The notes beneath the pieces were generated by a model that did not search any database, had not been told where the DNA came from, and saw only the letters and a list, made by a program, of their open reading frames with translations. DNA of 64,000 nucleotides from Macrostomum hystrix (Eukaryota > Animalia > Platyhelminthes): the NCBI GenBank assembly GCA_950097015.1, contig CATNEN010000003.1, positions 7,564,001-7,628,000 on the forward strand, in the 5' to 3' direction. Position numbers and translations under genes: made by a program. Positions 1-64,000 of this stretch are shown here, in pieces. Each line of letters opens with the position of its first letter. The stretch's first letter is position 1.

Positions 1-798
1 CATCACCTTAGAAGTCAACAATCGGGGCAGCTACAAGCGACGCAGAAGCGCATCTCCGCCACGGCTCCGTTGGCTCAGCTGATGTCGCGTCCAGCCACAA
101 GAGCAGTCGCCCTCACCGTCTGGTCCGTGTTCGCCATGGTCAGCTTCGGCTATTACGGTCTGTCCCTCGGCTGGAGCAATTTCAATCTTGGCACATCGAC
201 GAAGTCGCCTTTCATCGCAATGACACTCGGCGGCTGCGCCGAAGTCGCCGCTCGTCTATTGGGCACAGCGTGCGGACTTCGCCTTGGTAGAGTTCGCCTA
301 CTTTCTGGCTCCATGGGCCTGGGTGGCCTTGCTCTTGTGCTGACAGCCGCTATGCGGCACAGTTTTCAGCTGCTCGAAGGTACAGGCATCGCCCTGGCTT
401 TAGCTGGTAGATTCGGCCTACTTCTGGCTTTTGAACTGATCTGGCTGTACGCCAGCGAGGTGTTCCCGACGCCAGCCAGAAACTCGGCAGTCGGGGTAGG
501 ATCTACCGCGGCTCGAATCGGCGGAGTTCTGGCACCGGAGTTGAAGCTGCTGAGCAGCTTGTGGACTCAGCTGCCCCTAACCGTGTGCGGAGTTGTCAGC
601 CTCGCCGGTTGCTGCTTGGCGGCTGCGCTGCTGCCGGAAACTCGCGGAATTTCGGCGCCGGACACCATCGATGAGGCGGAGCAGATCATGCTGAATGGTC
701 GCGGCCGGGGATGCTTTGGCGACTGCCGCTGTGGCAAGGGTAGAAGCGATGCCGACGAAGGCATGAGAAGTCGTCGAGTTTCTCAGCTCACAGCTTAG
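1..798 (+). CDS. SLC22 / organic cation transporter-like MFS protein, 3' part (5' end lies outside the window)
   Basis: Frame open from base 1 to TAA at 798. Motifs FGYYGLSL, RLGRVR, LYASEVFPTPARNSAVG...AARIGGVLAP and LLPETRG...PDTIDE are typical of the C-terminal half (TM7-12) of SLC22 proteins. Confidence 0.88.
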   Translation, partial: HHLRSQQSGQLQATQKRISATAPLAQLMSRPATRAVALTVWSVFAMVSFGYYGLSLGWSNFNLGTSTKSPFIAMTLGGCAEVAARLLGTACGLRLGRVRLLSGSMGLGGLALVLTAAMRHSFQLLEGTGIALALAGRFGLLLAFELIWLYASEVFPTPARNSAVGVGSTAARIGGVLAPELKLLSSLWTQLPLTVCGVVSLAGCCLAAALLPETRGISAPDTIDEAEQIMLNGRGRGCFGDCRCGKGRSDADEGMRSRRVSQLTA

Positions 799-2268
799 CT
801 CTTCATGATTAACTTCATGTGTAGTTCAATTTAGTTTAATTCATTTAATTCAGATGATGGACTTTGACGAAAATCGGTCATTAGTCTGGAAGCCATCGTA
901 AAGTAGACACTGCAGGTATAATTTGAAATACCCACGTGGTCCTTGTACTTTTACAGACAAAACCAGATACCAATACGAGCTATAGATTGCTAAATAGCTA
1001 TTGGACATCAGAAATCAGTCTCATTAGCTCAATTTATTGCCATTCTCTATATTTGCTTGCTTTTGCTTTAATAAACACACTTCATTTTGATTTCTATGAA
1101 ACTACTGGTTGTTTCAAGTCAACTTATAAGAACGAACTATATTTTTTTATTACCCAATTCGTGGGAATAAGTCTGAAAGTAAGTTTTGGATCAGTAAATC
1201 GCTCCTTAATTCGAACAGATGAGCAATAAATAGTTTACTTTAGAAATAAATGAACTGAAATAATCAAAAGTTATAAATACAGATAATTAGTCACACTGAA
1301 CTGACTCCATTTAAAACGTAAATTTTTTCCTTTTGAAAACCGGATCACATGGTAAAACGTAGGTTTTGTCTGTGATAATTCAAAAAAGACTGCACAGTAT
1401 AACACTGAATAAAAATACTGTACAGATTAAAAGGTTTCAGTGCAACAAAAAATAATAATGAAACTCTTTTTTTCCATGAAACCTAATATACAAGAATATG
1501 GACAGCTATATTGTTTGACTGCCGTTGCCGTTAAAATATTGACAAAATGAGAATAATAACTTACTTAAAAAATACTGTATAAACACAGGATAAAGATGTC
1601 GTTCAAATTAAAAAGATTCAGTGCAGAAAAAACTGACCCTTAAAAAGTTTCAACTTGTAGTGTTACAAAAGAAGATCAGAAAAAAAATTTGTCGAGTTTA
1701 TGAAAAAAATATTAACAAAAATATACTTTACAAACAATCGGAAAAATTTGGGCGCCGTTGCAAGTTTCTATAATAAAAGAAAATCATTTAGACAAAAATT
1801 TAGCTCGTATTAAACTTGCGCAAGCTTTTGTTAATGATATACGCAAGCCACAAATATAAAAATCAGAGCTTTTTTCTAACACATGCATTAACGAGATCCT
1901 CATTAATAAACATAACGGAACTTTAGAATTATTTTTATTTAGCTAAATTTTACTTGTCTGTTAAGTTATTTTTTTTCTTCAATTAAAATAAATAGCAAAA
2001 ACTTTTACTAATACTTTATAACTGACAAGATATATACCAACATTTTCCCTAATCAATTAATACAGCTTGGTTGATTTAATGATTTGAATATTTTCATGAA
2101 ACAGAATATACAGGAATATGGATCGCTATAAATTGTTTGAGTGCCTCAGATCTTGCCGTTAAAATATTGGCAAAATGAAGCCGTTCGTGAAGCCGTAAAT
2201 TGTGAAATTTTGTTAGAGTCTTGTAAAAGGAATCGTCCGTAAAGATCATTGCAACTGCAGTTCACATT

Positions 2269-4350
2269 TTACTTCTTCTTGTTTTCGGTGAAGAACGACA
2301 TGATTTCCATCGGCAGCGGGAAGATCACGGTGGAATTCTTCTCAGCCGAGATGGTGTTGAGCGTCTGCAGGTAGCGGAGCTGCAGCGCCGCCGGCGACTC
2401 GCTCATAATGTCGGCCGCCTCCTTCAACGAACGCGAGGCCTTCTTCTCACCTTCGGCGGCGATCACCTAAGCATGTTAATTGAGGGTTTCGGGCAATGGT
2501 ACATCATTTCGGTACAAGACGTGCAACCAGCGAGGAGGCATTTCTGCTGCTGACTCTCGAGCACATGCACACAGATACTGTACGCAGGCATACGCTCACA
2601 CAGGTGTGTACGCGGCTGCGCCCTAAAACAGTGTGAACTCGCCGTGGAATTGAGCTCAGGCTGACCTTGGTGTCACAGGAAAACGCGTTAACCGCTCTGC
2701 CACTTACCTCTCCCCGATGGGGTAGCAAATCTACCGTTCTTCAATATCTATAGTCTTATTTTAGGTCTCGTTCTGCAGTGACTAATCACAGTGTCTAATC
2801 TGATTAGATTGTTGGTTGCAAATGAACAACCAAGGAATTTATAAAGTGTTTTGTCTGCTTGCGTTTATTGACTTCCAAGCAGTAGATGCAGTGAAGAGTA
2901 AATACAGTGCATGTACTTGCAAACAAGTAGAAGATTGAGGATCTCACCTTTGCATTGGCCTCGCGATTAGCTTCCGCTTCTGCAGCCATCGCGCGTTGCA
3001 TTTGAGTTGGCAGGCGGACATCCTTACTGTCAGGTATTTAATTAAGTGACTACGATGTTAAAATTTTGGATATTCTACAGGTACTAATTATACCAACGCT
3101 TACACTTCCACTCGCTCCACCTTAACTCCCCAAGGATCAGTGGCCTCGTCTAGTTGAGCCTGTTGGTAGATTAAGAGGAACAAAGCGAATTTTTATGGGA
3201 TTCGAGTTCTCCGTAATGAATCAGATATCATATTAGAAAAGGACGTTGTGTGCTACCTAAATGCAAACTCTATGCGTCAGAAAACATATAATTTGTTTTC
3301 ATACCCGTAACCCCGTATCCATAGACACTCACCAGCATGGCATGGCTAACAGCCTCTCTCTCGGACAGGATGTCCGACAGATTCTTAGTTCCCAGGACAT
3401 TGCGCAGAGTTGTCTGGGCCAGAAATCTGGTTGATGTGTCCACATCGGCCACATTCTTCACGGACATGATGGGGCTGAAGATTCTGTAGTAGACAACGGC
3501 ATCGACCGTCACTGTCACAGAGTCGCGTGTCAGAATCTGGGGAATTTTGTGCATGCGATTTCAGCTTATGAACCTCACCAAAGAAGTCTAGCCCACAATG
3601 AGCTGGCTAAATGAGCTGACTAACCTCCTGCGGTCTGATGTCGAACATGATGGTGCGCAGGTCCACCTTTCGCAAACTGTCAACGCACGGGATGATGAAG
3701 AACAGGCCGGGTCCTTTGGGCCTGCCGGACACAATGCGACCGAGGCGGAAGATCACGGCTCTCTCGTATTCCGTCACAATCTGACGATGGAATTTGTTTT
3801 ACTAGCAACTACTTCAAGCTTTTTCGTACTTATAGTAGTATAATAAAGATTTTAAGTTAGTGCATTTTTAATAACAATGCTGGAGAGACTAATAGGAAAT
3901 TGTAACGAATGCAAAGAGTAACGAATGCAAAGAGTAACGAATGGATAGAGTAACGAATGGATAGAGTAACGAATGGATAGAGTAACGAATGGATAGAGTA
4001 ACGAATGGATAGAGTAACGAATGGATAGAGTAAAGAATGTATAGAGTAAGGAATGGATACAGTAACTAATATACAGAGTAACATATAGATAGAATAACGA
4101 ATCGATAGAGTAAATAATGGATTGAGTAACGAACGTATAAAGTAACGAATTGATTGAGTAGCTCTGACGTCAAAGAAATCAATAAAGTGTGTATCCCCAC
4201 CTTGATGCACATGAATATTGACACTGGAAAAGTGCAGGCTATCAAGATCATGGAAATGATGATCAAGATGCCACCGCAGATGCCAACTCCGGGCTCAGGC
4301 TCATCCACATCGGCCCGACGGTTCTGCTTTTCCACCGTGCTGAGATCCAT
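2269..4350 (-). CDS. Stomatin / band-7 (SPFH) protein, 6 exons: 4350-4201, 3780-3625, 3536-3333, 3159-3104, 3026-2948, 2466-2269 (about 280 aa)
   Basis: GT-AG introns join in frame. Stomatin motifs: [116 protein letters not shown]. The start codon is assumed. Confidence 0.95.
2530..2710 (-). mobile_element. SINE family A, internally deleted copy in stomatin intron 5
   Basis: Matches the SINE-A blocks ccagcgaggaggca, ctcacacaggtgtgtac and aacgcgttaaccgctctgccac. Confidence 0.8.
3903..4150. repeat. 16-bp minisatellite (AGAGTAACGAATGGAT) in stomatin intron 1
   Basis: Directly visible tandem units that degenerate to the right. Confidence 0.9.
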
Positions 4351-5164
4351 GCGATACGGCCGCGAGTCTTTAAAACAGAAGACTGTTGCTGAAAGTATTC
4401 TAACTTGTTCTGTATTCTGCAACCTGTTCAACTGCTAATCAAAGCTATAACTGCATGTATAAATACTGTCGGTAGAAGACTGCCGTGACTAAATTTAATG
4501 GTCATGCAGTTGACTAAAGCATGACTGTTTCTAAGATTAGATATGAGACACACGTAAAATGCAAGATTTAGTCGCGTGTGTCGATTTCGTCCACCAGTGA
4601 AGTACGAGTTTGCACAGATTTAGATCTCAGGCACACAGAGCAGTAGTCATGTAGCTGTAACTCAGACCTGTTTATTAATATCGAATCCAAATATCTGTGT
4701 AAGATTGCAATCGACCCAACGACCCGCAGTTCACCTTAATCGCACTGCAATGTGTACCCAGTCATGAGCAATGTCAAATAGTTGAATTCTTTATAGTGCT
4801 ATTAGGCAAATCATGGACACATGTGCTGCTAACACGCCAAGGAGTTATAATGCTTCAGATTCGGAATAAATTCGACAACTGATATGTGCTTTATCATTTA
4901 AATCAAGTTAGCTTCAACGAAATAGAATATTTTATGGCAACTGAGACAGTATAGCTGCTTACACAAGCAGACAGAATATATGTCTGTTTAGTACTGTTTC
5001 AATTTAGCATACGGCAAACATCGCTAGTTTACTAGGGCCTATAAATATGCTTATAATCTAAATGTGAACCGCTTGAAAGTGAATCAAAGCTACATCAGAC
5101 GCACTGGTTCAAAGCCCGAATAATAATAACAATAATGATAATTGCTAAATGATAATGATCAATG

Positions 5165-5505
5165 ATAGGTGTGCGGGCAATGGCACATCATTTGGTGACA
5201 CTAGACCCGCAGCCAGCGAGGAGGCAATTCTGCCCATTTGGCTGACTCCTACACACACGCACACAGATACTGTACACAGGAATACGCTCACACAGGTGTG
5301 TACATCTGCCCTGACTTTCTCACCGTCAGGCAGTGTACACTCTCACTGTGCGTTGGAGGTTGGCCCTCAAGTGCGTAAATTGCACGACAAGCCCCCAAGC
5401 CTTCTCTCCGCGGCTGCGCCCCAAACGAATGTGGCCTCGCCCTGTTATCGAACTTAAAGACCTTGGTGCGAGAGGCAAACGCGTTAACCGCTCTGCGACC
5501 GACCC
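5165..5505 (-). mobile_element. SINE family A (tRNA-derived, about 340 bp), near full length
   Basis: Minus-strand head with Pol III A-box-like and B-box-like motifs, conserved body and a simple-repeat tail. About 14 copies or fragments occur in the window. Confidence 0.85.
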
Positions 5506-6596
5506 CTTTAGAGCCCGAAACTCAAGCCGAGTTTGTTTAAAAAACAAATTATGTTTCAAGTCATTTCTAATCAAAAAAAGTTAAAATTGAAATCGTGGGG
5601 CAAATGCCAAAATTTTTATTTCGTTAACTAAAAGGTAATAAATAGATGCCTTTCCGAGCTCATTTCGCTGAAAAATAACCTTTATCGAAAGGGGAATAAT
5701 CATCTTCTACATATCAATTTGGACATATGAATGTTCGAAGGGGGGAACGCATAAGTGTACATAGGGCAGGCACAACGCGAGATTTCACCAATGTCTATGG
5801 CAAAGCACAGCGCATTCAAGGCAGCAGTGAAGCGCCTACTGAGTCAGCCAAATGCTCGACAACAGGAGCCAGGAGCTGTCTTTCCATTCCCAATCTCACC
5901 GCCAAGCACTGGAGGATAATGGTCTTACAGCGCTGCATGTGGTGTCGAGGCTGTGGATGCCAGCAAAACTGTGGCGCGTGGTGTATCAGCACGCTCTGCG
6001 TTACATTCCCAAGTGCTTGGCGATAGAAGACACTGTGGGATGAGATAATGGACCATCGTGTTCGTTATCATGGACTTTGTTCCCATTCATACGAGAAAAA
6101 TGTCTATGTTCGTATATTGTAACGTGTTCGCATGAATTGGTACCGTACATTCAGTGTGCAGCTTTGTTAACATAATAAAATAAACGTTAAAATCCAATCG
6201 TTTTCTCGATATGATGGTATAGCGATTGTGTCTAGTTTCGTTTGGGCCACAAACGATTGCGTCGACGGAAATTGTGAAATAGGAAGTGAGCATTTGAATT
6301 ACCCCCGTGATCTTCAGCTGATATCTTAATTCCGTTTTCAATTCGCATTTTTCGCTCGAAACGTTTAGTCTATGGCCATGATTTGGCTTGCGCCATGTGG
6401 AAAATGCCTATGACCAAGGACAACTTAATAACTTGAAAGCCATTATAAGGCTTCAGCAACGTATTATGGTATAAACGATCACTCAGCGATAATGGCATGT
6501 CTATGGCACAAACTGCGCCAATCCGCCATGAGCCAGAAGCTGACAAAATTTGGACGCTTATATTTGTTTCTTTTAATTATCATTTAAAGGATTTTA

Positions 6597-6850
6597 CCAA
6601 CCGGTAAAAGCATTATAAGGCTTCAGGCCATAGACAAATCAACTCCCCCTATAACGCCGTTGCTTGTCGACCGACAGCCGCCAGATAGCGTTATAGGGGG
6701 AGTTGATTTGTCTATGGCCTGAAGCCTTATAATGCTTTTACCGGTTGGCTGCCTCGCAGTTAATGGCGATTACGATCTCGGCGCTACGCGCCTCGATCGA
6801 CCGCCATTAACTTGCTCGGCACCCAACCGGTAAAGTTCCATTATTGAAGC
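6597..6850. repeat. Perfect 61-bp inverted repeat (6597-6657 / 6688-6748) with an adjacent second hairpin; probably a non-autonomous DNA element
   Basis: CCAACCGGTAAAAGCATTATAAGGCTTCAGGCCATAGACAAATCAACTCCCCCTATAACGC and its exact reverse complement, separated by a 30-nt spacer. Confidence 0.85.
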
Positions 6851-7094
6851 CTACCTACCGGCCTCGACGCTAAGGCAGTTGTGTGTGAAGCGTGACCTCT
6901 CGACAAGGACTTCTATATAATAGCATCTATTATATAGAAGTCATTGCCTCTCGATAATCATACATTGTGTCCAAATTGAATGCCCGCTGTCCCAAATAGA
7001 AAGCCAGCGTGTGGGTTTCTACCATAGACAGACTGTGCAGAGTGGAATGAGGGGGTTTCTAACTCATTTCCAAACTGAACGCAAAAATCTATAA

Positions 7095-7290
7095 TTTTTG
7101 GCGCAGCCGCATAGAGAAAGCTTAGCAGACACTTGTCGTGCAATTTGCGCCCTTAAAGGCCAACCTCCAAGGCACAGTGAGAGTGTACACTGCCTGACAA
7201 TGAGAAAGTCAGGGCAGATGTACACACCTGCGTGCGTGTACAGCTCAGGAATCCGTAAATGGGCAGAATTGCCTCCTCGGTGGCAATGTA
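7095..7290 (+). mobile_element. SINE family A, partial copy
   Basis: Contains ggcgcagccgc...gtgtacactgcctgacaatgagaaagtcagggcagatgtacac...gggcagaattgcctcctc. Confidence 0.8.
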
Positions 7291-7833
7291 CCAGTGGCCA
7301 CAGCCCTTCTGCAAGTATTGATGGCAAATAAAAGTAACAACGGTACATTTATTATGATGAAATGATTTGAACAAGCTTCTTCAATTCTAACATAACATAG
7401 CTCGTGTATATTTTGTTTGATAGTTTTTTACATGAGGAACTATTACTATACATGATCTCCAAAAAAACACATGATTTTGGGATATAGTTCATTGAAGTGC
7501 GCAGCTGCTGTGCTTGAGTAGATCGAATAGATATAAAAAATAAAATTCGCATTTTTTCTGTCATGTATCATAGTGCAGCTTACAGCTGAGTATAGAAAAA
7601 ATTACTTGAGCAGTTTAGGCAAACAGAACAATGTCAAGGTAAATAAGTAAGATTTTAGTTTTAAAACACGAGTTACTCGACAAAGGTGGAGGTAAAAACA
7701 AAATTATTTCAATAGATTTCAGCGATCTAACCCAGCTGCACTTTCAGAAGCTGTGTACTGTGTACAGAAGCTGCGGCTGTTCAGTCCGCAGACTGAGAAT
7801 CGAACTCCCGACAACTCAGTGAAAAATCCGAAG

Positions 7834-8368
7834 TCAGCGAATTAACAAGCCCGCAGTCGGTTGCACTTCGTCAGATCTGCCAACACCGCCACCGACTCCG
7901 CCGCTGCCTTCAGCGGCTCCGCCACCATTTTTCTGACGTCGTGTGGCAGCAGCGGCTGCAGCCGGAGCAGCAGCCGAAATGATTGACAGGCCGGCATAGC
8001 CTGCTGCTTGGGTTGCGGTCGGTTGAATGTTAGATGCCGAGAAGCTTACGTAAGGAAATAGCTGCTGCTGCTGCTGCTGTTGCTGTTGCTGCTGCCTCTG
8101 CTGCTGCTGCTGTTGCTGAATCAACTGTTGCTGAGCAGTAACTGGAAGAGGTGCCGGGATCATTCTGCTCATTGGCTGGCGATGACTGTACTGGCCGAAA
8201 CGTGGCGGTCCTGGACGGTGGTAGTACATAAATTGTTATCGTAAATGTATACTTTACTAGACTACAATGGACTTTGTCTAATACTTAGAGCTTCGAAATG
8301 CAAGCTTACCAAATGCACCGCCTCTTGATCGACCAGCGGACAAAGGCATTGGGAGCTCTGGAGCATGT

Positions 8369-8400
<32 letters not shown>

Positions 8401-11400
8401 CAGATAGGACGGCTTCTGACTAGCGGCCAACAACGGTGGAACAGTTGCAGGTTGATAACTGCCGTGCTGCTGCTGCTGATGCGGATGCTGTAATCGCAGA
8501 CTCTGATAAGACCCAGACCTTTGCAGAATATGCTGCTGCTGCTGCTGCTGCTGAAGTTGTCCTGTAGTAATCAGACCCGAGCCAAACTTGCTCGCCGATA
8601 ATTCGTCATTGTAGGAAGATCGCATTGTCGACTGGTTGGTTGTTTGTCCATTGTTACCATAGATACTGCTGCCAGGCAAGGTAACTGGATAGCTGGTTGG
8701 TATCAACGCCATGGTGCCAGCTGTACAGTGCAGCATTCGATAGACCAGCTCCACCACCCCCATGCCGCGCACCAGGCTGTCTCTCTGCAGCAGTCCCGAG
8801 AGGCGCTCGATTTCTTCTTCGTCAACAATGGGCGTCGGCAGACTGGTGTCGGCGACTGGCTCCGGAGCGGTCTGAATACGAGTATTGCTAATCTAATGGG
8901 ACAAGTCAGGAGAAAATTGACGCGACTTTAGAGAACAGTTTTAGAAAAATTACTTACGCCGGCACCGGCTCGTCGGTCAAGTCGTTGTCGCCCCTGCTGC
9001 TGTGAGCGTCGCTGCTGCTGTCTGGAGCCCGGGCCCTGCTGTTGACGCGGTCTCTGTCGTTGCCTCTGCTGATAGTGCTCCGAATCTGGGCTCTCTGGCC
9101 TCACTGGCATCTGCCGTACGCCTCCGCCGCCGCCTCCGCCGCCACCACCACGTTGAGGTCCCTTCAATAGTTGAATCTTCTTCTCGATCTCTTCGCGTTG
9201 CTGACGAGCACAGTCGGCCCGAGCCTTGGTCGCGGCCGTCTCTTGATAGAGCGAAGCGGCCTGAATGAAGAACCGATTGTAACGATCGTTGGCCGCGCTG
9301 CTGGTGGACGGATAGATGCGCCGGTAGTTGCCCAGGTGTTCGCTCTCGTAGCGTTCCTGGGCTTCAGCGAAGCGAATCGCTTCCCTCTCCAGCTCCTCCC
9401 TGGTGGAAGTTTTTTTTAATTAGGACACTTTTTAAAGCGTCATGCAACGATTTTTGTTGTAGAGTAAAATCAGAGTAGAGTAGAGTAGAATGGTCTGTCT
9501 TGGGGTGAGTGGCTGAGCAGTTAACGCGTTTCCCTCTCGCACCAAGTTCCCTGAGATCGTTTCCGCGACGAGGCCACATTCATTTGAGGCGCAGCGGCGT
9601 AGAGAAGGCTTGGGGGCTTGCCGTGCAATTTATCCCCTTGAGGGCAAACCTCCAATGCCCAGTGAGAGTGTACACTGCCTGACGATGAGAAAGTCATGTA
9701 CACACCAGATGTACACACAGATGTACACACCTGTGTAAGCATGTGCCTGCGTACACTCTCTGTGTGCATGTGTGCTCAGGAGTCAGCGAAATGAGCAGAA
9801 TCATGTGGCATTACCCGATGTCCTCCTGCGATTATCAATACCAAATAGGTTCTGTTGAGTAGAGTCGATTGAGGTTGGCCTGAATATTGGATGTTGTGTT
9901 TCAAACGGAAATTTTTGAACAATTTTGTGTCCAAAATCTAGAACTGAATAAAACTGGACTGTCTTGTAGCGCTTAAGACCCTACTGAAAGTAATATGGAT
10001 GCGAATCAAACAAAATCTCATAGTTATTTCAGTAAAAATTAGAAATTCATTGTTTGGTGAAAGAACTTTAGTTGACAAATAAATACATTGATTTTTATTA
10101 CGCTGAAGTCGTGACGACACCTCAAACCACGCGTGATTTCGGTTCACGGAGCGTATTTTTTTAAACAAACCTATATTTTCTCTTTGAAATTTTTCTGGAA
10201 GCAATTAAATCAACAAGATATTCTTTATAGTTTTGAAGTTGGAAAAATATATAAACTGCGTGTTTATTTGTTGTAGCACGCTTAAATGTTTAGATACCTA
10301 CCTCTAACGGGTCGTTTACAGTAAAAAAGTCCATGCTATTTCTACCCCTTTTGAAAGACTACAGGTGTAGCCCTTTTCATGGCGATTGGTTCAATATTTT
10401 GAGAGATGCAGAAAAAAAATGTGTGTATTTGAAATACTTTCTTCTGTTAAACAGATAATTAACGAGTTCCTGAAGCCTACCTGGCCTCTTTCTTGTTACT
10501 CCTCTGGAACAGTCGTTCTCGAATTCTTCTCTTCTCGTCTTCGATAGCTTTCTTCTTGTCAACGGCGCCAATGTTGATCAGATGCAAGGTGTCCCAGATC
10601 AATGCCTCTTTGATGTCTTTGTCTAAGCGAGAGTCCGTTGTGAATGACGGGCTGTGATTTACCTGTGGATTCGTTTATTTAGCACCGCGACAACACTTGT
10701 AGATTGAAGTTTTGGTATACTAACACAGCCAATCACAACTCAATGAGGTTCCATTGGTCCATTTGACGTATATAGACACAGCCAATCACAACTCACTGAG
10801 GTTCCATTGGTCCATTTGACGTATTTAGACACAGCCAATCACAACTCACTGAGGTTCCATTGGTCCATTTGACGTATTTAGACACAGCCAATCACAACTC
10901 ACTGAGGTTCCATTGGTCCATTTGACGTATTTAGACACAGCCAATCACAACTCACTGAGGTTCCATTGGTCCATTTGACGTATTTAGACACAGCCAATCA
11001 CAACTCACTGAGGTTCCACTAGTCCATCTGACACATACAGACACAGCCAATCACAACTCACTGAGGTTCCATTGGTCCATTTGACGTATTTAGACACAGC
11101 CAATCACAACTCACTGAGGTTCCATTGGTCCATTTGACGTATTTAGACACAGCCAATCACAACTCACTGAGGTTCCATTGGTCCATTTGACGTATTTAGA
11201 CACAGCCAATCACAACTCACTGAGGTTCCACTAGTCCATCTGACACATACAGACACAGCCAATCACAACTCACTGAGGTTCCATTGGTCCATTTGACGTA
11301 TATATACACCAGGGGTACACCACCATGGATTTGGGAAGGGGTACACAGCCAATCAAAGCAACTGGCAGATCTATTTATTAGTTAACATTTTACGCATGTG

Positions 11401-14400
11401 AAATAATAGAAATAAGTAATCATAATCATAACTTTAGCTTTAGCTACTTTTGCTTAATTTAGCTTACTTTAACGAAATATCTGTAGCAGAAACATTGTCC
11501 GACAAAATTTAATAGAAGCTACAAAAGCAATAAAAAAACTCGTTGAAACCGCCACCAAATTATGTGTTGAAAGCTTAATGTAGCCACAGCAAATTTTAAA
11601 ACACTTAAAACACTTTAAACACTTTAAACATTGTACGAAATTTGTGTACCACGTTCGATGTGTACCCTTAGTTGATGCTACAGCCTGGAAATGATATCGA
11701 AATTAAATAAGTAATATAAGAATTATCTCGTTGAAAAAATATTAACTTTGAGTTTTTAATCAATAGAAGCTGTGGTGTATTGAAGGTAAGATAATAAGGT
11801 AAAATTCTCAAACAAATAGGCAAAGCCAGGACTTCTTTGTAGTGTGCAAATCCTCCATGGATTTGACTATGCTGGGAAGGGGTACACTACCATGGATTTG
11901 GGAAGGGGTACACCACCATGGATTTTGGCAGAGTACAACACTATGGATTTGGGAAGGGGTACACAACCATCGATTTGGAAAGGGGTACACCACCATGGAT
12001 TTGACGTTGCCTAAATGGATTTGAAGAGGGGTACAAAAGGTTACACCACCATGGATTTTGGCAGGGGTACAACACCATGGATTTAGGAAGGGGTACACCA
12101 CTATGGGTTTAGGAAGGCGTACACCACCATGAATATAGGAAGGGGTACACCACTATGGATTTAGGAAGGCGTACACCACCATGGATTTAGGAAGGGGTAC
12201 ACCACCATGGATTTGGGAAGGGGTACACCACCATGGATTTGGGAAGGGGTACACCAACATGTATTTGTGGTATACGCCACTCCAAATTTAGGAGGTATAC
12301 ATCATCTGATTGGTGGGCGCGACCCTCTTGTCCCCTTCGGGACTACCACTGGGAAAGGAATAGAATATGATAATACAAGAACGCGTTTTTGCAAAGTTGC
12401 AAAGTTATTATATTTCAGTAAACAACTTGGTTCACATCAAGTTGAACGCCTAGATTTTACGTGAAATATTTCTCGACAAAAATCCCAAACTACCCTGAGA
12501 CTTTACCGGCCATCCCACACTGCGTACTCACACAACAAAGAGGGAAGGTCTTCCGGTTCTGTGGATTTTGTTAATCTTGAATTAGGAGATGCATTTGAGC
12601 ATTTTTCAGACTCAACTAAGCTCAACTATATTAAGTCCATTGTAGTCGGTTGAACAAGACTGTGAGTCTTCATTGTCAGCCAATTGAATTCAATAGTTAG
12701 TGAGCTGTGTGGGTTGCTTTCAGATCTGCTCTCTTGCTTTCTGCAGCAGCTAGGCAAAAAACTACACTGCCTGAGTTAGCTGGTACATATTATAGTCCTT
12801 CTATTTCTATTTCTGACTCTTTCACCTGACCAGATGAAATCTGCTTAGATACGCAAAGTAAGGATGAGGCTCATCCACTCAGACCACTCCTTAACTCTCT
12901 GACTATAGTTGTCATTGTAAAATTCTCGTTTAAGAGTATGTTCCTGGCCCAACAACTAACTAACAAATTAATCAATAACAGGACCAGTGCTATGAGATTT
13001 CCTGGAACAGCTATCCGTTTTTTATACCGGCGATTGCAACTTCCTAACTCTTTTATGAGGATTGAAAATGTTTGCAGCAACCTCAGAACAAAAATTACTC
13101 TTATTTTACAGCGTTTTTCCATTTCCTATCTTAGTTCCTGTTTCTCATTCTTTCTATTAAATTGTCACTGCAAACAACTGGACCGCATCGTTGTGTTTCA
13201 ACATTAAAACTGGACCGCATCATTGTGTTTCAATATTGAAACTGGACCGCATCATTGTGTTTCAATATTGAAACTGGACCGCATCATTGTGTTTCAGCAT
13301 TAAAACTGGACTGCATCGTTGTGTTTCAATATTGAAACTGGACAGCATCATTGTGTTTCAACATTGAAACTGGACCGCATCATTGTGTTCAGCATTGAAA
13401 CTGGACCGCATCATTGTGTTTCAATATTGAAACTGGACCGCATCATTGTGTTTCAATATTGAAACTGGACCGCATCATTGTGTTCAGCATTGAAACTGGA
13501 CCGCATCATTGTGTTTCAGCATTGAAACTGGACTGCATCGTTGTGTTTCAATATTGAAACTGGACCGCATCATTGTGTTTCAGCATTGAAACTGGACCGC
13601 ATCATTGTGTTTCAGCATTGAAACTGGACTGCATCGTTGTGTTTCAATATTGAAACTGGACCGCATCATTGTGTTTCAATATTGAAACTGGACCGCATCA
13701 TTGTGTTTCAATATTGAAACTGGATCGCATCGTTGTTTTTCGTTGTTTAAACCGACGTATCATTAGTGTTGAAATTTAAATTGGACCACAAAAAAAATTA
13801 TTCTGCACAGCGATAACTTACCTCCAAAACGATTGGCCTTAGCTTACGATCTACAAGAATGTCAAAACCCAGGATTTCGAAGCACGCCGAGCCTTTCACA
13901 TGGTTCGGGAAGCACGATCGATAATTGTGTTTTAGTACGCTGTGAGCCGAGATGATTGTCTTAATTATGACGTCGTCAATATCCGACCAAAGCTTGGCAA
14001 CGTCGTAGTTGTTGCTCAGCAACCAGCGATTAATTGTGGATATTCGCCTGTAGAATTGAAGAGTCTAAGTTTCAATGTGAAGCCAGTGAGAAATAATGTA
14101 CTTTTAGAGCTGTAACTAACCGTTTAGTCCCGCCCTCTTCGTCGTTTCTGACAAAGTCCTTGCGATTCTTCTGCACCGCGTAGTTAGTTAAATGCATGTA
14201 GACATTCTCCTGGGTGAAAATAATGATAGTTTGAGATAAGCATAATTCCGTTAGGCTTCATATTAGTTGGTATGATCTGGCGAAAATGAGTTTTAGCATT
14301 TATGTAGCAAGCTTTGTGCTCTATGAACGACCCACTCCGACCCGTAACATTCCCCCTCATAGGGTTGTTAAGTGCTATGGCGTAAATAATTAATGTTATT

Positions 14401-17400
14401 TTTTGGAGTGGCATTAACTATAGCTGGGTGAGAATTCCTTGAGTACGGTATAATTTTACTTTCTACCAGAACTCGACTCTATTCAGGTCCTTCAGATACG
14501 ATTCAGCCACTTCTTCAGGGATTTTTCAGGCCTCATTTCAGACACGATTCAGCCATTTCTTCAGGGATTTTTCAGGCCTCATTTCAGACACGATTCAGCC
14601 ACTTCTTCAGGGATTTTTCAGGCCTCATTTCAGACACGATTCAGCCACTTCTTCAGGGATTTTTCAGGCCTCATTTCAGACACGATTCAGCCACTTCTTC
14701 AGGGATTTTTCAGGCCTCATTTCAGACACGATTCAGCCACTTCTTCAGGGATTATTCAGGCCTTCCTTCAGAGACGATTCAGCCACTTCTTCAGGGATTA
14801 TTCAGGCCTTCCTTCAGATACGACTGAGCCACTTCTTCAGGGATTATTCAGGCCTTCCTTCAGACACGATTCAGCCACTTCTTCAGGGATTATTCAGGCC
14901 TTCCTTCAGACACGATTCAGCCACTTCTTCAGGGATTATTCAGGCCTCCTTTCAGACACGATTCAGCCACTTCTTCAGGGATTATTCAGGCCTTCCTTCA
15001 GATACGACTGAGCCACTTCTTCAGGGATTATTCAGGCCTCCCTTCAGACACGATTCAGCCACTTCTTCAGGGATTATTCAGGCCTTCCTTCAGATACGAC
15101 TGAGCCACTTCTTCAGGGATTATTCAGGCCTCCCTTCAGACACGATTCAGCCACTTCTTCAGGGATTATTCAGGCCTCCCTTCAGAGACGATTCAGCCAC
15201 TTCTTCAGGGATTATTCAGGCCTCTCTTCAGACACGATTCAGCCACTTCTTCAGGGATTATTCAGGCCTTCCTTCAGATACGACTGAGCCACTTCTTCAG
15301 GGATTATTCAGGCCTCCCTTCAGACACGATTCAGCCACTTCTTCAGGGATTATTCAGGCCTCCCTTCAGACACGATTCAGCCACTTCTTCAGGGATTATT
15401 CAGGCCTCCCTTCAGAGACGATTCAGCCACTTCTTCAGGGATTTTTCAGGCCTCCCTTCAGACACGATTCAGCCACTTCTTCAGGGATTATTCAGGCCTT
15501 CCTTCAGACACGATTCAGCCACTTCTTCAGGGATTATTCAGGCCTTCCTTCAGATACGACTGAGCCACTTCTTCAGGGATTTTTCAGGCCTCTCTTCAGA
15601 CACGATTCAGCCACTTCTTCAGGGATTATTCAGGCCTTCCTTCAGAGACGATTCAGCCACTTCTTCAGGGATTATTCAGGCCTCCCTTCAGACACGATTC
15701 AGCCACTTCTTCAGGGATTATTCAGGCCTCCTTTCAGACACGATTCAGCCACTTCTTCAAGGATTATTCAGACCTTCCTTCAGATACGACTGAGCCACTT
15801 CTTCAGGGATTTTTCAGGCCTCTCTTCAGACACGATTCAGCCACTTCTTCAGGGATTATTCAGGCCTTCCTTCAGATACGACTGAGCCACTTCTTCAGGG
15901 ATTTTTCAGGCCTCTCTTCAGACACGATTCAGCCACTTCTTCAGGGATTATTCAGGCCTTCCTTCAGATACGACTGAGCCACTTCTTCAGGGATTATTCA
16001 GGCCTTCCTTCAGATACGATTCAGCCACTTCCTCAGGCAATATTCAGACGTTCCGTCAGAGTCGGGTCTTTCTTACTTTTCATTCTGTGAATCGCCCTAA
16101 ATACATAAAAACTAGAAACAAGCCAGTTTTGTAGTCAGAATTAAAATCTCACCAGGTTGCCAGTGGTCGGGTCCTTATACTTGACAGTCGTAAAGCGTGC
16201 CAAGCCTTCTTTGAATACGAAGATTTTCAGCGGATCGCAGCTAGTGACGAGAACATAGATTCTCAAATCGAATTTGTAGCCGTCAATCAATAGTGGCTGC
16301 GGGGGGAGTTGTGTCGTCAAGACAGAGAGCACAGACGCACGCAGATAAGGTACACAGGTGTGTACATCTGCCCTGACTTTCTCATGATCAGGCAGTGTAC
16401 ACTCTAACTGTTCCCAGGGGCGTTGGTCCTCAATCCCTCTCCAACTAATGCTCTGAAATGATAAGCTTTCGAATATCAGATAAATTTCAGCTCACCTTTG
16501 ACACGTAGAGCTGGCACACCTGATTATCCCCTGGCTTAATATCCTTGGGATTTCTGGTGAACCAGATACCTTTGCCCTGACAGCCGGCGTCAGGTTTAAC
16601 AATGTAGGTCCGGTGTTTCTTGTTAGCTCTGGCGTAGGCTTGGAAGTCTCCGAAGCTAATGCAGTTTTTAGAATTAGTGGGACAAGTATGGATTTGGGAT
16701 ATTTTATTCGGGAACGAAGTCAACACATGATTTAAGAAAATAAACCTGCTATGAAAGCTAGATGCAAATTTTTTGGGAATATGTAGAATCTTAGACTTTA
16801 TGACGAAGATCTGTGACTAGGAAATTTCTATTTAAATCAGAAATGAGGATTTCTTATTGGGATGAGTAATGAGGATTTAATTCGAATCAGTGATGAGGAT
16901 TTAATTGGGATCAGTGATGAGGATTTAATTGGGATCAGTGATGAGGATTTAATTCGAATCAGTGATGAGGATTTATTTGGGATCAGTGATGAGGATTTAA
17001 TTCGAATCAGTGATGAGGATTTAATTGTGATCAGTGATGAGGATTTAATTGGGATCAGTGATGAGGATTTAATTGGGATCAATGATGAGGATTTAATTGG
17101 GATCAATGATGAGGATTAATTGTGATCAGTGATGAGGATCTAATTGTGATCAGTGATGAGGATTTAATTGGGATCAGTGATGAGGATTTAATTGGGATCA
17201 GTGATGAGGATTAGGAACTTACTCTGCCGGTAGCACCCATGTTCTGGGAGCGAAGCTGTACTCCTTGGGGAAGAGCTTCCGCATGCGACCGAGGTTTCGG
17301 CCGAGGCAGTCCTTGCGGCAGATTTCACTCATTCCAGGAAAATGATTGATTTTCTGCAGTTAAAAACCAAGATTAAGAAAAAAAATAGTTTTCGCAAAAA

Positions 17401-18792
17401 GGGCTGTGGGGCTAGCAAGAAGGAATTTCTGCCGATTCTACTGACCCTTGTGTACCTCCATCCCGACTTTCTAATGGTGTAAATTGCATGGCTGCGTCAC
17501 TAATGAATTCGGGCCCAAAGCTCAGCGACTCAGCCCCTAACTTTAGAATTATGAGCAAAAAAAATCACCTGATATTTCTTCATTGAGCAGGCTCGATCCA
17601 CGGACACATATGTGTCGGTCCAGAACACGTTCCACTCATCGTCTTCATCAACTTCCTTCAAGCCGAATTTGTGGGCCGCCTTTTGAACTGAGGTGAAAAA
17701 CAGTCACGAGAATAATTAGTTATTACATATCTGTGGCACATCATTTGTTGACACTAGACCCGCAGCCAGCGTGGAGACAATTCTGCCCATTTCCCTGACT
17801 CCTGAGCACACAGATACCGTACGCAGGCACACGCTTACACTGTTGTGTACATCTGCCCTGAATTTCTCATCGTCGGGCAGTGTACACTCTCACTGTGCGT
17901 TGGAGGTTGGCCCTCAAGGGCGTGAATTGCACGACAAACTCCTAAATCCTTCTATCCGCGACTGCATCCCAAATAAATGTGGCCTCGCCGCGGGATCAAG
18001 CTCAGGGACCTAGTTGGTGCGAAAGGCAAGCGCGTTAACCGCTCTGCCACTCACCCTCTTTGGCGTAGAGAAACTGGACAAAGAATATCATTAGATCACA
18101 AAACTCACCGACTTCATATTTACAGCTAGTCAGGCAGATAGCATAGCTTCTGCAAAGGGTAAACATTATATATGTGATTTCTCCTGCTCAATGATCTTAA
18201 AATGAATGCTCGAATAGACTGCTCACTTCTTCTTTTTCTTTTTCTTTCGTACAAGCGGCACCAACGGCTGAGAAGTTTCGGCGATCGATCTGTTCTGTTG
18301 CTGCTGCTCAGAAGTATTCGTTGTCATGGCAACCGACTGGGGCGCTGGTCGCAGCTCCGGTAGAGTGGAAATTGCGGGCCGCAATTCAGCCGCTCGCTCT
18401 GCGGCTCGCTGACTGATTGACGGCTTGGCCTGTCGCACCAGCTTGAAGTCCTCATCATCGTTGCCAGAGTCGTCGCCAAGTTCGTCTTCCTCTTCATCGT
18501 CTTCTTCGTCCTCCTCTTCTCCGTTATCGTCGTAGTCGTCGTCGAAGCCACCGAAAAATCCTTGGCTGATCAGCCGATCGCTGGTCGGATCATCTTCCAG
18601 TGTTAGTTCACCAGTAGGGGCAAGACCAGGTCTATCGGCTGCGTGATCTTCTAACTCGTCGTCCTCGTCTTCGTAATCGCTACTTGATGGCGTCGACAAT
18701 GAGTTGTCATTTTCATCCAACCGTTGATTGAGACTACCGGAGTTCGGTTGATTCTCTGCTTGGGTCTTGTTTCTAGAACCTGGCGTAATCAT
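7834..18792 (-). CDS. TTLL6: Tubulin polyglutamylase, TTLL6/TTLL13-like; 12 exons: 18792-18227, 18149-18109, 17687-17569, 17353-17223, 16655-16496, 16296-16153, 14209-14121, 14047-13822, 10662-10481, 9399-8958, 8892-8310, 8210-7834
   Basis: Spliced frame gives KINHFPGMSEICRKD, YIVKPDAGCQGKGI, PLLIDGYKFDLRIYVLVTSCDPL, MHLTNYAV, CFEILGFDILVD, LEVNHSPSFTTD, GNYRRIYP, SLYQETAA and ERLSGLLQRDSLVRG. N-terminus is acidic and C-terminus is polyQ-rich. The last two exons are less certain. Confidence 0.92.
9502..9835 (+). mobile_element. SINE family A copy in a TTLL intron
   Basis: Head ggggtgagtggctgagcagttaacgcgtttcc, SINE-A body, 3' end cctcctgcgattatc. Confidence 0.85.
10723..11300. repeat. 53-bp minisatellite, about 11 units
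   Basis: Unit ACACAGCCAATCACAACTCACTGAGGTTCCATTGGTCCATTTGACGTATTTAG. Confidence 0.95.
11850..12260. repeat. About 26-bp minisatellite (CCACCATGGATTTGGGAAGGGGTACA); 1-2 further units at 11308-11345
   Basis: Directly visible tandem units. Confidence 0.9.
13177..13735. repeat. 32-bp minisatellite (AAACTGGACCGCATCATTGTGTTTCAATATTG)
   Basis: Directly visible tandem units in a TTLL intron. Confidence 0.95.
14480..16060. repeat. 46-bp minisatellite (CACGATTCAGCCACTTCTTCAGGGATTATTCAGGCCTTCCTTCAGA), about 34 units
   Basis: Directly visible tandem units in a TTLL intron. Confidence 0.95.
16845..17212. repeat. 24-bp minisatellite (GATCAGTGATGAGGATTTAATTGG)
   Basis: Directly visible. It explains the spurious ISDEDLIG-repeat ORFs. 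Confidence 0.95.
17733..18056 (-). mobile_element. SINE family A copy in a TTLL intron
   Basis: Near full-length match to the other SINE-A copies. Confidence 0.85.
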
Positions 18793-20105
18793 GCTTTGGT
18801 TAACAAAACTTTACTATTTGGCATGTCAGGCTGAAAATTTAATACACTTAATTGGTGACATGCCTATCAGGTGAAAGAAGTTAGGAAAAATTTACATAAA
18901 ACCGGCCATTATAAATGGCCTACAATAATATTATTTGCGACATAGATGCACGAACTTTATTTGTGCATTTGTGTGAAATCGCATATAGCAAATGCTTAAT
19001 TGGCTAGAAGTGGACAAAGCATTAAAGAATAATCGTAAAAAATACCCCAAATTTACTACTCTTTTAATGCTTAATGATAAATTGTTATGCTAGAGACTAA
19101 TCTAAGGGCACGAATTTGATTAAAAATCGTGACGATTTAAGTGATTGTCAACAAAGTTAAACAATTTATTTGCTCATTTTTGAAGAAATTGACAAAACTT
19201 TCTTTCATACAAAAATTTACAAAATTTATAAAAACAAGTTTTATACAATTTAATATGTTGCTATCAAACAGACTTACTATATACATGTATGTAGTAGATA
19301 CTAGCTGGAGAAAAAAGATCTGAAAAACAAATTTGCTACAAATTTCTCACTTTTCGCATGATGAGAACATGCCAAATGTCAATTTCATCGCATTATGATT
19401 GCACATTAATTATGTTTTCACGCAATGTTTATCGAATCAATTTTCAACTTTTGTATTTGATCATGATTCATGACCACGTCCACACGTCATGATGTAATCC
19501 ATTGACAGTCGATAATATTTATGTAAATATATAAAAAACAAGTATAAATAATTATCAGAGTAACTAACTGGATTAGGGTTAATTAAAGCCAAGAAATGTT
19601 GAAGTAGGCTGCTATGACTTCGTCTTTTACCAATATATATATATGTATTAGTATTATTTAATTCATGCAGAATTTATTCCATCGTGGTTCTAAATTTTAA
19701 AACATCAAAGTGACTCTTTTTTTAAAAAGCCATTATAAGGTATAATATGCGCTTTAAGTAGTACAACAACAAAAAATGTAACCTAAAAATTATTGTTAGC
19801 TTTAATGGCTAGGTGCGCAAATATAAACAACTTTTTGTTTTACATTTAAAAAATTTCAAACAAACATTCACGTGCCAACTCGTTTTACAGTTTTTACTTT
19901 ATGCGTGTTAAAATAGTAACTCAAGTGGTTGCGAATCTAGTGAGTTTCCAACGTCTCGGAAGGTTGCCAAACAATTTAAATTGTCTGTCTCATTTTTCAA
20001 TAAATAGGGTTTACTTTCGACATACATCGTCGCCTTTATTTCTCACAATTTTAAACCATTTTAGCATTTATGCTAGCTAAGCTAAGCTGTTAGTTGGTTA
20101 GTCCT

Positions 20106-20118
20106 GTTACTAAGTAAC
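20106..20118. promoter_or_regulatory. Candidate RFX X-box (GTTACTAAGTAAC) in the divergent TTLL6/CKS1 promoter region
   Basis: Palindromic GTTACT-A-AGTAAC fits the RFX consensus GTNRC(C/T)-N0-3-RGYAAC. It lies 64 bp upstream of the CKS1 ATG and upstream of a ciliary gene. Confidence 0.35.
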
Positions 20119-20181
20119 TAGCTAGTAAACTTAATATTACCACTTGGCCCAACTCTAAGCTTGCAAATATTCTAACTAAAA

Positions 20182-23100
20182 ATGGCTGTAGCTGACCCAA
20201 AGACAAATATATATTATTCGGAGAAGTATTATGACGATGAGTATGAGTACAGGTAAGACCAAGAGGTGCTTCTGTTCTGTTAAAATGTGCTTTCTAACCT
20301 AATATTTTGGTAACATAACCACATCCTCATGCATTAACATCTAAGTCACCAGTCTCATTTATTATGTATATTGTAATATATATAGCCTCTATGCTGAATT
20401 ATATAGGTTTTAGATGTGTGTGCAATTTCTGATCATTTTACAGCCACATGTATAGAGCTTAGAAACTTTGTCCGCATACGTGCGCAACCTCCCAAATCTT
20501 AGCCAGCCATGCGACTTAGTTTTTGCTCTATTTATGACTTAGTTTGCTCTCATTTACGACTTAGTTTGCTCTCCCTTGCTCATTTTTTCTTTCTCCTTAT
20601 TTCTTTTCTTCACGCCTTCCTTTTTTGTTGCTTGGTCCCCCCTTTGATTTTTTGCACTTGGTCAATTGGTTTTTGCAACTTACCTTGCTTGGCCCTCGTT
20701 TCACTTGGCTGGTTCGGCCGGGTCGGCCAGGGTGTTGCGCATGTATGTTTGTCCAACTTGGAATATTCCGACACTTATACCAACAGTTAATGTGTTATAC
20801 ATTACCTGCCAGAATATATGGACAGTTATTCTGACTGTTATTCTGACTTGAAAGTCAGTTTGTTTAAATACACGCTCAGATAGTTATTCCGACTTGAAAT
20901 TGCATGCATATATCTAATAAGCTCTCAGACAGTTATTCCAACTCGAATTTAACTGTCAGAATTTTCTGACGCAAAAGTATCTTTGTTTAAATACACACTC
21001 AGACAGTTATTCCAACTCAAATTTAACATGCATTTGGAAAATTGCGACAGTTAAATTTGAGTCAGAATAATTGTCTAAGAATGTATTTAAAGAAACTGAC
21101 TTTTGAGTCAGAATAAGTGTCAAAATATTCTGAGTTGGACAAAGTTTCTAAGCTCATGTATAGGCCTATCCATTGTGGACACCTTGGTCCTTGAACTATA
21201 AATGTAATACTTAGACAATTGATAGGCCTATTGTCATTATATTTTTGTTTGTCAAATCATAGAGTACTTTTAATTGCCCATAAAAAGAGGCACCCTTAGT
21301 CTGGATCATGCTGTCTATATGCCACAAGAAATTTGGGGTTTCTTGAACTTTTATTACTATAAAATACTTTAGGCCTACACTATAATTAATAGTAATTTTA
21401 ATTAGGTTCCTATGCCTCTTAAAGTTTTATCCTATTTATTATTCTTCCAAGAATTTAATGGTTCCTGGACACTTTGTCATCTGCTTTTTTGTCATCTAGA
21501 TCACAATGTGTCTATGGTCTAGGACTATAAAAGGGTAGATGACCAAGACTTTTAAATATACATGTGCAACCTCCCAAATCTTAGCTGGCCGTGCGACTTA
21601 GTTTTTGCTTTATTTACGACTCAGTTTGCTCTCAGTTGCAACTTAGTTTGTTTCATTGCTCTATTTACAACTTAGTTTGCTCTCATTTGCTCTATTTTTA
21701 TCTCTCCTTTTTCCTCGTCTTCACGCCTTCCTTTTTTGTCCCTTGGTCCCCCCATTGATTTTTTGCACTTGGTTGATTGGTTTTTGCGACTTACCTTGCT
21801 TGGCCCTCGTTTCATCCGGCCAATTTGGCAGGGTCGGCCGGGTGTTGCGCATGTATGCTTGTAAACACTGTCATCTCTATGATTTATAGTAGGGTGCATG
21901 TCCAACCAATGCTAGCAAGCCTATTGTTGTTTAATTGCTGTCTTTATGCTTCACACAAATTTAGAATTTTGAATTTTGAGTTTCATATTGACTAGCTTTA
22001 TAATTTTCTTTGTTATTAATTCATTACTTAGTTTACTTAGATTTCCCTAGTCTGTCTGCAAGTTTACCAACTAACTGTATAGTGTTATAAGAAATGCTTA
22101 TTTTTACAGTATGAATTTAAATTTGATGAGTTTAAATAAATAAATTTAACCATATGTGATTGCCTGGAACTCTTCACAGTTGGCTCGTAGTTTTCTATAT
22201 ACTGTAGGCCCCTATCCACCAGCAACTATTAAGCAAAAAGCAAGTCCAACACTGTAGTTCCTATCAATGGGTGATAAGCTAACCTATCTTAAACTTTAAC
22301 ATTTGCTAATTGGCTAGATTAAAAGGTGTCCAATCTAAAAAATTAAAGACAAAATTGTAAGATGATGAAAAAGCAGATCTGGCAAAGTGTCAGAGCCAAA
22401 ATACCCACCTGCCACCTGAAAACCACTGAGTGATTCCCTAGTCTTGTATGGTGTGGCATTAAACTGTATTACATATGTGTGAACCCATATGTGTGAATCC
22501 ATACAAGTAAACTTACAATTGATCCTAATGTCTGTGTTGAGGATTAATCTTATTTATCATTCTCTTTTGTTAAATTAACAAAGGAGACCTGATTCCCCTT
22601 TGTTAAACATGTATGTTGTATGCAAACTATCTTGAATATTGAATAGTTAAGAAAAGCAAGTCTCATCATTTGTTATTTCTTTATTGTTTCTTACATATCT
22701 AACTAATATTTCTGCAGAGAAAGATATTTTTGTTGCTCACTAAAAGTAATAGCCTAAAAAACCTATGAAAAAATGTTTTTGTTTTTGCTTCGGAAAGGCC
22801 AGTAAATGCCTGCTTGACCCCCAGCTACCAATCTAATGTCTAACCACCCAAGCTATCCAATAAAAGACCATCAGTTATTCCCCCTGACCCATCCCATTTG
22901 TAACATTCTTGCAGTGTGGCACTCTTTGTCCTAGAACATATTATTGATTGTCACTAAGTTAATATTTAAATAATGGTTAAATTGTACACAGAATTAAAAG
23001 TACATTCTTGCCTTTTTATAAATTGTATCTAAGTAGTACCTTCAGTGTTTTAGCTTTATTGTTTCTAGTTGGACATTTTTCATAATAAACTCTAACGAGT

Positions 23101-23485
23101 AGCCATATATACTAGAGTAAAGCAATTAAATACACTAGTTTTAGTCTAGCATACTCTGGTGTCTGGGAGTAACAAAGAGTTGTCATAATATGTATGTAGT
23201 AAAAATTTTTATTTTTTTTTTCAACTTTGCAACACTGACAGGCACTGCCACATACCGAAGGAATTGGTGTCTCGACTGCCAAAATCTGGTGACACAATTC
23301 GTTTGATGAGCGAGCTGGAGTGGCGCAGTCTCGGTATACAGCAGAGTCCGGGCTGGGTCAATTACATGGTGCATCACCCGGAACCGCATATAATCTTGTT
23401 TCGCCGGCCAATCGCTGTTGCCGAAGCTCAGGCCAAGGCTCAGGAGCTAGCCAAAGCTAGGGCCCAAGAATTTTCTAAGGCTTAG
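20182..23485 (+). CDS. CKS1: Cyclin-dependent kinase regulatory subunit Cks1; exons 20182-20252 and 23242-23485 (104 aa)
   Basis: Spliced protein [24 protein letters not shown]|[56 protein letters not shown], with a phase-2 GT-AG intron. Confidence 0.96.
20450..21160. mobile_element. Non-autonomous TIR element (MITE) in the CKS1 intron, interrupted by a second MITE
   Basis: Left end gagcttagaaactttgtcc^aacttggaatattccgacacttat is an imperfect reverse complement of the right end ataagtgtcaaaatattctgagttggacaaagtttctaagctc. Confidence 0.75.
20475..20747. mobile_element. hAT-like MITE, copy 1
   Basis: TIRs CATACGTGCGCAAC / GTTGCGCATGTATG, with 8-bp flanks TTTGTCCG / TTTGTCCA (7/8 match, probable TSD). 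Confidence 0.8.
21557..21857. mobile_element. hAT-like MITE, copy 2
   Basis: Same body and TIRs as 20475-20747. Flanks CTTTTAAA / CTTGTAAA (7/8 match). Confidence 0.8.
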
Positions 23486-24284
23486 GTCCTAATTATTGGT
23501 CTAAATGAGTAGCGACTGTGACTTTGCAAGTTATGAAATCGTGTTTTTATGGTATGTTTTGCCTAGTAGTTGTAGTTGCTAGTTAACTGTTATTGTTGTC
23601 CAGGAAAAAATGCACACTTATCAACATTGAATAACATCTTCACGCACTTGTGTATCTGATAGCGCGCCAGCAAAGCAGTTTTTTGTAAATTTCTAATTGG
23701 CTATGTAAGTTCAGTCTATACATGTATGTATTTTAATATTTCTTTGATGCCAAGTTTTGTATGTTGCATAAATTAGTTCATTTGGTTATTAGTACTTTTA
23801 TTGTGTCCGAATTTTCTTTCTTATGTCTACTATATTTTTCAGTTCAAGCATTTTTGTATATTTATTTCAGCATTACCGCAGCCATATACATATGATCATT
23901 TAGCTACGAAGTCCTTTAAGCATTTTAAAAAGTCAACTTTTTAATAATTTGTGCGTATAACTAAAGTATATTTTAGTTTTATTTTAAAGGATAAGGCAGC
24001 ATTGTTTTCATTGTTTTTTTTATTAAGATATAATAATATATTTGCCAAAGTCATTGGTCATTTGAAGTATAAGCAAATTTCAACTTTGCTGTTGTTTAAA
24101 GTTCATGCATTTCTCGTATTTTTAAAAAAACATTTTTGTTGCAAAGAAAATTTAATCTACGGTTAAAGACAATTGTGATGTGGTCATTTTTTAGTTGTCT
24201 TGATTTAATATTATGTCATCACTAGCTTTAATGCTCATGTCTTATCATTAGCTTCAATACAATTGTGAAAACTAATAACTGCTA

Positions 24285-25200
24285 CCGCCAGCCACGCAGA
24301 GGTCTGAATTCACTGAAAGGGAAGGAGAAGTTCGAGGGCACCGTGAAGACGACCGACTTCGATGCGTTCAGCAGGAGGCCGACTGACGATGCTGCCGCCG
24401 TCGAGCCTCGATGACAGCAGCGCGCAGCGTAGCCGAGTAGTCTTAGCAGACTCGTGCGTCTTCTCAGCAGGAAGCCGTCGTCCGGGGTTGGGCATGCCGG
24501 TCCCCAGCACCCAGTCCAGTGCCAGCACAACCAGGAAAGGCGCCAGAGTCACCCTGCAGCACGCCTGGCGACGTGCTGAATCGGTCTGACAAGTCCATCT
24601 TGCGTGATCATTGAAGCGGTCCAGGTACAGCGCCACGATGGCGAAAATCAGTTGCTCCGGTACATTGTACCCACGAAGCACGAGAGGCAGCGCGCCGCGA
24701 GGCAACAAGTCGAAAGCCTTTAGGAAGTCTATGAAAACACCTCGAGACTTAACTGATGGGTGCACGCTTCCTCGATGATGCGGCGCACTGTACCGCGATG
24801 TGGGGTGGAACCCGTTGTGCTCAGGTCGCAACAACTGGTCCAACACCGGCTGTAACCGAGCTAGCAGCTGGCGGTTAAACAACTTCGCGGCGAGAGAATT
24901 CAATGATGAACAATGAATTCCTTGTGATGAACTAGTAGTACCTCTTCGCGGATGGTTTCGACACGGACGAAGCATGTCTGTAGGCCATGGTACCAGGGCG
25001 ACGAAAGTAGGTAGAATAATGCGTGCGACCTTCCAAATGTGAAAAAGGCATATCGCCGGACAATTTCAGCGCCGTTTTCTTACGGCCAGTCAAGCTTTAA
25101 TTGTGGGCCTTGCTAATCCAGGCAGTAACGGCGTGAGGGTCGCTTGGACGCCCCATAGAGCGGGTCCCGGATGCGAAGACTGCAGAAAAGCGGGCTATGG
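24285..25200 (-). mobile_element. Degenerate non-LTR retrotransposon reverse-transcriptase fragment (RTE-like)
   Basis: SLAAKLFNRQLLARLQPVLDQLLRPEHNGF, VFIDFLKAFD, and frameshifted GVLQGD / LAPFL..LALDWVL motifs. The block is GC-rich. Confidence 0.8.
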
Positions 25201-25209
25201 TCGGTCGGC

Positions 25210-27515
25210 TTCAATGCTATGTCACATCAGTTGCTTAAATGCTGCTTCAATGCTCATGTCACGTCAGTAGATTCAATGCTCATGTCACGTCAGTTGCTTC
25301 AATGCTCATGTCACGTCAGTAGATTCAATGCTCATGTCACGTCAGTAGATTCAATGCTCATGTCACGTCAGTAGATTCAATGCTCATGTCACGTCAGTAG
25401 ATTCAATGCTCATGTCACATCAGTATAGCTTCATTGCTCATGTCACATCAGTATAGCTTCAATGCTCATGTCACATCAGTATAGCTTCAATGCTCATGCC
25501 ACATCAGTATAACTTCAATTCTCATGCCACATCAGTATAACTTCAATTCTCATGTCACATCAGTATAACTTCAATTCTCATGCCACATCAGTATAACTTC
25601 AATTCTCATGCCACATCAGTATAACTTCAATGCTCATGTCACATCAGTATAACTTCGATTCTCATGCCACATCAGTATAACTTCAATTCTCATGTCACAT
25701 CAGTATAACTTCAATTCTCATGCCACATCAGTATAGCTTCAATTCTCATGTCACATCAGTATAACTTCAATTCTCATGCCACATCAGTATAACTTCAATT
25801 CTCATGTCACAACAGTATAGCTTCAATTCTCATGCCACATCAGTATAGCTTCAATTCTCATGTCACATCAGTATAACTTCAATTCTCATGCCACATCAGT
25901 ATAACTTCAATTCTCATGTCACATCAGTATAGCTTCAATTCTCATGCCACATCAGTATAACTTCAATTCTCATGCCACATCAGTATAACTTCAATTCTCA
26001 TGCCACATCAGTATAACTTCAATGCTCATGTCACATCAGTATAGCTTCAATTCTCATGTCACATCAGTATAGCTTCAATTCTCATGCCACATCAGTATAA
26101 CTTCAATTCTCATGCCACATCAGTATAACTTCAATTCTCATGTCACATCAGTATAACTTCAATTCTCATGTCACATCAGTATAGCTTCAATTCTCATGCC
26201 AAATCAGTATAACTTCAATTCTCATGTCACATCAGTATAACTTCAATTCTCATGTCACATCAGTATAGCTTCAATTCTCATGCCACATCAGTATAACTTC
26301 AATTCTCATGTCACATCAGTATAACTTCAATTCTCATGCCACATCAGTATAACTTCAATTCTCATGTCACATCAGTATAGCTTCAATTCTCATGCCACAT
26401 CAGTATAGCTTCAATTCTCATGTCACATCAGTATAACTTCAATTCTCATGCCACATCAGTATAACTTCAATTCTCATGTCACATCAGTATAGCTTCAATT
26501 CTCATGCCACATCAGTATAACTTCAATTCTCATGCCACATCAGTATAACTTCAATTCTCATGCCACATCAGTATAACTTCAATGCTCATGTCACATCAGT
26601 ATAACTTCAATTCTCATGTCACATCAGTATAGCTTCAATTCTCATGCCACATCAGTATAACTTCAATTCTCATGCCACATCAGTATAACTTCAATTCTCA
26701 TGTCACATCAGTATAACTTCAATTCTCATGTCACATCAGTATAGCTTCAATTCTCATGCCAAATCAGTATAACTTCAATTCTCATGTCACATCAGTATAA
26801 CTTCAATTCTCATGTCACATCAGTATAGCTTCAATTCTCATGCCACATCAGTATAACTTCAATTCTCATGCCACATCAGTATAACTTCAATTCTCATGCC
26901 ACATCAGTATAACTTCAATTCTCATGCCACATCAGTATAACTTCGATTCTCATGTCACATCAGTATAACTTCAATTCTCATGCCACATCAGTATAACTTC
27001 AATTCTCATGTCACATCAGTATAACTTCAATTCTCATGCCACATCAGTATAACTTCAATTCTCATGTCACATCAGTATAACTTCAATTCTCATGTCACAT
27101 CAGTATAGCTTCAATTCTCATGTCACATCAGTATAGCTTCAATTCTCATGTCACATCAGTATAACTTCAATTCTCATGTCACATCAGTATAACTTCGATT
27201 CTCATGCCACATCAGTATAACTTCAATTCTCATGTCACATCAGTATAACTTCAATTCTCATGTCACATCAGTATAACTTCAATTCTCATGCCACATCAGT
27301 ATAACTTCAATTCTCATGCCACATCAGTATAACTTCAATTCTCATGCCACATCAGTATAACTTCAATTCTCATGTCACATCAGTATAGCTTCAATTCTCA
27401 TGCCACATCAGTATAACTTCAATTCTCATGCCACATCAGTATAACTTCAATTCTCATGCCACATCAGTATAACTTCAATTCTCATGTCACATCAGTATAA
27501 CTTCAATTCTCCTGT
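25210..27515. repeat. 28-bp minisatellite (CTTCAATTCTCATG[C/T]CACATCAGTATAA), about 80 units; 26-bp variants at the left end
   Basis: Directly visible tandem units. Confidence 0.97.
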
Positions 27516-27956
27516 CACAGTAGCTTCCAAGCTCTTTTTTCATTTTTTCAATGATACTTTTTCAAAGAACAAAAAACGATTGAACGCCATTGTTGCTGAT
27601 AATTTGATTACTAAATAGACCCAGTAGAAAAAAATGTGACACATTAGCTGAAGGAGTCATATCTAGGTTGCATAAAGTTAAGATTAGTTTAACATTCAGA
27701 AAAAAATCAAAAATTGAAACAAAGTAACTAGCCAATGAAAGGAATTAAGTCCTCATAACTTAATCAAATTAGATCAGACAGAGTAAGACTGACTCAACCA
27801 CATTTTAGTTGGATATGACTTAACTACTCTTAATGCTTGTACAGAGCATATGTAGAAATTCCGTATAATATTTTCAGTATTATTTAAGCGCGCACGCCAT
27901 ATATGGGTGCTGATTTCTATTTTTCCCCTACTTTTTAGAGTCTAAATAGAGACTTG

Positions 27957-29881
27957 TTAAAACTCTGCCATGCTCAGAAATGTCGCGTCGCCATTGTTGA
28001 GCTCTACGGAGTAAGCGCTCATAATGTTGGCCGATTGGAACAGCCAACAGGTTTGGTTAGCCGCCCGGAACATGACACAGAGACATTGCGGGTTTGTGAA
28101 GCAGTGAATTGTGCAGTGGACCATGGAGCTGGCAGTGGTAGTTGTAAGCGGCCCAGCTGATGCAGCTGAGAAACTGGGCAGACTCACCCGGTAGACTAGA
28201 GCTGTTGGTTTGGTGTCTAAAGCAGTTTACCGCAAGTGTGTCAGTACCTAATTCGTTTTCCTCCATTTTTAAACATGAAAATGATTAAGCTATGGACTGT
28301 TAAGCTACTCACAGAAAATGTCCACCTCACACATAGTTAACAAAACTGCGTCCCCTGTCTGTCCTGTGGTGTTTTTAAACACGGCCAAGTATCTACCGTC
28401 GACTGGTTGGGCGCAGTCGAAGCTCAAAGGATTGCTAGTCGACGTCGCTATGCCCGACCAGCTGATGCACCGGGTGAACAGGCTAGGGTTCATGATGCTC
28501 CACACTGTCGGATCCTTTGCGATTCCTATGAATGAAAAGCAGCTCAAACGTGTTTTTGTTCAATAAAGACTGGAAGTTGAAATTTGCCTTTTTATATACT
28601 AGGGTAATCAAGGTGCTCACCTATGCTGATCAGTCTGAGTCTGTCTGGGCAGCAGTCAATTCTGTTCCAAATTCGCACACCGGTCACAATGTACTGCCTA
28701 GTAAGATCCACCATCCACCAAGGGCTTAGATCCAAGTTGCTAGTAGCGAAACACTGCCTGGCGCCCGAATACACCCCGCTTGTGTCACCATTGTAGCTGA
28801 ACGCGCTATTAGATGCGGTTTCGTATTTCGATGAAATTTTAGTCGGCAAATTCTTGGGCACTGTCAGCGCTGAAATCGATTGAAGCCGTTTGTTGATTAT
28901 CAGTTCAGAATTAGGAATTAGCGGCCTCTGAGGGCTGTACAGCCCTCCAGTCCATGGACTGGGGCGTGGCACTATCTACGAGCTATTTATTTGCAGGGGA
29001 CCCGGGGCACTTGTCGCACAAGCGACGGAGTGGCACGCCCCCAGACCGGCGAACTAGGCGCTTAGCCCATCGCGCCGCCTCACCTGAGCGCCGGCGCCGC
29101 ACCACACACAGCAGCACAGACCAGCCGGGAGGCAGGAGGCACCCAGAATAGGCAGCAGTGCGGCCCCCACCCCAGCCCCACACGCACAGAGCAGACCAAG
29201 CCGGGGCGGAAGGCTGATAAGAAATCAGTCCTCAGAGGGGGCGGGTGATGCGTGTATACTTATCCAATCGCGCTGACGGAAATCCATGAAAGCGCGCGGC
29301 GGTGTACACCCGCCCCCAGCCACCCCCCGCAAGGCCTCACGCCCCAGCGCCAACGCACACAACTCACACAACGCAGAACAGGCACACAGAAAGGTAGGAG
29401 CGAAGCTATTATTTCAAGCTATTATTGCACGAAATATGGTGCACCTCCGCCGGTCGCTACTGTCCAAACCCTCCAACAGGTCCCGAAATTAATCGTGACT
29501 TGAAGGGAGAATCGAACTAGCGTCCATTGGAGTGCGAGGCAGCGACGCTAGCCGCTGACCCACTCGCCCTCGGGGCGTGGCACTAACAATTAGCCCATCT
29601 AATGCTGGAACCGAAAGGTGTCTTGCTAAATGACAAAATTTTTCCAATGTAGTCAGGAATCGAACCCTCGACCTTGTGGCCCTTGACTTACTTGACTTAT
29701 CTGCAGGGCGGTCCGATGGACACAGCGGGGAGGCGGGGGGACACATCAGGGATTAGCGGAATGGGCGACCTTGTGGCCCATGAATCACAGCTAGATTATG
29801 CTTACCACTTGTTAACTTCAGTTGCGAACAACAGACGAGAAGTACAGTGTTAAAAATGAAGGCTAAAGTAGTTTTTGCCAT
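27957..29881 (-). CDS. Secreted F-type lectin + PAN/apple protein, copy A; exons 29881-29806, 28869-28621, 28525-28313, 28216-27957 (265 aa)
   Basis: Signal-like MAKTTLAFIFNTVLLVCCSQLKLTS. F-type lectin domain (FTLD) motifs PWWMVDL, NRIDCCPDRL, GRYLAVF, LTMCEVDIF. PAN-like cysteine pattern HCTIHCFTNPQCLCVMF...CWLF. All introns are phase-1 GT-AG. Confidence 0.85.
28975..29571 (-). mobile_element. SINE family B (tRNA-derived, about 590 bp, GC-rich), copy 1
   Basis: A-box TGGGTCAGCGG and B-box-like AGTTCGATTC. 14-bp TSD GGGGCGTGGCACTA at 28961-28974 and 29572-29585. Confidence 0.88.
29683..29765 (-). mobile_element. About 83-bp 5'-truncated retroposon 3' end
   Basis: Flanked by 14-bp TSD CGACCTTGTGGCCC (29669-29682 and 29766-29779). 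Ends in CCCTGCAGATAAGTCAAGTAAGTCAA on the minus strand. Confidence 0.7.
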
Positions 29882-30373
29882 TAATTTTTTGTGAAATTGA
29901 ATTCAAACAAAAACATGAGTTTTTAGCTGCTTCCGATGTGGCAGAAGGCTGCTAAAGCTTGTTGCTAAGAAAACTTTTTAATTTATCCTTGGTCGCAGAA
30001 CCCAGAACACCTTCCTTCTAGCTCACCCACCCGTGACTTTAACACTTGCAGGGACAAGCCTTCCTGACAAATTTCCTCCCCAGAAAAGCGACTTTCTACT
30101 CACTGATCTGGGACTTCGGGAAGAGTAAGACTAGAAGCCTCACCAGCGCGGATGAGTTGTAAAAGTTCCTCCAAACACTCTTGCGACCCCCTTGATTGTA
30201 GCGTCGACCGTGTTGACTCCACTCCTGTCACGCATATTGTTTAAAAAAGTTTTTTACGGGACAATTTAAGACTTTTTAGGAAAAAGTGTGGGTTTTAAAA
30301 AACCTTAGCTTTCGTGCAGTGAATTCCTCTTCTGTGTGTCGCGGAAATTTTGTTAACATTTGTTCTGTAAATT

Positions 30374-32376
30374 ACTTCCATGCATATTCGACTCAATACT
30401 TTGACGCTACTTCCATGCATCTTCGACTCAATACTTTGACGCAACTTCCATGCATCTTCGACTCAATACTTTGACGCTAAGTACTTCCATGCATATTCGA
30501 CTCAATACTTTGACGCTACTTCCATGCATATTCGACTCAATACTTTGACGCAACTTCCATGCATCTTCGACTCAATACTTTGACGCTAAGTACTTCCATG
30601 CATCTTCGACTCAATACTTTGACGCTAAGTACTTCCATGCATATTCGACTCAATACTTTGACGCTAAGTACTTCCATGCATATTCGACTCAATACTTTGA
30701 CGCTACTTCCATGCATCTTCGACTCAATACTTTGACGCTAAGTACTTCCATGCATCTTCGACTCAATACTTTGACGCTACTTCCATGCATCTTCGACTCA
30801 ATACTTTGACGCTACTTCCATGCATCTTCGACTCAATACTTTGACGCTACTTCCATGCATCTTCGACTCAATACTTTGACGCTACTTCCATGCATATTCG
30901 ATTCAATACTTTGACGCTAAGTACTTCCATGCATCTTCGACTCAATACTTTGACGCTAAGTACTTCCATGCATCTTTGACTCAATACTTTGACGCTAAGT
31001 ACTTCCATGCATCTTCGATTCAATACTTTGACGCTAGTTCCATGCATCTTCGATTCAATACTTTGACGCTAGTTCCATGCATCTTCGACTCAATACTTTG
31101 ACGCAACTTCCATGCATCTTCGATTCAATACTTTGACGCTGCTTCCATGCATCTTCGATTCAATACTTTGACGCTAGTTCCATGCATCTTTGACTCAATA
31201 CTTTGACGCTAGTTCCATGCATCTTCGATTCAATACTTTGACGCTAGTTCCATGCACTATCGATTCAATACTTTGACGCTAGTTCCATGCATCTTCGACT
31301 CAATACTTTGACGCAACTTCCATGCATCTTCGACTCAATACTTTGACGCTGCTTCCATGCACTATCGATTAAATACTTTGACGCTAGTTCCATGCATCTT
31401 CGATTCAATACTTTGACGCTGCTTCCATGCATCTTCGATTCAATACTTTGACGCTACTTCCATGCATCTTCGATTCAATACTTTGACGCTGCTTCCATGC
31501 ATCTTCGATTCAATACTTTGACGCTAGTTCCATGCACTATCGATTCAATACTTTGACGCTAGTTCCATGCATCTTCGATTCAATACTTTGACGCTAGTTC
31601 CATGCATCTTCGATTCAATACTTTGACGCTGCTTCCATGCACTATCGATTCAATACTTTGACGCTAGTTCCATGCATCTTCGATTCAATACTTTGACGCT
31701 GCTTCCATGCATCTTCGACTCAATACTTTGACGCAACTTCCATGCATCTTCGACTCAATACTTTGACGCTGCTTCCATGCACTATCGATTAAATACTTTG
31801 ACGCTAGTTCCATGCATCTTCGACTCAATACTTTGACGCTGCTTCCATGCACTATCGATTAAATACTTTGACGCTAGTTCCATGCATCTTCGATTCAATA
31901 CTTTGACGCTGCTTCCATGCATCTTCGATTCAATACTTTGACGCTGCTTCCATGCATCTTCGATTCAATACTTTGACGCTAAGTACTTCCATGCATCTTC
32001 GATTCAATACTTTGACGCTACTTCCATGCATATTCGACTCAATACTTTGACGCTACTTCCATGCATCTTCGATTCAATACTTTGACGCTAGTTCCATGCA
32101 TCTTCGACTCAATACTTTGACGCTAGTTCCATGCATCTTTGACTCAATACTTTGACGCTAGTTCCATGCATCTTCGACTCAATACTTTGACGCTAAGTAC
32201 TTCCATGCATCTTCGATTCAATACTTTGACGCTAAGTACTTCCATGCATCTTCGACTCAATACTTTGACGCTAAGTACTTCCATGCATCTTCGACTCAAT
32301 ACTTTGACGCTACTTCCATGCATCTTCGATTCAATACTTTGATGCTGCTTCCATGCATCTTTGACTCAATACTTTG
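30374..32376. repeat. 35/39-bp minisatellite (CTTCCATGCATCTTCGACTCAATACTTTGACGCTA, with or without AGTA)
   Basis: Directly visible tandem units. Confidence 0.97.
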
Positions 32377-32983
32377 TAAAAAGTAAGCTTGATTGACAAT
32401 TTTTGCTAAAATTCGTTAGATTGACTTTTATTATGCTTACCCGAGTAGATTCAGAAAAACCAGTTCGGGCAAGCTTTTGCACTCTCACTGAATTCTAATT
32501 TATAAGCATTAGCATCAAATCGCATTTTGTAAAATCATGCGGTCTTTGGGAAACAATGTGACAATTGACCGGTGTACTGCTTAAATAAGCTTTTTTAACG
32601 AGCTTAATATTTTAGTTTTGTCGCGCGATTTTGCTCGAGTTTAAAATTATTTCACAATTTCAATGCAACAACACTCGACAAAATTATTCATTTTCAGCCT
32701 TTTCGCGGGCGCAAATAATTGTCAATATTTCCACGTTGTTGCTAACTTTATCGACTAAATCCAATTAGTTGCTATACGACTAAACTACAGTTCTGTGGTT
32801 AGACCGTGGGACTTTGTTGTTTCAGTTTCTTTTAGCTCGTATTATGGCCGAAACGTTCTAGCAAATCTTGGTAATTTGACTGCCGTGCCTGATGTTATTT
32901 GAAATAAACAGAGAAGGGATGTACGTAACATTATATGTTTAATTCACGCCATTGCTGATTTACGAGCTATATAAAGATATTTT

Positions 32984-33221
32984 GCGCGGCGCATCTGAGG
33001 ACTGCGTACGGCTGTTCAGTCCATGGACTGGGGGGACGCCACACCCACCGTCAATCACCCTCAGCTAATGCTTGTACCCCATTTAACAGCTAAGGTGAAC
33101 TAAATCAATACATAAATAAATATATTGTTAAAGGACACAAATTGTTCCAATCGAGACGGGAATCGAACGCCCGACCTTCAAGTCATGAGTCCGACGCTTT
33201 TACTACTAGGCTAGAGCTCCC
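32984..33221 (-). mobile_element. SINE family C (CORE-type) copy
   Basis: Reverse complement matches 53935-54170. tRNA-like head gtcggactcatgacttgaaggtcgggcgttcgattccc. Confidence 0.8.
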
Positions 33222-33254
33222 TACGAACAATACAAATTTGAATCAACGACCACT

Positions 33255-33982
33255 ACACCTTTTCCCGTTCAATTTTAACAAATCTGCGCTGCAATTTAGA
33301 CAACTTGACATTCATTTTCGACACTCTATTTTTATACCTTCAGTTGGACGTTCAAATTACACAAAGCTGACTTCAATTTAAACAGCAGATATTCGATTTA
33401 GACAGTGGATATTCAATTTAAACACTTCCTCATTGAGAGCGATTTGTCTATGGTAAAATTCTAGTTCTGAGGCAAAGCACATATTCAATTTAGACACCCA
33501 TCATTCATTTTAGACACGCTCAGCTTCAGACCCTTGCTTTCCTGTCGCCTCTGCTTCTGACTTTCGGAGAGAGAATTGGAGGGACTAATGTACATTCTGT
33601 AAGATACATGTACTCAGTTTATTGTCTATGGTAAGATTGAAAACCGAGATTGAGACTGTAAAGGAAAATGATTTCTGGCCTTGTGGCATTGAATTTAGCA
33701 CATAAAACGGCGGTCGTTGAACAAGAGTGAAGGCTACTTCTGAGAATTGCTTCTTTCGTGAAGAATATCTGTCTACTAATCTAACGCACGAACATGGAGG
33801 AAGAGGTGAACGGACCGGAGTCAGAGTCGGAGTCTGAGTCAGAAGCGACTGGAAGCGACTTTGATGGCCGCGGCCCGTACGTGCGAATAACGAATCAGGA
33901 TCGAGCGCGCCTGCTGGATGCTCATAACAACGGCGAGGACTTCCTGCATTTGGCGGCACTGATGAACATCAAAGGGACTTAG
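33255..33982 (+). mobile_element. Truncated IS630-Tc1-mariner-like transposon: subterminal repeats plus start of a transposase-like ORF (33794-33982)
   Basis: YVRITNQDRARLLDAHNNGEDFLHLAALMNIK resembles the N-terminal HTH of Tc1-like transposases. Repeated ATTCAATTTA[G/A]ACA motifs lie upstream. Confidence 0.5.
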
Positions 33983-34049
33983 TTAGTTAGTTGATTTAAA
34001 TACATGAGACACTTTACCCGGATGGGCTATAATCGAGTGTACATACACA

Positions 34050-34256
34050 TGCACGCTCATGTGCCGTGACATTCTTATCATCAAGCAGTGTACACTCTAA
34101 CTGTGCCCTTCTGGTTGGCCCTCATTCGCACGACAAGCCACCAAGCCTTCTGTCTGCGCTGCGCCCTAAATGTCAAATGTGGCCTCGCCACGGAATCGAG
34201 CTCAGGGACCATTGTGCGCGAGTTAGTCGCGTTATTGCTCTCTGCTACTAACCCGC
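34050..34256 (-). mobile_element. SINE family A, degenerate partial copy
   Basis: Contains cagtgtacactc...cacgacaagcc...gtggcctcgccacggaatcgagctcagggacc. Confidence 0.75.
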
Positions 34257-34749
34257 CCTTGTACTAACAAACCCTATGTTTAACCAAATGCGCAGATAAA
34301 GATAACATTTACTATCACACGAACTGCAAGAATGTCCTAGGAATCCACAGTGTTTTATTTCAGTTTGAGAACATTTCGATTCACTTGAGATATTGGGAGA
34401 TAATTTTTTTTCTTTCAGGCTGTCCCTAACAATGACAAGCACATATCTATTCAAGCCTAGATTCAATTGCCATGACAAGTCATCTTCAGCATTGCCTTAC
34501 TATTGTGCTGGAAGGCTCTTAAAAAACCACGAAATTGAAAAGCTGAAAAAATTCAAAGGCAACACTAGAGTCGGAGTGTCACCGTGGCTTTTTCTGATAG
34601 AATGAGCGACTTTTTACCGACAGAAAGTCGTCCTTCTAGACGCAAGAATTGAATTTTATCCTTTGTTTACGAATCAACGATCAATAAATATTTTGTTTTA
34701 CTTTTTTACTCCACTTTTTTGTGACAGTAGACCCAAGTCAGGAGCAACG

Positions 34750-34986
34750 CAAGCACGCGAAACTCAAGAACACGGGCCAACTTTTTGTTGCGCATCTTCT
34801 GAAACGAGAATCAAATCGCCAGCTCTTCAGACCGTCGATATATTCAATGGTTCTGGTCGAAGGTCATGTTTTCCATAAGAGCTAGTGTATTTTACACCCA
34901 CAGACACGAATTTGAACTGCGCCTCAGTGCGGCCTTGCCAGGCCTTTCAACTTTATCAACACTTCACACCAATGTGCCTGCATCAT
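34750..34986 (+). repeat. About 240-bp dispersed repeat; second copy at 50547-50791
   Basis: caagcacgcgaaactcaagaacacgggccaactttttgttgcgcatcttctgaa...aatgtgcctgcatcat occurs in both places. Confidence 0.8.
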
Positions 34987-35110
34987 GGCCCGTGCTGTTA
35001 AGTTTCGTGTGCTTGCGTTGCTCTTTTCAGGTAATTACGAACAAAATTTAGTCTATAGGGCTCAGAAAAGCAGTGAATCAATAACCTCCATTCAACACAG
35101 CATCGTGTCT

Positions 35111-38100
35111 TCAACTGAGCTGCATAAATTTAGCGTCTTCTCTGCTCAGAACACTGGCCAGGCTGTCCGAGATGGTTCGGCTGGAAAACAGCCAGCAGTT
35201 CGACCGTCCTGACGTCAGGACGTACATGCACAGCGGCTCTGTGATGCACAAGTGAATGCATTCAATCCTGGATCGAACTGTCAGAGCTGATGGCGACAGC
35301 TGGTCAGTTGGTGGAGTGCTCAAAAGCTGCGGCTGAACAACTGTCGCAATTGCTGATTTCGATTGCTTCTGGACTGCAGGAAAAATAATTTTAAAGCTAT
35401 GGTGAAGTACTAGTCTGACATGTGAAATACTAGTCTGACATGTGAAATACTAGTCTGTCAGGTGAAATACTAGTCTGACAGGTGAAATACTAGTCTGACA
35501 GGGGAAATACTAGTCTGAAAGGTGAAATACTAGTCTGACAGGTGAAATACTAGTCTGACAGGTGAAATACTAGTCTGACAGGGGAAATACTAGTCTGACA
35601 TGTGAAATACTGGTCTGAAAGGTGAAATACTAGTCTGACAGGTAAAATACTAGTCTGACAGGTAAAATACTAGTCTGACAGGTGAAATACTGGTCTGAAA
35701 GGTGAAATACTAGTCTGACAGGTAAAATACTAGTCTGACAGGTGAAATACTAGTCTGACAGGGGAAATACTAGTCTGAAAGGTGAAATACTAGTCTGACA
35801 GGTGAAATACTGGTCTGAAAGGTGAAATACTAGTCTGACAGGTAAAATACTAGTCTGACAGGTGAAATACAAGTCTGACAGGTAAAATACTAGTCTGACA
35901 GGTAAAATACTAGTCTGAAAGGTGAAATACTAGTCTGAAATGTAAAATACTAGTCTGACAGGTGAAATACTGGTCTGAAAGGTGAAATACTAGTCTGACA
36001 GGTAAAATACTAGTCTGACAGGTGAAATACAAGTCTGACAGGTAAAATACTAGTCTGAAAGGTGAAATACTAGTCTGACAGGTGAAATACTAGTCTGACA
36101 GGTGAAATACTAGTCTGAAAGGTGAAATACTAGTTTGAAATGTGAAAAAAACTAGTCCGACAGGGGAAAAATATATTTTTAAACAGTTCTAAGAGTTAAA
36201 ATGCGAAAATCTCAATCAAGTAGTAAAACAAACTGTTTAATAGATATGCGTCTAGAAGGTAATTCGGTTAATAAAGAATGCCTAACAACGCTTTAGAAAA
36301 AGCTGCACAAAGGTATCTCGCCACATAATTTACCAGCAAAGACGTCGGCCTCACAAAAGTGCAGCCTAGCGCTGCCGTCAATCAGTCCAGTGGTGTTCTT
36401 GTAGACGGCCAAATACCTGCCACCAATGGGGCCAGGGCAGGTGTAAACAATGGGATTCTGGGCCACCGTAGCCACGCCGGGAAAATAGCCGCATTTGTCG
36501 AACAAGTCCTGGTTGAAATTGGTCCACACGATTGCTTTAGAAGCGATGCCTGAAATTTAAGCGACAATTTAATTCGAGTGTTTGCTAATAAATAGGATCT
36601 TCAACTACTTATTCTGGTTGCCCAGCGAGATGTTTTCGAGCCTGTTAGACAGAGTTCCACTGTAACTTTTTGTTTTAGATTGAGTGCTATATGCCTACCT
36701 TGTAATTGTGCTCATATTAATATTTATTATAATTTCAGGAGGGCTGCGGGCAATGGCACATTAATGGCACATGGTGACACTAGACCCGCAGCCAGCGAGA
36801 AGGCAATTCTGCCCATTCAACTGACTCCTGAGCACACACGCACACAACATACTGTACGCAAGCAATCGCTCACACTGGTGTGTACATCAGACCGGACTTT
36901 CTGCGGCAGTGCACACTCTCATTGCGCCCTGGTGGTCGGCCCTTAAGTACGTAAATTGCACGACAAGCCCCAAAGCCTTCTCTCCGCGGCTGCGCCCTAA
37001 ATGAATGTGGCCTCGCCGCGGAATCGAGCTCAGGGATGTCATTGCGAGAGGCAAACGCGTTAACCACTCTGCCACACCCCTTGTGCTCATAAAACTTAAA
37101 ATAAAAAAATACACACTTGAAAAAGCAACCACAAAATTTTTGGCTTTTGTAAGGTTTTCAAATTTATCAAAGCTAATACACCGGTAGCTTTTTAAATCTA
37201 AACTTAAAATCCTTTAAATCTTCGATCAATTACAAAACTTTTATATAAAAATAAAAAGCTAAAAATTTGCTGCCTACGCAAAAGCTTTTACGACTCGTAG
37301 AATAAGCTGTCAGTATTTCTGTCTGACAGCTAGTTGCTTATCTCTCTCTTAGTGGAATCAGAAAATAACACACGTTTTTTTCTTGGAAATCTTATCGTAG
37401 ACTTAGACAAAAGCGGAAAAGTAGTAACCTTTAGTTGCTTCCTAGAAACCCATTGATTTTTCTTAGAAAATCGTAATTTTTTCTTAGAAACGCTAATGGT
37501 AATATCTTATAGAAACAGAGGTTTTCTATCTAACGTCTGATCTCTGATGCAGAAATGTTGACTGCATGTACTTTAAACTTGTAAATCTGTTTTGCTATCG
37601 AGAAAATAATTATAATAATTGTATTTTTCGGGGAAAAAACTGACTTACCGACTGCCACCTGGCGATAACGATCCGTGCAGCAGTCGAGCCGATTCCAGAC
37701 TTGCACTTTGTAAACAAAATAAAACTGGCCCATGTCCAGCATCCACCAGGGTAGAGGGTCATTGTTGGCGCACTCAAAACAGTTGACAGTCCTGATTATT
37801 GAGCCGCCGGTGTTGCCATTGTTTCCCAAATTGGGATCGTCAGTTGAAACGTACTTCGAAGACATTTTCGCCTGAAGATGCTTCGGCACTGTGATCTCTG
37901 GAAATCCTGTTTTTAATAACAAAATCCTATAAAATTTTCACTTTTACACCACGCACAGGTGTGTACATCTGCCCAGACTTTCTCATCGTCAGGCAGTGTA
38001 CAATCTCACTGTGCCTCGGAGGTTGGCCCTCAAGGGCGTAAATTGTACGACAAGCCCCCAAGCCTTCTCTCTGCGGCTGCGCCCAAATAAATGTGGCCTC

Positions 38101-38578
38101 GCCGCGGAATCGAGCTCAGGGCCATTTCTTGCGAGAGGTAAATGCGTTTACCAGTCTGCCACTCACCCCCAGTACTAGCGGGAATTAGGTTAGCAATTTA
38201 AAATTACAATCGCATTCGTTATCATTTTATTAAAAACGGTAAAATTAATGTTTGTGTATTGATTTGTCCAGCTACATTGAGGTTAGTAGCCTACCGTTTA
38301 GAGCATCGGACTCACAAATGGATGGTCTGGTGTTCGATTCCCGAATTTGCTGTATAAATTTTTGTCCTTTAGTAAAAACAATGAACTATGCATTGCTCCA
38401 ATTCACTGTGAAATTGGTATCAGCATTAGTCCATTGACAGAACAGCTGTACACAGCCATCAGATACACAGCGCAATTAGATGCAATTTAAATACATGCAA
38501 CTTACCGAGCGTACTGGGCACAATGTCACAGCAGATAAGTAGCAGGAAAATACAATCCAGCAATTTTAACTTCTCCAT
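35111..38578 (-). CDS. Secreted F-type lectin + PAN protein, copy B; exons 38578-38506, 37897 (or 37906)-37649, 36549-36334, 35373-35111
   Basis: Signal-like MEKLKLLDCIFLLLICCDIVPSTL. Motifs PWWMLDM, NRLDCCTDRY, GGRYLAVY, LHFCEADVF. PAN pattern ECIHLCITEPLC...CWLF. Confidence 0.85.
35404..36160. repeat. 20-bp minisatellite (GGTGAAATACTAGTCTGACA) in intron 3 of copy B
   Basis: Directly visible tandem units. Confidence 0.96.
36735..37080 (-). mobile_element. SINE family A, full-length copy
   Basis: Matches the other copies from head to tail. Confidence 0.85.
37950..38170 (-). mobile_element. SINE family A, 5' half
   Basis: Head and hairpin block are present. Confidence 0.8.
38280..38440 (+). 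mobile_element. SINE family C, degenerate copy
   Basis: tagcctacc...tcggactcaca...gttcgattcc...tttgtcctttagtaaaaaca...tgcattgct..ttcac. Confidence 0.55.
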
Positions 38579-38987
38579 GGATGATTTTTGAGAATGCTTT
38601 CAATAAAAATTTGTAGAATTTTTTTTAATCGAAGATCTTGATTGTGAGATGCGACAGTTTGATTTTAAAATGTGTTCCATCTGAATATTTCAGGACCAAT
38701 AGAATTGGCACGAGCTGGCCAATGGTGCCCGCAAAGAAAATTGACACTTTTATGATGCTAGTAGATGCAGCTTTCGTATCGAGTATTGCTCTGAACTTCA
38801 AGCCGTACCTATTGACAATATTTATTCAGGTTGGCTTATCTGAAAGCTTTCTAAATTTTCAAAAGCAAGCCCATTGACGTTAAATTAGCACTGAATTTTC
38901 AAACAGCGATTGCACAAAAAGGTTAAACACTACGCTACTAATTTCATGCCTTACTTTTATAAATAATCAACTTTCGTTACTATAAAT

Positions 38988-41135
38988 AGTTCAGGCGTCA
39001 GTCCAGGCTTCAGTCAAGGCTTCAGTCAAGGCTTCAGTTCAGGCTTCAGTTCCGGTTTCAGTCCAGGCTTCAGTTCCGGCTTCAGTTAAGGCTTCAGTCA
39101 AGGTTTCCGATCAGGATTCAGTCCAAGCTTCAGTTCAGGCTTCAGTTCAGGATTCAGTTCAGGATTCAGTTCAAGATTCAGTTCAGGATTAAGTTCAGGA
39201 TTCAGTACAGGATTCAGATTTAGTTCAAGATTCAGTTCAGGATTCAGATCATGATTCAGTCCAAGCTTCAGTTCAGGCTTCAGTCCAGGTTTCCGATCAG
39301 GATTCAGTCCAAGCTTCAGTTCAGGCTTCAGTCCAGGTTTCCGATCAGGATTCAGTCCAAGCTTCAGTTCAGGCTTCAGTCCAGGTTTCCGATCAGGATT
39401 CAGTCCAAGCTTCAGTTCAGGCTTCAGTCCAGGTTTCCGATCAGGATTCAGTCCAAGCTTCAGTTCAGGCTTCAGTTCAGGATTCAGTTCAGGATTCAGT
39501 TCAAGATTCAGTTCAGGATTAAGTTCAGGATTCAGTTCAGGATTCAGATTTAGTTCAAGATTCAGTTCAGGATTCAGATCATGATTCAGTTCAAGATTCA
39601 GTTCAGGATTCAGTTCAGGATTCAGTTCAGGATTCAGTTCCGGCTTAAGTTCAGGCTTCAGTCCAGGTTTCCGATCAGGATTCAGTCCAAGCTTCAGTTC
39701 AGGCTTCAGTTCAGGATTCAGTTCAAGATTAAGTTCAGGATTCAGTTCATGATTCAGATTTAGTTCAAGATTCAGTTTAGGATTCAGTTCAGGCGTCAGT
39801 CCAGGCTTCAGTCAAGGCTTCAGTTCCGGCTTCAGTTCCGGCTTCAGTTCAGGCTTCAGTCAAGGTTTCCGATCAGGATTCAGTCCAAGCTTCAGTTCAG
39901 GCTTCAGTCCAGGTTTCCGATCAGGATTCAGTCCAAGCTTCAGTTCAGGCTTCAGTTCAGGATTCAGTTCAGGATTCAGTTCAAGATTCAGTTCAGGATT
40001 AAGTTCAGGATTCAGTTCAGGATTCAGATTTAGTTCAAGATTCATTTCAGGATTCAGATCATGATTCAGTTCAAGATTCAGTTCAGGATTCAGTTCAGGA
40101 TTCAGTTCAGGATTCAGTTCCGGCTTAAATTCAGGCTTCAGTCCAGGTTTCCGATCAGGATTCAGTCCAAGCTTCAGTTCAGGCTTCAGTTCAGGATTCA
40201 GTTCAAGATTAAGTTCAGGATTCAGTTCATGATTCAGATTTAGTTCAAGATTCAGTTTAGGATTCAGTTCAGGCGTCAGTCCAGGCTTCAGTCAAGGCTT
40301 CAGTTCCGGCTTCAGTTCCGGCTTCAGTTCAGGCTTCAGTCAAGGTTTCCGATCAGGATTCAGTCCAAGCTTCAGTTCAGGCTTCAGTCCAGGTTTCCGA
40401 TCAGGATTCAGTTCAAGCTTCAGTTCAGGATTCAGTTCAGGATTCAGTTCAGGATTCAGATTTAGTTCAGGATTCAGTTCAGGATTCAGATCATGATTCA
40501 GTTCAAGATTCAGTTCAGGATTCAGTTCAGGATTCAGTTCAGGATTCAGTTCCGGCTTAAGTTCAGGCTTCAGTCCAGGTTTCCGATCAGGATTCAGTCC
40601 AAGCTTCAGTTCAGGCTTCAGTTCAGGATTCAGTTCAAGATTAAGTTCAGGATTCAGTTCATGATTCAGATTTAGTTCAAGATTCAGTTTAGGATTCAGT
40701 TCAGGCGTCAGTCCAGGCTTCAGTCAAGGCTTCAGTTCCGGCTTCAGTTCCGGCTTCAGTTCAGGCTTCAGTCAAGGTTTCCGATCAGGATTCAGTCCAA
40801 GCTTCAGTTCAGGCTTCAGTCCAGGTTTCCGATCAGGATTCAGTCCAAGCTTCAGTTCAGGATTCAGTTCAGGATTCAGTTCAGGATTCAGTTCAGGATT
40901 CAGTTCAGGATTCAGTTCAGGATTCAGTTCAAGATTCAGTTCAGGATTCAGTTCAGAATTCAGTTCAGGATTCAGTTCAGGATTCAGTTCAGGCTTCAGT
41001 TCAGGCTTCAGTTCAAGATTCAGTGCAGGATTCAGTGCAGGATTCAGTGCAGGATTCAGTTCAGGATTCAGTTCAGGATTCAATTCAGGATTCAGTTCAG
41101 GCTTCAGTTCAGGATTCAGTGCAGGATTCAGTTCA
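38988..41135. repeat. 6/12-bp-based satellite (TTCAGTTCAGGA) with higher-order repeats
   Basis: 48-bp units and blocks of about 430-480 bp recur (for example at 39581, 40061 and 40493). Confidence 0.95.
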
Positions 41136-41189
41136 TGCTGCTAGGCACTCCTAATGTTATGCCATAGGCAGCACAAAAAAACTAATTGT

Positions 41190-43284
41190 TTAAAATTTCG
41201 GCCAGCTAATCTGCATAAACTTGGCGTCCTTTTCGGTGACGAAGCTCGCGAAACTTTTTGGAAATGTTGAGCTCATGCTCAGACTGCAGCTTCTGTTGCT
41301 CGGGGCGTAGATAACGAACTCGCAGAACAAGGTCTCAAAGCACAACTGAGCACACTCAATGTCCGATCTTGATGCCAGGGGCTTGTCTACCAATGGGCTG
41401 ATAGCAGTTGCTGAGAAGCTAGGCTTGAAGACAGCGAATTCAACAAATAATTGCTGCACAGGAAGAGCTGAAACAGAGATGATTTTTTCAGTCTAACAGG
41501 TGAACACCTCTGTCTAACAGGTGAACACCTCTGTCTAACAGGTTAACACCTCTGTCTAACAGGTGAACACCTCTTAGTAACAGGTGAACACCTCTTAGTA
41601 ACAGGTGAACACCTCTTAGTAACAGGTGAACACCTCTTAGTAACAGGTGAACACCTCTTAGTAACAGGTGAACACCTCTTAGTAACAGGTGAACACCTCT
41701 GTCTAACAGGTGAACACCTCTGTCTAACAGGTGAACACCTCTTAGTAACAGGTGAACACCTCTGTCTAACAGGTGAACATCTCTATCTAACAGTTGGAAC
41801 GCATCATTTAAACGAAGGTTGGTACCACGCGACCCACTCACCGGCAAATACGTCCAATTCGCAGAAATGAAACAAATCAGATTTATTCGTCAGTCCGGTA
41901 ATATTTTTAAACACGCCCAGATAGCGACCAGCCAGCGGTGTCCAGCATTCAAAACTGAGCGGATTATTGGCAGCTGTTGGGATTTTATCCCAGACGAAGC
42001 ACAAACTGAACTGGTCCTTGTCAAATGTGCTCCAAACTGAATTGTTTGTCCCAATGCCTTCGGTTGAGCATAGAAAATGGGATTTCAATATAAATATATC
42101 CTTGAGCATTATGGTTGCTATCTACTAACAGTAGCAATGCTAATCTTGGACTCACCAATGCTCACTTGGGTGAAGCGTTCAGAGCAGCAGTTGATGCGAT
42201 TCCAGAATCGAACTCCGTACACCAGGTAGCTCTGTTCAAGATCCAACAACCACCAGGGCAGCTTGTCGCCAGTAGCCGTGTGAATGCACTGCATTCCTGG
42301 AACATACGTTCCAACTATGCTGCCATCGTAGGCGCTAACTGGCTCATCGGATGCGCTAAACTTTGATGAAATCCTTGTGGGCTTGTTTTTAGCAATTATT
42401 GATGTCCGGATTCCTGGAAAATAATATTATCCGACAATATTTTACCCTTTTAAGTGATACGTACTATCCGGACATGCGGTGATCCGATGTGAGACAGAGT
42501 TGCGTGACTGAGTGACCATCTGTGTGACTGAGTGACCATCTGTGTGACTGAGTGACCATCTGTGTCACTGAGAGATCATCTGTGTGACTGAGTGATCATC
42601 TGTGTGACTGAGTGACCATCTGTGTGACTGAGTGACCAACTGTGTGACTGAGAGATCATCTGTGTGACTGAGTGACCATCTGTGTGACTGAGTGACCAAC
42701 TGTGTGACTGAGTGACCATCTGTGTGACTGAGTGACCATCTGTGTGACTGAGTGACCAACTGTGTGACTAAGTGACCATCTGTGTGACTGAGTGACCATC
42801 CGTGTGACTGAGTGATCATCTGTGTGACTGAGTGACCATCTGTGTGACTGAGTGACCAACTGTGTGACTGAGTGACCATCTGTGTGACTGAGTGACCATC
42901 TGTGTGACTGAGTGATCATCTGTGTGACTGAGTGACCATCTGTGTGACTGAGTGATCATCTGTGTGACTGAGTGACCATCTGTGTGACTGAGTGACTATC
43001 TGTGTGACTGAGTGATCATCTGTGTGACTGAGTGACCATCTGTGTGACTGAGTAACCAACTGTGTGACTGAGAGACCATCTGTGTGACTGAGTGACCATC
43101 TGTGTGACTGAGTGACCATCTGTGTGACTGAGTGACCATCCGTGTGACTAAGTAACCATCTGTGTGACTTATTGAACCATTCAGTAAAATCTTTATCTGA
43201 AATATTTAACATTCACTTACCTATCGCCGAAACAACAGAGCAAGTGTATAACTGTATGACAAGCAAATAGAAGCAAATTTTCAT
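41190..43284 (-). CDS. Secreted F-type lectin + PAN protein, copy C; exons 43284-43221, 42413-42156, 42057-41842, 41467-41190
   Basis: Signal-like MKICFYLLVIQLYTCSVVSAI. QCIHTATGDKLPWWLLDL...NRINCCSERF, AGRYLGVF, FHFCELDVF. PAN pattern ECAQLCFETLFC...CSL. Confidence 0.87.
41490..41790. repeat. 21-bp minisatellite (TAACAGGTGAACACCTCTGTC / ...CTTAG) in intron 3 of copy C
   Basis: Directly visible tandem units. Confidence 0.95.
42505..43168. repeat. 20-bp minisatellite (TGTGTGACTGAGTGACCATC) in intron 1 of copy C
   Basis: Directly visible tandem units. Confidence 0.96.
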
Positions 43285-43617
43285 GATTGAAGAACAGGTA
43301 AAACAAAATGTTTTCCTAAAAGATATTTTTCAGTGCCTCTAGGCTGGGATTCTCATTTTATTCTCGCAAAATTATCTTAAAGACTTTTATGTGAAAATTG
43401 TTGCCATCTGCTACTCTTAAATTGATTGATTGATTGATTGATTGAATTGGAACGGAGTGTTTGTCACAAAAATGTCCTTGGTGGGTTAAAACTGTCATAC
43501 AGTGTGACAGCGTTTCTAACACAATAAGATTCGTAAAAAGTATACTTAAAAGTTCTCTGAAAGCACAAAAAACATTTTCTACGATTTTTTACTCGTAGAT
43601 TACCATAGAACTTAGAG

Positions 43618-44160
43618 AGTTAACGCGTTTGCCTCTCACAGCAAGGTCGTTAAGCTCGATTCCGCGGCGAGGCCACATTCATCATTCGTTTGGGGGCGCA
43701 GCCGCGGAGAGAAGGCTTGGGGCCTTGTCATGAAATGTATGCACTTGAGGGCCAACCTAAAGTATATAGACTGCCTGACGATTCCACAGACGATTAAATG
43801 AGAATATCAGGGCAGATGTAATGGGTCGGAGGCAGAGCGGTTAACGCGTCTGCCTCTCGCACCACTTTCACTAAGTTCGATTCCACGGCGAGGCCACATT
43901 AATTTGGGGCGCAGCCGCCGAGAGAAGGCTTAAGGGGTTGCCGTGCAATTTACGCCCTTGAGGGCCAACCTCCAAGGCCCAGTGAAGTGTACACTGCCTG
44001 ACGATGAGAAAGTCAGGGCAGATGTACACCCTTGTGTGAGCGTGTGCCTGCGTACGGTATCTGTGTGCGTGTGTGCTCAGGAGTCAGCGAAATGGGCAAA
44101 ATTGCCCACTCGCTTGTTGCGGGTCTAGTGCCACCAAATGATGTGCCACTGTCCACAGCT
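43618..44160 (+). mobile_element. Two tandem SINE family A copies (partial 43618-43820; full 43823-44160)
   Basis: Two consecutive gttaacgcgt heads, each followed by SINE-A body. Confidence 0.83.
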
Positions 44161-44296
44161 TTCCTTTAAATCCAAAACTGAAAAGGTGCAATTCTACCGA
44201 CGTCGAAATTTACGGTAGATAATTTTTAAGCATAGGCGCCCTTGATCGTTTTGTTCTTGGTGTCTCAAAACGGAATGAAGTTTATGGCTAAATGAG

Positions 44297-44884
44297 GGGA
44301 GCGAGGGGGGTCAGCGGCTAACGTCGCTGCCTCGCACTCCAAAGGACGCTAGTTCGATTCACCCTTCAGGTCACGATTAATTTCGGTACTTGTTGGGGGG
44401 GTTTGGACAGTAGCGACCGGCGGAGGTGCACCATATTTCGTGCAATCAAAGCTTGAAAAATAGCTTCGCTCCTACCTTTCTGTGTGCCTGTTCTGCGTTG
44501 TATGAGTTATGTGCGTTGGCGCTGGGGCGTTAGACCTTGCGGGGGGTGGCTGGGGGGCGGGTGTACACCGCCGCGCGCTCATCTGGATTTCCGTCAGCGC
44601 GATTGGATAAAGTGTACACTCGTCACCCGCCCCCCCCTGAGGACTGATTTCTATCAGCCTTCCGCCCCGGCTTGGTCTGCTCTGTGCGTGTGTGGGCCTG
44701 GGGTGAGAGGCACTCCGGCTGCCGCCCCCTTCCCCGCTTGGCTTGCTGCTGTGTGTGTGAGGTGCCTGCTCAGGGGAGGCGGCGCGCTGGGCGGCTCTCG
44801 CCTAGTTCGCCGGCCTGGGGGCATGCCGTTCCTGTGTTTGTGCGTCAAGTGCCCCAGGCCCCCCTGCAAAGTAAGTAAAGTAAG
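44297..44884 (+). mobile_element. SINE family B, copy 2
   Basis: Reverse complement of copies 1 and 3. 14-bp TSD TATGGCTAAATGAG at 44283-44296 and 44885-44898. (AAGT)n tail. Confidence 0.88.
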
Positions 44885-46668
44885 TATGGCTAAATGAGTA
44901 GTATAATTGGCCGCATTAAATCTAGCGGGAGTCCTGGAGCAATATGGGCTTATAGGATGAGCAAACTTAAGTCGGAAATGGTCTGTAAAGTGGCTATCGA
45001 TTTAGTTTTGTGATGAAAGCACGAGTTAGTCCTTGTTCCAATGTCTGGTCTCACAGCGGTCTAGGGATTTACTCAACAATAGAAAGACTAGGGCACAATT
45101 AAAAAACCGTATGTTTCTATTTCATGTATCTCCAAAAATATTCAACCGATCGCCTTGAAAATCCAGAAAACAGAATAAAATTTTCCACTCTATGCAAGCC
45201 AAGGAAAATAGATTGGTCTTTCTACTGTTAAGAGTAGTCACTTCAGGTCTCGCACTCGCGTTTACTATATTTTATCAAGACAGGAGTCTCATTTCTATAA
45301 TCCAAATATTTAATTTGTTTTAAAAGGGTCCGCATGGTCATATGTCATCTTTATTCGCTGACAGACTTGCTCTCAAATGTTCAGATTAGGAAGGAAAGGA
45401 AAATTTATTACAACGTCATTCTAGAATAATTGACGTGCTGTAAATGTTCTTATAGTTTACGCTTAAAATAAGCTTAGCAAACTTTAGCCAGATCAGTGTA
45501 AGTCGTGGTGCTTGTATCTACCGTTCCGATGTACCTTAAGTACTTTGCCATTTTTATGGTCGCTGACATTAGCAAAAGAAGCAAATGTAAACAGCTACGT
45601 TCAGAAATGGGCGAGAAAAAGCCAGCTGAAACTTTTCATTCCTTCTTGGGAACTATACGAGCTTCTGAACTTCTGATCATCAACAATGAGACACGCATGC
45701 AAGCATCTTGTTAAAAGCATGTTAAAAGTTGCTTTAAAATTGCTGTTTAGAACTGCGAACAATGAACTCTCTTCTCAATAAGACAATGAAAGTTAAAAGC
45801 ATTCTGCCTTCGCTTTTTAACTTAGAAATAGTTCTCACGGAAGAGCTGCAGCCATCAAATAACTAACTGTTCTACACTCAAAAAAATCTTTCAAGAAAAA
45901 AGGAAACGACAATAATAGCATGCCATTACCTTAATACCTAACTTGATCATCAAGACCACAAACCTCATCAAAAGAATTGCACCAACACAGAACACAATCG
46001 AAACAAAACTTAACAGCTAGCGAAACAGTGTGAAGTTCGAGCATGACTAAAGCAACAAGTGGAAAAAAACTATTTTTTAATCTTGCAGATCCGATGTAAC
46101 ATCAACTGGTTGCTCTTATAAGCATCTACCAAGAAAGTATAGGACACTCACACATACACACAAGTCCCGTAAATATTCTATGCACCAACATTTCCTTCTT
46201 CGGAAAGTGCAGTCCATGTTTCTTTGAAAAGACGCCAAGATTCCTCACTTCCAAAGATAAATTTTTAGTGTTTAGTGGTTAAGAACCATTAAAAAGTCGA
46301 ACTGCAATAACAGTAGGTAGCCAAGGAAGGCTCAAAGCAATGTGAGCTGCTAAATATAGGTTCATAATAACTTTTTGGACGAGACCCTTTGGACTTGGGC
46401 GGGCAAGTTGGACTCGCAAAAATTCCTGAATCCGAACTCGTGGACCTTTCATAAAAACGCATGTCTATCATCCTCCTACAGATTCAAGTCTCCCCTGTCA
46501 CATCTCTCTCTCTGTGTGTGTATGATTTTTCTATCCTAATATCTCCAGAATGTCTTAACTCTGTAATATCTTATGTACTAAAGCAGTACAAACGAAATAT
46601 CTAACAAAAAACGATATGATTATTGAAATTAATGAGATAGATAAGATATTTATAACAGCGGAAGAGCG

Positions 46669-47770
46669 TCACTGAGGTCCGCTGAGCTTCATGAACTTGC
46701 TGCCGCTCTCCCGATAGACGCTGCTGAAGCCGGTTGGAATGCTGGCGAACTGAAACTGCCAGCAGCTGTTGTTGAGGCTCGAGTAGAGAGCAAACAGACA
46801 GAACAGCCGGTTCGAGCACTGAGCAATGCAATCGATGTCCGACCTCACGACCAGCGGCTCAGAGACCAACTGGCTGGTGTTTGACCCTGCTGAGAAGACG
46901 GGTTCCACGAGGCTGAACTCAACGAATGTCGGCTGCTGAGGTGTCGCTGGAACAAAAGCGTTGAAGCCAGATTTCATGTTCGATTTTACAATCAGACAGC
47001 TCACGAATGCTGCCTTGTGTTTTTTGCACTCACCCACGAATGTGTCAACTTCGCAAATGCCCAGTACTGTTTCACTCGTCGGAATGCCAGAAATGACCAT
47101 ATAGAAGGCCAGGTATCGGCCCAGTCTGGGAGAGGAGCAGACGAAGTTCAGCGGATTCTGACTCGCTGTGGGCACGAGGTCCCAAAACACGCACAAGCCG
47201 AAGAGGTTCTTGTTGAAATTAGTCCAGACAGAGGAGACCGAACTCACTCCTGAAATCGAATGGAGGAACGAGGAGAAAGTTCATTTGAGCAAATGTCAAT
47301 CAAATTAGAGGTAGCCCTTGTCCATGCAGCTCAACTCACCAATGCCAACTTGAGTAAATCTGCTAGAGCAGCAGTCGATGCGATTCCAGAATCGAACTCC
47401 GTACACCAGGTAGCTCTGCTCCAGGCCCAGCATACACCAGGGCAGAGCGTCTCCTACTGTCGTGTGAATGCACTGAACTCCAGCGATGTACTCGTAGTTT
47501 CCATTAGTGACGCCGTTATTTGCAATCATAGCATTATCATGCAGTTCACTCCACTTTGAAGACATTTTCGCCGGCTTGTTCTTGGCCAATAGAAATGCCT
47601 GATCACCTGCGTTTGGGGAAAAGCTTTTTCGTCAATTGTGCTAGATGGGTCAGGAATTCGTTTGAAAGAGTAAAGTATTTAAAATTTTACTTTCCAAAGT
47701 TAGGTTGAATAAAGACTCAGAGAAGTGTAAAGGTGTTGACACGTAGGATATTATTCATTTTGGTTTCCAT
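46669..47770 (-). pseudogene. F-type lectin + PAN copy D, recently inactivated; exons 47770-47695, 47606-47340, 47249-47034, 46946-46669
   Basis: Compared with near-identical copy F: TGC>TGA stop in exon 1 (47717-47719), intron-1 donor GT>GA (47694-47693), L>R in the signal h-region, PWWMLDL>PWCMLGL. Confidence 0.82.
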
Positions 47771-48755
47771 TTTGACCGCTTGTTGAAATTTTTCTTTGGT
47801 TAGTTACAATGAATTAAAAAGAATGTAGAAACTGCTGCAATAATGGAATGTTGGAGATCTTTTGCCATTGGCTCCTGTTTAAACTCAGGATTATAGTTTG
47901 TTGAGTCCTTGTTAAACAAAAGTACCTGAACTGTATCAATTAAGCTACTGCATATTTTCTGGTATTTTCCGGTTCCAGCTGCAGCTCATGTGTCAGTTGA
48001 CAGAAACAGCAATGTACGCAAAATTGGCGATATAACTTTGTCAATTTTATCGCGAAGCATCGATCTATTTTAGCCTTCCTGATTGGAAAAAAGGCTGAAA
48101 CGAGAGGCAGTTTCTAACTCATATTTCATGCCCGGAATGCGTGAAAAAATACTTCAATTCTTCCCATCGTTATCTGCAAAAACAAAAAAGTTTTTTGAGT
48201 GTATGGCATTTAAACTCAGGTTAAAATAGCATGAGTAAAGCTTAAAGGCAAATAAGCAATTAAATTTTCGTAAAAAAGCTTAGCGCAACTGCAACGAAAG
48301 TGTAAGTAATGAGTTTATCGGCAACGTTAAATTCATTGCTCAAATATATATTTCTTCTGGATAGGTTTTTACCAGTTTTATTTAGCTTGTCATGCGAGTG
48401 GGACAACAAAAGTTACAAGTCTCAAATTCCACCAATAGTGTGCGTCAGCCCTAACACAAGAATCTCTAGGATATTTAAAATCATTCTACTCGGACGAAAA
48501 ATACCTCTCTGAGTTTGCAGGTCACTAAAAGTACATTATTATACCCCGCGATTCAAATTTTAAACTCAGAGTGAATGTTTGGACAAAGAAGTATATGTTG
48601 CGGTAGAAATGGAATCTTTACACGGTACGTATGTACCATCAGTGATAAATTCTCTCTGTTTAATCAAATGTGTTTGGAAACATTTCACAATAATCCATAA
48701 TTGTTATAAATCTTATAACTCTTTCTCCTATTATTATAACAGCTGATGAGCACTG

Positions 48756-49861
48756 TTACTGTGGCCCGCTGAGCTTCATGAACTTGCTGCCGCTCTCCCG
48801 ATAGACGCTGCTGAAGCCGGACGGAATGCTGGCGAACTGAAACTGCCAGCAGCTGTTGTTGAGGCTCGAGTAGAGAGCAAACAGACAGAACAGCCGGTTC
48901 GAGCACTGAGCAATGCAATCGATGTCCGACCTCACGACCAGCGGCTCAGAGACCAACTGGCTGGTGTTTGACCCTGCTGAGAAGACGGGTTCCACGAGGC
49001 TGAACTCAACGAATGTCGGCTGCTGAGGTGTCGCTGGAACAAAAGCGTTGAAGCCAGATTTCATGTTTGATTTTACAATCAGACAGCTCACGAATTCTGC
49101 CTTGTGTTTTTTGCACTCACCCACGAATGTGTCAACTTCGCAAATGCCCAGCAGATTCTCGGGTGTCGGGATGCCAGAAATGACCATATAGAAGGCCAGA
49201 TATCGGCCCAGTCTGGGAGAGGAGCAGACGAAGTTCAGCGGATTCTGACTCGCTGTGGGCACGAGGTCCCAAAACACGCACAAGTCGAAGAGGTTCTTGT
49301 TGAAATTAGTCCAGACAGAGGAGACCGAACTCACTCCTGAAATCGAATGGAGCTAGGAACAATGAGTAACATCCTTTGCTGAGCAAGCGACAAACCGATT
49401 GGAGGTAGCCCTTGTTTATTCAGCTCAACTCACCAATGCCAACTTGAGTAAATCTGCTAGAGCAGCACTCGATGCGATTCCAGAATCGAACTCCGTACAC
49501 CAGGTAGGTCTGCTCAAGGTCCAGCATCCACCAGGGCAGTCCGTCTCCGTCTTTCGTGTGAATGCACTGAAATCCAGGGATGTAGGTTCCATCAGTGACG
49601 CCGTTATTTGCAATCATAGCATTATCGAGTTCACGCCACTTAGAAGACATTTTCGCGGGCTTGTTCTTGGCCAATAGAAATGCCTGATCACCTGCATGTG
49701 GGAAAATGTTTTATCATCAGGTGTGCTAGTCGGGTCAGGAATTAATCCAAACGAGTTGGAAAATTCATTTGCATGACAATCTTACCAAATGTAAATTGAA
49801 TGTGGACAAGTAGCAGCACAAACGTTTTCACAAGCAGGATGACATCTATTTTGGCTTCCAT
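48756..49861 (-). CDS. Secreted F-type lectin + PAN protein, copy E; exons 49861-49786, 49691-49434, 49336-49121, 49033-48756
   Basis: Signal-like MEAKIDVILLVKTFVLLLVHIQFTFG. CIHTKDGDGLPWWMLDL...NRIECCSSRF. PAN pattern DCIAQCSNRLFC...CWQF. Confidence 0.88.
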
Positions 49862-50546
49862 TTGACCGAAGTAAATTCCAAAGTAAGTCATTGGTTTGGG
49901 CAATTAGTAAATGTTGCTTATGTAGAGACTGCCGCAGTCATCTAAGATTTAACATATTTTCGACTGTAGCAGACGATCATTCATTGGCTGTCGATATAAA
50001 GTGCAGAAGCATGACCGGCTTCTTAAAGTTTTTAAAACAAGTGACAAAACCCGTCGTTTCGGCTAGTTAAAATGTCATTTGTCTGGTATTTTCCAGTTCA
50101 AGCCGGTTGAGTTAACTGCAGCTGCAGCTCCAGCGTTAGTTGACATGCACAGCCAATACCTGAAAGAACGCTTGAGTGAAAAACTTTTTGCCAACGTAAT
50201 TGCTGAATTGTATTTAAGCTGTTCTGCATTAGCTTCGGAAGCAACTGCAGTTGGATGTTGATGAGGCAGCAGTTTTTCTCTGTGCCAATGCAAGGGCGCT
50301 TGTTCTTCCAAGTTTATTTTGTAAGTTTCACAAATAATTAATGACCCTGTTCTCATTATTATACTCCAGGAGGATTTTTACACACTGATATACACCAATC
50401 AGCCAAACTAAAGTCTTTAGAATTCTTCTAAAGAAATGGCTCATTTCAACCATGCAAATTATAATTGGCAAACAGAGAGACGCATCTTAACAGTAGGACT
50501 ACCAGGGGAAATTGACAATTTTTTGCTGCACCCGAACGGAACAATG

Positions 50547-50791
50547 CAAGCACACGAAACTCAAGAACACGGGCCAACTTTTTGTTGCGCATCTTCTGAA
50601 GCAAGAAACAAGTCGCCAGCTCTTCAGACCGTCGAGATATTCAATGTTTCTGGCCGAAGGTCCGATTTTTCCCATAAGAGCTAGTGTATTTCATACACCC
50701 CTATACACGAATTAGCACTAGCTGCGCCTCAGTGCGGCCTTTCCAGACCTTCAAACTTTATCAGCATGTCACCCGAATGTGCCTGCATCAT
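50547..50791 (+). repeat. About 240-bp dispersed repeat, copy 2 (see 34750-34986)
   Basis: Direct sequence match. Confidence 0.8.
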
Positions 50792-51432
50792 CTCCGTCTT
50801 TGGTGGTCACCTACCTTTATCTAGACGGACTACGGGACCTTCAAATAGAAAAAAATGTGGAAATAGGCCACTCTGGACACCCGGACGCGAATTTCTAAAG
50901 TTTCACTGCTGAAGCCTAAATATTAGGTGCAGCTCAACTACAGTACACCATCGCCTAGTCTGTCATCTAATCAGTCACCACCCTACGCGGTTAGCTTTCA
51001 GGCGCTGCCAAAAATGTTCTCAGTTGGGGAAACCCCCCTTGGTATAAAAACGGGCGGCAAAATGGCTTGGTAGTCCTACTGTTAATTGGGCTAATTTTAG
51101 CGAGCTACTCAATCCGCAAACATTGCTTTCTAGGAAGAATTGCCAACAGCAAGGAAGATAACATGCGCATAGAAATAGAAAACGGCGATAGCTCGTAATA
51201 TAAACGCCAGTAAAAAGCGAAACAGATAGGCAACTATCCTGAAACAACGTTAATTCAGTGCAGATTTTTCTAGTTTCTATAACAGAAAATCCTTTTTGGT
51301 GGTTCCATCCATGGGAGTTTCTGTGTTTTCCATAACGAATTCTTTAATATTTCCTTTCAGCTGTTTCCACAACAACAACAAAAACAATAAATGAATCAAT
51401 GTATAAGCTTTCAATGTAGAAATGCGCACGGT

Positions 51433-51760
51433 GGGGGTGAGTGGCAAAGCCATTAACGCATTTGCTTCTCGCACCAAGGTCCCTGAGCTCGATTCCTCGG
51501 TAAGGCCACATTCATTTGGGGCGCAGCTACGGAGAGAAGGCTTGGGGGCTTGTCGTGCAATTTACTCCCTTGAGGGCCAACCTCCAAGGCACAGTGAAGT
51601 GTACACTGCCTGACGATGAGAAAGTCAGGGCAGATGTACACACTTGTGTGAGCGTGTGTCTGCCTACGGTATCTGCGTGCGTGTGTGCTCAGGAGTCAAC
51701 GAAATGAACATAATTGCGTCCCCGCTGGCTGTGTATTGCCTCCTGCAACTATAATTATAA
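51433..51760 (+). mobile_element. SINE family A copy
   Basis: Runs from gggggtgagtggcaaagccattaacgc to cctcctgcaactataattataat. Confidence 0.85.
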
Positions 51761-51769
51761 TTAAGCGCA

Positions 51770-53290
51770 CAGTCACAGGGTCTGCTCGAGAACAAAGGCC
51801 GAACCTTCGGCAGAGTCCAGGGTGCCAGCGTTCCAGGGTGCAGTCAGGCTGTCAGCACTGACTCGCGCGGATGACGTGGCCTGCCACCTGGAGTGTCTGA
51901 CGACGCAGCAATTCACTTGGACGGGTCAGGCCGGCGCGAAGATAGCGGAGACTGGTACAGCGCAGCCTCTGGCGACTAGGTAGGGGCCTCGGACTGCAGG
52001 ACCGCCCTTATAGAACGACAAGCAGCCGAGCCGAGACCATGGCGACGGTATTAGCGGACGGTAGAGTGGATCGCGTAGTTCGGCGGCGCAGATCTGACCG
52101 CAGAGCGACCGCGTGATGGTGTGGCAGCGTGGTGGCGCTTCCGAAAGCGAACAAGCACGCGGTCGAGCCTTTGCATTTCAAACCAGTCGTATGCATTCCG
52201 CCGCCTCCATTCGCAGTACACGAAAGTCGCGAGCCTGCTGGGTGGCTTGATGAAGCGGTTGTTGCCGACACTACATCCTGCCTCTTTAGGAATTCCTTAA
52301 AAACTTGGGCATAGCCGTGATCATCGGGCGTCACAAAAAGCGACTGTTCGGACCCACTTTAACTGCCGAACCGTCTCCTGCACGCGAGGAGAAAGCTGCT
52401 CGAAGAAACCCTGAGCCTCATCTGGGCGTGTGGCAGGGAGCGCGAAAGCACAGAACAGGCGAGCATTCTGGCCGCGAAGCCGAAGAGCAGCGATAGCTCT
52501 GCTGCAGTCTCGCGCCTGTCAGCGCTCCGACTTTTCCTCGGTCTCGTTGATCCGCTGAGGTGTTCGTAGCGTCTCTAGAGTGTCCAAATGGAGCCCAGGT
52601 CCTCACAGTGAAGTACAGGCTCGGGGCTCTAACAGATAACTCCTAAAGTTTGTCGAGTTCACAGCTGAGGTCGAAAGCTAACTTCGCCAGCAGCCCTCTC
52701 CACACTGTTTCCTCCCTCTTTACCCCGTACGCACCCACCCTTATTTTTATTTTTACCCAAGAGCCCTATCTTAAAACGAAAACAAGCACAACACAACGAA
52801 GTGCGCTGTCTTGATTGTACAACGTCAGAGGGCTGCATCAAGGCCTGGGCGTGAATTTGCGCGAGACTGCCGGCAGTGTCCGGGGCGCCGGCGTCGGTTG
52901 GCAGACAATCTATGTAACGCCGAGTGCACGCATGCAGTGTGAGCAGCAGCACCTCCTGCATAGATTGTGGGCAGTACGCTTCGGAGCGGATGCGGTGGCT
53001 AGTCAGCTGGAGTGATGGCGCCGCAAAGCCGGACGATCCAGCGATAGACTGCCGCCGTAGCTGATGCAGTCGTGGCCGACTTAAAAGGCAGCGCGCAGCA
53101 AGCCAGCGTGCACAGCATCGATTAGAAATTTCGAAGGCAGGGCAAGCCGGCTGCAACGCTTCAGATCTCTTTTTTGGTTTTTTTCGCTGCATGGCGATCG
53201 CGGCGCAAACCAGCTGTTTTGGCACGTTGTACGCGCAGAACACCAGTGAGAATGTTGAATTTTTAATCACGCATTCTGTCATGTGCATGC
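51770..53290 (-). mobile_element. Highly degenerate GC-rich block, probably a remnant of the same RTE-like LINE family as 24.3-25.2 kb
   Basis: SLVFCAYNVPKQLVCAAIAM parallels PLVLRGYNVPEQLIFAIVAL at 24.65 kb. GC-rich island in AT-rich surroundings. Confidence 0.5.
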
Positions 53291-53934
53291 TTCATACTAC
53301 TGTTTCATTGAGTAGTATTGTAAAGACACTCAATTTAACAATTATTTTTTTCAATAAAAACGTGGACTAACGCGAAAGTTCTTTTTAACCAGTCAAAAGC
53401 CATGTACCTGTATCTTTGCATATTGAGTCCTAGTAAACAAACTAATGTGAAACCAAGATTTGACAAACTAATTGAAGCTGGCTTCAAATATTCAGTTGAA
53501 GATGTACGAAGATGTACGAACATCAATCTTACATCCCAGTATGTAAGATAACAGTATAACAGTATAATAGACGGACGGCAAAAACCCTGTCATTTGAACC
53601 TCAATTGCAAAACACAAAGATTTAAAGCGCTAAAATGTTCAAAAGGGACCTAATTGTTTTACAGTCGCCTATACCACAGGTATGTCCGAAAGGAAAATAT
53701 ATCCTTTAATACAAAATCTCTAAAATGTCTTAGTAAGCCAGTGTAGTTAAATACCTTGTAAATGGCAGTAATCAGGCATCTACGAGCTTATTAAACAAGC
53801 TTTTAATTCGTACCATAAGGGCTAGCGGTGAACTAACACTTCCACCACAGCGAACAAACACCAGACAAATACTTTGTTTTGTTAGGTAATTAAATTTGAG
53901 TTTTTATTTAACTGCTAGTGGTTGTTTGTAGCTA

Positions 53935-54250
53935 GGGAGGTTGTAGCCTAGTGGTTAGGCCGTCGGACTCACGACTTGAAGGTCGGGGGTTCGGTTCCCG
54001 TCTCCACTGGAACAATTTGTGTCCTTTAGCAAGACACTTAACTCTGCATTGCTTCAGTTCACCCAGCTGTTAAATGGGTACCAGCATTAGCTGGGATAAT
54101 TGAAGGTGGGTGTGGCGTGCCCCCAGTCCATGGACTGAACAGCCGTACGCAGCCTTCAGATGCGCCGCGCATTAGCTGCGGCTGTGCTGTCGTCTGCACG
54201 CTTGGCCCGATTGGGGCAGGTGTAATCAATTATTAATTATTATTAATAAC
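53935..54250 (+). mobile_element. SINE family C: tRNA head + CORE (MIR-like) domain, best-preserved copy
   Basis: A-box TAGCCTAGTGG and B-box-like GGTTCGGTTCC. GTGTCCTTTAGCAAGACACTTAACTCTGCATTGCTTCAGTTCACCCAGCTGTTAAATGGG resembles the MIR CORE consensus as recalled. (ATT)n-like tail. Confidence 0.8.
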
Positions 54251-54509
54251 TGCTAACTGACTGCTTCAGTGAGGCTATGTATTTATAAAAAATGAAAATT
54301 TGAACTGTAGTTAAACAAAAACTGATGTATCGTTCAATGCTTCAATACATTTAAGAAGTAAGATAGGCTTACACAACAAGTAGTAATTGCATAGTTTTGT
54401 ATATATAAAGAGAAAATATAAGAGTTAGGACAGATGTACAGCTCACCACTGTAGGTATCTTAAAAGCGCTTGCAGAATTTCTACCTAGCAGATGTTGTAA
54501 GCAGCAGTA

Positions 54510-54632
54510 GGTTAAACTCAAGGACTAGAGTGTTGTAAGTGTCTTGCTCAAGGCAAAATTTTGTTTCCTTTGAGGTGAATTTCGAACTCCTGACCTTTCA
54601 GTCGGAAATTCGAAGCTGTACCCGATTAGGCC
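54510..54632 (-). mobile_element. CORE-type SINE remnant
   Basis: taagtgtcttgctcaagg...ttcgaactcctgacctt. Confidence 0.5.
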
Positions 54633-54809
54633 CCAAGTTCACTGTTTAAATAAAAAGCTTGATAAAGTTTTCAATTAGCACGGTGTACTTTTCCATATTG
54701 TATATTGGAGGGGTAAAATATTAATCTTAAAACATAAGCACGCATAAAATATCTAAAGAACTGAAATTATTTGAGCGAATGAGATTCTAATTACAGCTGA
54801 AGAGCATTG

Positions 54810-55904
54810 TTACTGAGGTCCGCTGAGCTTCATGAACTTGCTGCCGCTCTCCCGATAGACGCTGCTGAAGCCGGTCGGAATGCTGGCGAACTGAAACTGC
54901 CAGCAGCTGTTGTTGAGGCTCGAGTAGAGAGCAAACAGACAGAACAGTCGGTTCGAGCACTGAGCAATGCAATCGATGTCCGACCTCACGACCAGCGGCT
55001 CAGAGACCAACTGGCTGGAGTTTGACCCTGCTGAGAAGACGGGTTCCACGAGGCTGAACTCAACGAATGTCGGCTGCTGAGGTGTCGCTGGAACAAAAGC
55101 GTTGAAGCCAGATTTCATGTTTGATTTTACAATCAGACAGCTCACGAATGCTGCCTTGTGTTTTTTGCACTCACCCACGAATGTGTCAACTTCACAAATG
55201 CACAGTACTGTTTCACTCGTCGGGATGCCAGAAATGACCATATAGAAGGCCAGATATCGGCCCAGTCTGGGAGAGGAGCAGACGAAGTTCAGCGGATTCT
55301 GACTCGCTGTGGGCACGAGGTCCCAAAACACGCACAAGTCGAAGAGGTTCTTGTTGAAATTAGTCCAGACAGAGGAGACCGAACTCACTCCTGAAATCAA
55401 ATGGAGGAACGAGGAGAAAGTTCATTTGAGCAAATGTCAATCAAATTAGAGGTAGCCCTTGTCCATGCAGCTCAACTCACCAATGCCAACTTGAGTAAAT
55501 CTGCTAGAGCAGCAGTTGATGCGATTCCAGAATCGAACTCCGTACACCATGTAGCTCCGCTCAAGGTCCAGCATCCACCAGGGCAGAGCGTCTCCTCCGG
55601 CTGTGTGAATGCACTGCACTCCAGAGGTGTAGGTTCCATTAGTGACGCCGTTATTTGCAATCATAGCATTATCATGCAGTTCACTCCACTTTGAAGACAT
55701 TTTCGCGGGCTTGTTCTTGGCCAATAGAAATGCCTGATCACCTGCGTTTGGGAAAAGCTATTTCGTCAATTGTGCTAGATGGGTCAGGAATTCGTTTGAA
55801 AGAGTAAAGAATTTAAAATTTTACTTACCAAAGTTAGGTTGAATAAAGACGCAGAGAAGTGTAAAGGTGTTGACAAGTAGGATATTATTCATTTTGGTTT
55901 CCAT
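54810..55904 (-). CDS. Secreted F-type lectin + PAN protein, copy F; exons 55904-55829, 55741-55481, 55390-55175, 55087-54810 (276 aa)
   Basis: Signal-like METKMNNILLVNTFTLLCVFIQPNFG. CIHTAGGDALPWWMLDL...NRINCCSSRF. Splice sites intact. Confidence 0.88.
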
Positions 55905-56892
55905 TTTGACCGCTTGTTGAAATCTTTCTTTGGTTAGTTAAAATGAATTAAAAAGAATGTAGAGACTGCTGCAATAATGGAATGTTGGAGATCTTTCGCC
56001 ATTGGCTCCTGTTTAATCTCAGGATTATAGTTTGTTGAGTCCTTGTTAAACAAAAGTACTTGAACTGTATCAAATAAGCTACTGCATATTTTCTGGTATT
56101 TTCCGGTTCCAGCTGCAGCTCATGTGTCAGTTGACAGAAACAGCAATGTACGCAAAATTGGCGATATAACTTTGTCAATTTTATCGCGAAGCATCTATTT
56201 TAGCCTTCCTGATTGGAAAAAAGGCTGAAACGAGAGGCAGTTTCTAACTCATATTTCATGCCCGGAATGCCTGAAAAAATACTTCAATTCTTCCCATCGT
56301 TATCTGCAAAAAGAAGAAACTTTTTGAGTGTACGGCATTTAAACTCAGGTTAAAATAGCATGAGTAAAGCTTAAAGGCAAATAAGCAATTAAATTTTCGT
56401 AAAAAAGCTTAGCGCAACTGCAACGAAAGTGTAAGTAATGAGTTTATCGGCAACGTTAAATTCATTGCTCAAATATATATTTCTTCTGGATAGGTTTTTA
56501 CCAGTTTTATTTAGCTTGTCATGCGAGTGGGACAACAAAAGTTACAAGTCTCAAATTCCACCAATATAGTGTGCGTCAGCCCTAACACAAGAATCTCTAG
56601 GAGAATAAAAATCATTCTACTAGGACGAAAAATACCTCTTTGAGTTTGCAGGTCACTAAAAGTACAATTTTTACCCTGCGATTCAAATTTTAAACTGAGT
56701 GAATGTTTGGACAAAGAAGTATATGTTGCGGTAGAAATGGAATCTTTACACTGTACATATGAACCACCAGTGATAAATTCTCCCCGTTTAATCAAATGTG
56801 TTTGGAAACATTTCACAACAATCCATAATTGTTATAACTCTTATAAATCTTATAACTCTTTCTCCTATTATTATAACAGCTGATGAGCACTG

Positions 56893-58082
56893 TTACTGTG
56901 GCCCGCTGAGCTTCATGAACTTACTGCCGCTCTCCCGATAGACGCTGCTGAAGCCGGTTGGAATGCTGGCGAACTGAAACTGCCAGCAGCTGTTGTTGAG
57001 GCTCGAGTAGAGAGCAAACAGACAGAACAGTCGGTTCGAGCACTGAGCAATGCAATCGATGTCCGACCTCACGACCAGCGGCTCAGAGACCAACTGGCTG
57101 GTGTTTGATCCTGCTGAGAAGACGGGTTCCACGAGGCTGAACTCAACGAATGTCGGCTGCTGAGGTGGCGCTGGAACAAAAGCGTTGCCAATGCCTTGAT
57201 TTTACAAGCCTTTATGACCAAAATTGTTTTTAAATTAATTACTCTACCAATTTGTGACTAAGATAATCTTAAAATGCTGCGAAACAAGAAGGTCAAGTCA
57301 AGTAAAAAAATATTAAAATATGTTTTGCGTTATGACTTGTGTACCTATTTTACGCTACTTAGGTAAAAAAAAAATTTTTCACTTACCCACGAATATGTCA
57401 ATCTCGCAGAAATGAAACAAAGTGTTTGCCGATGGTAGCCCTGTAAAGCTCTTGTACATAGTCAGGTATCGACCTAGTGTGGAAGGCGAGCAAGCCAATG
57501 CGATCGGATTCTCGCTGTCTGTTGGCATCGGGTCCCAGTATGCACATAGGCTGAATAGATTCTTGTTGAAAGTAGACCAAACGGATGAGTCCATTGTCAC
57601 TCCTGAAATTGAAGTATTGGAACTCAAAAACTGTACTCGAAGAGGCCAAAATATTGTTTTCTTTGTCTATGAGTCGCATTCGAATGATGGCATTTACAAC
57701 AAAAGAAGAATGAATTGGGTCGCAGAGAATTTATGCATCGTAAAAGGAATTATGACAAACAAATGACCTTTGGCCATTGCCATCAAATGCAGCCAATGAC
57801 TTTCTAATAGTTTGGATCGCTCACCAACGCTTATTTTATTAAACCTGCTAGAGCAGCAGTCGATGCGATTCCAGACTCGAACTCCGTGCACCAGGTAGCT
57901 CTGCTCAAGGTCCAGCATCCACCAGGGCAGTGCGTCTCCTCCGGCTGTGTGAATGCACTGCACTCCAGATGTGAAGGTTCCACTAGTGATGCCGTTATTT
58001 GCTATCATAGCATTTTCAAGTACACTCCACTTTGAAGACATTTTCGCCGGCTTGTTCTTGGCCAATAGAAATGCCTGATCAC
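56893..58082 (-). CDS. F-type lectin + PAN copy G; exons 58082-57825, 57602-57387, 57170-56893; no intact signal exon found
   Basis: CIHTAGGDALPWWMLDL...NRIDCCSSRF, TLGRYLTMY, FHFCEIDIF; PAN exon as in copies D-F. A candidate exon 1 at about 58774-58825 looks frameshifted. Confidence 0.75.
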
Positions 58083-58149
58083 CTTGAAATTAAGTTTCAA
58101 GTCGGTGCCTTAATTGTATTGTCCCTCTAGTGGTGCTGCCTGGGCATGG

Positions 58150-58415
58150 GTTGTGCGTCACGTGGGTGAGCTCGATTCCGCGTCGAGGCCACATTAATTT
58201 GAGTTGCTTGTTAGCTTGTTGTGCTATTTCAATGCGTCATCTTGGGCCAACCACCAAGGCAAAGGGAAAGTGTACATTTCCTGACGATTAAACATTTTTG
58301 TAGCAGATTTACACGTTTTTGTGAGTGTGAGCCCAGCGTACAGTACGTGTTGGGGTGCGTTCGCAGGAGTCAGCGAAACGGACAGAATCACGTCCCCGCT
58401 GGCTACTGGTCTAGT
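58150..58415 (+). mobile_element. SINE family A, degenerate copy
   Basis: gagctcgattccgcgtcgaggccacatt...caggagtcagcgaaa...gctggct..ggtctag. Confidence 0.7.
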
Positions 58416-58939
58416 TTTCCTCTTCTAATTTTAAAAGCTCCTGCAGTTAGCTTATTTGAAGAAAAATACTAGTAATTAATTAGCCGTTGGTTATGAACAA
58501 AGCAAAACGTACCAAGCGTCGGTATAATCAGAGCAATCATCAGTACACTGATTGTCTGAATTAAGATTCCAGAATCGAGTTTTTCCATTGCTGCGTTAGC
58601 TAGGAAACAGAAGTATTTTGTCCGTTTTGAACGTTTGTGTCCGATCTAGAGAATTCTAGCAGAAAGCTAGTATGCAGAATAAGAATATTGTGAGTTTTTA
58701 AGTACTTTTTTAAGTTTATTGCTTCTGATTGGCTAGAAAAAGTAGGAGCTGTTTTACTCGTAAAATAACTTACAGCTAAATTTTGCAAAGTCGCAAAGCA
58801 CAAGTTTTCACAAGCCTTATCATTTCATTAACCCTAACGAAACCAAAAAAGGCGCTAACACATATAAACCCTACATTTCAGAAACCCATGTTTTCGCACA
58901 ACTTCGAAAACGCCAGTTTTCACAGCCCTGGCTTCTGAC

Positions 58940-59630
58940 TATGAATGTGACTGGTATTGATGGGGTATGAATACGATCAGTAAGATAACCGTCTCCTTAT
59001 ATTTTGCAGTCATACAAATAGGCATATATGGCCAATTTCTATCAAAACCGTGCATGCGTTACAACAGAGGAACGGCTGCCTCCTCAATGGGTGGTCTGTC
59101 TGCTCTAAGTCGACATGATCCCGTCCGGCCAATATACACAGCAGGAGCGACTTTCTTATGGATCGCATACATCCACTGACAGCTGCCACACTGTGCCAAG
59201 CGACACGCCATGACAACTGAGTTTTTGAGACTATTGATCTCAAAAACCATTGTGAGCTGAGCTTGCAGCGCAGTAGGTCTTGGGGGGTTCTTGAAGCGTT
59301 GAGCAAACGGAATTCAACTCTTTGATGCATGTCCGTAAAAATGCAAAAAAATGCTCACACAGCTGGGCCATTGTTCATCTAGACTCACTTCCTTCCTTAT
59401 TAGACTGGGCTTAGCAACAAGCGCGTCTCTACTCTACAGTCGTTTTAGCACGGCAGCAACAAGAAGGTTCTATCTAGCCGCACGAACCTCTTAGAAGTAA
59501 CTATAAGTGCGCTTCTGCAAAAAAGTTTTTTCCACAGCATGCAATTAACCATCTTTGTTAATTAAAGTTCCACGCGTAGTCGAAAAGTTTACCAGTGCAC
59601 AGGCAACATCCCCAAGCCAAATAATGCCAA
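58940..59630 (-). mobile_element. Possible Penelope-like element remnant (GIY-YIG endonuclease fragment)
   Basis: SVVMACRLAQCGSC...PAVYIGRTGSCRL, followed across frameshifts by KIKETVI...P.IN, resembles the Penelope GIY-YIG pattern. Confidence 0.45.
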
Positions 59631-59631
59631 C

Positions 59632-61790
59632 TACAACACATCAACCAAGGCAGTGACAACACATCAACCAAGGCAGTGACAACACATCAACCAAGGCAGT
59701 GACAACACATCAACCAAGGCAGTAACAACACATCAACCAAGGCAGTGACAACACATCAACCAAGGCAGTGACAACACATCAACCAAGGCAGTGACAACAC
59801 ATCAACCAAGGCAGTGACAACACATCAACCAAGGCAGTAACAACACATCAACCAAGGCAGTAACAACACATCAACCAAGGCAGTGACAACACATCAACCA
59901 AGGCAGTAACAACACATCAACCAAGGCAGTGACAACACATCAACCAAGGCAGTAACAACACATCAACCAAGGCAGTGACAACACATCAACCAAGGCAGTG
60001 ACAACACATCAACCAAGGCAGTAACAACACATCAACCAAGGCAGTGACAACACATCAACCAAGGCAGTAACAACACATCAACCAAGGCAGTAACAACACA
60101 TCAACCAAGGCAGTAACAACACATCAACCAAGGCAGTAACAACACATCAACCAAGGCAGTGACAACACATCAACCAAGGCAGTAACAACACATCAACCAA
60201 GGCAGTGACAACACATCAACCAAGGCAGTAACAACACATCAACCAAGACAGTGACAACACATCAACCAAGGCAGTGACAACACATCAACCAAGGCAGTAA
60301 CAACACATCAACCAAGGCAGTAACAACACATCAACCAAGGCAGTAACAACACATCAACCAAGGCAGTAACAACACATCAACCAAGGCAGTAACAACACAT
60401 CAACCAAGGCAGTAACAACACATCAACCAAGGCAGTAACAACACATCAACCAAGGCAGTAACAACACATCAACCAAGGCAGTAACAACACATCAACCAAG
60501 GCAGTAACAACACATCAACCAAGGCAGTAAAAACACATCAACCAAGGCAGTAAAAACACATCAACCAAGGCAGTGACAACACATCAACCAAGGCAGTGAC
60601 AACACATCAACCAAGGCAGTGACAACACATCAACCAAGGCAGTAACAACACATCAACCAAGGCAGTAACAACACATCAACCAAGGCAGTAACAACACATC
60701 AACCAAGGCAGTAACAACACATCAACCAAGGCAGTAACAACACATCAACCAAGGCAGTAACAACACATCAACCAAGGCAGTAACAACACATCAACCAAGG
60801 CAGTGACAACACATCAACCAAGGCAGTAACAACACATCAACCAAGGCAGTAACAACACATCAACCAAGGCAGTAACAACACATCAACCAAGGCAGTAACA
60901 ACACATCAACCAAGGCAGTAACAACACATCAACCAAGGCAGTAACAACACATCAACCAAGGCAGTAACAACACATCAACCAAGGCAGTAACAACACATCA
61001 ATCAAGACATTAACAACACATCAATCAAGACATTAACAACACATCTATCTATCTTTTTGCAGGGGGGGCCCGGGGCACTTGTCGCACAAGCGACGGAGCG
61101 GCACGCCCCCAGACCGGCGAACTAGGCGCTTAGCGCCCATCGCGCCTCCACTGAGCAGGCACCACACACAGCAGCACAGACCAGCCGGGGAGGGCAGGAG
61201 GCACCCAGAATAGGCAGCAGTGCCCCCCACCCCAAGCCCCACACGCACAGAGCAGACCAAGCCGGGGCGGAAGGCTGATAAGAAATCAGTCCTCAGGGGG
61301 GGCGGGTGATGAGTGTACACTTATCCAATCGCGCTGACGGAAGTCCAGAAAGCGCGCGGCGGTGTACACCCGCCCCCCAGCCACCCCCGCAAGGCCTCAC
61401 GCCCCAGCGCCAACGCACACAACTCACAACGCAGAACAGGCACACAGAAGGTAGGAGCGAAGCTATTATTTCAAGCTTTGATTGCACGAAATATGGTGCA
61501 CCTCCGCCGGTCGCTACTGTCCAAACCCTCCAACAGGTCCCGAAATTAATCGTGACTTGAAGGGAGAATCGAACTAGCGTCCATTGGAGTGCGAGGCAGC
61601 GACGCTAGCCGCTGACCCACTCGCCCACACTAACAACACATCAACCAAGACATTAACAACACATCAATCAAGACATTAACAAATCAATCAAGACATTAAC
61701 AACACATCAATCAAGGCAGTAACAAAAGATCAATCAAGACATATTGACAACACACCAATCAAGACATTAAAAGCATATCAAGCAAGACAT
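59632..61790. repeat. 23-bp minisatellite (CAACACATCAACCAAGGCAGT[A/G]A), interrupted by SINE-B
   Basis: Directly visible tandem units. Confidence 0.96.
61046..61626 (-). mobile_element. SINE family B, copy 3
   Basis: Nearly identical to 28975-29571. Flanked by ACA(T/C)TAACAACACATC. (AGAT)n tail. Confidence 0.88.
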
Positions 61791-62417
61791 TCATAACACT
61801 TTATCCCTTAAAAACAGAACTAAGAATCGCTCCTTGAAATGTTTTAGCAAGCGAGTTTTTATCATTCTGCGTTGCAGAATTTTTCACATATGTTTGTACA
61901 TCAATAATGTTATAATTATTTAATCGAAGATTTTTTAAATTGTATAGACAGTGCCAGATAAAAGTTTTTCAAAAAGTCTAAAATACAGCTAAACTTTTGC
62001 TGTCGACTGTCACAAATGTCAGAGAGTCCGTGCTCAGTTTATCGCTACGTAATAATCATACCAGTCAATAATTGACAGAGTTTAGCTTTAAAATAAATTT
62101 CAATCAACCATTTCTACGAGCCGTATCAATCAATATGGAGTGTTAGTGAAATACATTTGATGTGATGTAGTCTGCTGAGCAGCCTCCAGGCAATATGTGG
62201 AGTCAGCGCTGCCCTAGTGCTGTGGGAGGGCTTGGGAGTAGGAAGTCTGCGGGTACCCGTGCACACTCACCTCCGCTCGCCACTGACTGCGCACTGACTT
62301 CTCAGGTGTGGAATCGTCTAGACTATGGAGCTGAGAAGTTTACTTAAGTTTCTGTTGGTAAGGACTCAATTTCACTGGTTTGCGGCTGTGGAAAATGACC
62401 GACTATTTCCTTTGCAG

Positions 62418-62887
62418 ACACCGAATCACAAACCTTCCTCACACCGAATCACAAACCTTCCTCACACCGAATCACCAACCTTCCTCACACCGAATCACCA
62501 ACCTTCCTCACACCGAATCACCAACCTTCCTCACACCGAATCACCAACCTTCCTCACACCGAATCACCAACCTTCCTCACACCGAATCACCAACCTTCCT
62601 CACACCGAATCACAAACCTACCTGACACCGAATCACCAACCTTCCTCACACCGAATCACCAACCTTCCTCACACCGAATCACAAACCTTCCTCACACTGA
62701 ATCACCAACCTTCCTCACACTGAATCACACACCTACCTGACACCGAATCACAAACCTTCCTCACACCGAATCACAAACCTTCCTCACACCGAATCACCAA
62801 CCTTCCTCACACCGAATCACAAACCTTCCTCACACCGAATCACCAACCTTCCTCACACCGAATCACCAACCTTCCTCACACCGAATT
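62418..62887. repeat. 23-bp minisatellite (CACACCGAATCACCAACCTTCCT)
   Basis: Directly visible tandem units. Confidence 0.95.
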
Positions 62888-62915
62888 ACCACAAAATTCG
62901 CAATAACTTTTACAG

Positions 62916-63120
62916 GTGTGACGTCATTATCTTCCATCTGGAGTACATTCATAATCAACAGGTTTCAACTCTGCATGTACTGGACAGGTATTCCTAACGT
63001 CACAACAAATCCAATAAGTTTTACCTGTAAATCTCCGATTGCTGGTCGTTTCCTGAGTGTTTTCAAAAGGAATCAAGACCTAGATGGTGGCAAACTTTTG
63101 TGAGATCGAAATTTTCGCTG
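62916..63120 (+). pseudogene. Inverted F-type lectin remnant (copy H): frameshifted exon-3 homologue
   Basis: tacag|GVTSLSSIWSTF...LCMYWTGIP...NPISFTCKSPIAGRFLSVFK, then a frameshift to FCEIEIFAG|gtaag. Length is 205 nt versus 213-216 nt in the intact paralogues. Confidence 0.75.
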
Positions 63121-63608
63121 GTAAGATCGAAGTGTTGGTTTGAACTTCATAAAATAAATATTTATTTTATTTCATAAATATTCATTTCCTTAGATTCGTT
63201 AAACTCTAGTTCCATTTCACATTCTGTTAGTCTTTAACGTTATTTATTAGTTTCGCTGGTTAAACTACTATAAGTAATATATAATTAGCACTGCAGATGA
63301 TTCCCTGTTCAGTACTGGACAACTACCGGCACTCCGATCGCACCTGGATAAAGCGTGCCTCGCCCATTGTAACCTCGGAACCAATAAGCCCGCTGACAAA
63401 GGCGCCCCTTAGAGCAGTATCGTTCAAATATGATTGCTAGAATCGTAGTCAGAATCGCAAAAATAATGGTAGCTAGATCCAAGCCAAAATTACAGCAAGT
63501 TAAAGCTAGGGTCATTGCCAGAATCGTAGCTATAATCGTAGCAAGAATTCTTAGAGAGGAATAATTAAGTAAGAGAATGTCAATCACCTTGAAGAATCAA
63601 TTTCAATT

Positions 63609-63970
63609 GGGGTTTGAGCGGCAGAACGGTTAACGTGTTTGCCTCTGGCACCAAGGTCCCTGAGCTCGATTCCGCGGTGAGACCACATTCATTTGGGGGC
63701 GCAGCCGCGGAGAGAAGGCTTGGGGGCTTGTCGTGCAATTTACGCCCTTGAGTGCCAACCTCCAAGGCATGTACTCAGCCTGACGATGAGAAAGTCAGGG
63801 CAGATGTACACACCTGTGTGCGCGTGTGCCTGCGTACGGTATTTGTGTGCGTGTGTGCTCAGGAGTCAGCGAAATGAAAATGAAGTGAATCAATAAAATT
63901 GCCTCCGTATTGGCTGCGGGTCTATTGTCACAAATTGATGTGCCAATGCCCGCAGCCCTCCTGCAATTAT
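63609..63970 (+). mobile_element. SINE family A, full-length copy
   Basis: Head gggtttgagcggcagaacggttaacg through the 3' end gccctcctgcaattat. Confidence 0.85.
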
Positions 63971-64000
63971 TTTTATTAGCACTCCTAATTAGACCATTAA

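What the first reader, a model, noticed from the sequence alone, without database searches (positions are those of the whole stretch)
27957..63120. Tandem array of at least 7 secreted F-type-lectin/PAN genes: candidate diversifying glycan-recognition system
Seen: seven same-strand copies (A-G) share one 4-exon, all-phase-1 layout (signal | FTLD half 1 | FTLD half 2 of 213-216 nt | PAN), plus an inverted remnant H. No transmembrane segment is visible. The array includes old divergent copies (A, B, C), very young copies (D-G) and dead copies (D, H, possibly G), which is a birth-and-death pattern. Established: F-type lectins bind fucose through an H-X~26-R-X-D-X4-R motif framed by CDR-like loops, and act in innate immunity and in gamete recognition (oyster bindin). 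Inference: this is a lineage-specific repertoire of soluble recognition proteins for immunity, microbiome control, mucus/adhesion or mating, with a variable lectin head and a more constant PAN tail.
Basis: partly seen in the sequence, partly recalled or inferred. Interest (0 to 1): 0.85.

Follow-up and report, generated by a model that had tools for sequence, protein, structure and literature searches.

The report
Flatworm F-type lectin–PAN gene cluster
A Macrostomum flatworm carries seven neighbouring genes (six intact, one dead) and one inverted wreck for small secreted proteins made of a fucose-lectin domain plus a PAN/apple domain. This is a real but fairly ordinary invertebrate lectin expansion, and relatives are already catalogued in M. 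lignano and in mussels.

Summary
Seven minus-strand genes (A-G) share a four-exon, all-phase-1 plan: signal peptide, F-type lectin (FTLD) half 1, FTLD half 2 of 213-216 nt, PAN. An inverted degenerate copy H lies beside G.

- **Identity:** profiles of the exons hit solved fucolectins (FBP32 5.7e-17, eel agglutinin 8.8e-10). The PAN exon folds confidently into a PAN/apple module.
- **Expression:** spliced contigs in three runs (kind not on record; I read them as RNA) remove exactly the three predicted introns of gene E.
- **Copy number:** contig depths in a run the tool guesses to be DNA argue against haplotype artefacts.
- **State of copies:** D is dead (stop in exon 1, lost splice donor). G looks intact, not "possibly dead". 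H is a wreck.
- **Binding site:** the His/Arg/Arg fucose triad is complete in C-G. A and B lack the His, and B's His-to-Glu change recurs in the closest M. lignano protein.
- **History:** the young copies are a mosaic of a two-gene segmental duplication and exon-bounded gene conversion.
- **Selection:** dN/dS is below 1 in every exon. "Diversifying" selection is not shown.

About 20 such genes and at least 109 FTLD first-half matches exist genome-wide. UniProt lists M. lignano homologues, and Mytilus has FTLD-PAN proteins. This scan found related PAN-lectin families before on other DNA of this genome. Function is untested.

The parts
27957..29881 (-). Gene A, intact and old. Exons 29881-29806 | 28869-28621 | 28525-28313 | 28201-27957. 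The His of the triad is replaced (CFAT).
   Evidence: Models and splice sites. Pfam gives F5_F8_type_C_2 at 32.8 bits and PAN_1 at 25.8 bits, both above the gathering scores. Intron 1 holds a 587-bp interspersed repeat. The exon 2 donor (28621 rather than 28600) and the exon 4 acceptor (28201 or 28195) were chosen by homology and have no RNA check.
35111..38578 (-). Gene B, intact and old. Exons 38578-38506 | 37906-37649 | 36549-36334 | 35373-35111. His is replaced by Glu (CFEC).
   Evidence: Its exons are 70-77% identical to an M. lignano protein (P0003 / A0A1I8HY10 cluster) that keeps the same CFECANNDPLPWW stretch. Introns 1-3 are inflated by repeats and a minisatellite.
41190..43284 (-). 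Gene C, intact and old. Exons 43284-43221 | 42413-42156 | 42057-41842 | 41467-41190. The triad is complete; R-x-D reads RIN.
   Evidence: PAN_1 scores 25.1 bits, above the gathering score. Minisatellites lie in introns 1 and 3.
46669..47770 (-). Gene D, a young pseudogene. Exons 47770-47695 | 47606-47340 | 47249-47034 | 46946-46669.
   Evidence: Exon 1 has an in-frame TGA and its donor reads GA instead of GT. PWW reads PWC and MLDL reads MLGL. The spliced (apparently RNA) contigs touch D's exons only at a 73-nt PAN piece identical in E. A D-specific contig of the guessed-DNA run has single-copy depth.
48756..49861 (-). Gene E, intact and expressed. Exons 49861-49786 | 49691-49434 | 49336-49121 | 49033-48756. 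The triad is complete; R-x-D reads RIE.
   Evidence: Contigs of three runs, which I read as RNA because they lack the introns, join 49033|49121, 49335|49433 and 49689|49784. These are exactly the three predicted introns, with no mismatch. One contig spans 48674-49917.
54810..55904 (-). Gene F, intact and young. Exons 55904-55829 | 55741-55481 | 55390-55175 | 55087-54810. The triad is complete; R-x-D reads RIN.
   Evidence: F is 95-99% identical to D across exons and introns.
56893..58588 (-). Gene G, intact and mosaic. Exons 58588-58513 | 58082-57825 | 57602-57387 | 57170-56893. It has the full canonical H..RIDCCSSR motif.
   Evidence: Exons 2 and 4 are 87-98% identical to D/E/F, exon 3 only 66%, and the introns are unrelated. 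dS against D/E/F is 1.4-1.9 in exon 3, against 0.07-0.21 in exons 2 and 4.
62303..63103 (+). Copy H, an inverted degenerate copy lying head to head with G. It has a half-1 remnant (62303-62356, in-frame stop, Cys-Cys lost), a 23-mer minisatellite, and a truncated half 2 (about 62885-63103).
   Evidence: Its open PAN exon lies outside the window at G000:C3:7630088-7630321.
46624..49050 (.). Segmental duplication block 1 (D, spacer, exon 4 of E). It matches 54762-57187 (F, spacer, exon 4 of G) at 95.7%.
   Evidence: Self-blastn and per-segment identities.
54762..57187 (.). Segmental duplication block 2 (F, spacer, exon 4 of G).

Best explanation
This is a lineage-specific tandem cluster of genes for small (about 260-278 aa) secreted two-module lectins. 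Each protein has a signal peptide, one F-type lectin domain split over two exons, a flexible linker and one C-terminal PAN/apple module.

In copies C-G the FTLD keeps the His/Arg/Arg triad, the vicinal Cys-Cys and the other disulfide cysteines. It most likely binds terminal alpha-L-fucose on glycans, and the surrounding loops set which fucosylated glycan is preferred (inferred). A and B lack the His. B's Glu recurs in the closest M. lignano protein, so these copies probably bind something else or bind differently (inferred). The PAN module supplies a second binding or oligomerising surface, which would let the protein cross-link or tether targets (inferred).

The cluster grew by old duplications (A, B, C), a recent two-gene segmental duplication (D-E to F-G), unequal crossover in intron 3 and gene conversion confined to exons 2 and 4. 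It lost copies by pseudogenisation (D, H).

The cluster is one local part of a family of about 20 genes and of a far larger FTLD expansion in this genome. The physiological role is not established. Extracellular glycan recognition at surfaces or in mucus (defence or microbe handling) is my first guess, and reproductive secretions my second.
For: - **Gene models and phases:**
- **FTLD by sequence:** the half-1 profile hits FBP32 (3cqo, 5.7e-17), eel agglutinin (1k12, 8.8e-10) and streptococcal fucose modules. The half-2 profile hits 3cqo at 0.0027. Pfam F5_F8_type_C_2 scores above its gathering score on the half-1 exons of A and B.
- **Triad mapping:** His52/Arg79/Cys82-83/Arg86 were mapped through the alignment, with residue roles from PMC5712786.
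- **FTLD by fold:** the model of the closest full-length relative (M. lignano P0003, 70-77% identical to B's lectin exons) has F-type lectins at ranks 1-11. The best is 1k12 at E 3e-12, TM 0.81 on the target. The linker has low confidence.
- **PAN:** PAN_1 matches 15 of 18 family members. All PDB profile hits are PAN/apple proteins. The model has pLDDT 88.8, with Z 7.5 to the HGF N domain and Z 7.1 to the PAN lectin SML-2.
- **Secretion:** hydrophobic N-termini and no internal stretch reaching KD19 of 1.6.
- **Expression and splicing of E:**
- **Real copies:** a D-specific contig has depth 71, unique flanks 70-75, and shared segments 135-233.
- **Mosaic history:**
- **Family size:**
- **Relatives in M. 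lignano and Mytilus:**
Against: - No sugar binding was tested.
- E and C/F have RIE and RIN in place of R-x-D, and A and B lack the His, so some copies may not bind fucose.
- The signal peptide rests on a heuristic, not a trained predictor.
- Only E was shown to be expressed.
- The spliced window proteins themselves were never searched or folded. All tests were exon by exon or on M. lignano relatives.
- The run with the depth figures is only guessed to be DNA, and it may be the sample the assembly came from.
Confidence: 0.75

Rival explanations
1. The array is a diversifying recognition system in which positive selection drives amino-acid change in the ligand-binding loops, while the PAN tail is held constant.
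For: Among D-G, amino-acid differences in half 1 fall mainly in the stretches aligned to the loops around His52 and Arg79 of the eel lectin. Half 1 has the highest dN/dS of the exons, at 0.5-0.75. Between D and F, exon 2 is less alike (92%) than the introns beside it (95-99%).
Against: No exon and no partition reaches dN/dS of 1 or more. In the loop columns pS (0.21) is raised even more than pN (0.11), compared with the framework (0.07 and 0.06). This fits patches of older ancestry or gene conversion. The near-identity of PAN goes with very low dS (0.03-0.09), so it reflects recent copying, not only constraint. Among A, B and C, PAN is the most divergent part. The test rests on only four sequences, one of them a pseudogene.
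Confidence: 0.15
2. The proteins act in reproduction (seminal fluid, sperm or egg coats) of this hermaphrodite, as oyster bindin does, rather than in defence or mucus.
For: F-type lectins include gamete-recognition proteins (the role is cited in PMC5712786). The family shows rapid turnover and species-restricted young copies.
Against: No tissue information was obtained. The runs that hold E transcripts are of unknown tissue. The text searches found no paper linking Macrostomum with F-type lectins.
Confidence: 0.2
3. The FTLD has become a non-lectin scaffold, and the proteins are structural or protein-binding matrix components.
For: Many family members elsewhere in the genome have lost the Cys-Cys, the His or the R-x-D. 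A and B lack the His. PAN modules often bind proteins.
Against: C-G keep the whole triad and all the disulfide cysteines. Purifying selection acts on both lectin exons.
Confidence: 0.12
4. The young copies D-G are assembly or haplotype artefacts.
For: D/F and the exon-4 segments are 95-99% alike. Short-read contigs break inside them.
Against: A D-specific contig has the same depth (71) as the unique flanks (70-75), and segments shared by two to four copies have 135-233. The copies differ in exon 1, in introns and in exon 3, which is not how alleles differ. E-specific spliced transcripts match the assembly exactly.
Confidence: 0.03

Closest known systems
F-type lectins (fucolectins): eel agglutinin AAA (1K12), striped bass FBP32 (3CQO)
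   Same: They share the sequence profile, the His/Arg/Arg triad, the vicinal Cys-Cys, the C-terminal CE-x-D/E motif and the jelly-roll fold. Like these, the cluster's proteins are secreted and belong to tandem, lineage-specific gene expansions.
   Different: The flatworm proteins have a single FTLD followed by a PAN/apple module. The two F-type lectin reviews that I searched for the terms PAN and apple do not mention that partner. A and B lack the His, and E, C and F alter the Asp of R-x-D.
Macrostomum lignano 'FTP domain-containing' / 'F5/8 type C domain-containing' proteins (UniProt A0A1I8J2T0, A0A1I8HTE8, A0A1I8HY10, A0A1I8J762, A0A1I8GQN0; NCBI PAA87090.1)
   Same: They have the same three-part architecture and length, and the exon junctions fall at the same residues. 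P0003 is 70-77% identical to B's lectin exons and shares its His-to-Glu change.
   Different: They come from another species and carry automatic names only. None of the listed cluster representatives is more than 42-56% identical to A, C or D-G, so the D-G clade looks specific to this lineage.
Bivalve FTLD-apple proteins (Mytilus edulis CAG2187346.1 'Apple domain-containing protein'; Mytilus californianus XP_052075918.1 'fucolectin-1-like')
   Same: These are small proteins with one FTLD followed by a PAN-like module. For the M. edulis protein, Pfam gives F5_F8_type_C plus PAN_1 above the gathering scores.
   Different: The sequence relation is distant. PAN is supported only by my family profile for the M. 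californianus protein. Whether the fusion is shared by descent or arose twice was not tested.
PAN/apple lectins of apicomplexans (Sarcocystis SML-2, Toxoplasma MIC4)
   Same: The PAN exon model aligns to SML-2 with Z 7.1, rmsd 3.1 Å over 69 residues and 23% identity. This shows that a PAN module can itself bind galactose-type sugars.
   Different: No sugar-binding residues were compared. The resemblance is of fold only.
Other PAN-plus-lectin families of this same genome (earlier scan notes s1-395443, s1-398627, s1-394548, s1-847263)
   Same: They are also small secreted proteins in tandem arrays that combine a PAN-like module with a lectin-type fold.
   Different: According to those notes, PAN sits at the front and the partner is a LamG, fibrinogen or other fold. 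Here PAN is the C-terminal tail behind an FTLD. I did not test those notes.

Membership tests
F-type lectin domain (FTLD; SMART FTP) | Significant match to profiles or sequences of established F-type lectins | tested here: met
   The half-1 exon profile hits 3cqo at 5.7e-17, 1k12 at 8.8e-10 and 2j1r at 1.2e-5. Half 2 hits 3cqo at 0.0027. Pfam PF22633 scores above its gathering score on the half-1 exons of A and B. Full-length M. lignano relatives score above the gathering scores for PF00754 and PF22633.
F-type lectin domain (FTLD; SMART FTP) | Fucose-binding motif H-x(24-27)-R-x-D-x4-R/K, with the His/Arg/Arg triad | tested here: inconclusive
   Both Arg residues are invariant in A-G. The His is present in C-G and is replaced in A (Ala) and B (Glu). 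The Asp is present in A, B, D and G; it is Glu in E and Asn in C and F. The full motif is met by D (dead) and G. The triad alone is met by C-G.
F-type lectin domain (FTLD; SMART FTP) | Vicinal Cys-Cys in the binding site, plus the two other disulfide pairs | tested here: met
   The Cys before the His, the Cys-Cys pair, two Cys in half 2 and the Cys of the CE-x-D motif are invariant in A-G. They align with AAA Cys50 and Cys82-83. Pairing itself is inferred.
F-type lectin domain (FTLD; SMART FTP) | F-type jelly-roll fold | tested here: met
   This was tested on the closest full-length relative, not on a window protein. In the model of M. lignano P0003, FTLD blocks have pLDDT 77-97. Foldseek ranks 1-11 are all F-type lectins; 1k12 scores E 3e-12 with TM 0.81 on the target.
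F-type lectin domain (FTLD; SMART FTP) | Binding of L-fucose or fucosylated glycans | not testable with these tools
   This needs recombinant protein and a glycan array or inhibition assays.
PAN/apple domain | Match to the Pfam PAN models | tested here: met
   PAN_1 scores 25.8 bits (A) and 25.1 bits (C) against a gathering score of 21.4. D-G score 16-18 bits, below the cut-off. 15 of 18 family members match PAN_1 at E of 0.1 or less.
PAN/apple domain | Conserved core cysteines (C-x3-C-x5-C-x9-13-C here) | tested here: met
   Four Cys are invariant in 18 family members. The fifth and sixth cysteines of true apple domains are absent, so this is a minimal PAN, not a six-Cys apple domain.
PAN/apple domain | PAN fold (helix packed on a curved sheet) | tested here: met
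   The AF2 model of E's PAN exon has pLDDT 88.8 and pTM 0.80. Foldseek's top 40 or so hits are PAN, apple or MANEC modules, though at weak E values. VIA-align gives Z 7.5 with rmsd 3.2 Å over 74 residues (HGF N domain) and Z 7.0-7.1 (SML-2, factor XI). Z below 8 alone would be weak; here it agrees with the sequence hits.
Secreted soluble protein | Cleavable signal peptide and no membrane anchor | tested here: inconclusive
   This rests on a hydropathy heuristic only. N-terminal KD19 is 1.6-2.2 in the intact copies, and there is no internal window of 1.6 or more. No trained signal-peptide or GPI predictor was available.

The most novel reading that the evidence does not exclude
Exon-bounded gene conversion and unequal crossover between neighbouring copies act as a shuffling device. 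They recombine lectin half-domains and loop variants on a homogenised PAN tail, giving the worm a combinatorial set of glycan specificities. This set would include a conserved His-to-Glu type (B) with a non-fucose ligand. It would be used for partner/gamete or microbe discrimination.
Probability: 0.1. Interest if true: 0.6.

Novelty: new member of a known kind. Interest (0 to 1): 0.3.

Why it matters
The finding adds a well-delimited locus of flatworm F-type lectins, with splicing verified for one gene (E). The FTLD-plus-PAN architecture sits unremarked in databases for M. lignano and Mytilus, and the F-type lectin reviews I checked do not mention it. The locus is a clean small case of birth-and-death evolution with exon-bounded gene conversion. 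It also offers natural binding-site variants (His to Glu or Ala, Asp to Glu or Asn) for specificity studies. It does not open a new kind of system. Lineage-specific lectin expansions are common in invertebrates, and this genome has several.

Tried and rejected
- **Word-indexed protein search:** a search with the E half-2/intron/PAN read-through ORF found nothing. The exhaustive profile search later found the M. lignano relatives, so that blank was a sensitivity limit.
- **Rfam:** no RNA family in the window reaches its gathering score.
- **Literature:** no paper holds both 'Macrostomum' and 'F-type lectin'. The Macrostomum 'lectin domain' hits listed concern mostly bioadhesion, judging by titles and abstracts. 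The two F-type lectin reviews do not mention PAN or apple partners.
- **Apparent chimeric transcript:** run X4 shows a joint from D's PAN exon to E's exon 3 (46946 to 49121). I rejected it, because the 73 nt are identical in D and E, so it is E's normal intron 3.
- **Per-exon trees:** these are too short to decide whether A, B and C are closer to D-G than to dispersed family members. Only the D-G clade is well supported, and C groups with D-G in the PAN tree only.
- **Loop versus framework dN/dS:** no positive-selection signal.
- the spliced window proteins were read only inside scripts to check frames. They were not sent to any search or fold tool, and all searches went exon by exon by reference. 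As a result, no window protein was folded whole.

Full report
**What is there**

Earlier notes of this scan identify the genome as a Macrostomum flatworm. One note names M. hystrix. I did not verify the species, but the best public relatives are M. lignano proteins. The window is G000:C3:7564001-7628000.

tblastn of exon peptides against the window finds seven minus-strand sets of three coding blocks between 27957 and 58082. It also finds one plus-strand fragment near 62885-63100, and nothing in the first 27.9 kb.

Reading the DNA of copy E gave a four-exon model with GT-AG introns, all in phase 1. The same plan could be laid on all seven copies:
- Exon 1 is 64-76 nt and encodes a hydrophobic leader.
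- Exon 2 is 249-267 nt.
- Exon 3 is 213 nt in A and 216 nt in B-G.
- Exon 4 is 245-278 nt and runs to the stop codon.
- The proteins are 260-278 aa.
- Hydropathy shows an N-terminal hydrophobic core in the intact copies and no internal transmembrane-like stretch. This is a heuristic, not a trained predictor.

**Is it transcribed and real?**

Three runs of one 2020 study hold contigs that lack exactly the three predicted introns of E. The tool lists their kind as unknown; I read them as RNA because of the spliced contigs. The joints are 49033|49121, 49335|49433 and 49689|49784. There is no mismatch, and one contig runs from 48674 to 49917.

One contig seemed to join D's last exon to E's third. 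The 73 nt concerned are identical in D and E, so this is E's ordinary splice.

The only contig piece of these runs laid on D's exons was this ambiguous 73-nt PAN segment. This shows no presence, and it does not prove silence.

A 2023 run that the tool guesses to be DNA gives these contig depths:

| Segment | Depth |
|---|---|
| Unique flanks | 70-75 |
| D-specific piece of exon 2 | 71 |
| Segments shared by two to four copies | 135, 184, 233 |

That is what real paralogues give, not split haplotypes. This run may be the assembly's own sample. Only one laying call, of at most 6 kb, was available, so A, B, C, F and G have no RNA check.

**What the exons encode**

*Lectin domain, first half.* A profile of the seven exon-2 peptides hits the solved fucolectins:
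- FBP32 (3cqo) at 5.7e-17
- eel agglutinin AAA (1k12) at 8.8e-10
- the pneumococcal fucose module (2j1r) at 1.2e-5
- lectinolysin

*Lectin domain, second half.* The exon-3 profile hits 3cqo at 0.0027 and 1k12 at 0.064, through the G-R-Y and C-E-V-D/E motifs. Pfam places exon 2 in F5_F8_type_C_2 and F5_F8_type_C.

*Binding-site residues.* The alignment gives AAA numbering. The residue roles come from PMC5712786: His52, Arg79, Arg86, and the Cys82-Cys83 vicinal disulfide.
- Both Arg residues, the Cys-Cys pair and the other disulfide cysteines are invariant in A-G.
- The His is present in C-G. It is Ala in A and Glu in B.
- The Asp of R-x-D is Glu in E and Asn in C and F.

*PAN domain.* Exon 4 matches Pfam PAN_1 above the gathering score in A and C and below it in D-G. 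Of 18 family members in the genome, 15 match PAN_1. Every PDB hit of the family profile is a PAN/apple protein. An AlphaFold model of E's exon-4 peptide is confident, with pLDDT 88.8. It aligns to the HGF N domain (Z 7.5, rmsd 3.2 Å over 74 residues), to the PAN lectin SML-2 (Z 7.1) and to factor XI apple domains (Z 7.0). Four cysteines are invariant, so it is a minimal PAN module, not a six-cysteine apple domain.

*Whole-domain fold.* I could not send a spliced window protein to the fold tool. Instead I folded the closest full-length relative that a search returned. This is M. lignano P0003, which is 70% and 76% identical to B's two lectin exons. The alignment included the window's exon peptides. 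The lectin part is confident, and the linker before PAN is not. Foldseek's first eleven hits are all F-type lectins, headed by AAA at E 3e-12 with TM 0.81 on the target. CBM32 and discoidin domains follow. In that alignment the exon junctions of my models fall at the same residues as in the M. lignano proteins.

**State of each copy**

- A, B, C, E, F and G have open frames and canonical splice sites.
- D has a TGA in exon 1, and its first donor reads GA. It also has PWC in place of PWW and G in place of D in the strand after it.
- H lies head to head with G. It keeps 18 residues of the end of half 1, with a stop and without the Cys-Cys. A 23-mer minisatellite follows, then a half 2 cut short by a stop. 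A still-open PAN exon lies 3 kb on, outside the window.

**History of the cluster**

A, B and C are saturated at synonymous sites against all the others.

Among the young copies, 46624-49050 (D, spacer, E's exon 4) equals 54762-57187 (F, spacer, G's exon 4) at 95.7%. Segment-by-segment identities show the following:
- D and F are 95-99% alike through exons and introns, but 92% in exon 2.
- E shares exons 2-4 and intron 3 with D and F, but has a different exon 1 and 5' flank.
- G shares only exon 2 (87-91%), exon 4 (97-98%) and, with E, the 3' flank (90%).
- G's introns are unrelated to the others and longer, and its exon 3 is 66% alike.

For G against D/E/F, dS is 1.4-1.9 in exon 3, but 0.14-0.21 in exon 2 and 0.07-0.09 in exon 4.

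The simplest account is a two-gene segmental duplication or unequal crossover with a breakpoint in intron 3, plus gene conversion limited to exons where the introns share no homology. This agrees with another first-stage note on this stretch (s1-840812).

**Is it diversifying?**

Pairwise dN/dS among D-G is 0.5-0.75 in exon 2, 0.2-0.3 in exon 3 and 0.05-0.18 in exon 4.

Amino-acid differences in exon 2 do fall mostly in the stretches that align with the loops around His52 and Arg79. In those columns, however, synonymous change is raised as well. pS is 0.21 against 0.07 in the framework, and pN is 0.11 against 0.06. That pattern fits patches of different ancestry better than selection on point mutations.

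With four sequences, one of them a pseudogene, and evident conversion, the test is weak. The claim is unshown, not disproved.

The "constant PAN tail" is a feature of D-G only. Their PAN exons are 98-99% identical with very low dS. Among A, B and C, PAN is the least conserved part, at 25-42% identity to E.

**Context in the genome and beyond**

Profiles of the three exon types find about 20 loci in the genome with half 1, half 2 and PAN in order. Most lie on the same contig, and one has two lectin domains before the PAN. Several of these have lost the Cys-Cys, the His or the R-x-D.

The half-1 profile alone gives at least 109 matches, including dense arrays elsewhere.

An exhaustive profile search of 1.84 billion representative proteins returns five small proteins at E 1e-31 to 1e-44, each with two matched stretches.
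- All five are M. lignano entries. Those that carry a name are called 'FTP domain-containing' or 'F5/8 type C domain-containing' protein.
- All five carry half 1, half 2 and PAN by my profiles.
- P0003 keeps B's His-to-Glu stretch. This suggests that B's variant site is maintained rather than decaying.
- No listed representative is closer than 42-56% to A, C or D-G.

Outside flatworms, the Mytilus edulis protein CAG2187346.1 ('Apple domain-containing protein') has an FTLD followed by PAN_1 above the gathering score. Mytilus californianus XP_052075918.1 is similar by my profiles. A Ruditapes protein has the reverse order.

The two F-type lectin reviews I searched list C-type lectin, H-type lectin, pentraxin, CCP and FA58C partners, and mention planaria, but not PAN.

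**Verdict**

The domain assignment is correct.

The biological reading, a diversifying recognition system, goes beyond the evidence. What stands is an ordinary, lineage-specific tandem expansion of secreted two-module lectins, evolving by duplication, conversion and loss.

Close relatives are already in public databases under automatic names. This scan also noted related PAN-plus-lectin families before in the same genome.

**Limits**

- The joined spliced proteins of the window were not searched or folded.
- Expression was checked for D and E only.
- No function was tested.

Noticed in passing
window 28983-29569 (+), 61049-61626 (+), 44308-44870 (inverted): A 587-bp GC-rich interspersed repeat. 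One copy sits inside intron 1 of gene A. The genome search gave 544 first-look candidates, and all 40 that were scored are 92-94% identical. It is probably a young non-autonomous mobile element, and it has no Rfam match.
   Followed up: partly
window 5172-5508, 9502-9801, 17734-18061, 36745-37082, 37954-38169, 43820-44157, 51434-51731, 63621-63954: A second interspersed repeat of about 300-340 bp, 75-87% alike, in both orientations. Two copies lie in introns of gene B.
   Followed up: no
window 30373-32376, 35401-36169, 38988-41135, 41491-41793, 42504-43169, 59633-61045, 62418-62891: Long minisatellites (periods 12-35) fill the spacers and the long introns of the old copies B and C. The young copies keep introns of about 90 nt. 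The minisatellites might favour unequal exchange in the array.
   Followed up: no
G000:C3:4452982-4462500; G000:C1:6621207-6637046; G000:C1:5978688-5982476: Dense runs of F-type lectin first-half matches spaced 0.5-1 kb apart. These are either multi-domain fucolectins or further tandem arrays. The genome has at least 109 such matches.
   Followed up: no
L003 (G000:C3:2126001-2130500), minus strand: A family member with two successive lectin domains (half 1 + half 2, twice) followed by one PAN. In both domains the His reads Cys (CTCT) and the Cys-Cys pair is lost.
   Followed up: partly
protein P0155 (M. lignano A0A1I8HY10, 994 aa): This predicted protein contains two complete B-like FTLD-PAN units in tandem. 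It is probably two neighbouring genes fused by the gene predictor, which would mean B-like genes are tandemly duplicated in M. lignano too.
   Followed up: no
L001:8094-8330 (G000:C3:7630088-7630321, just beyond the window's end): The PAN exon downstream of the wrecked copy H is still an open frame with all four core cysteines, although H's lectin exons are broken.
   Followed up: partly
window 70-798 (+), 3270-3554 (-), 24310-24975 (-): Unrelated neighbours, judged by eye from the translations: a membrane-transporter-like C-terminal ORF, a stomatin/band-7-like exon and a reverse-transcriptase-like fragment. None of these was searched.
   Followed up: no
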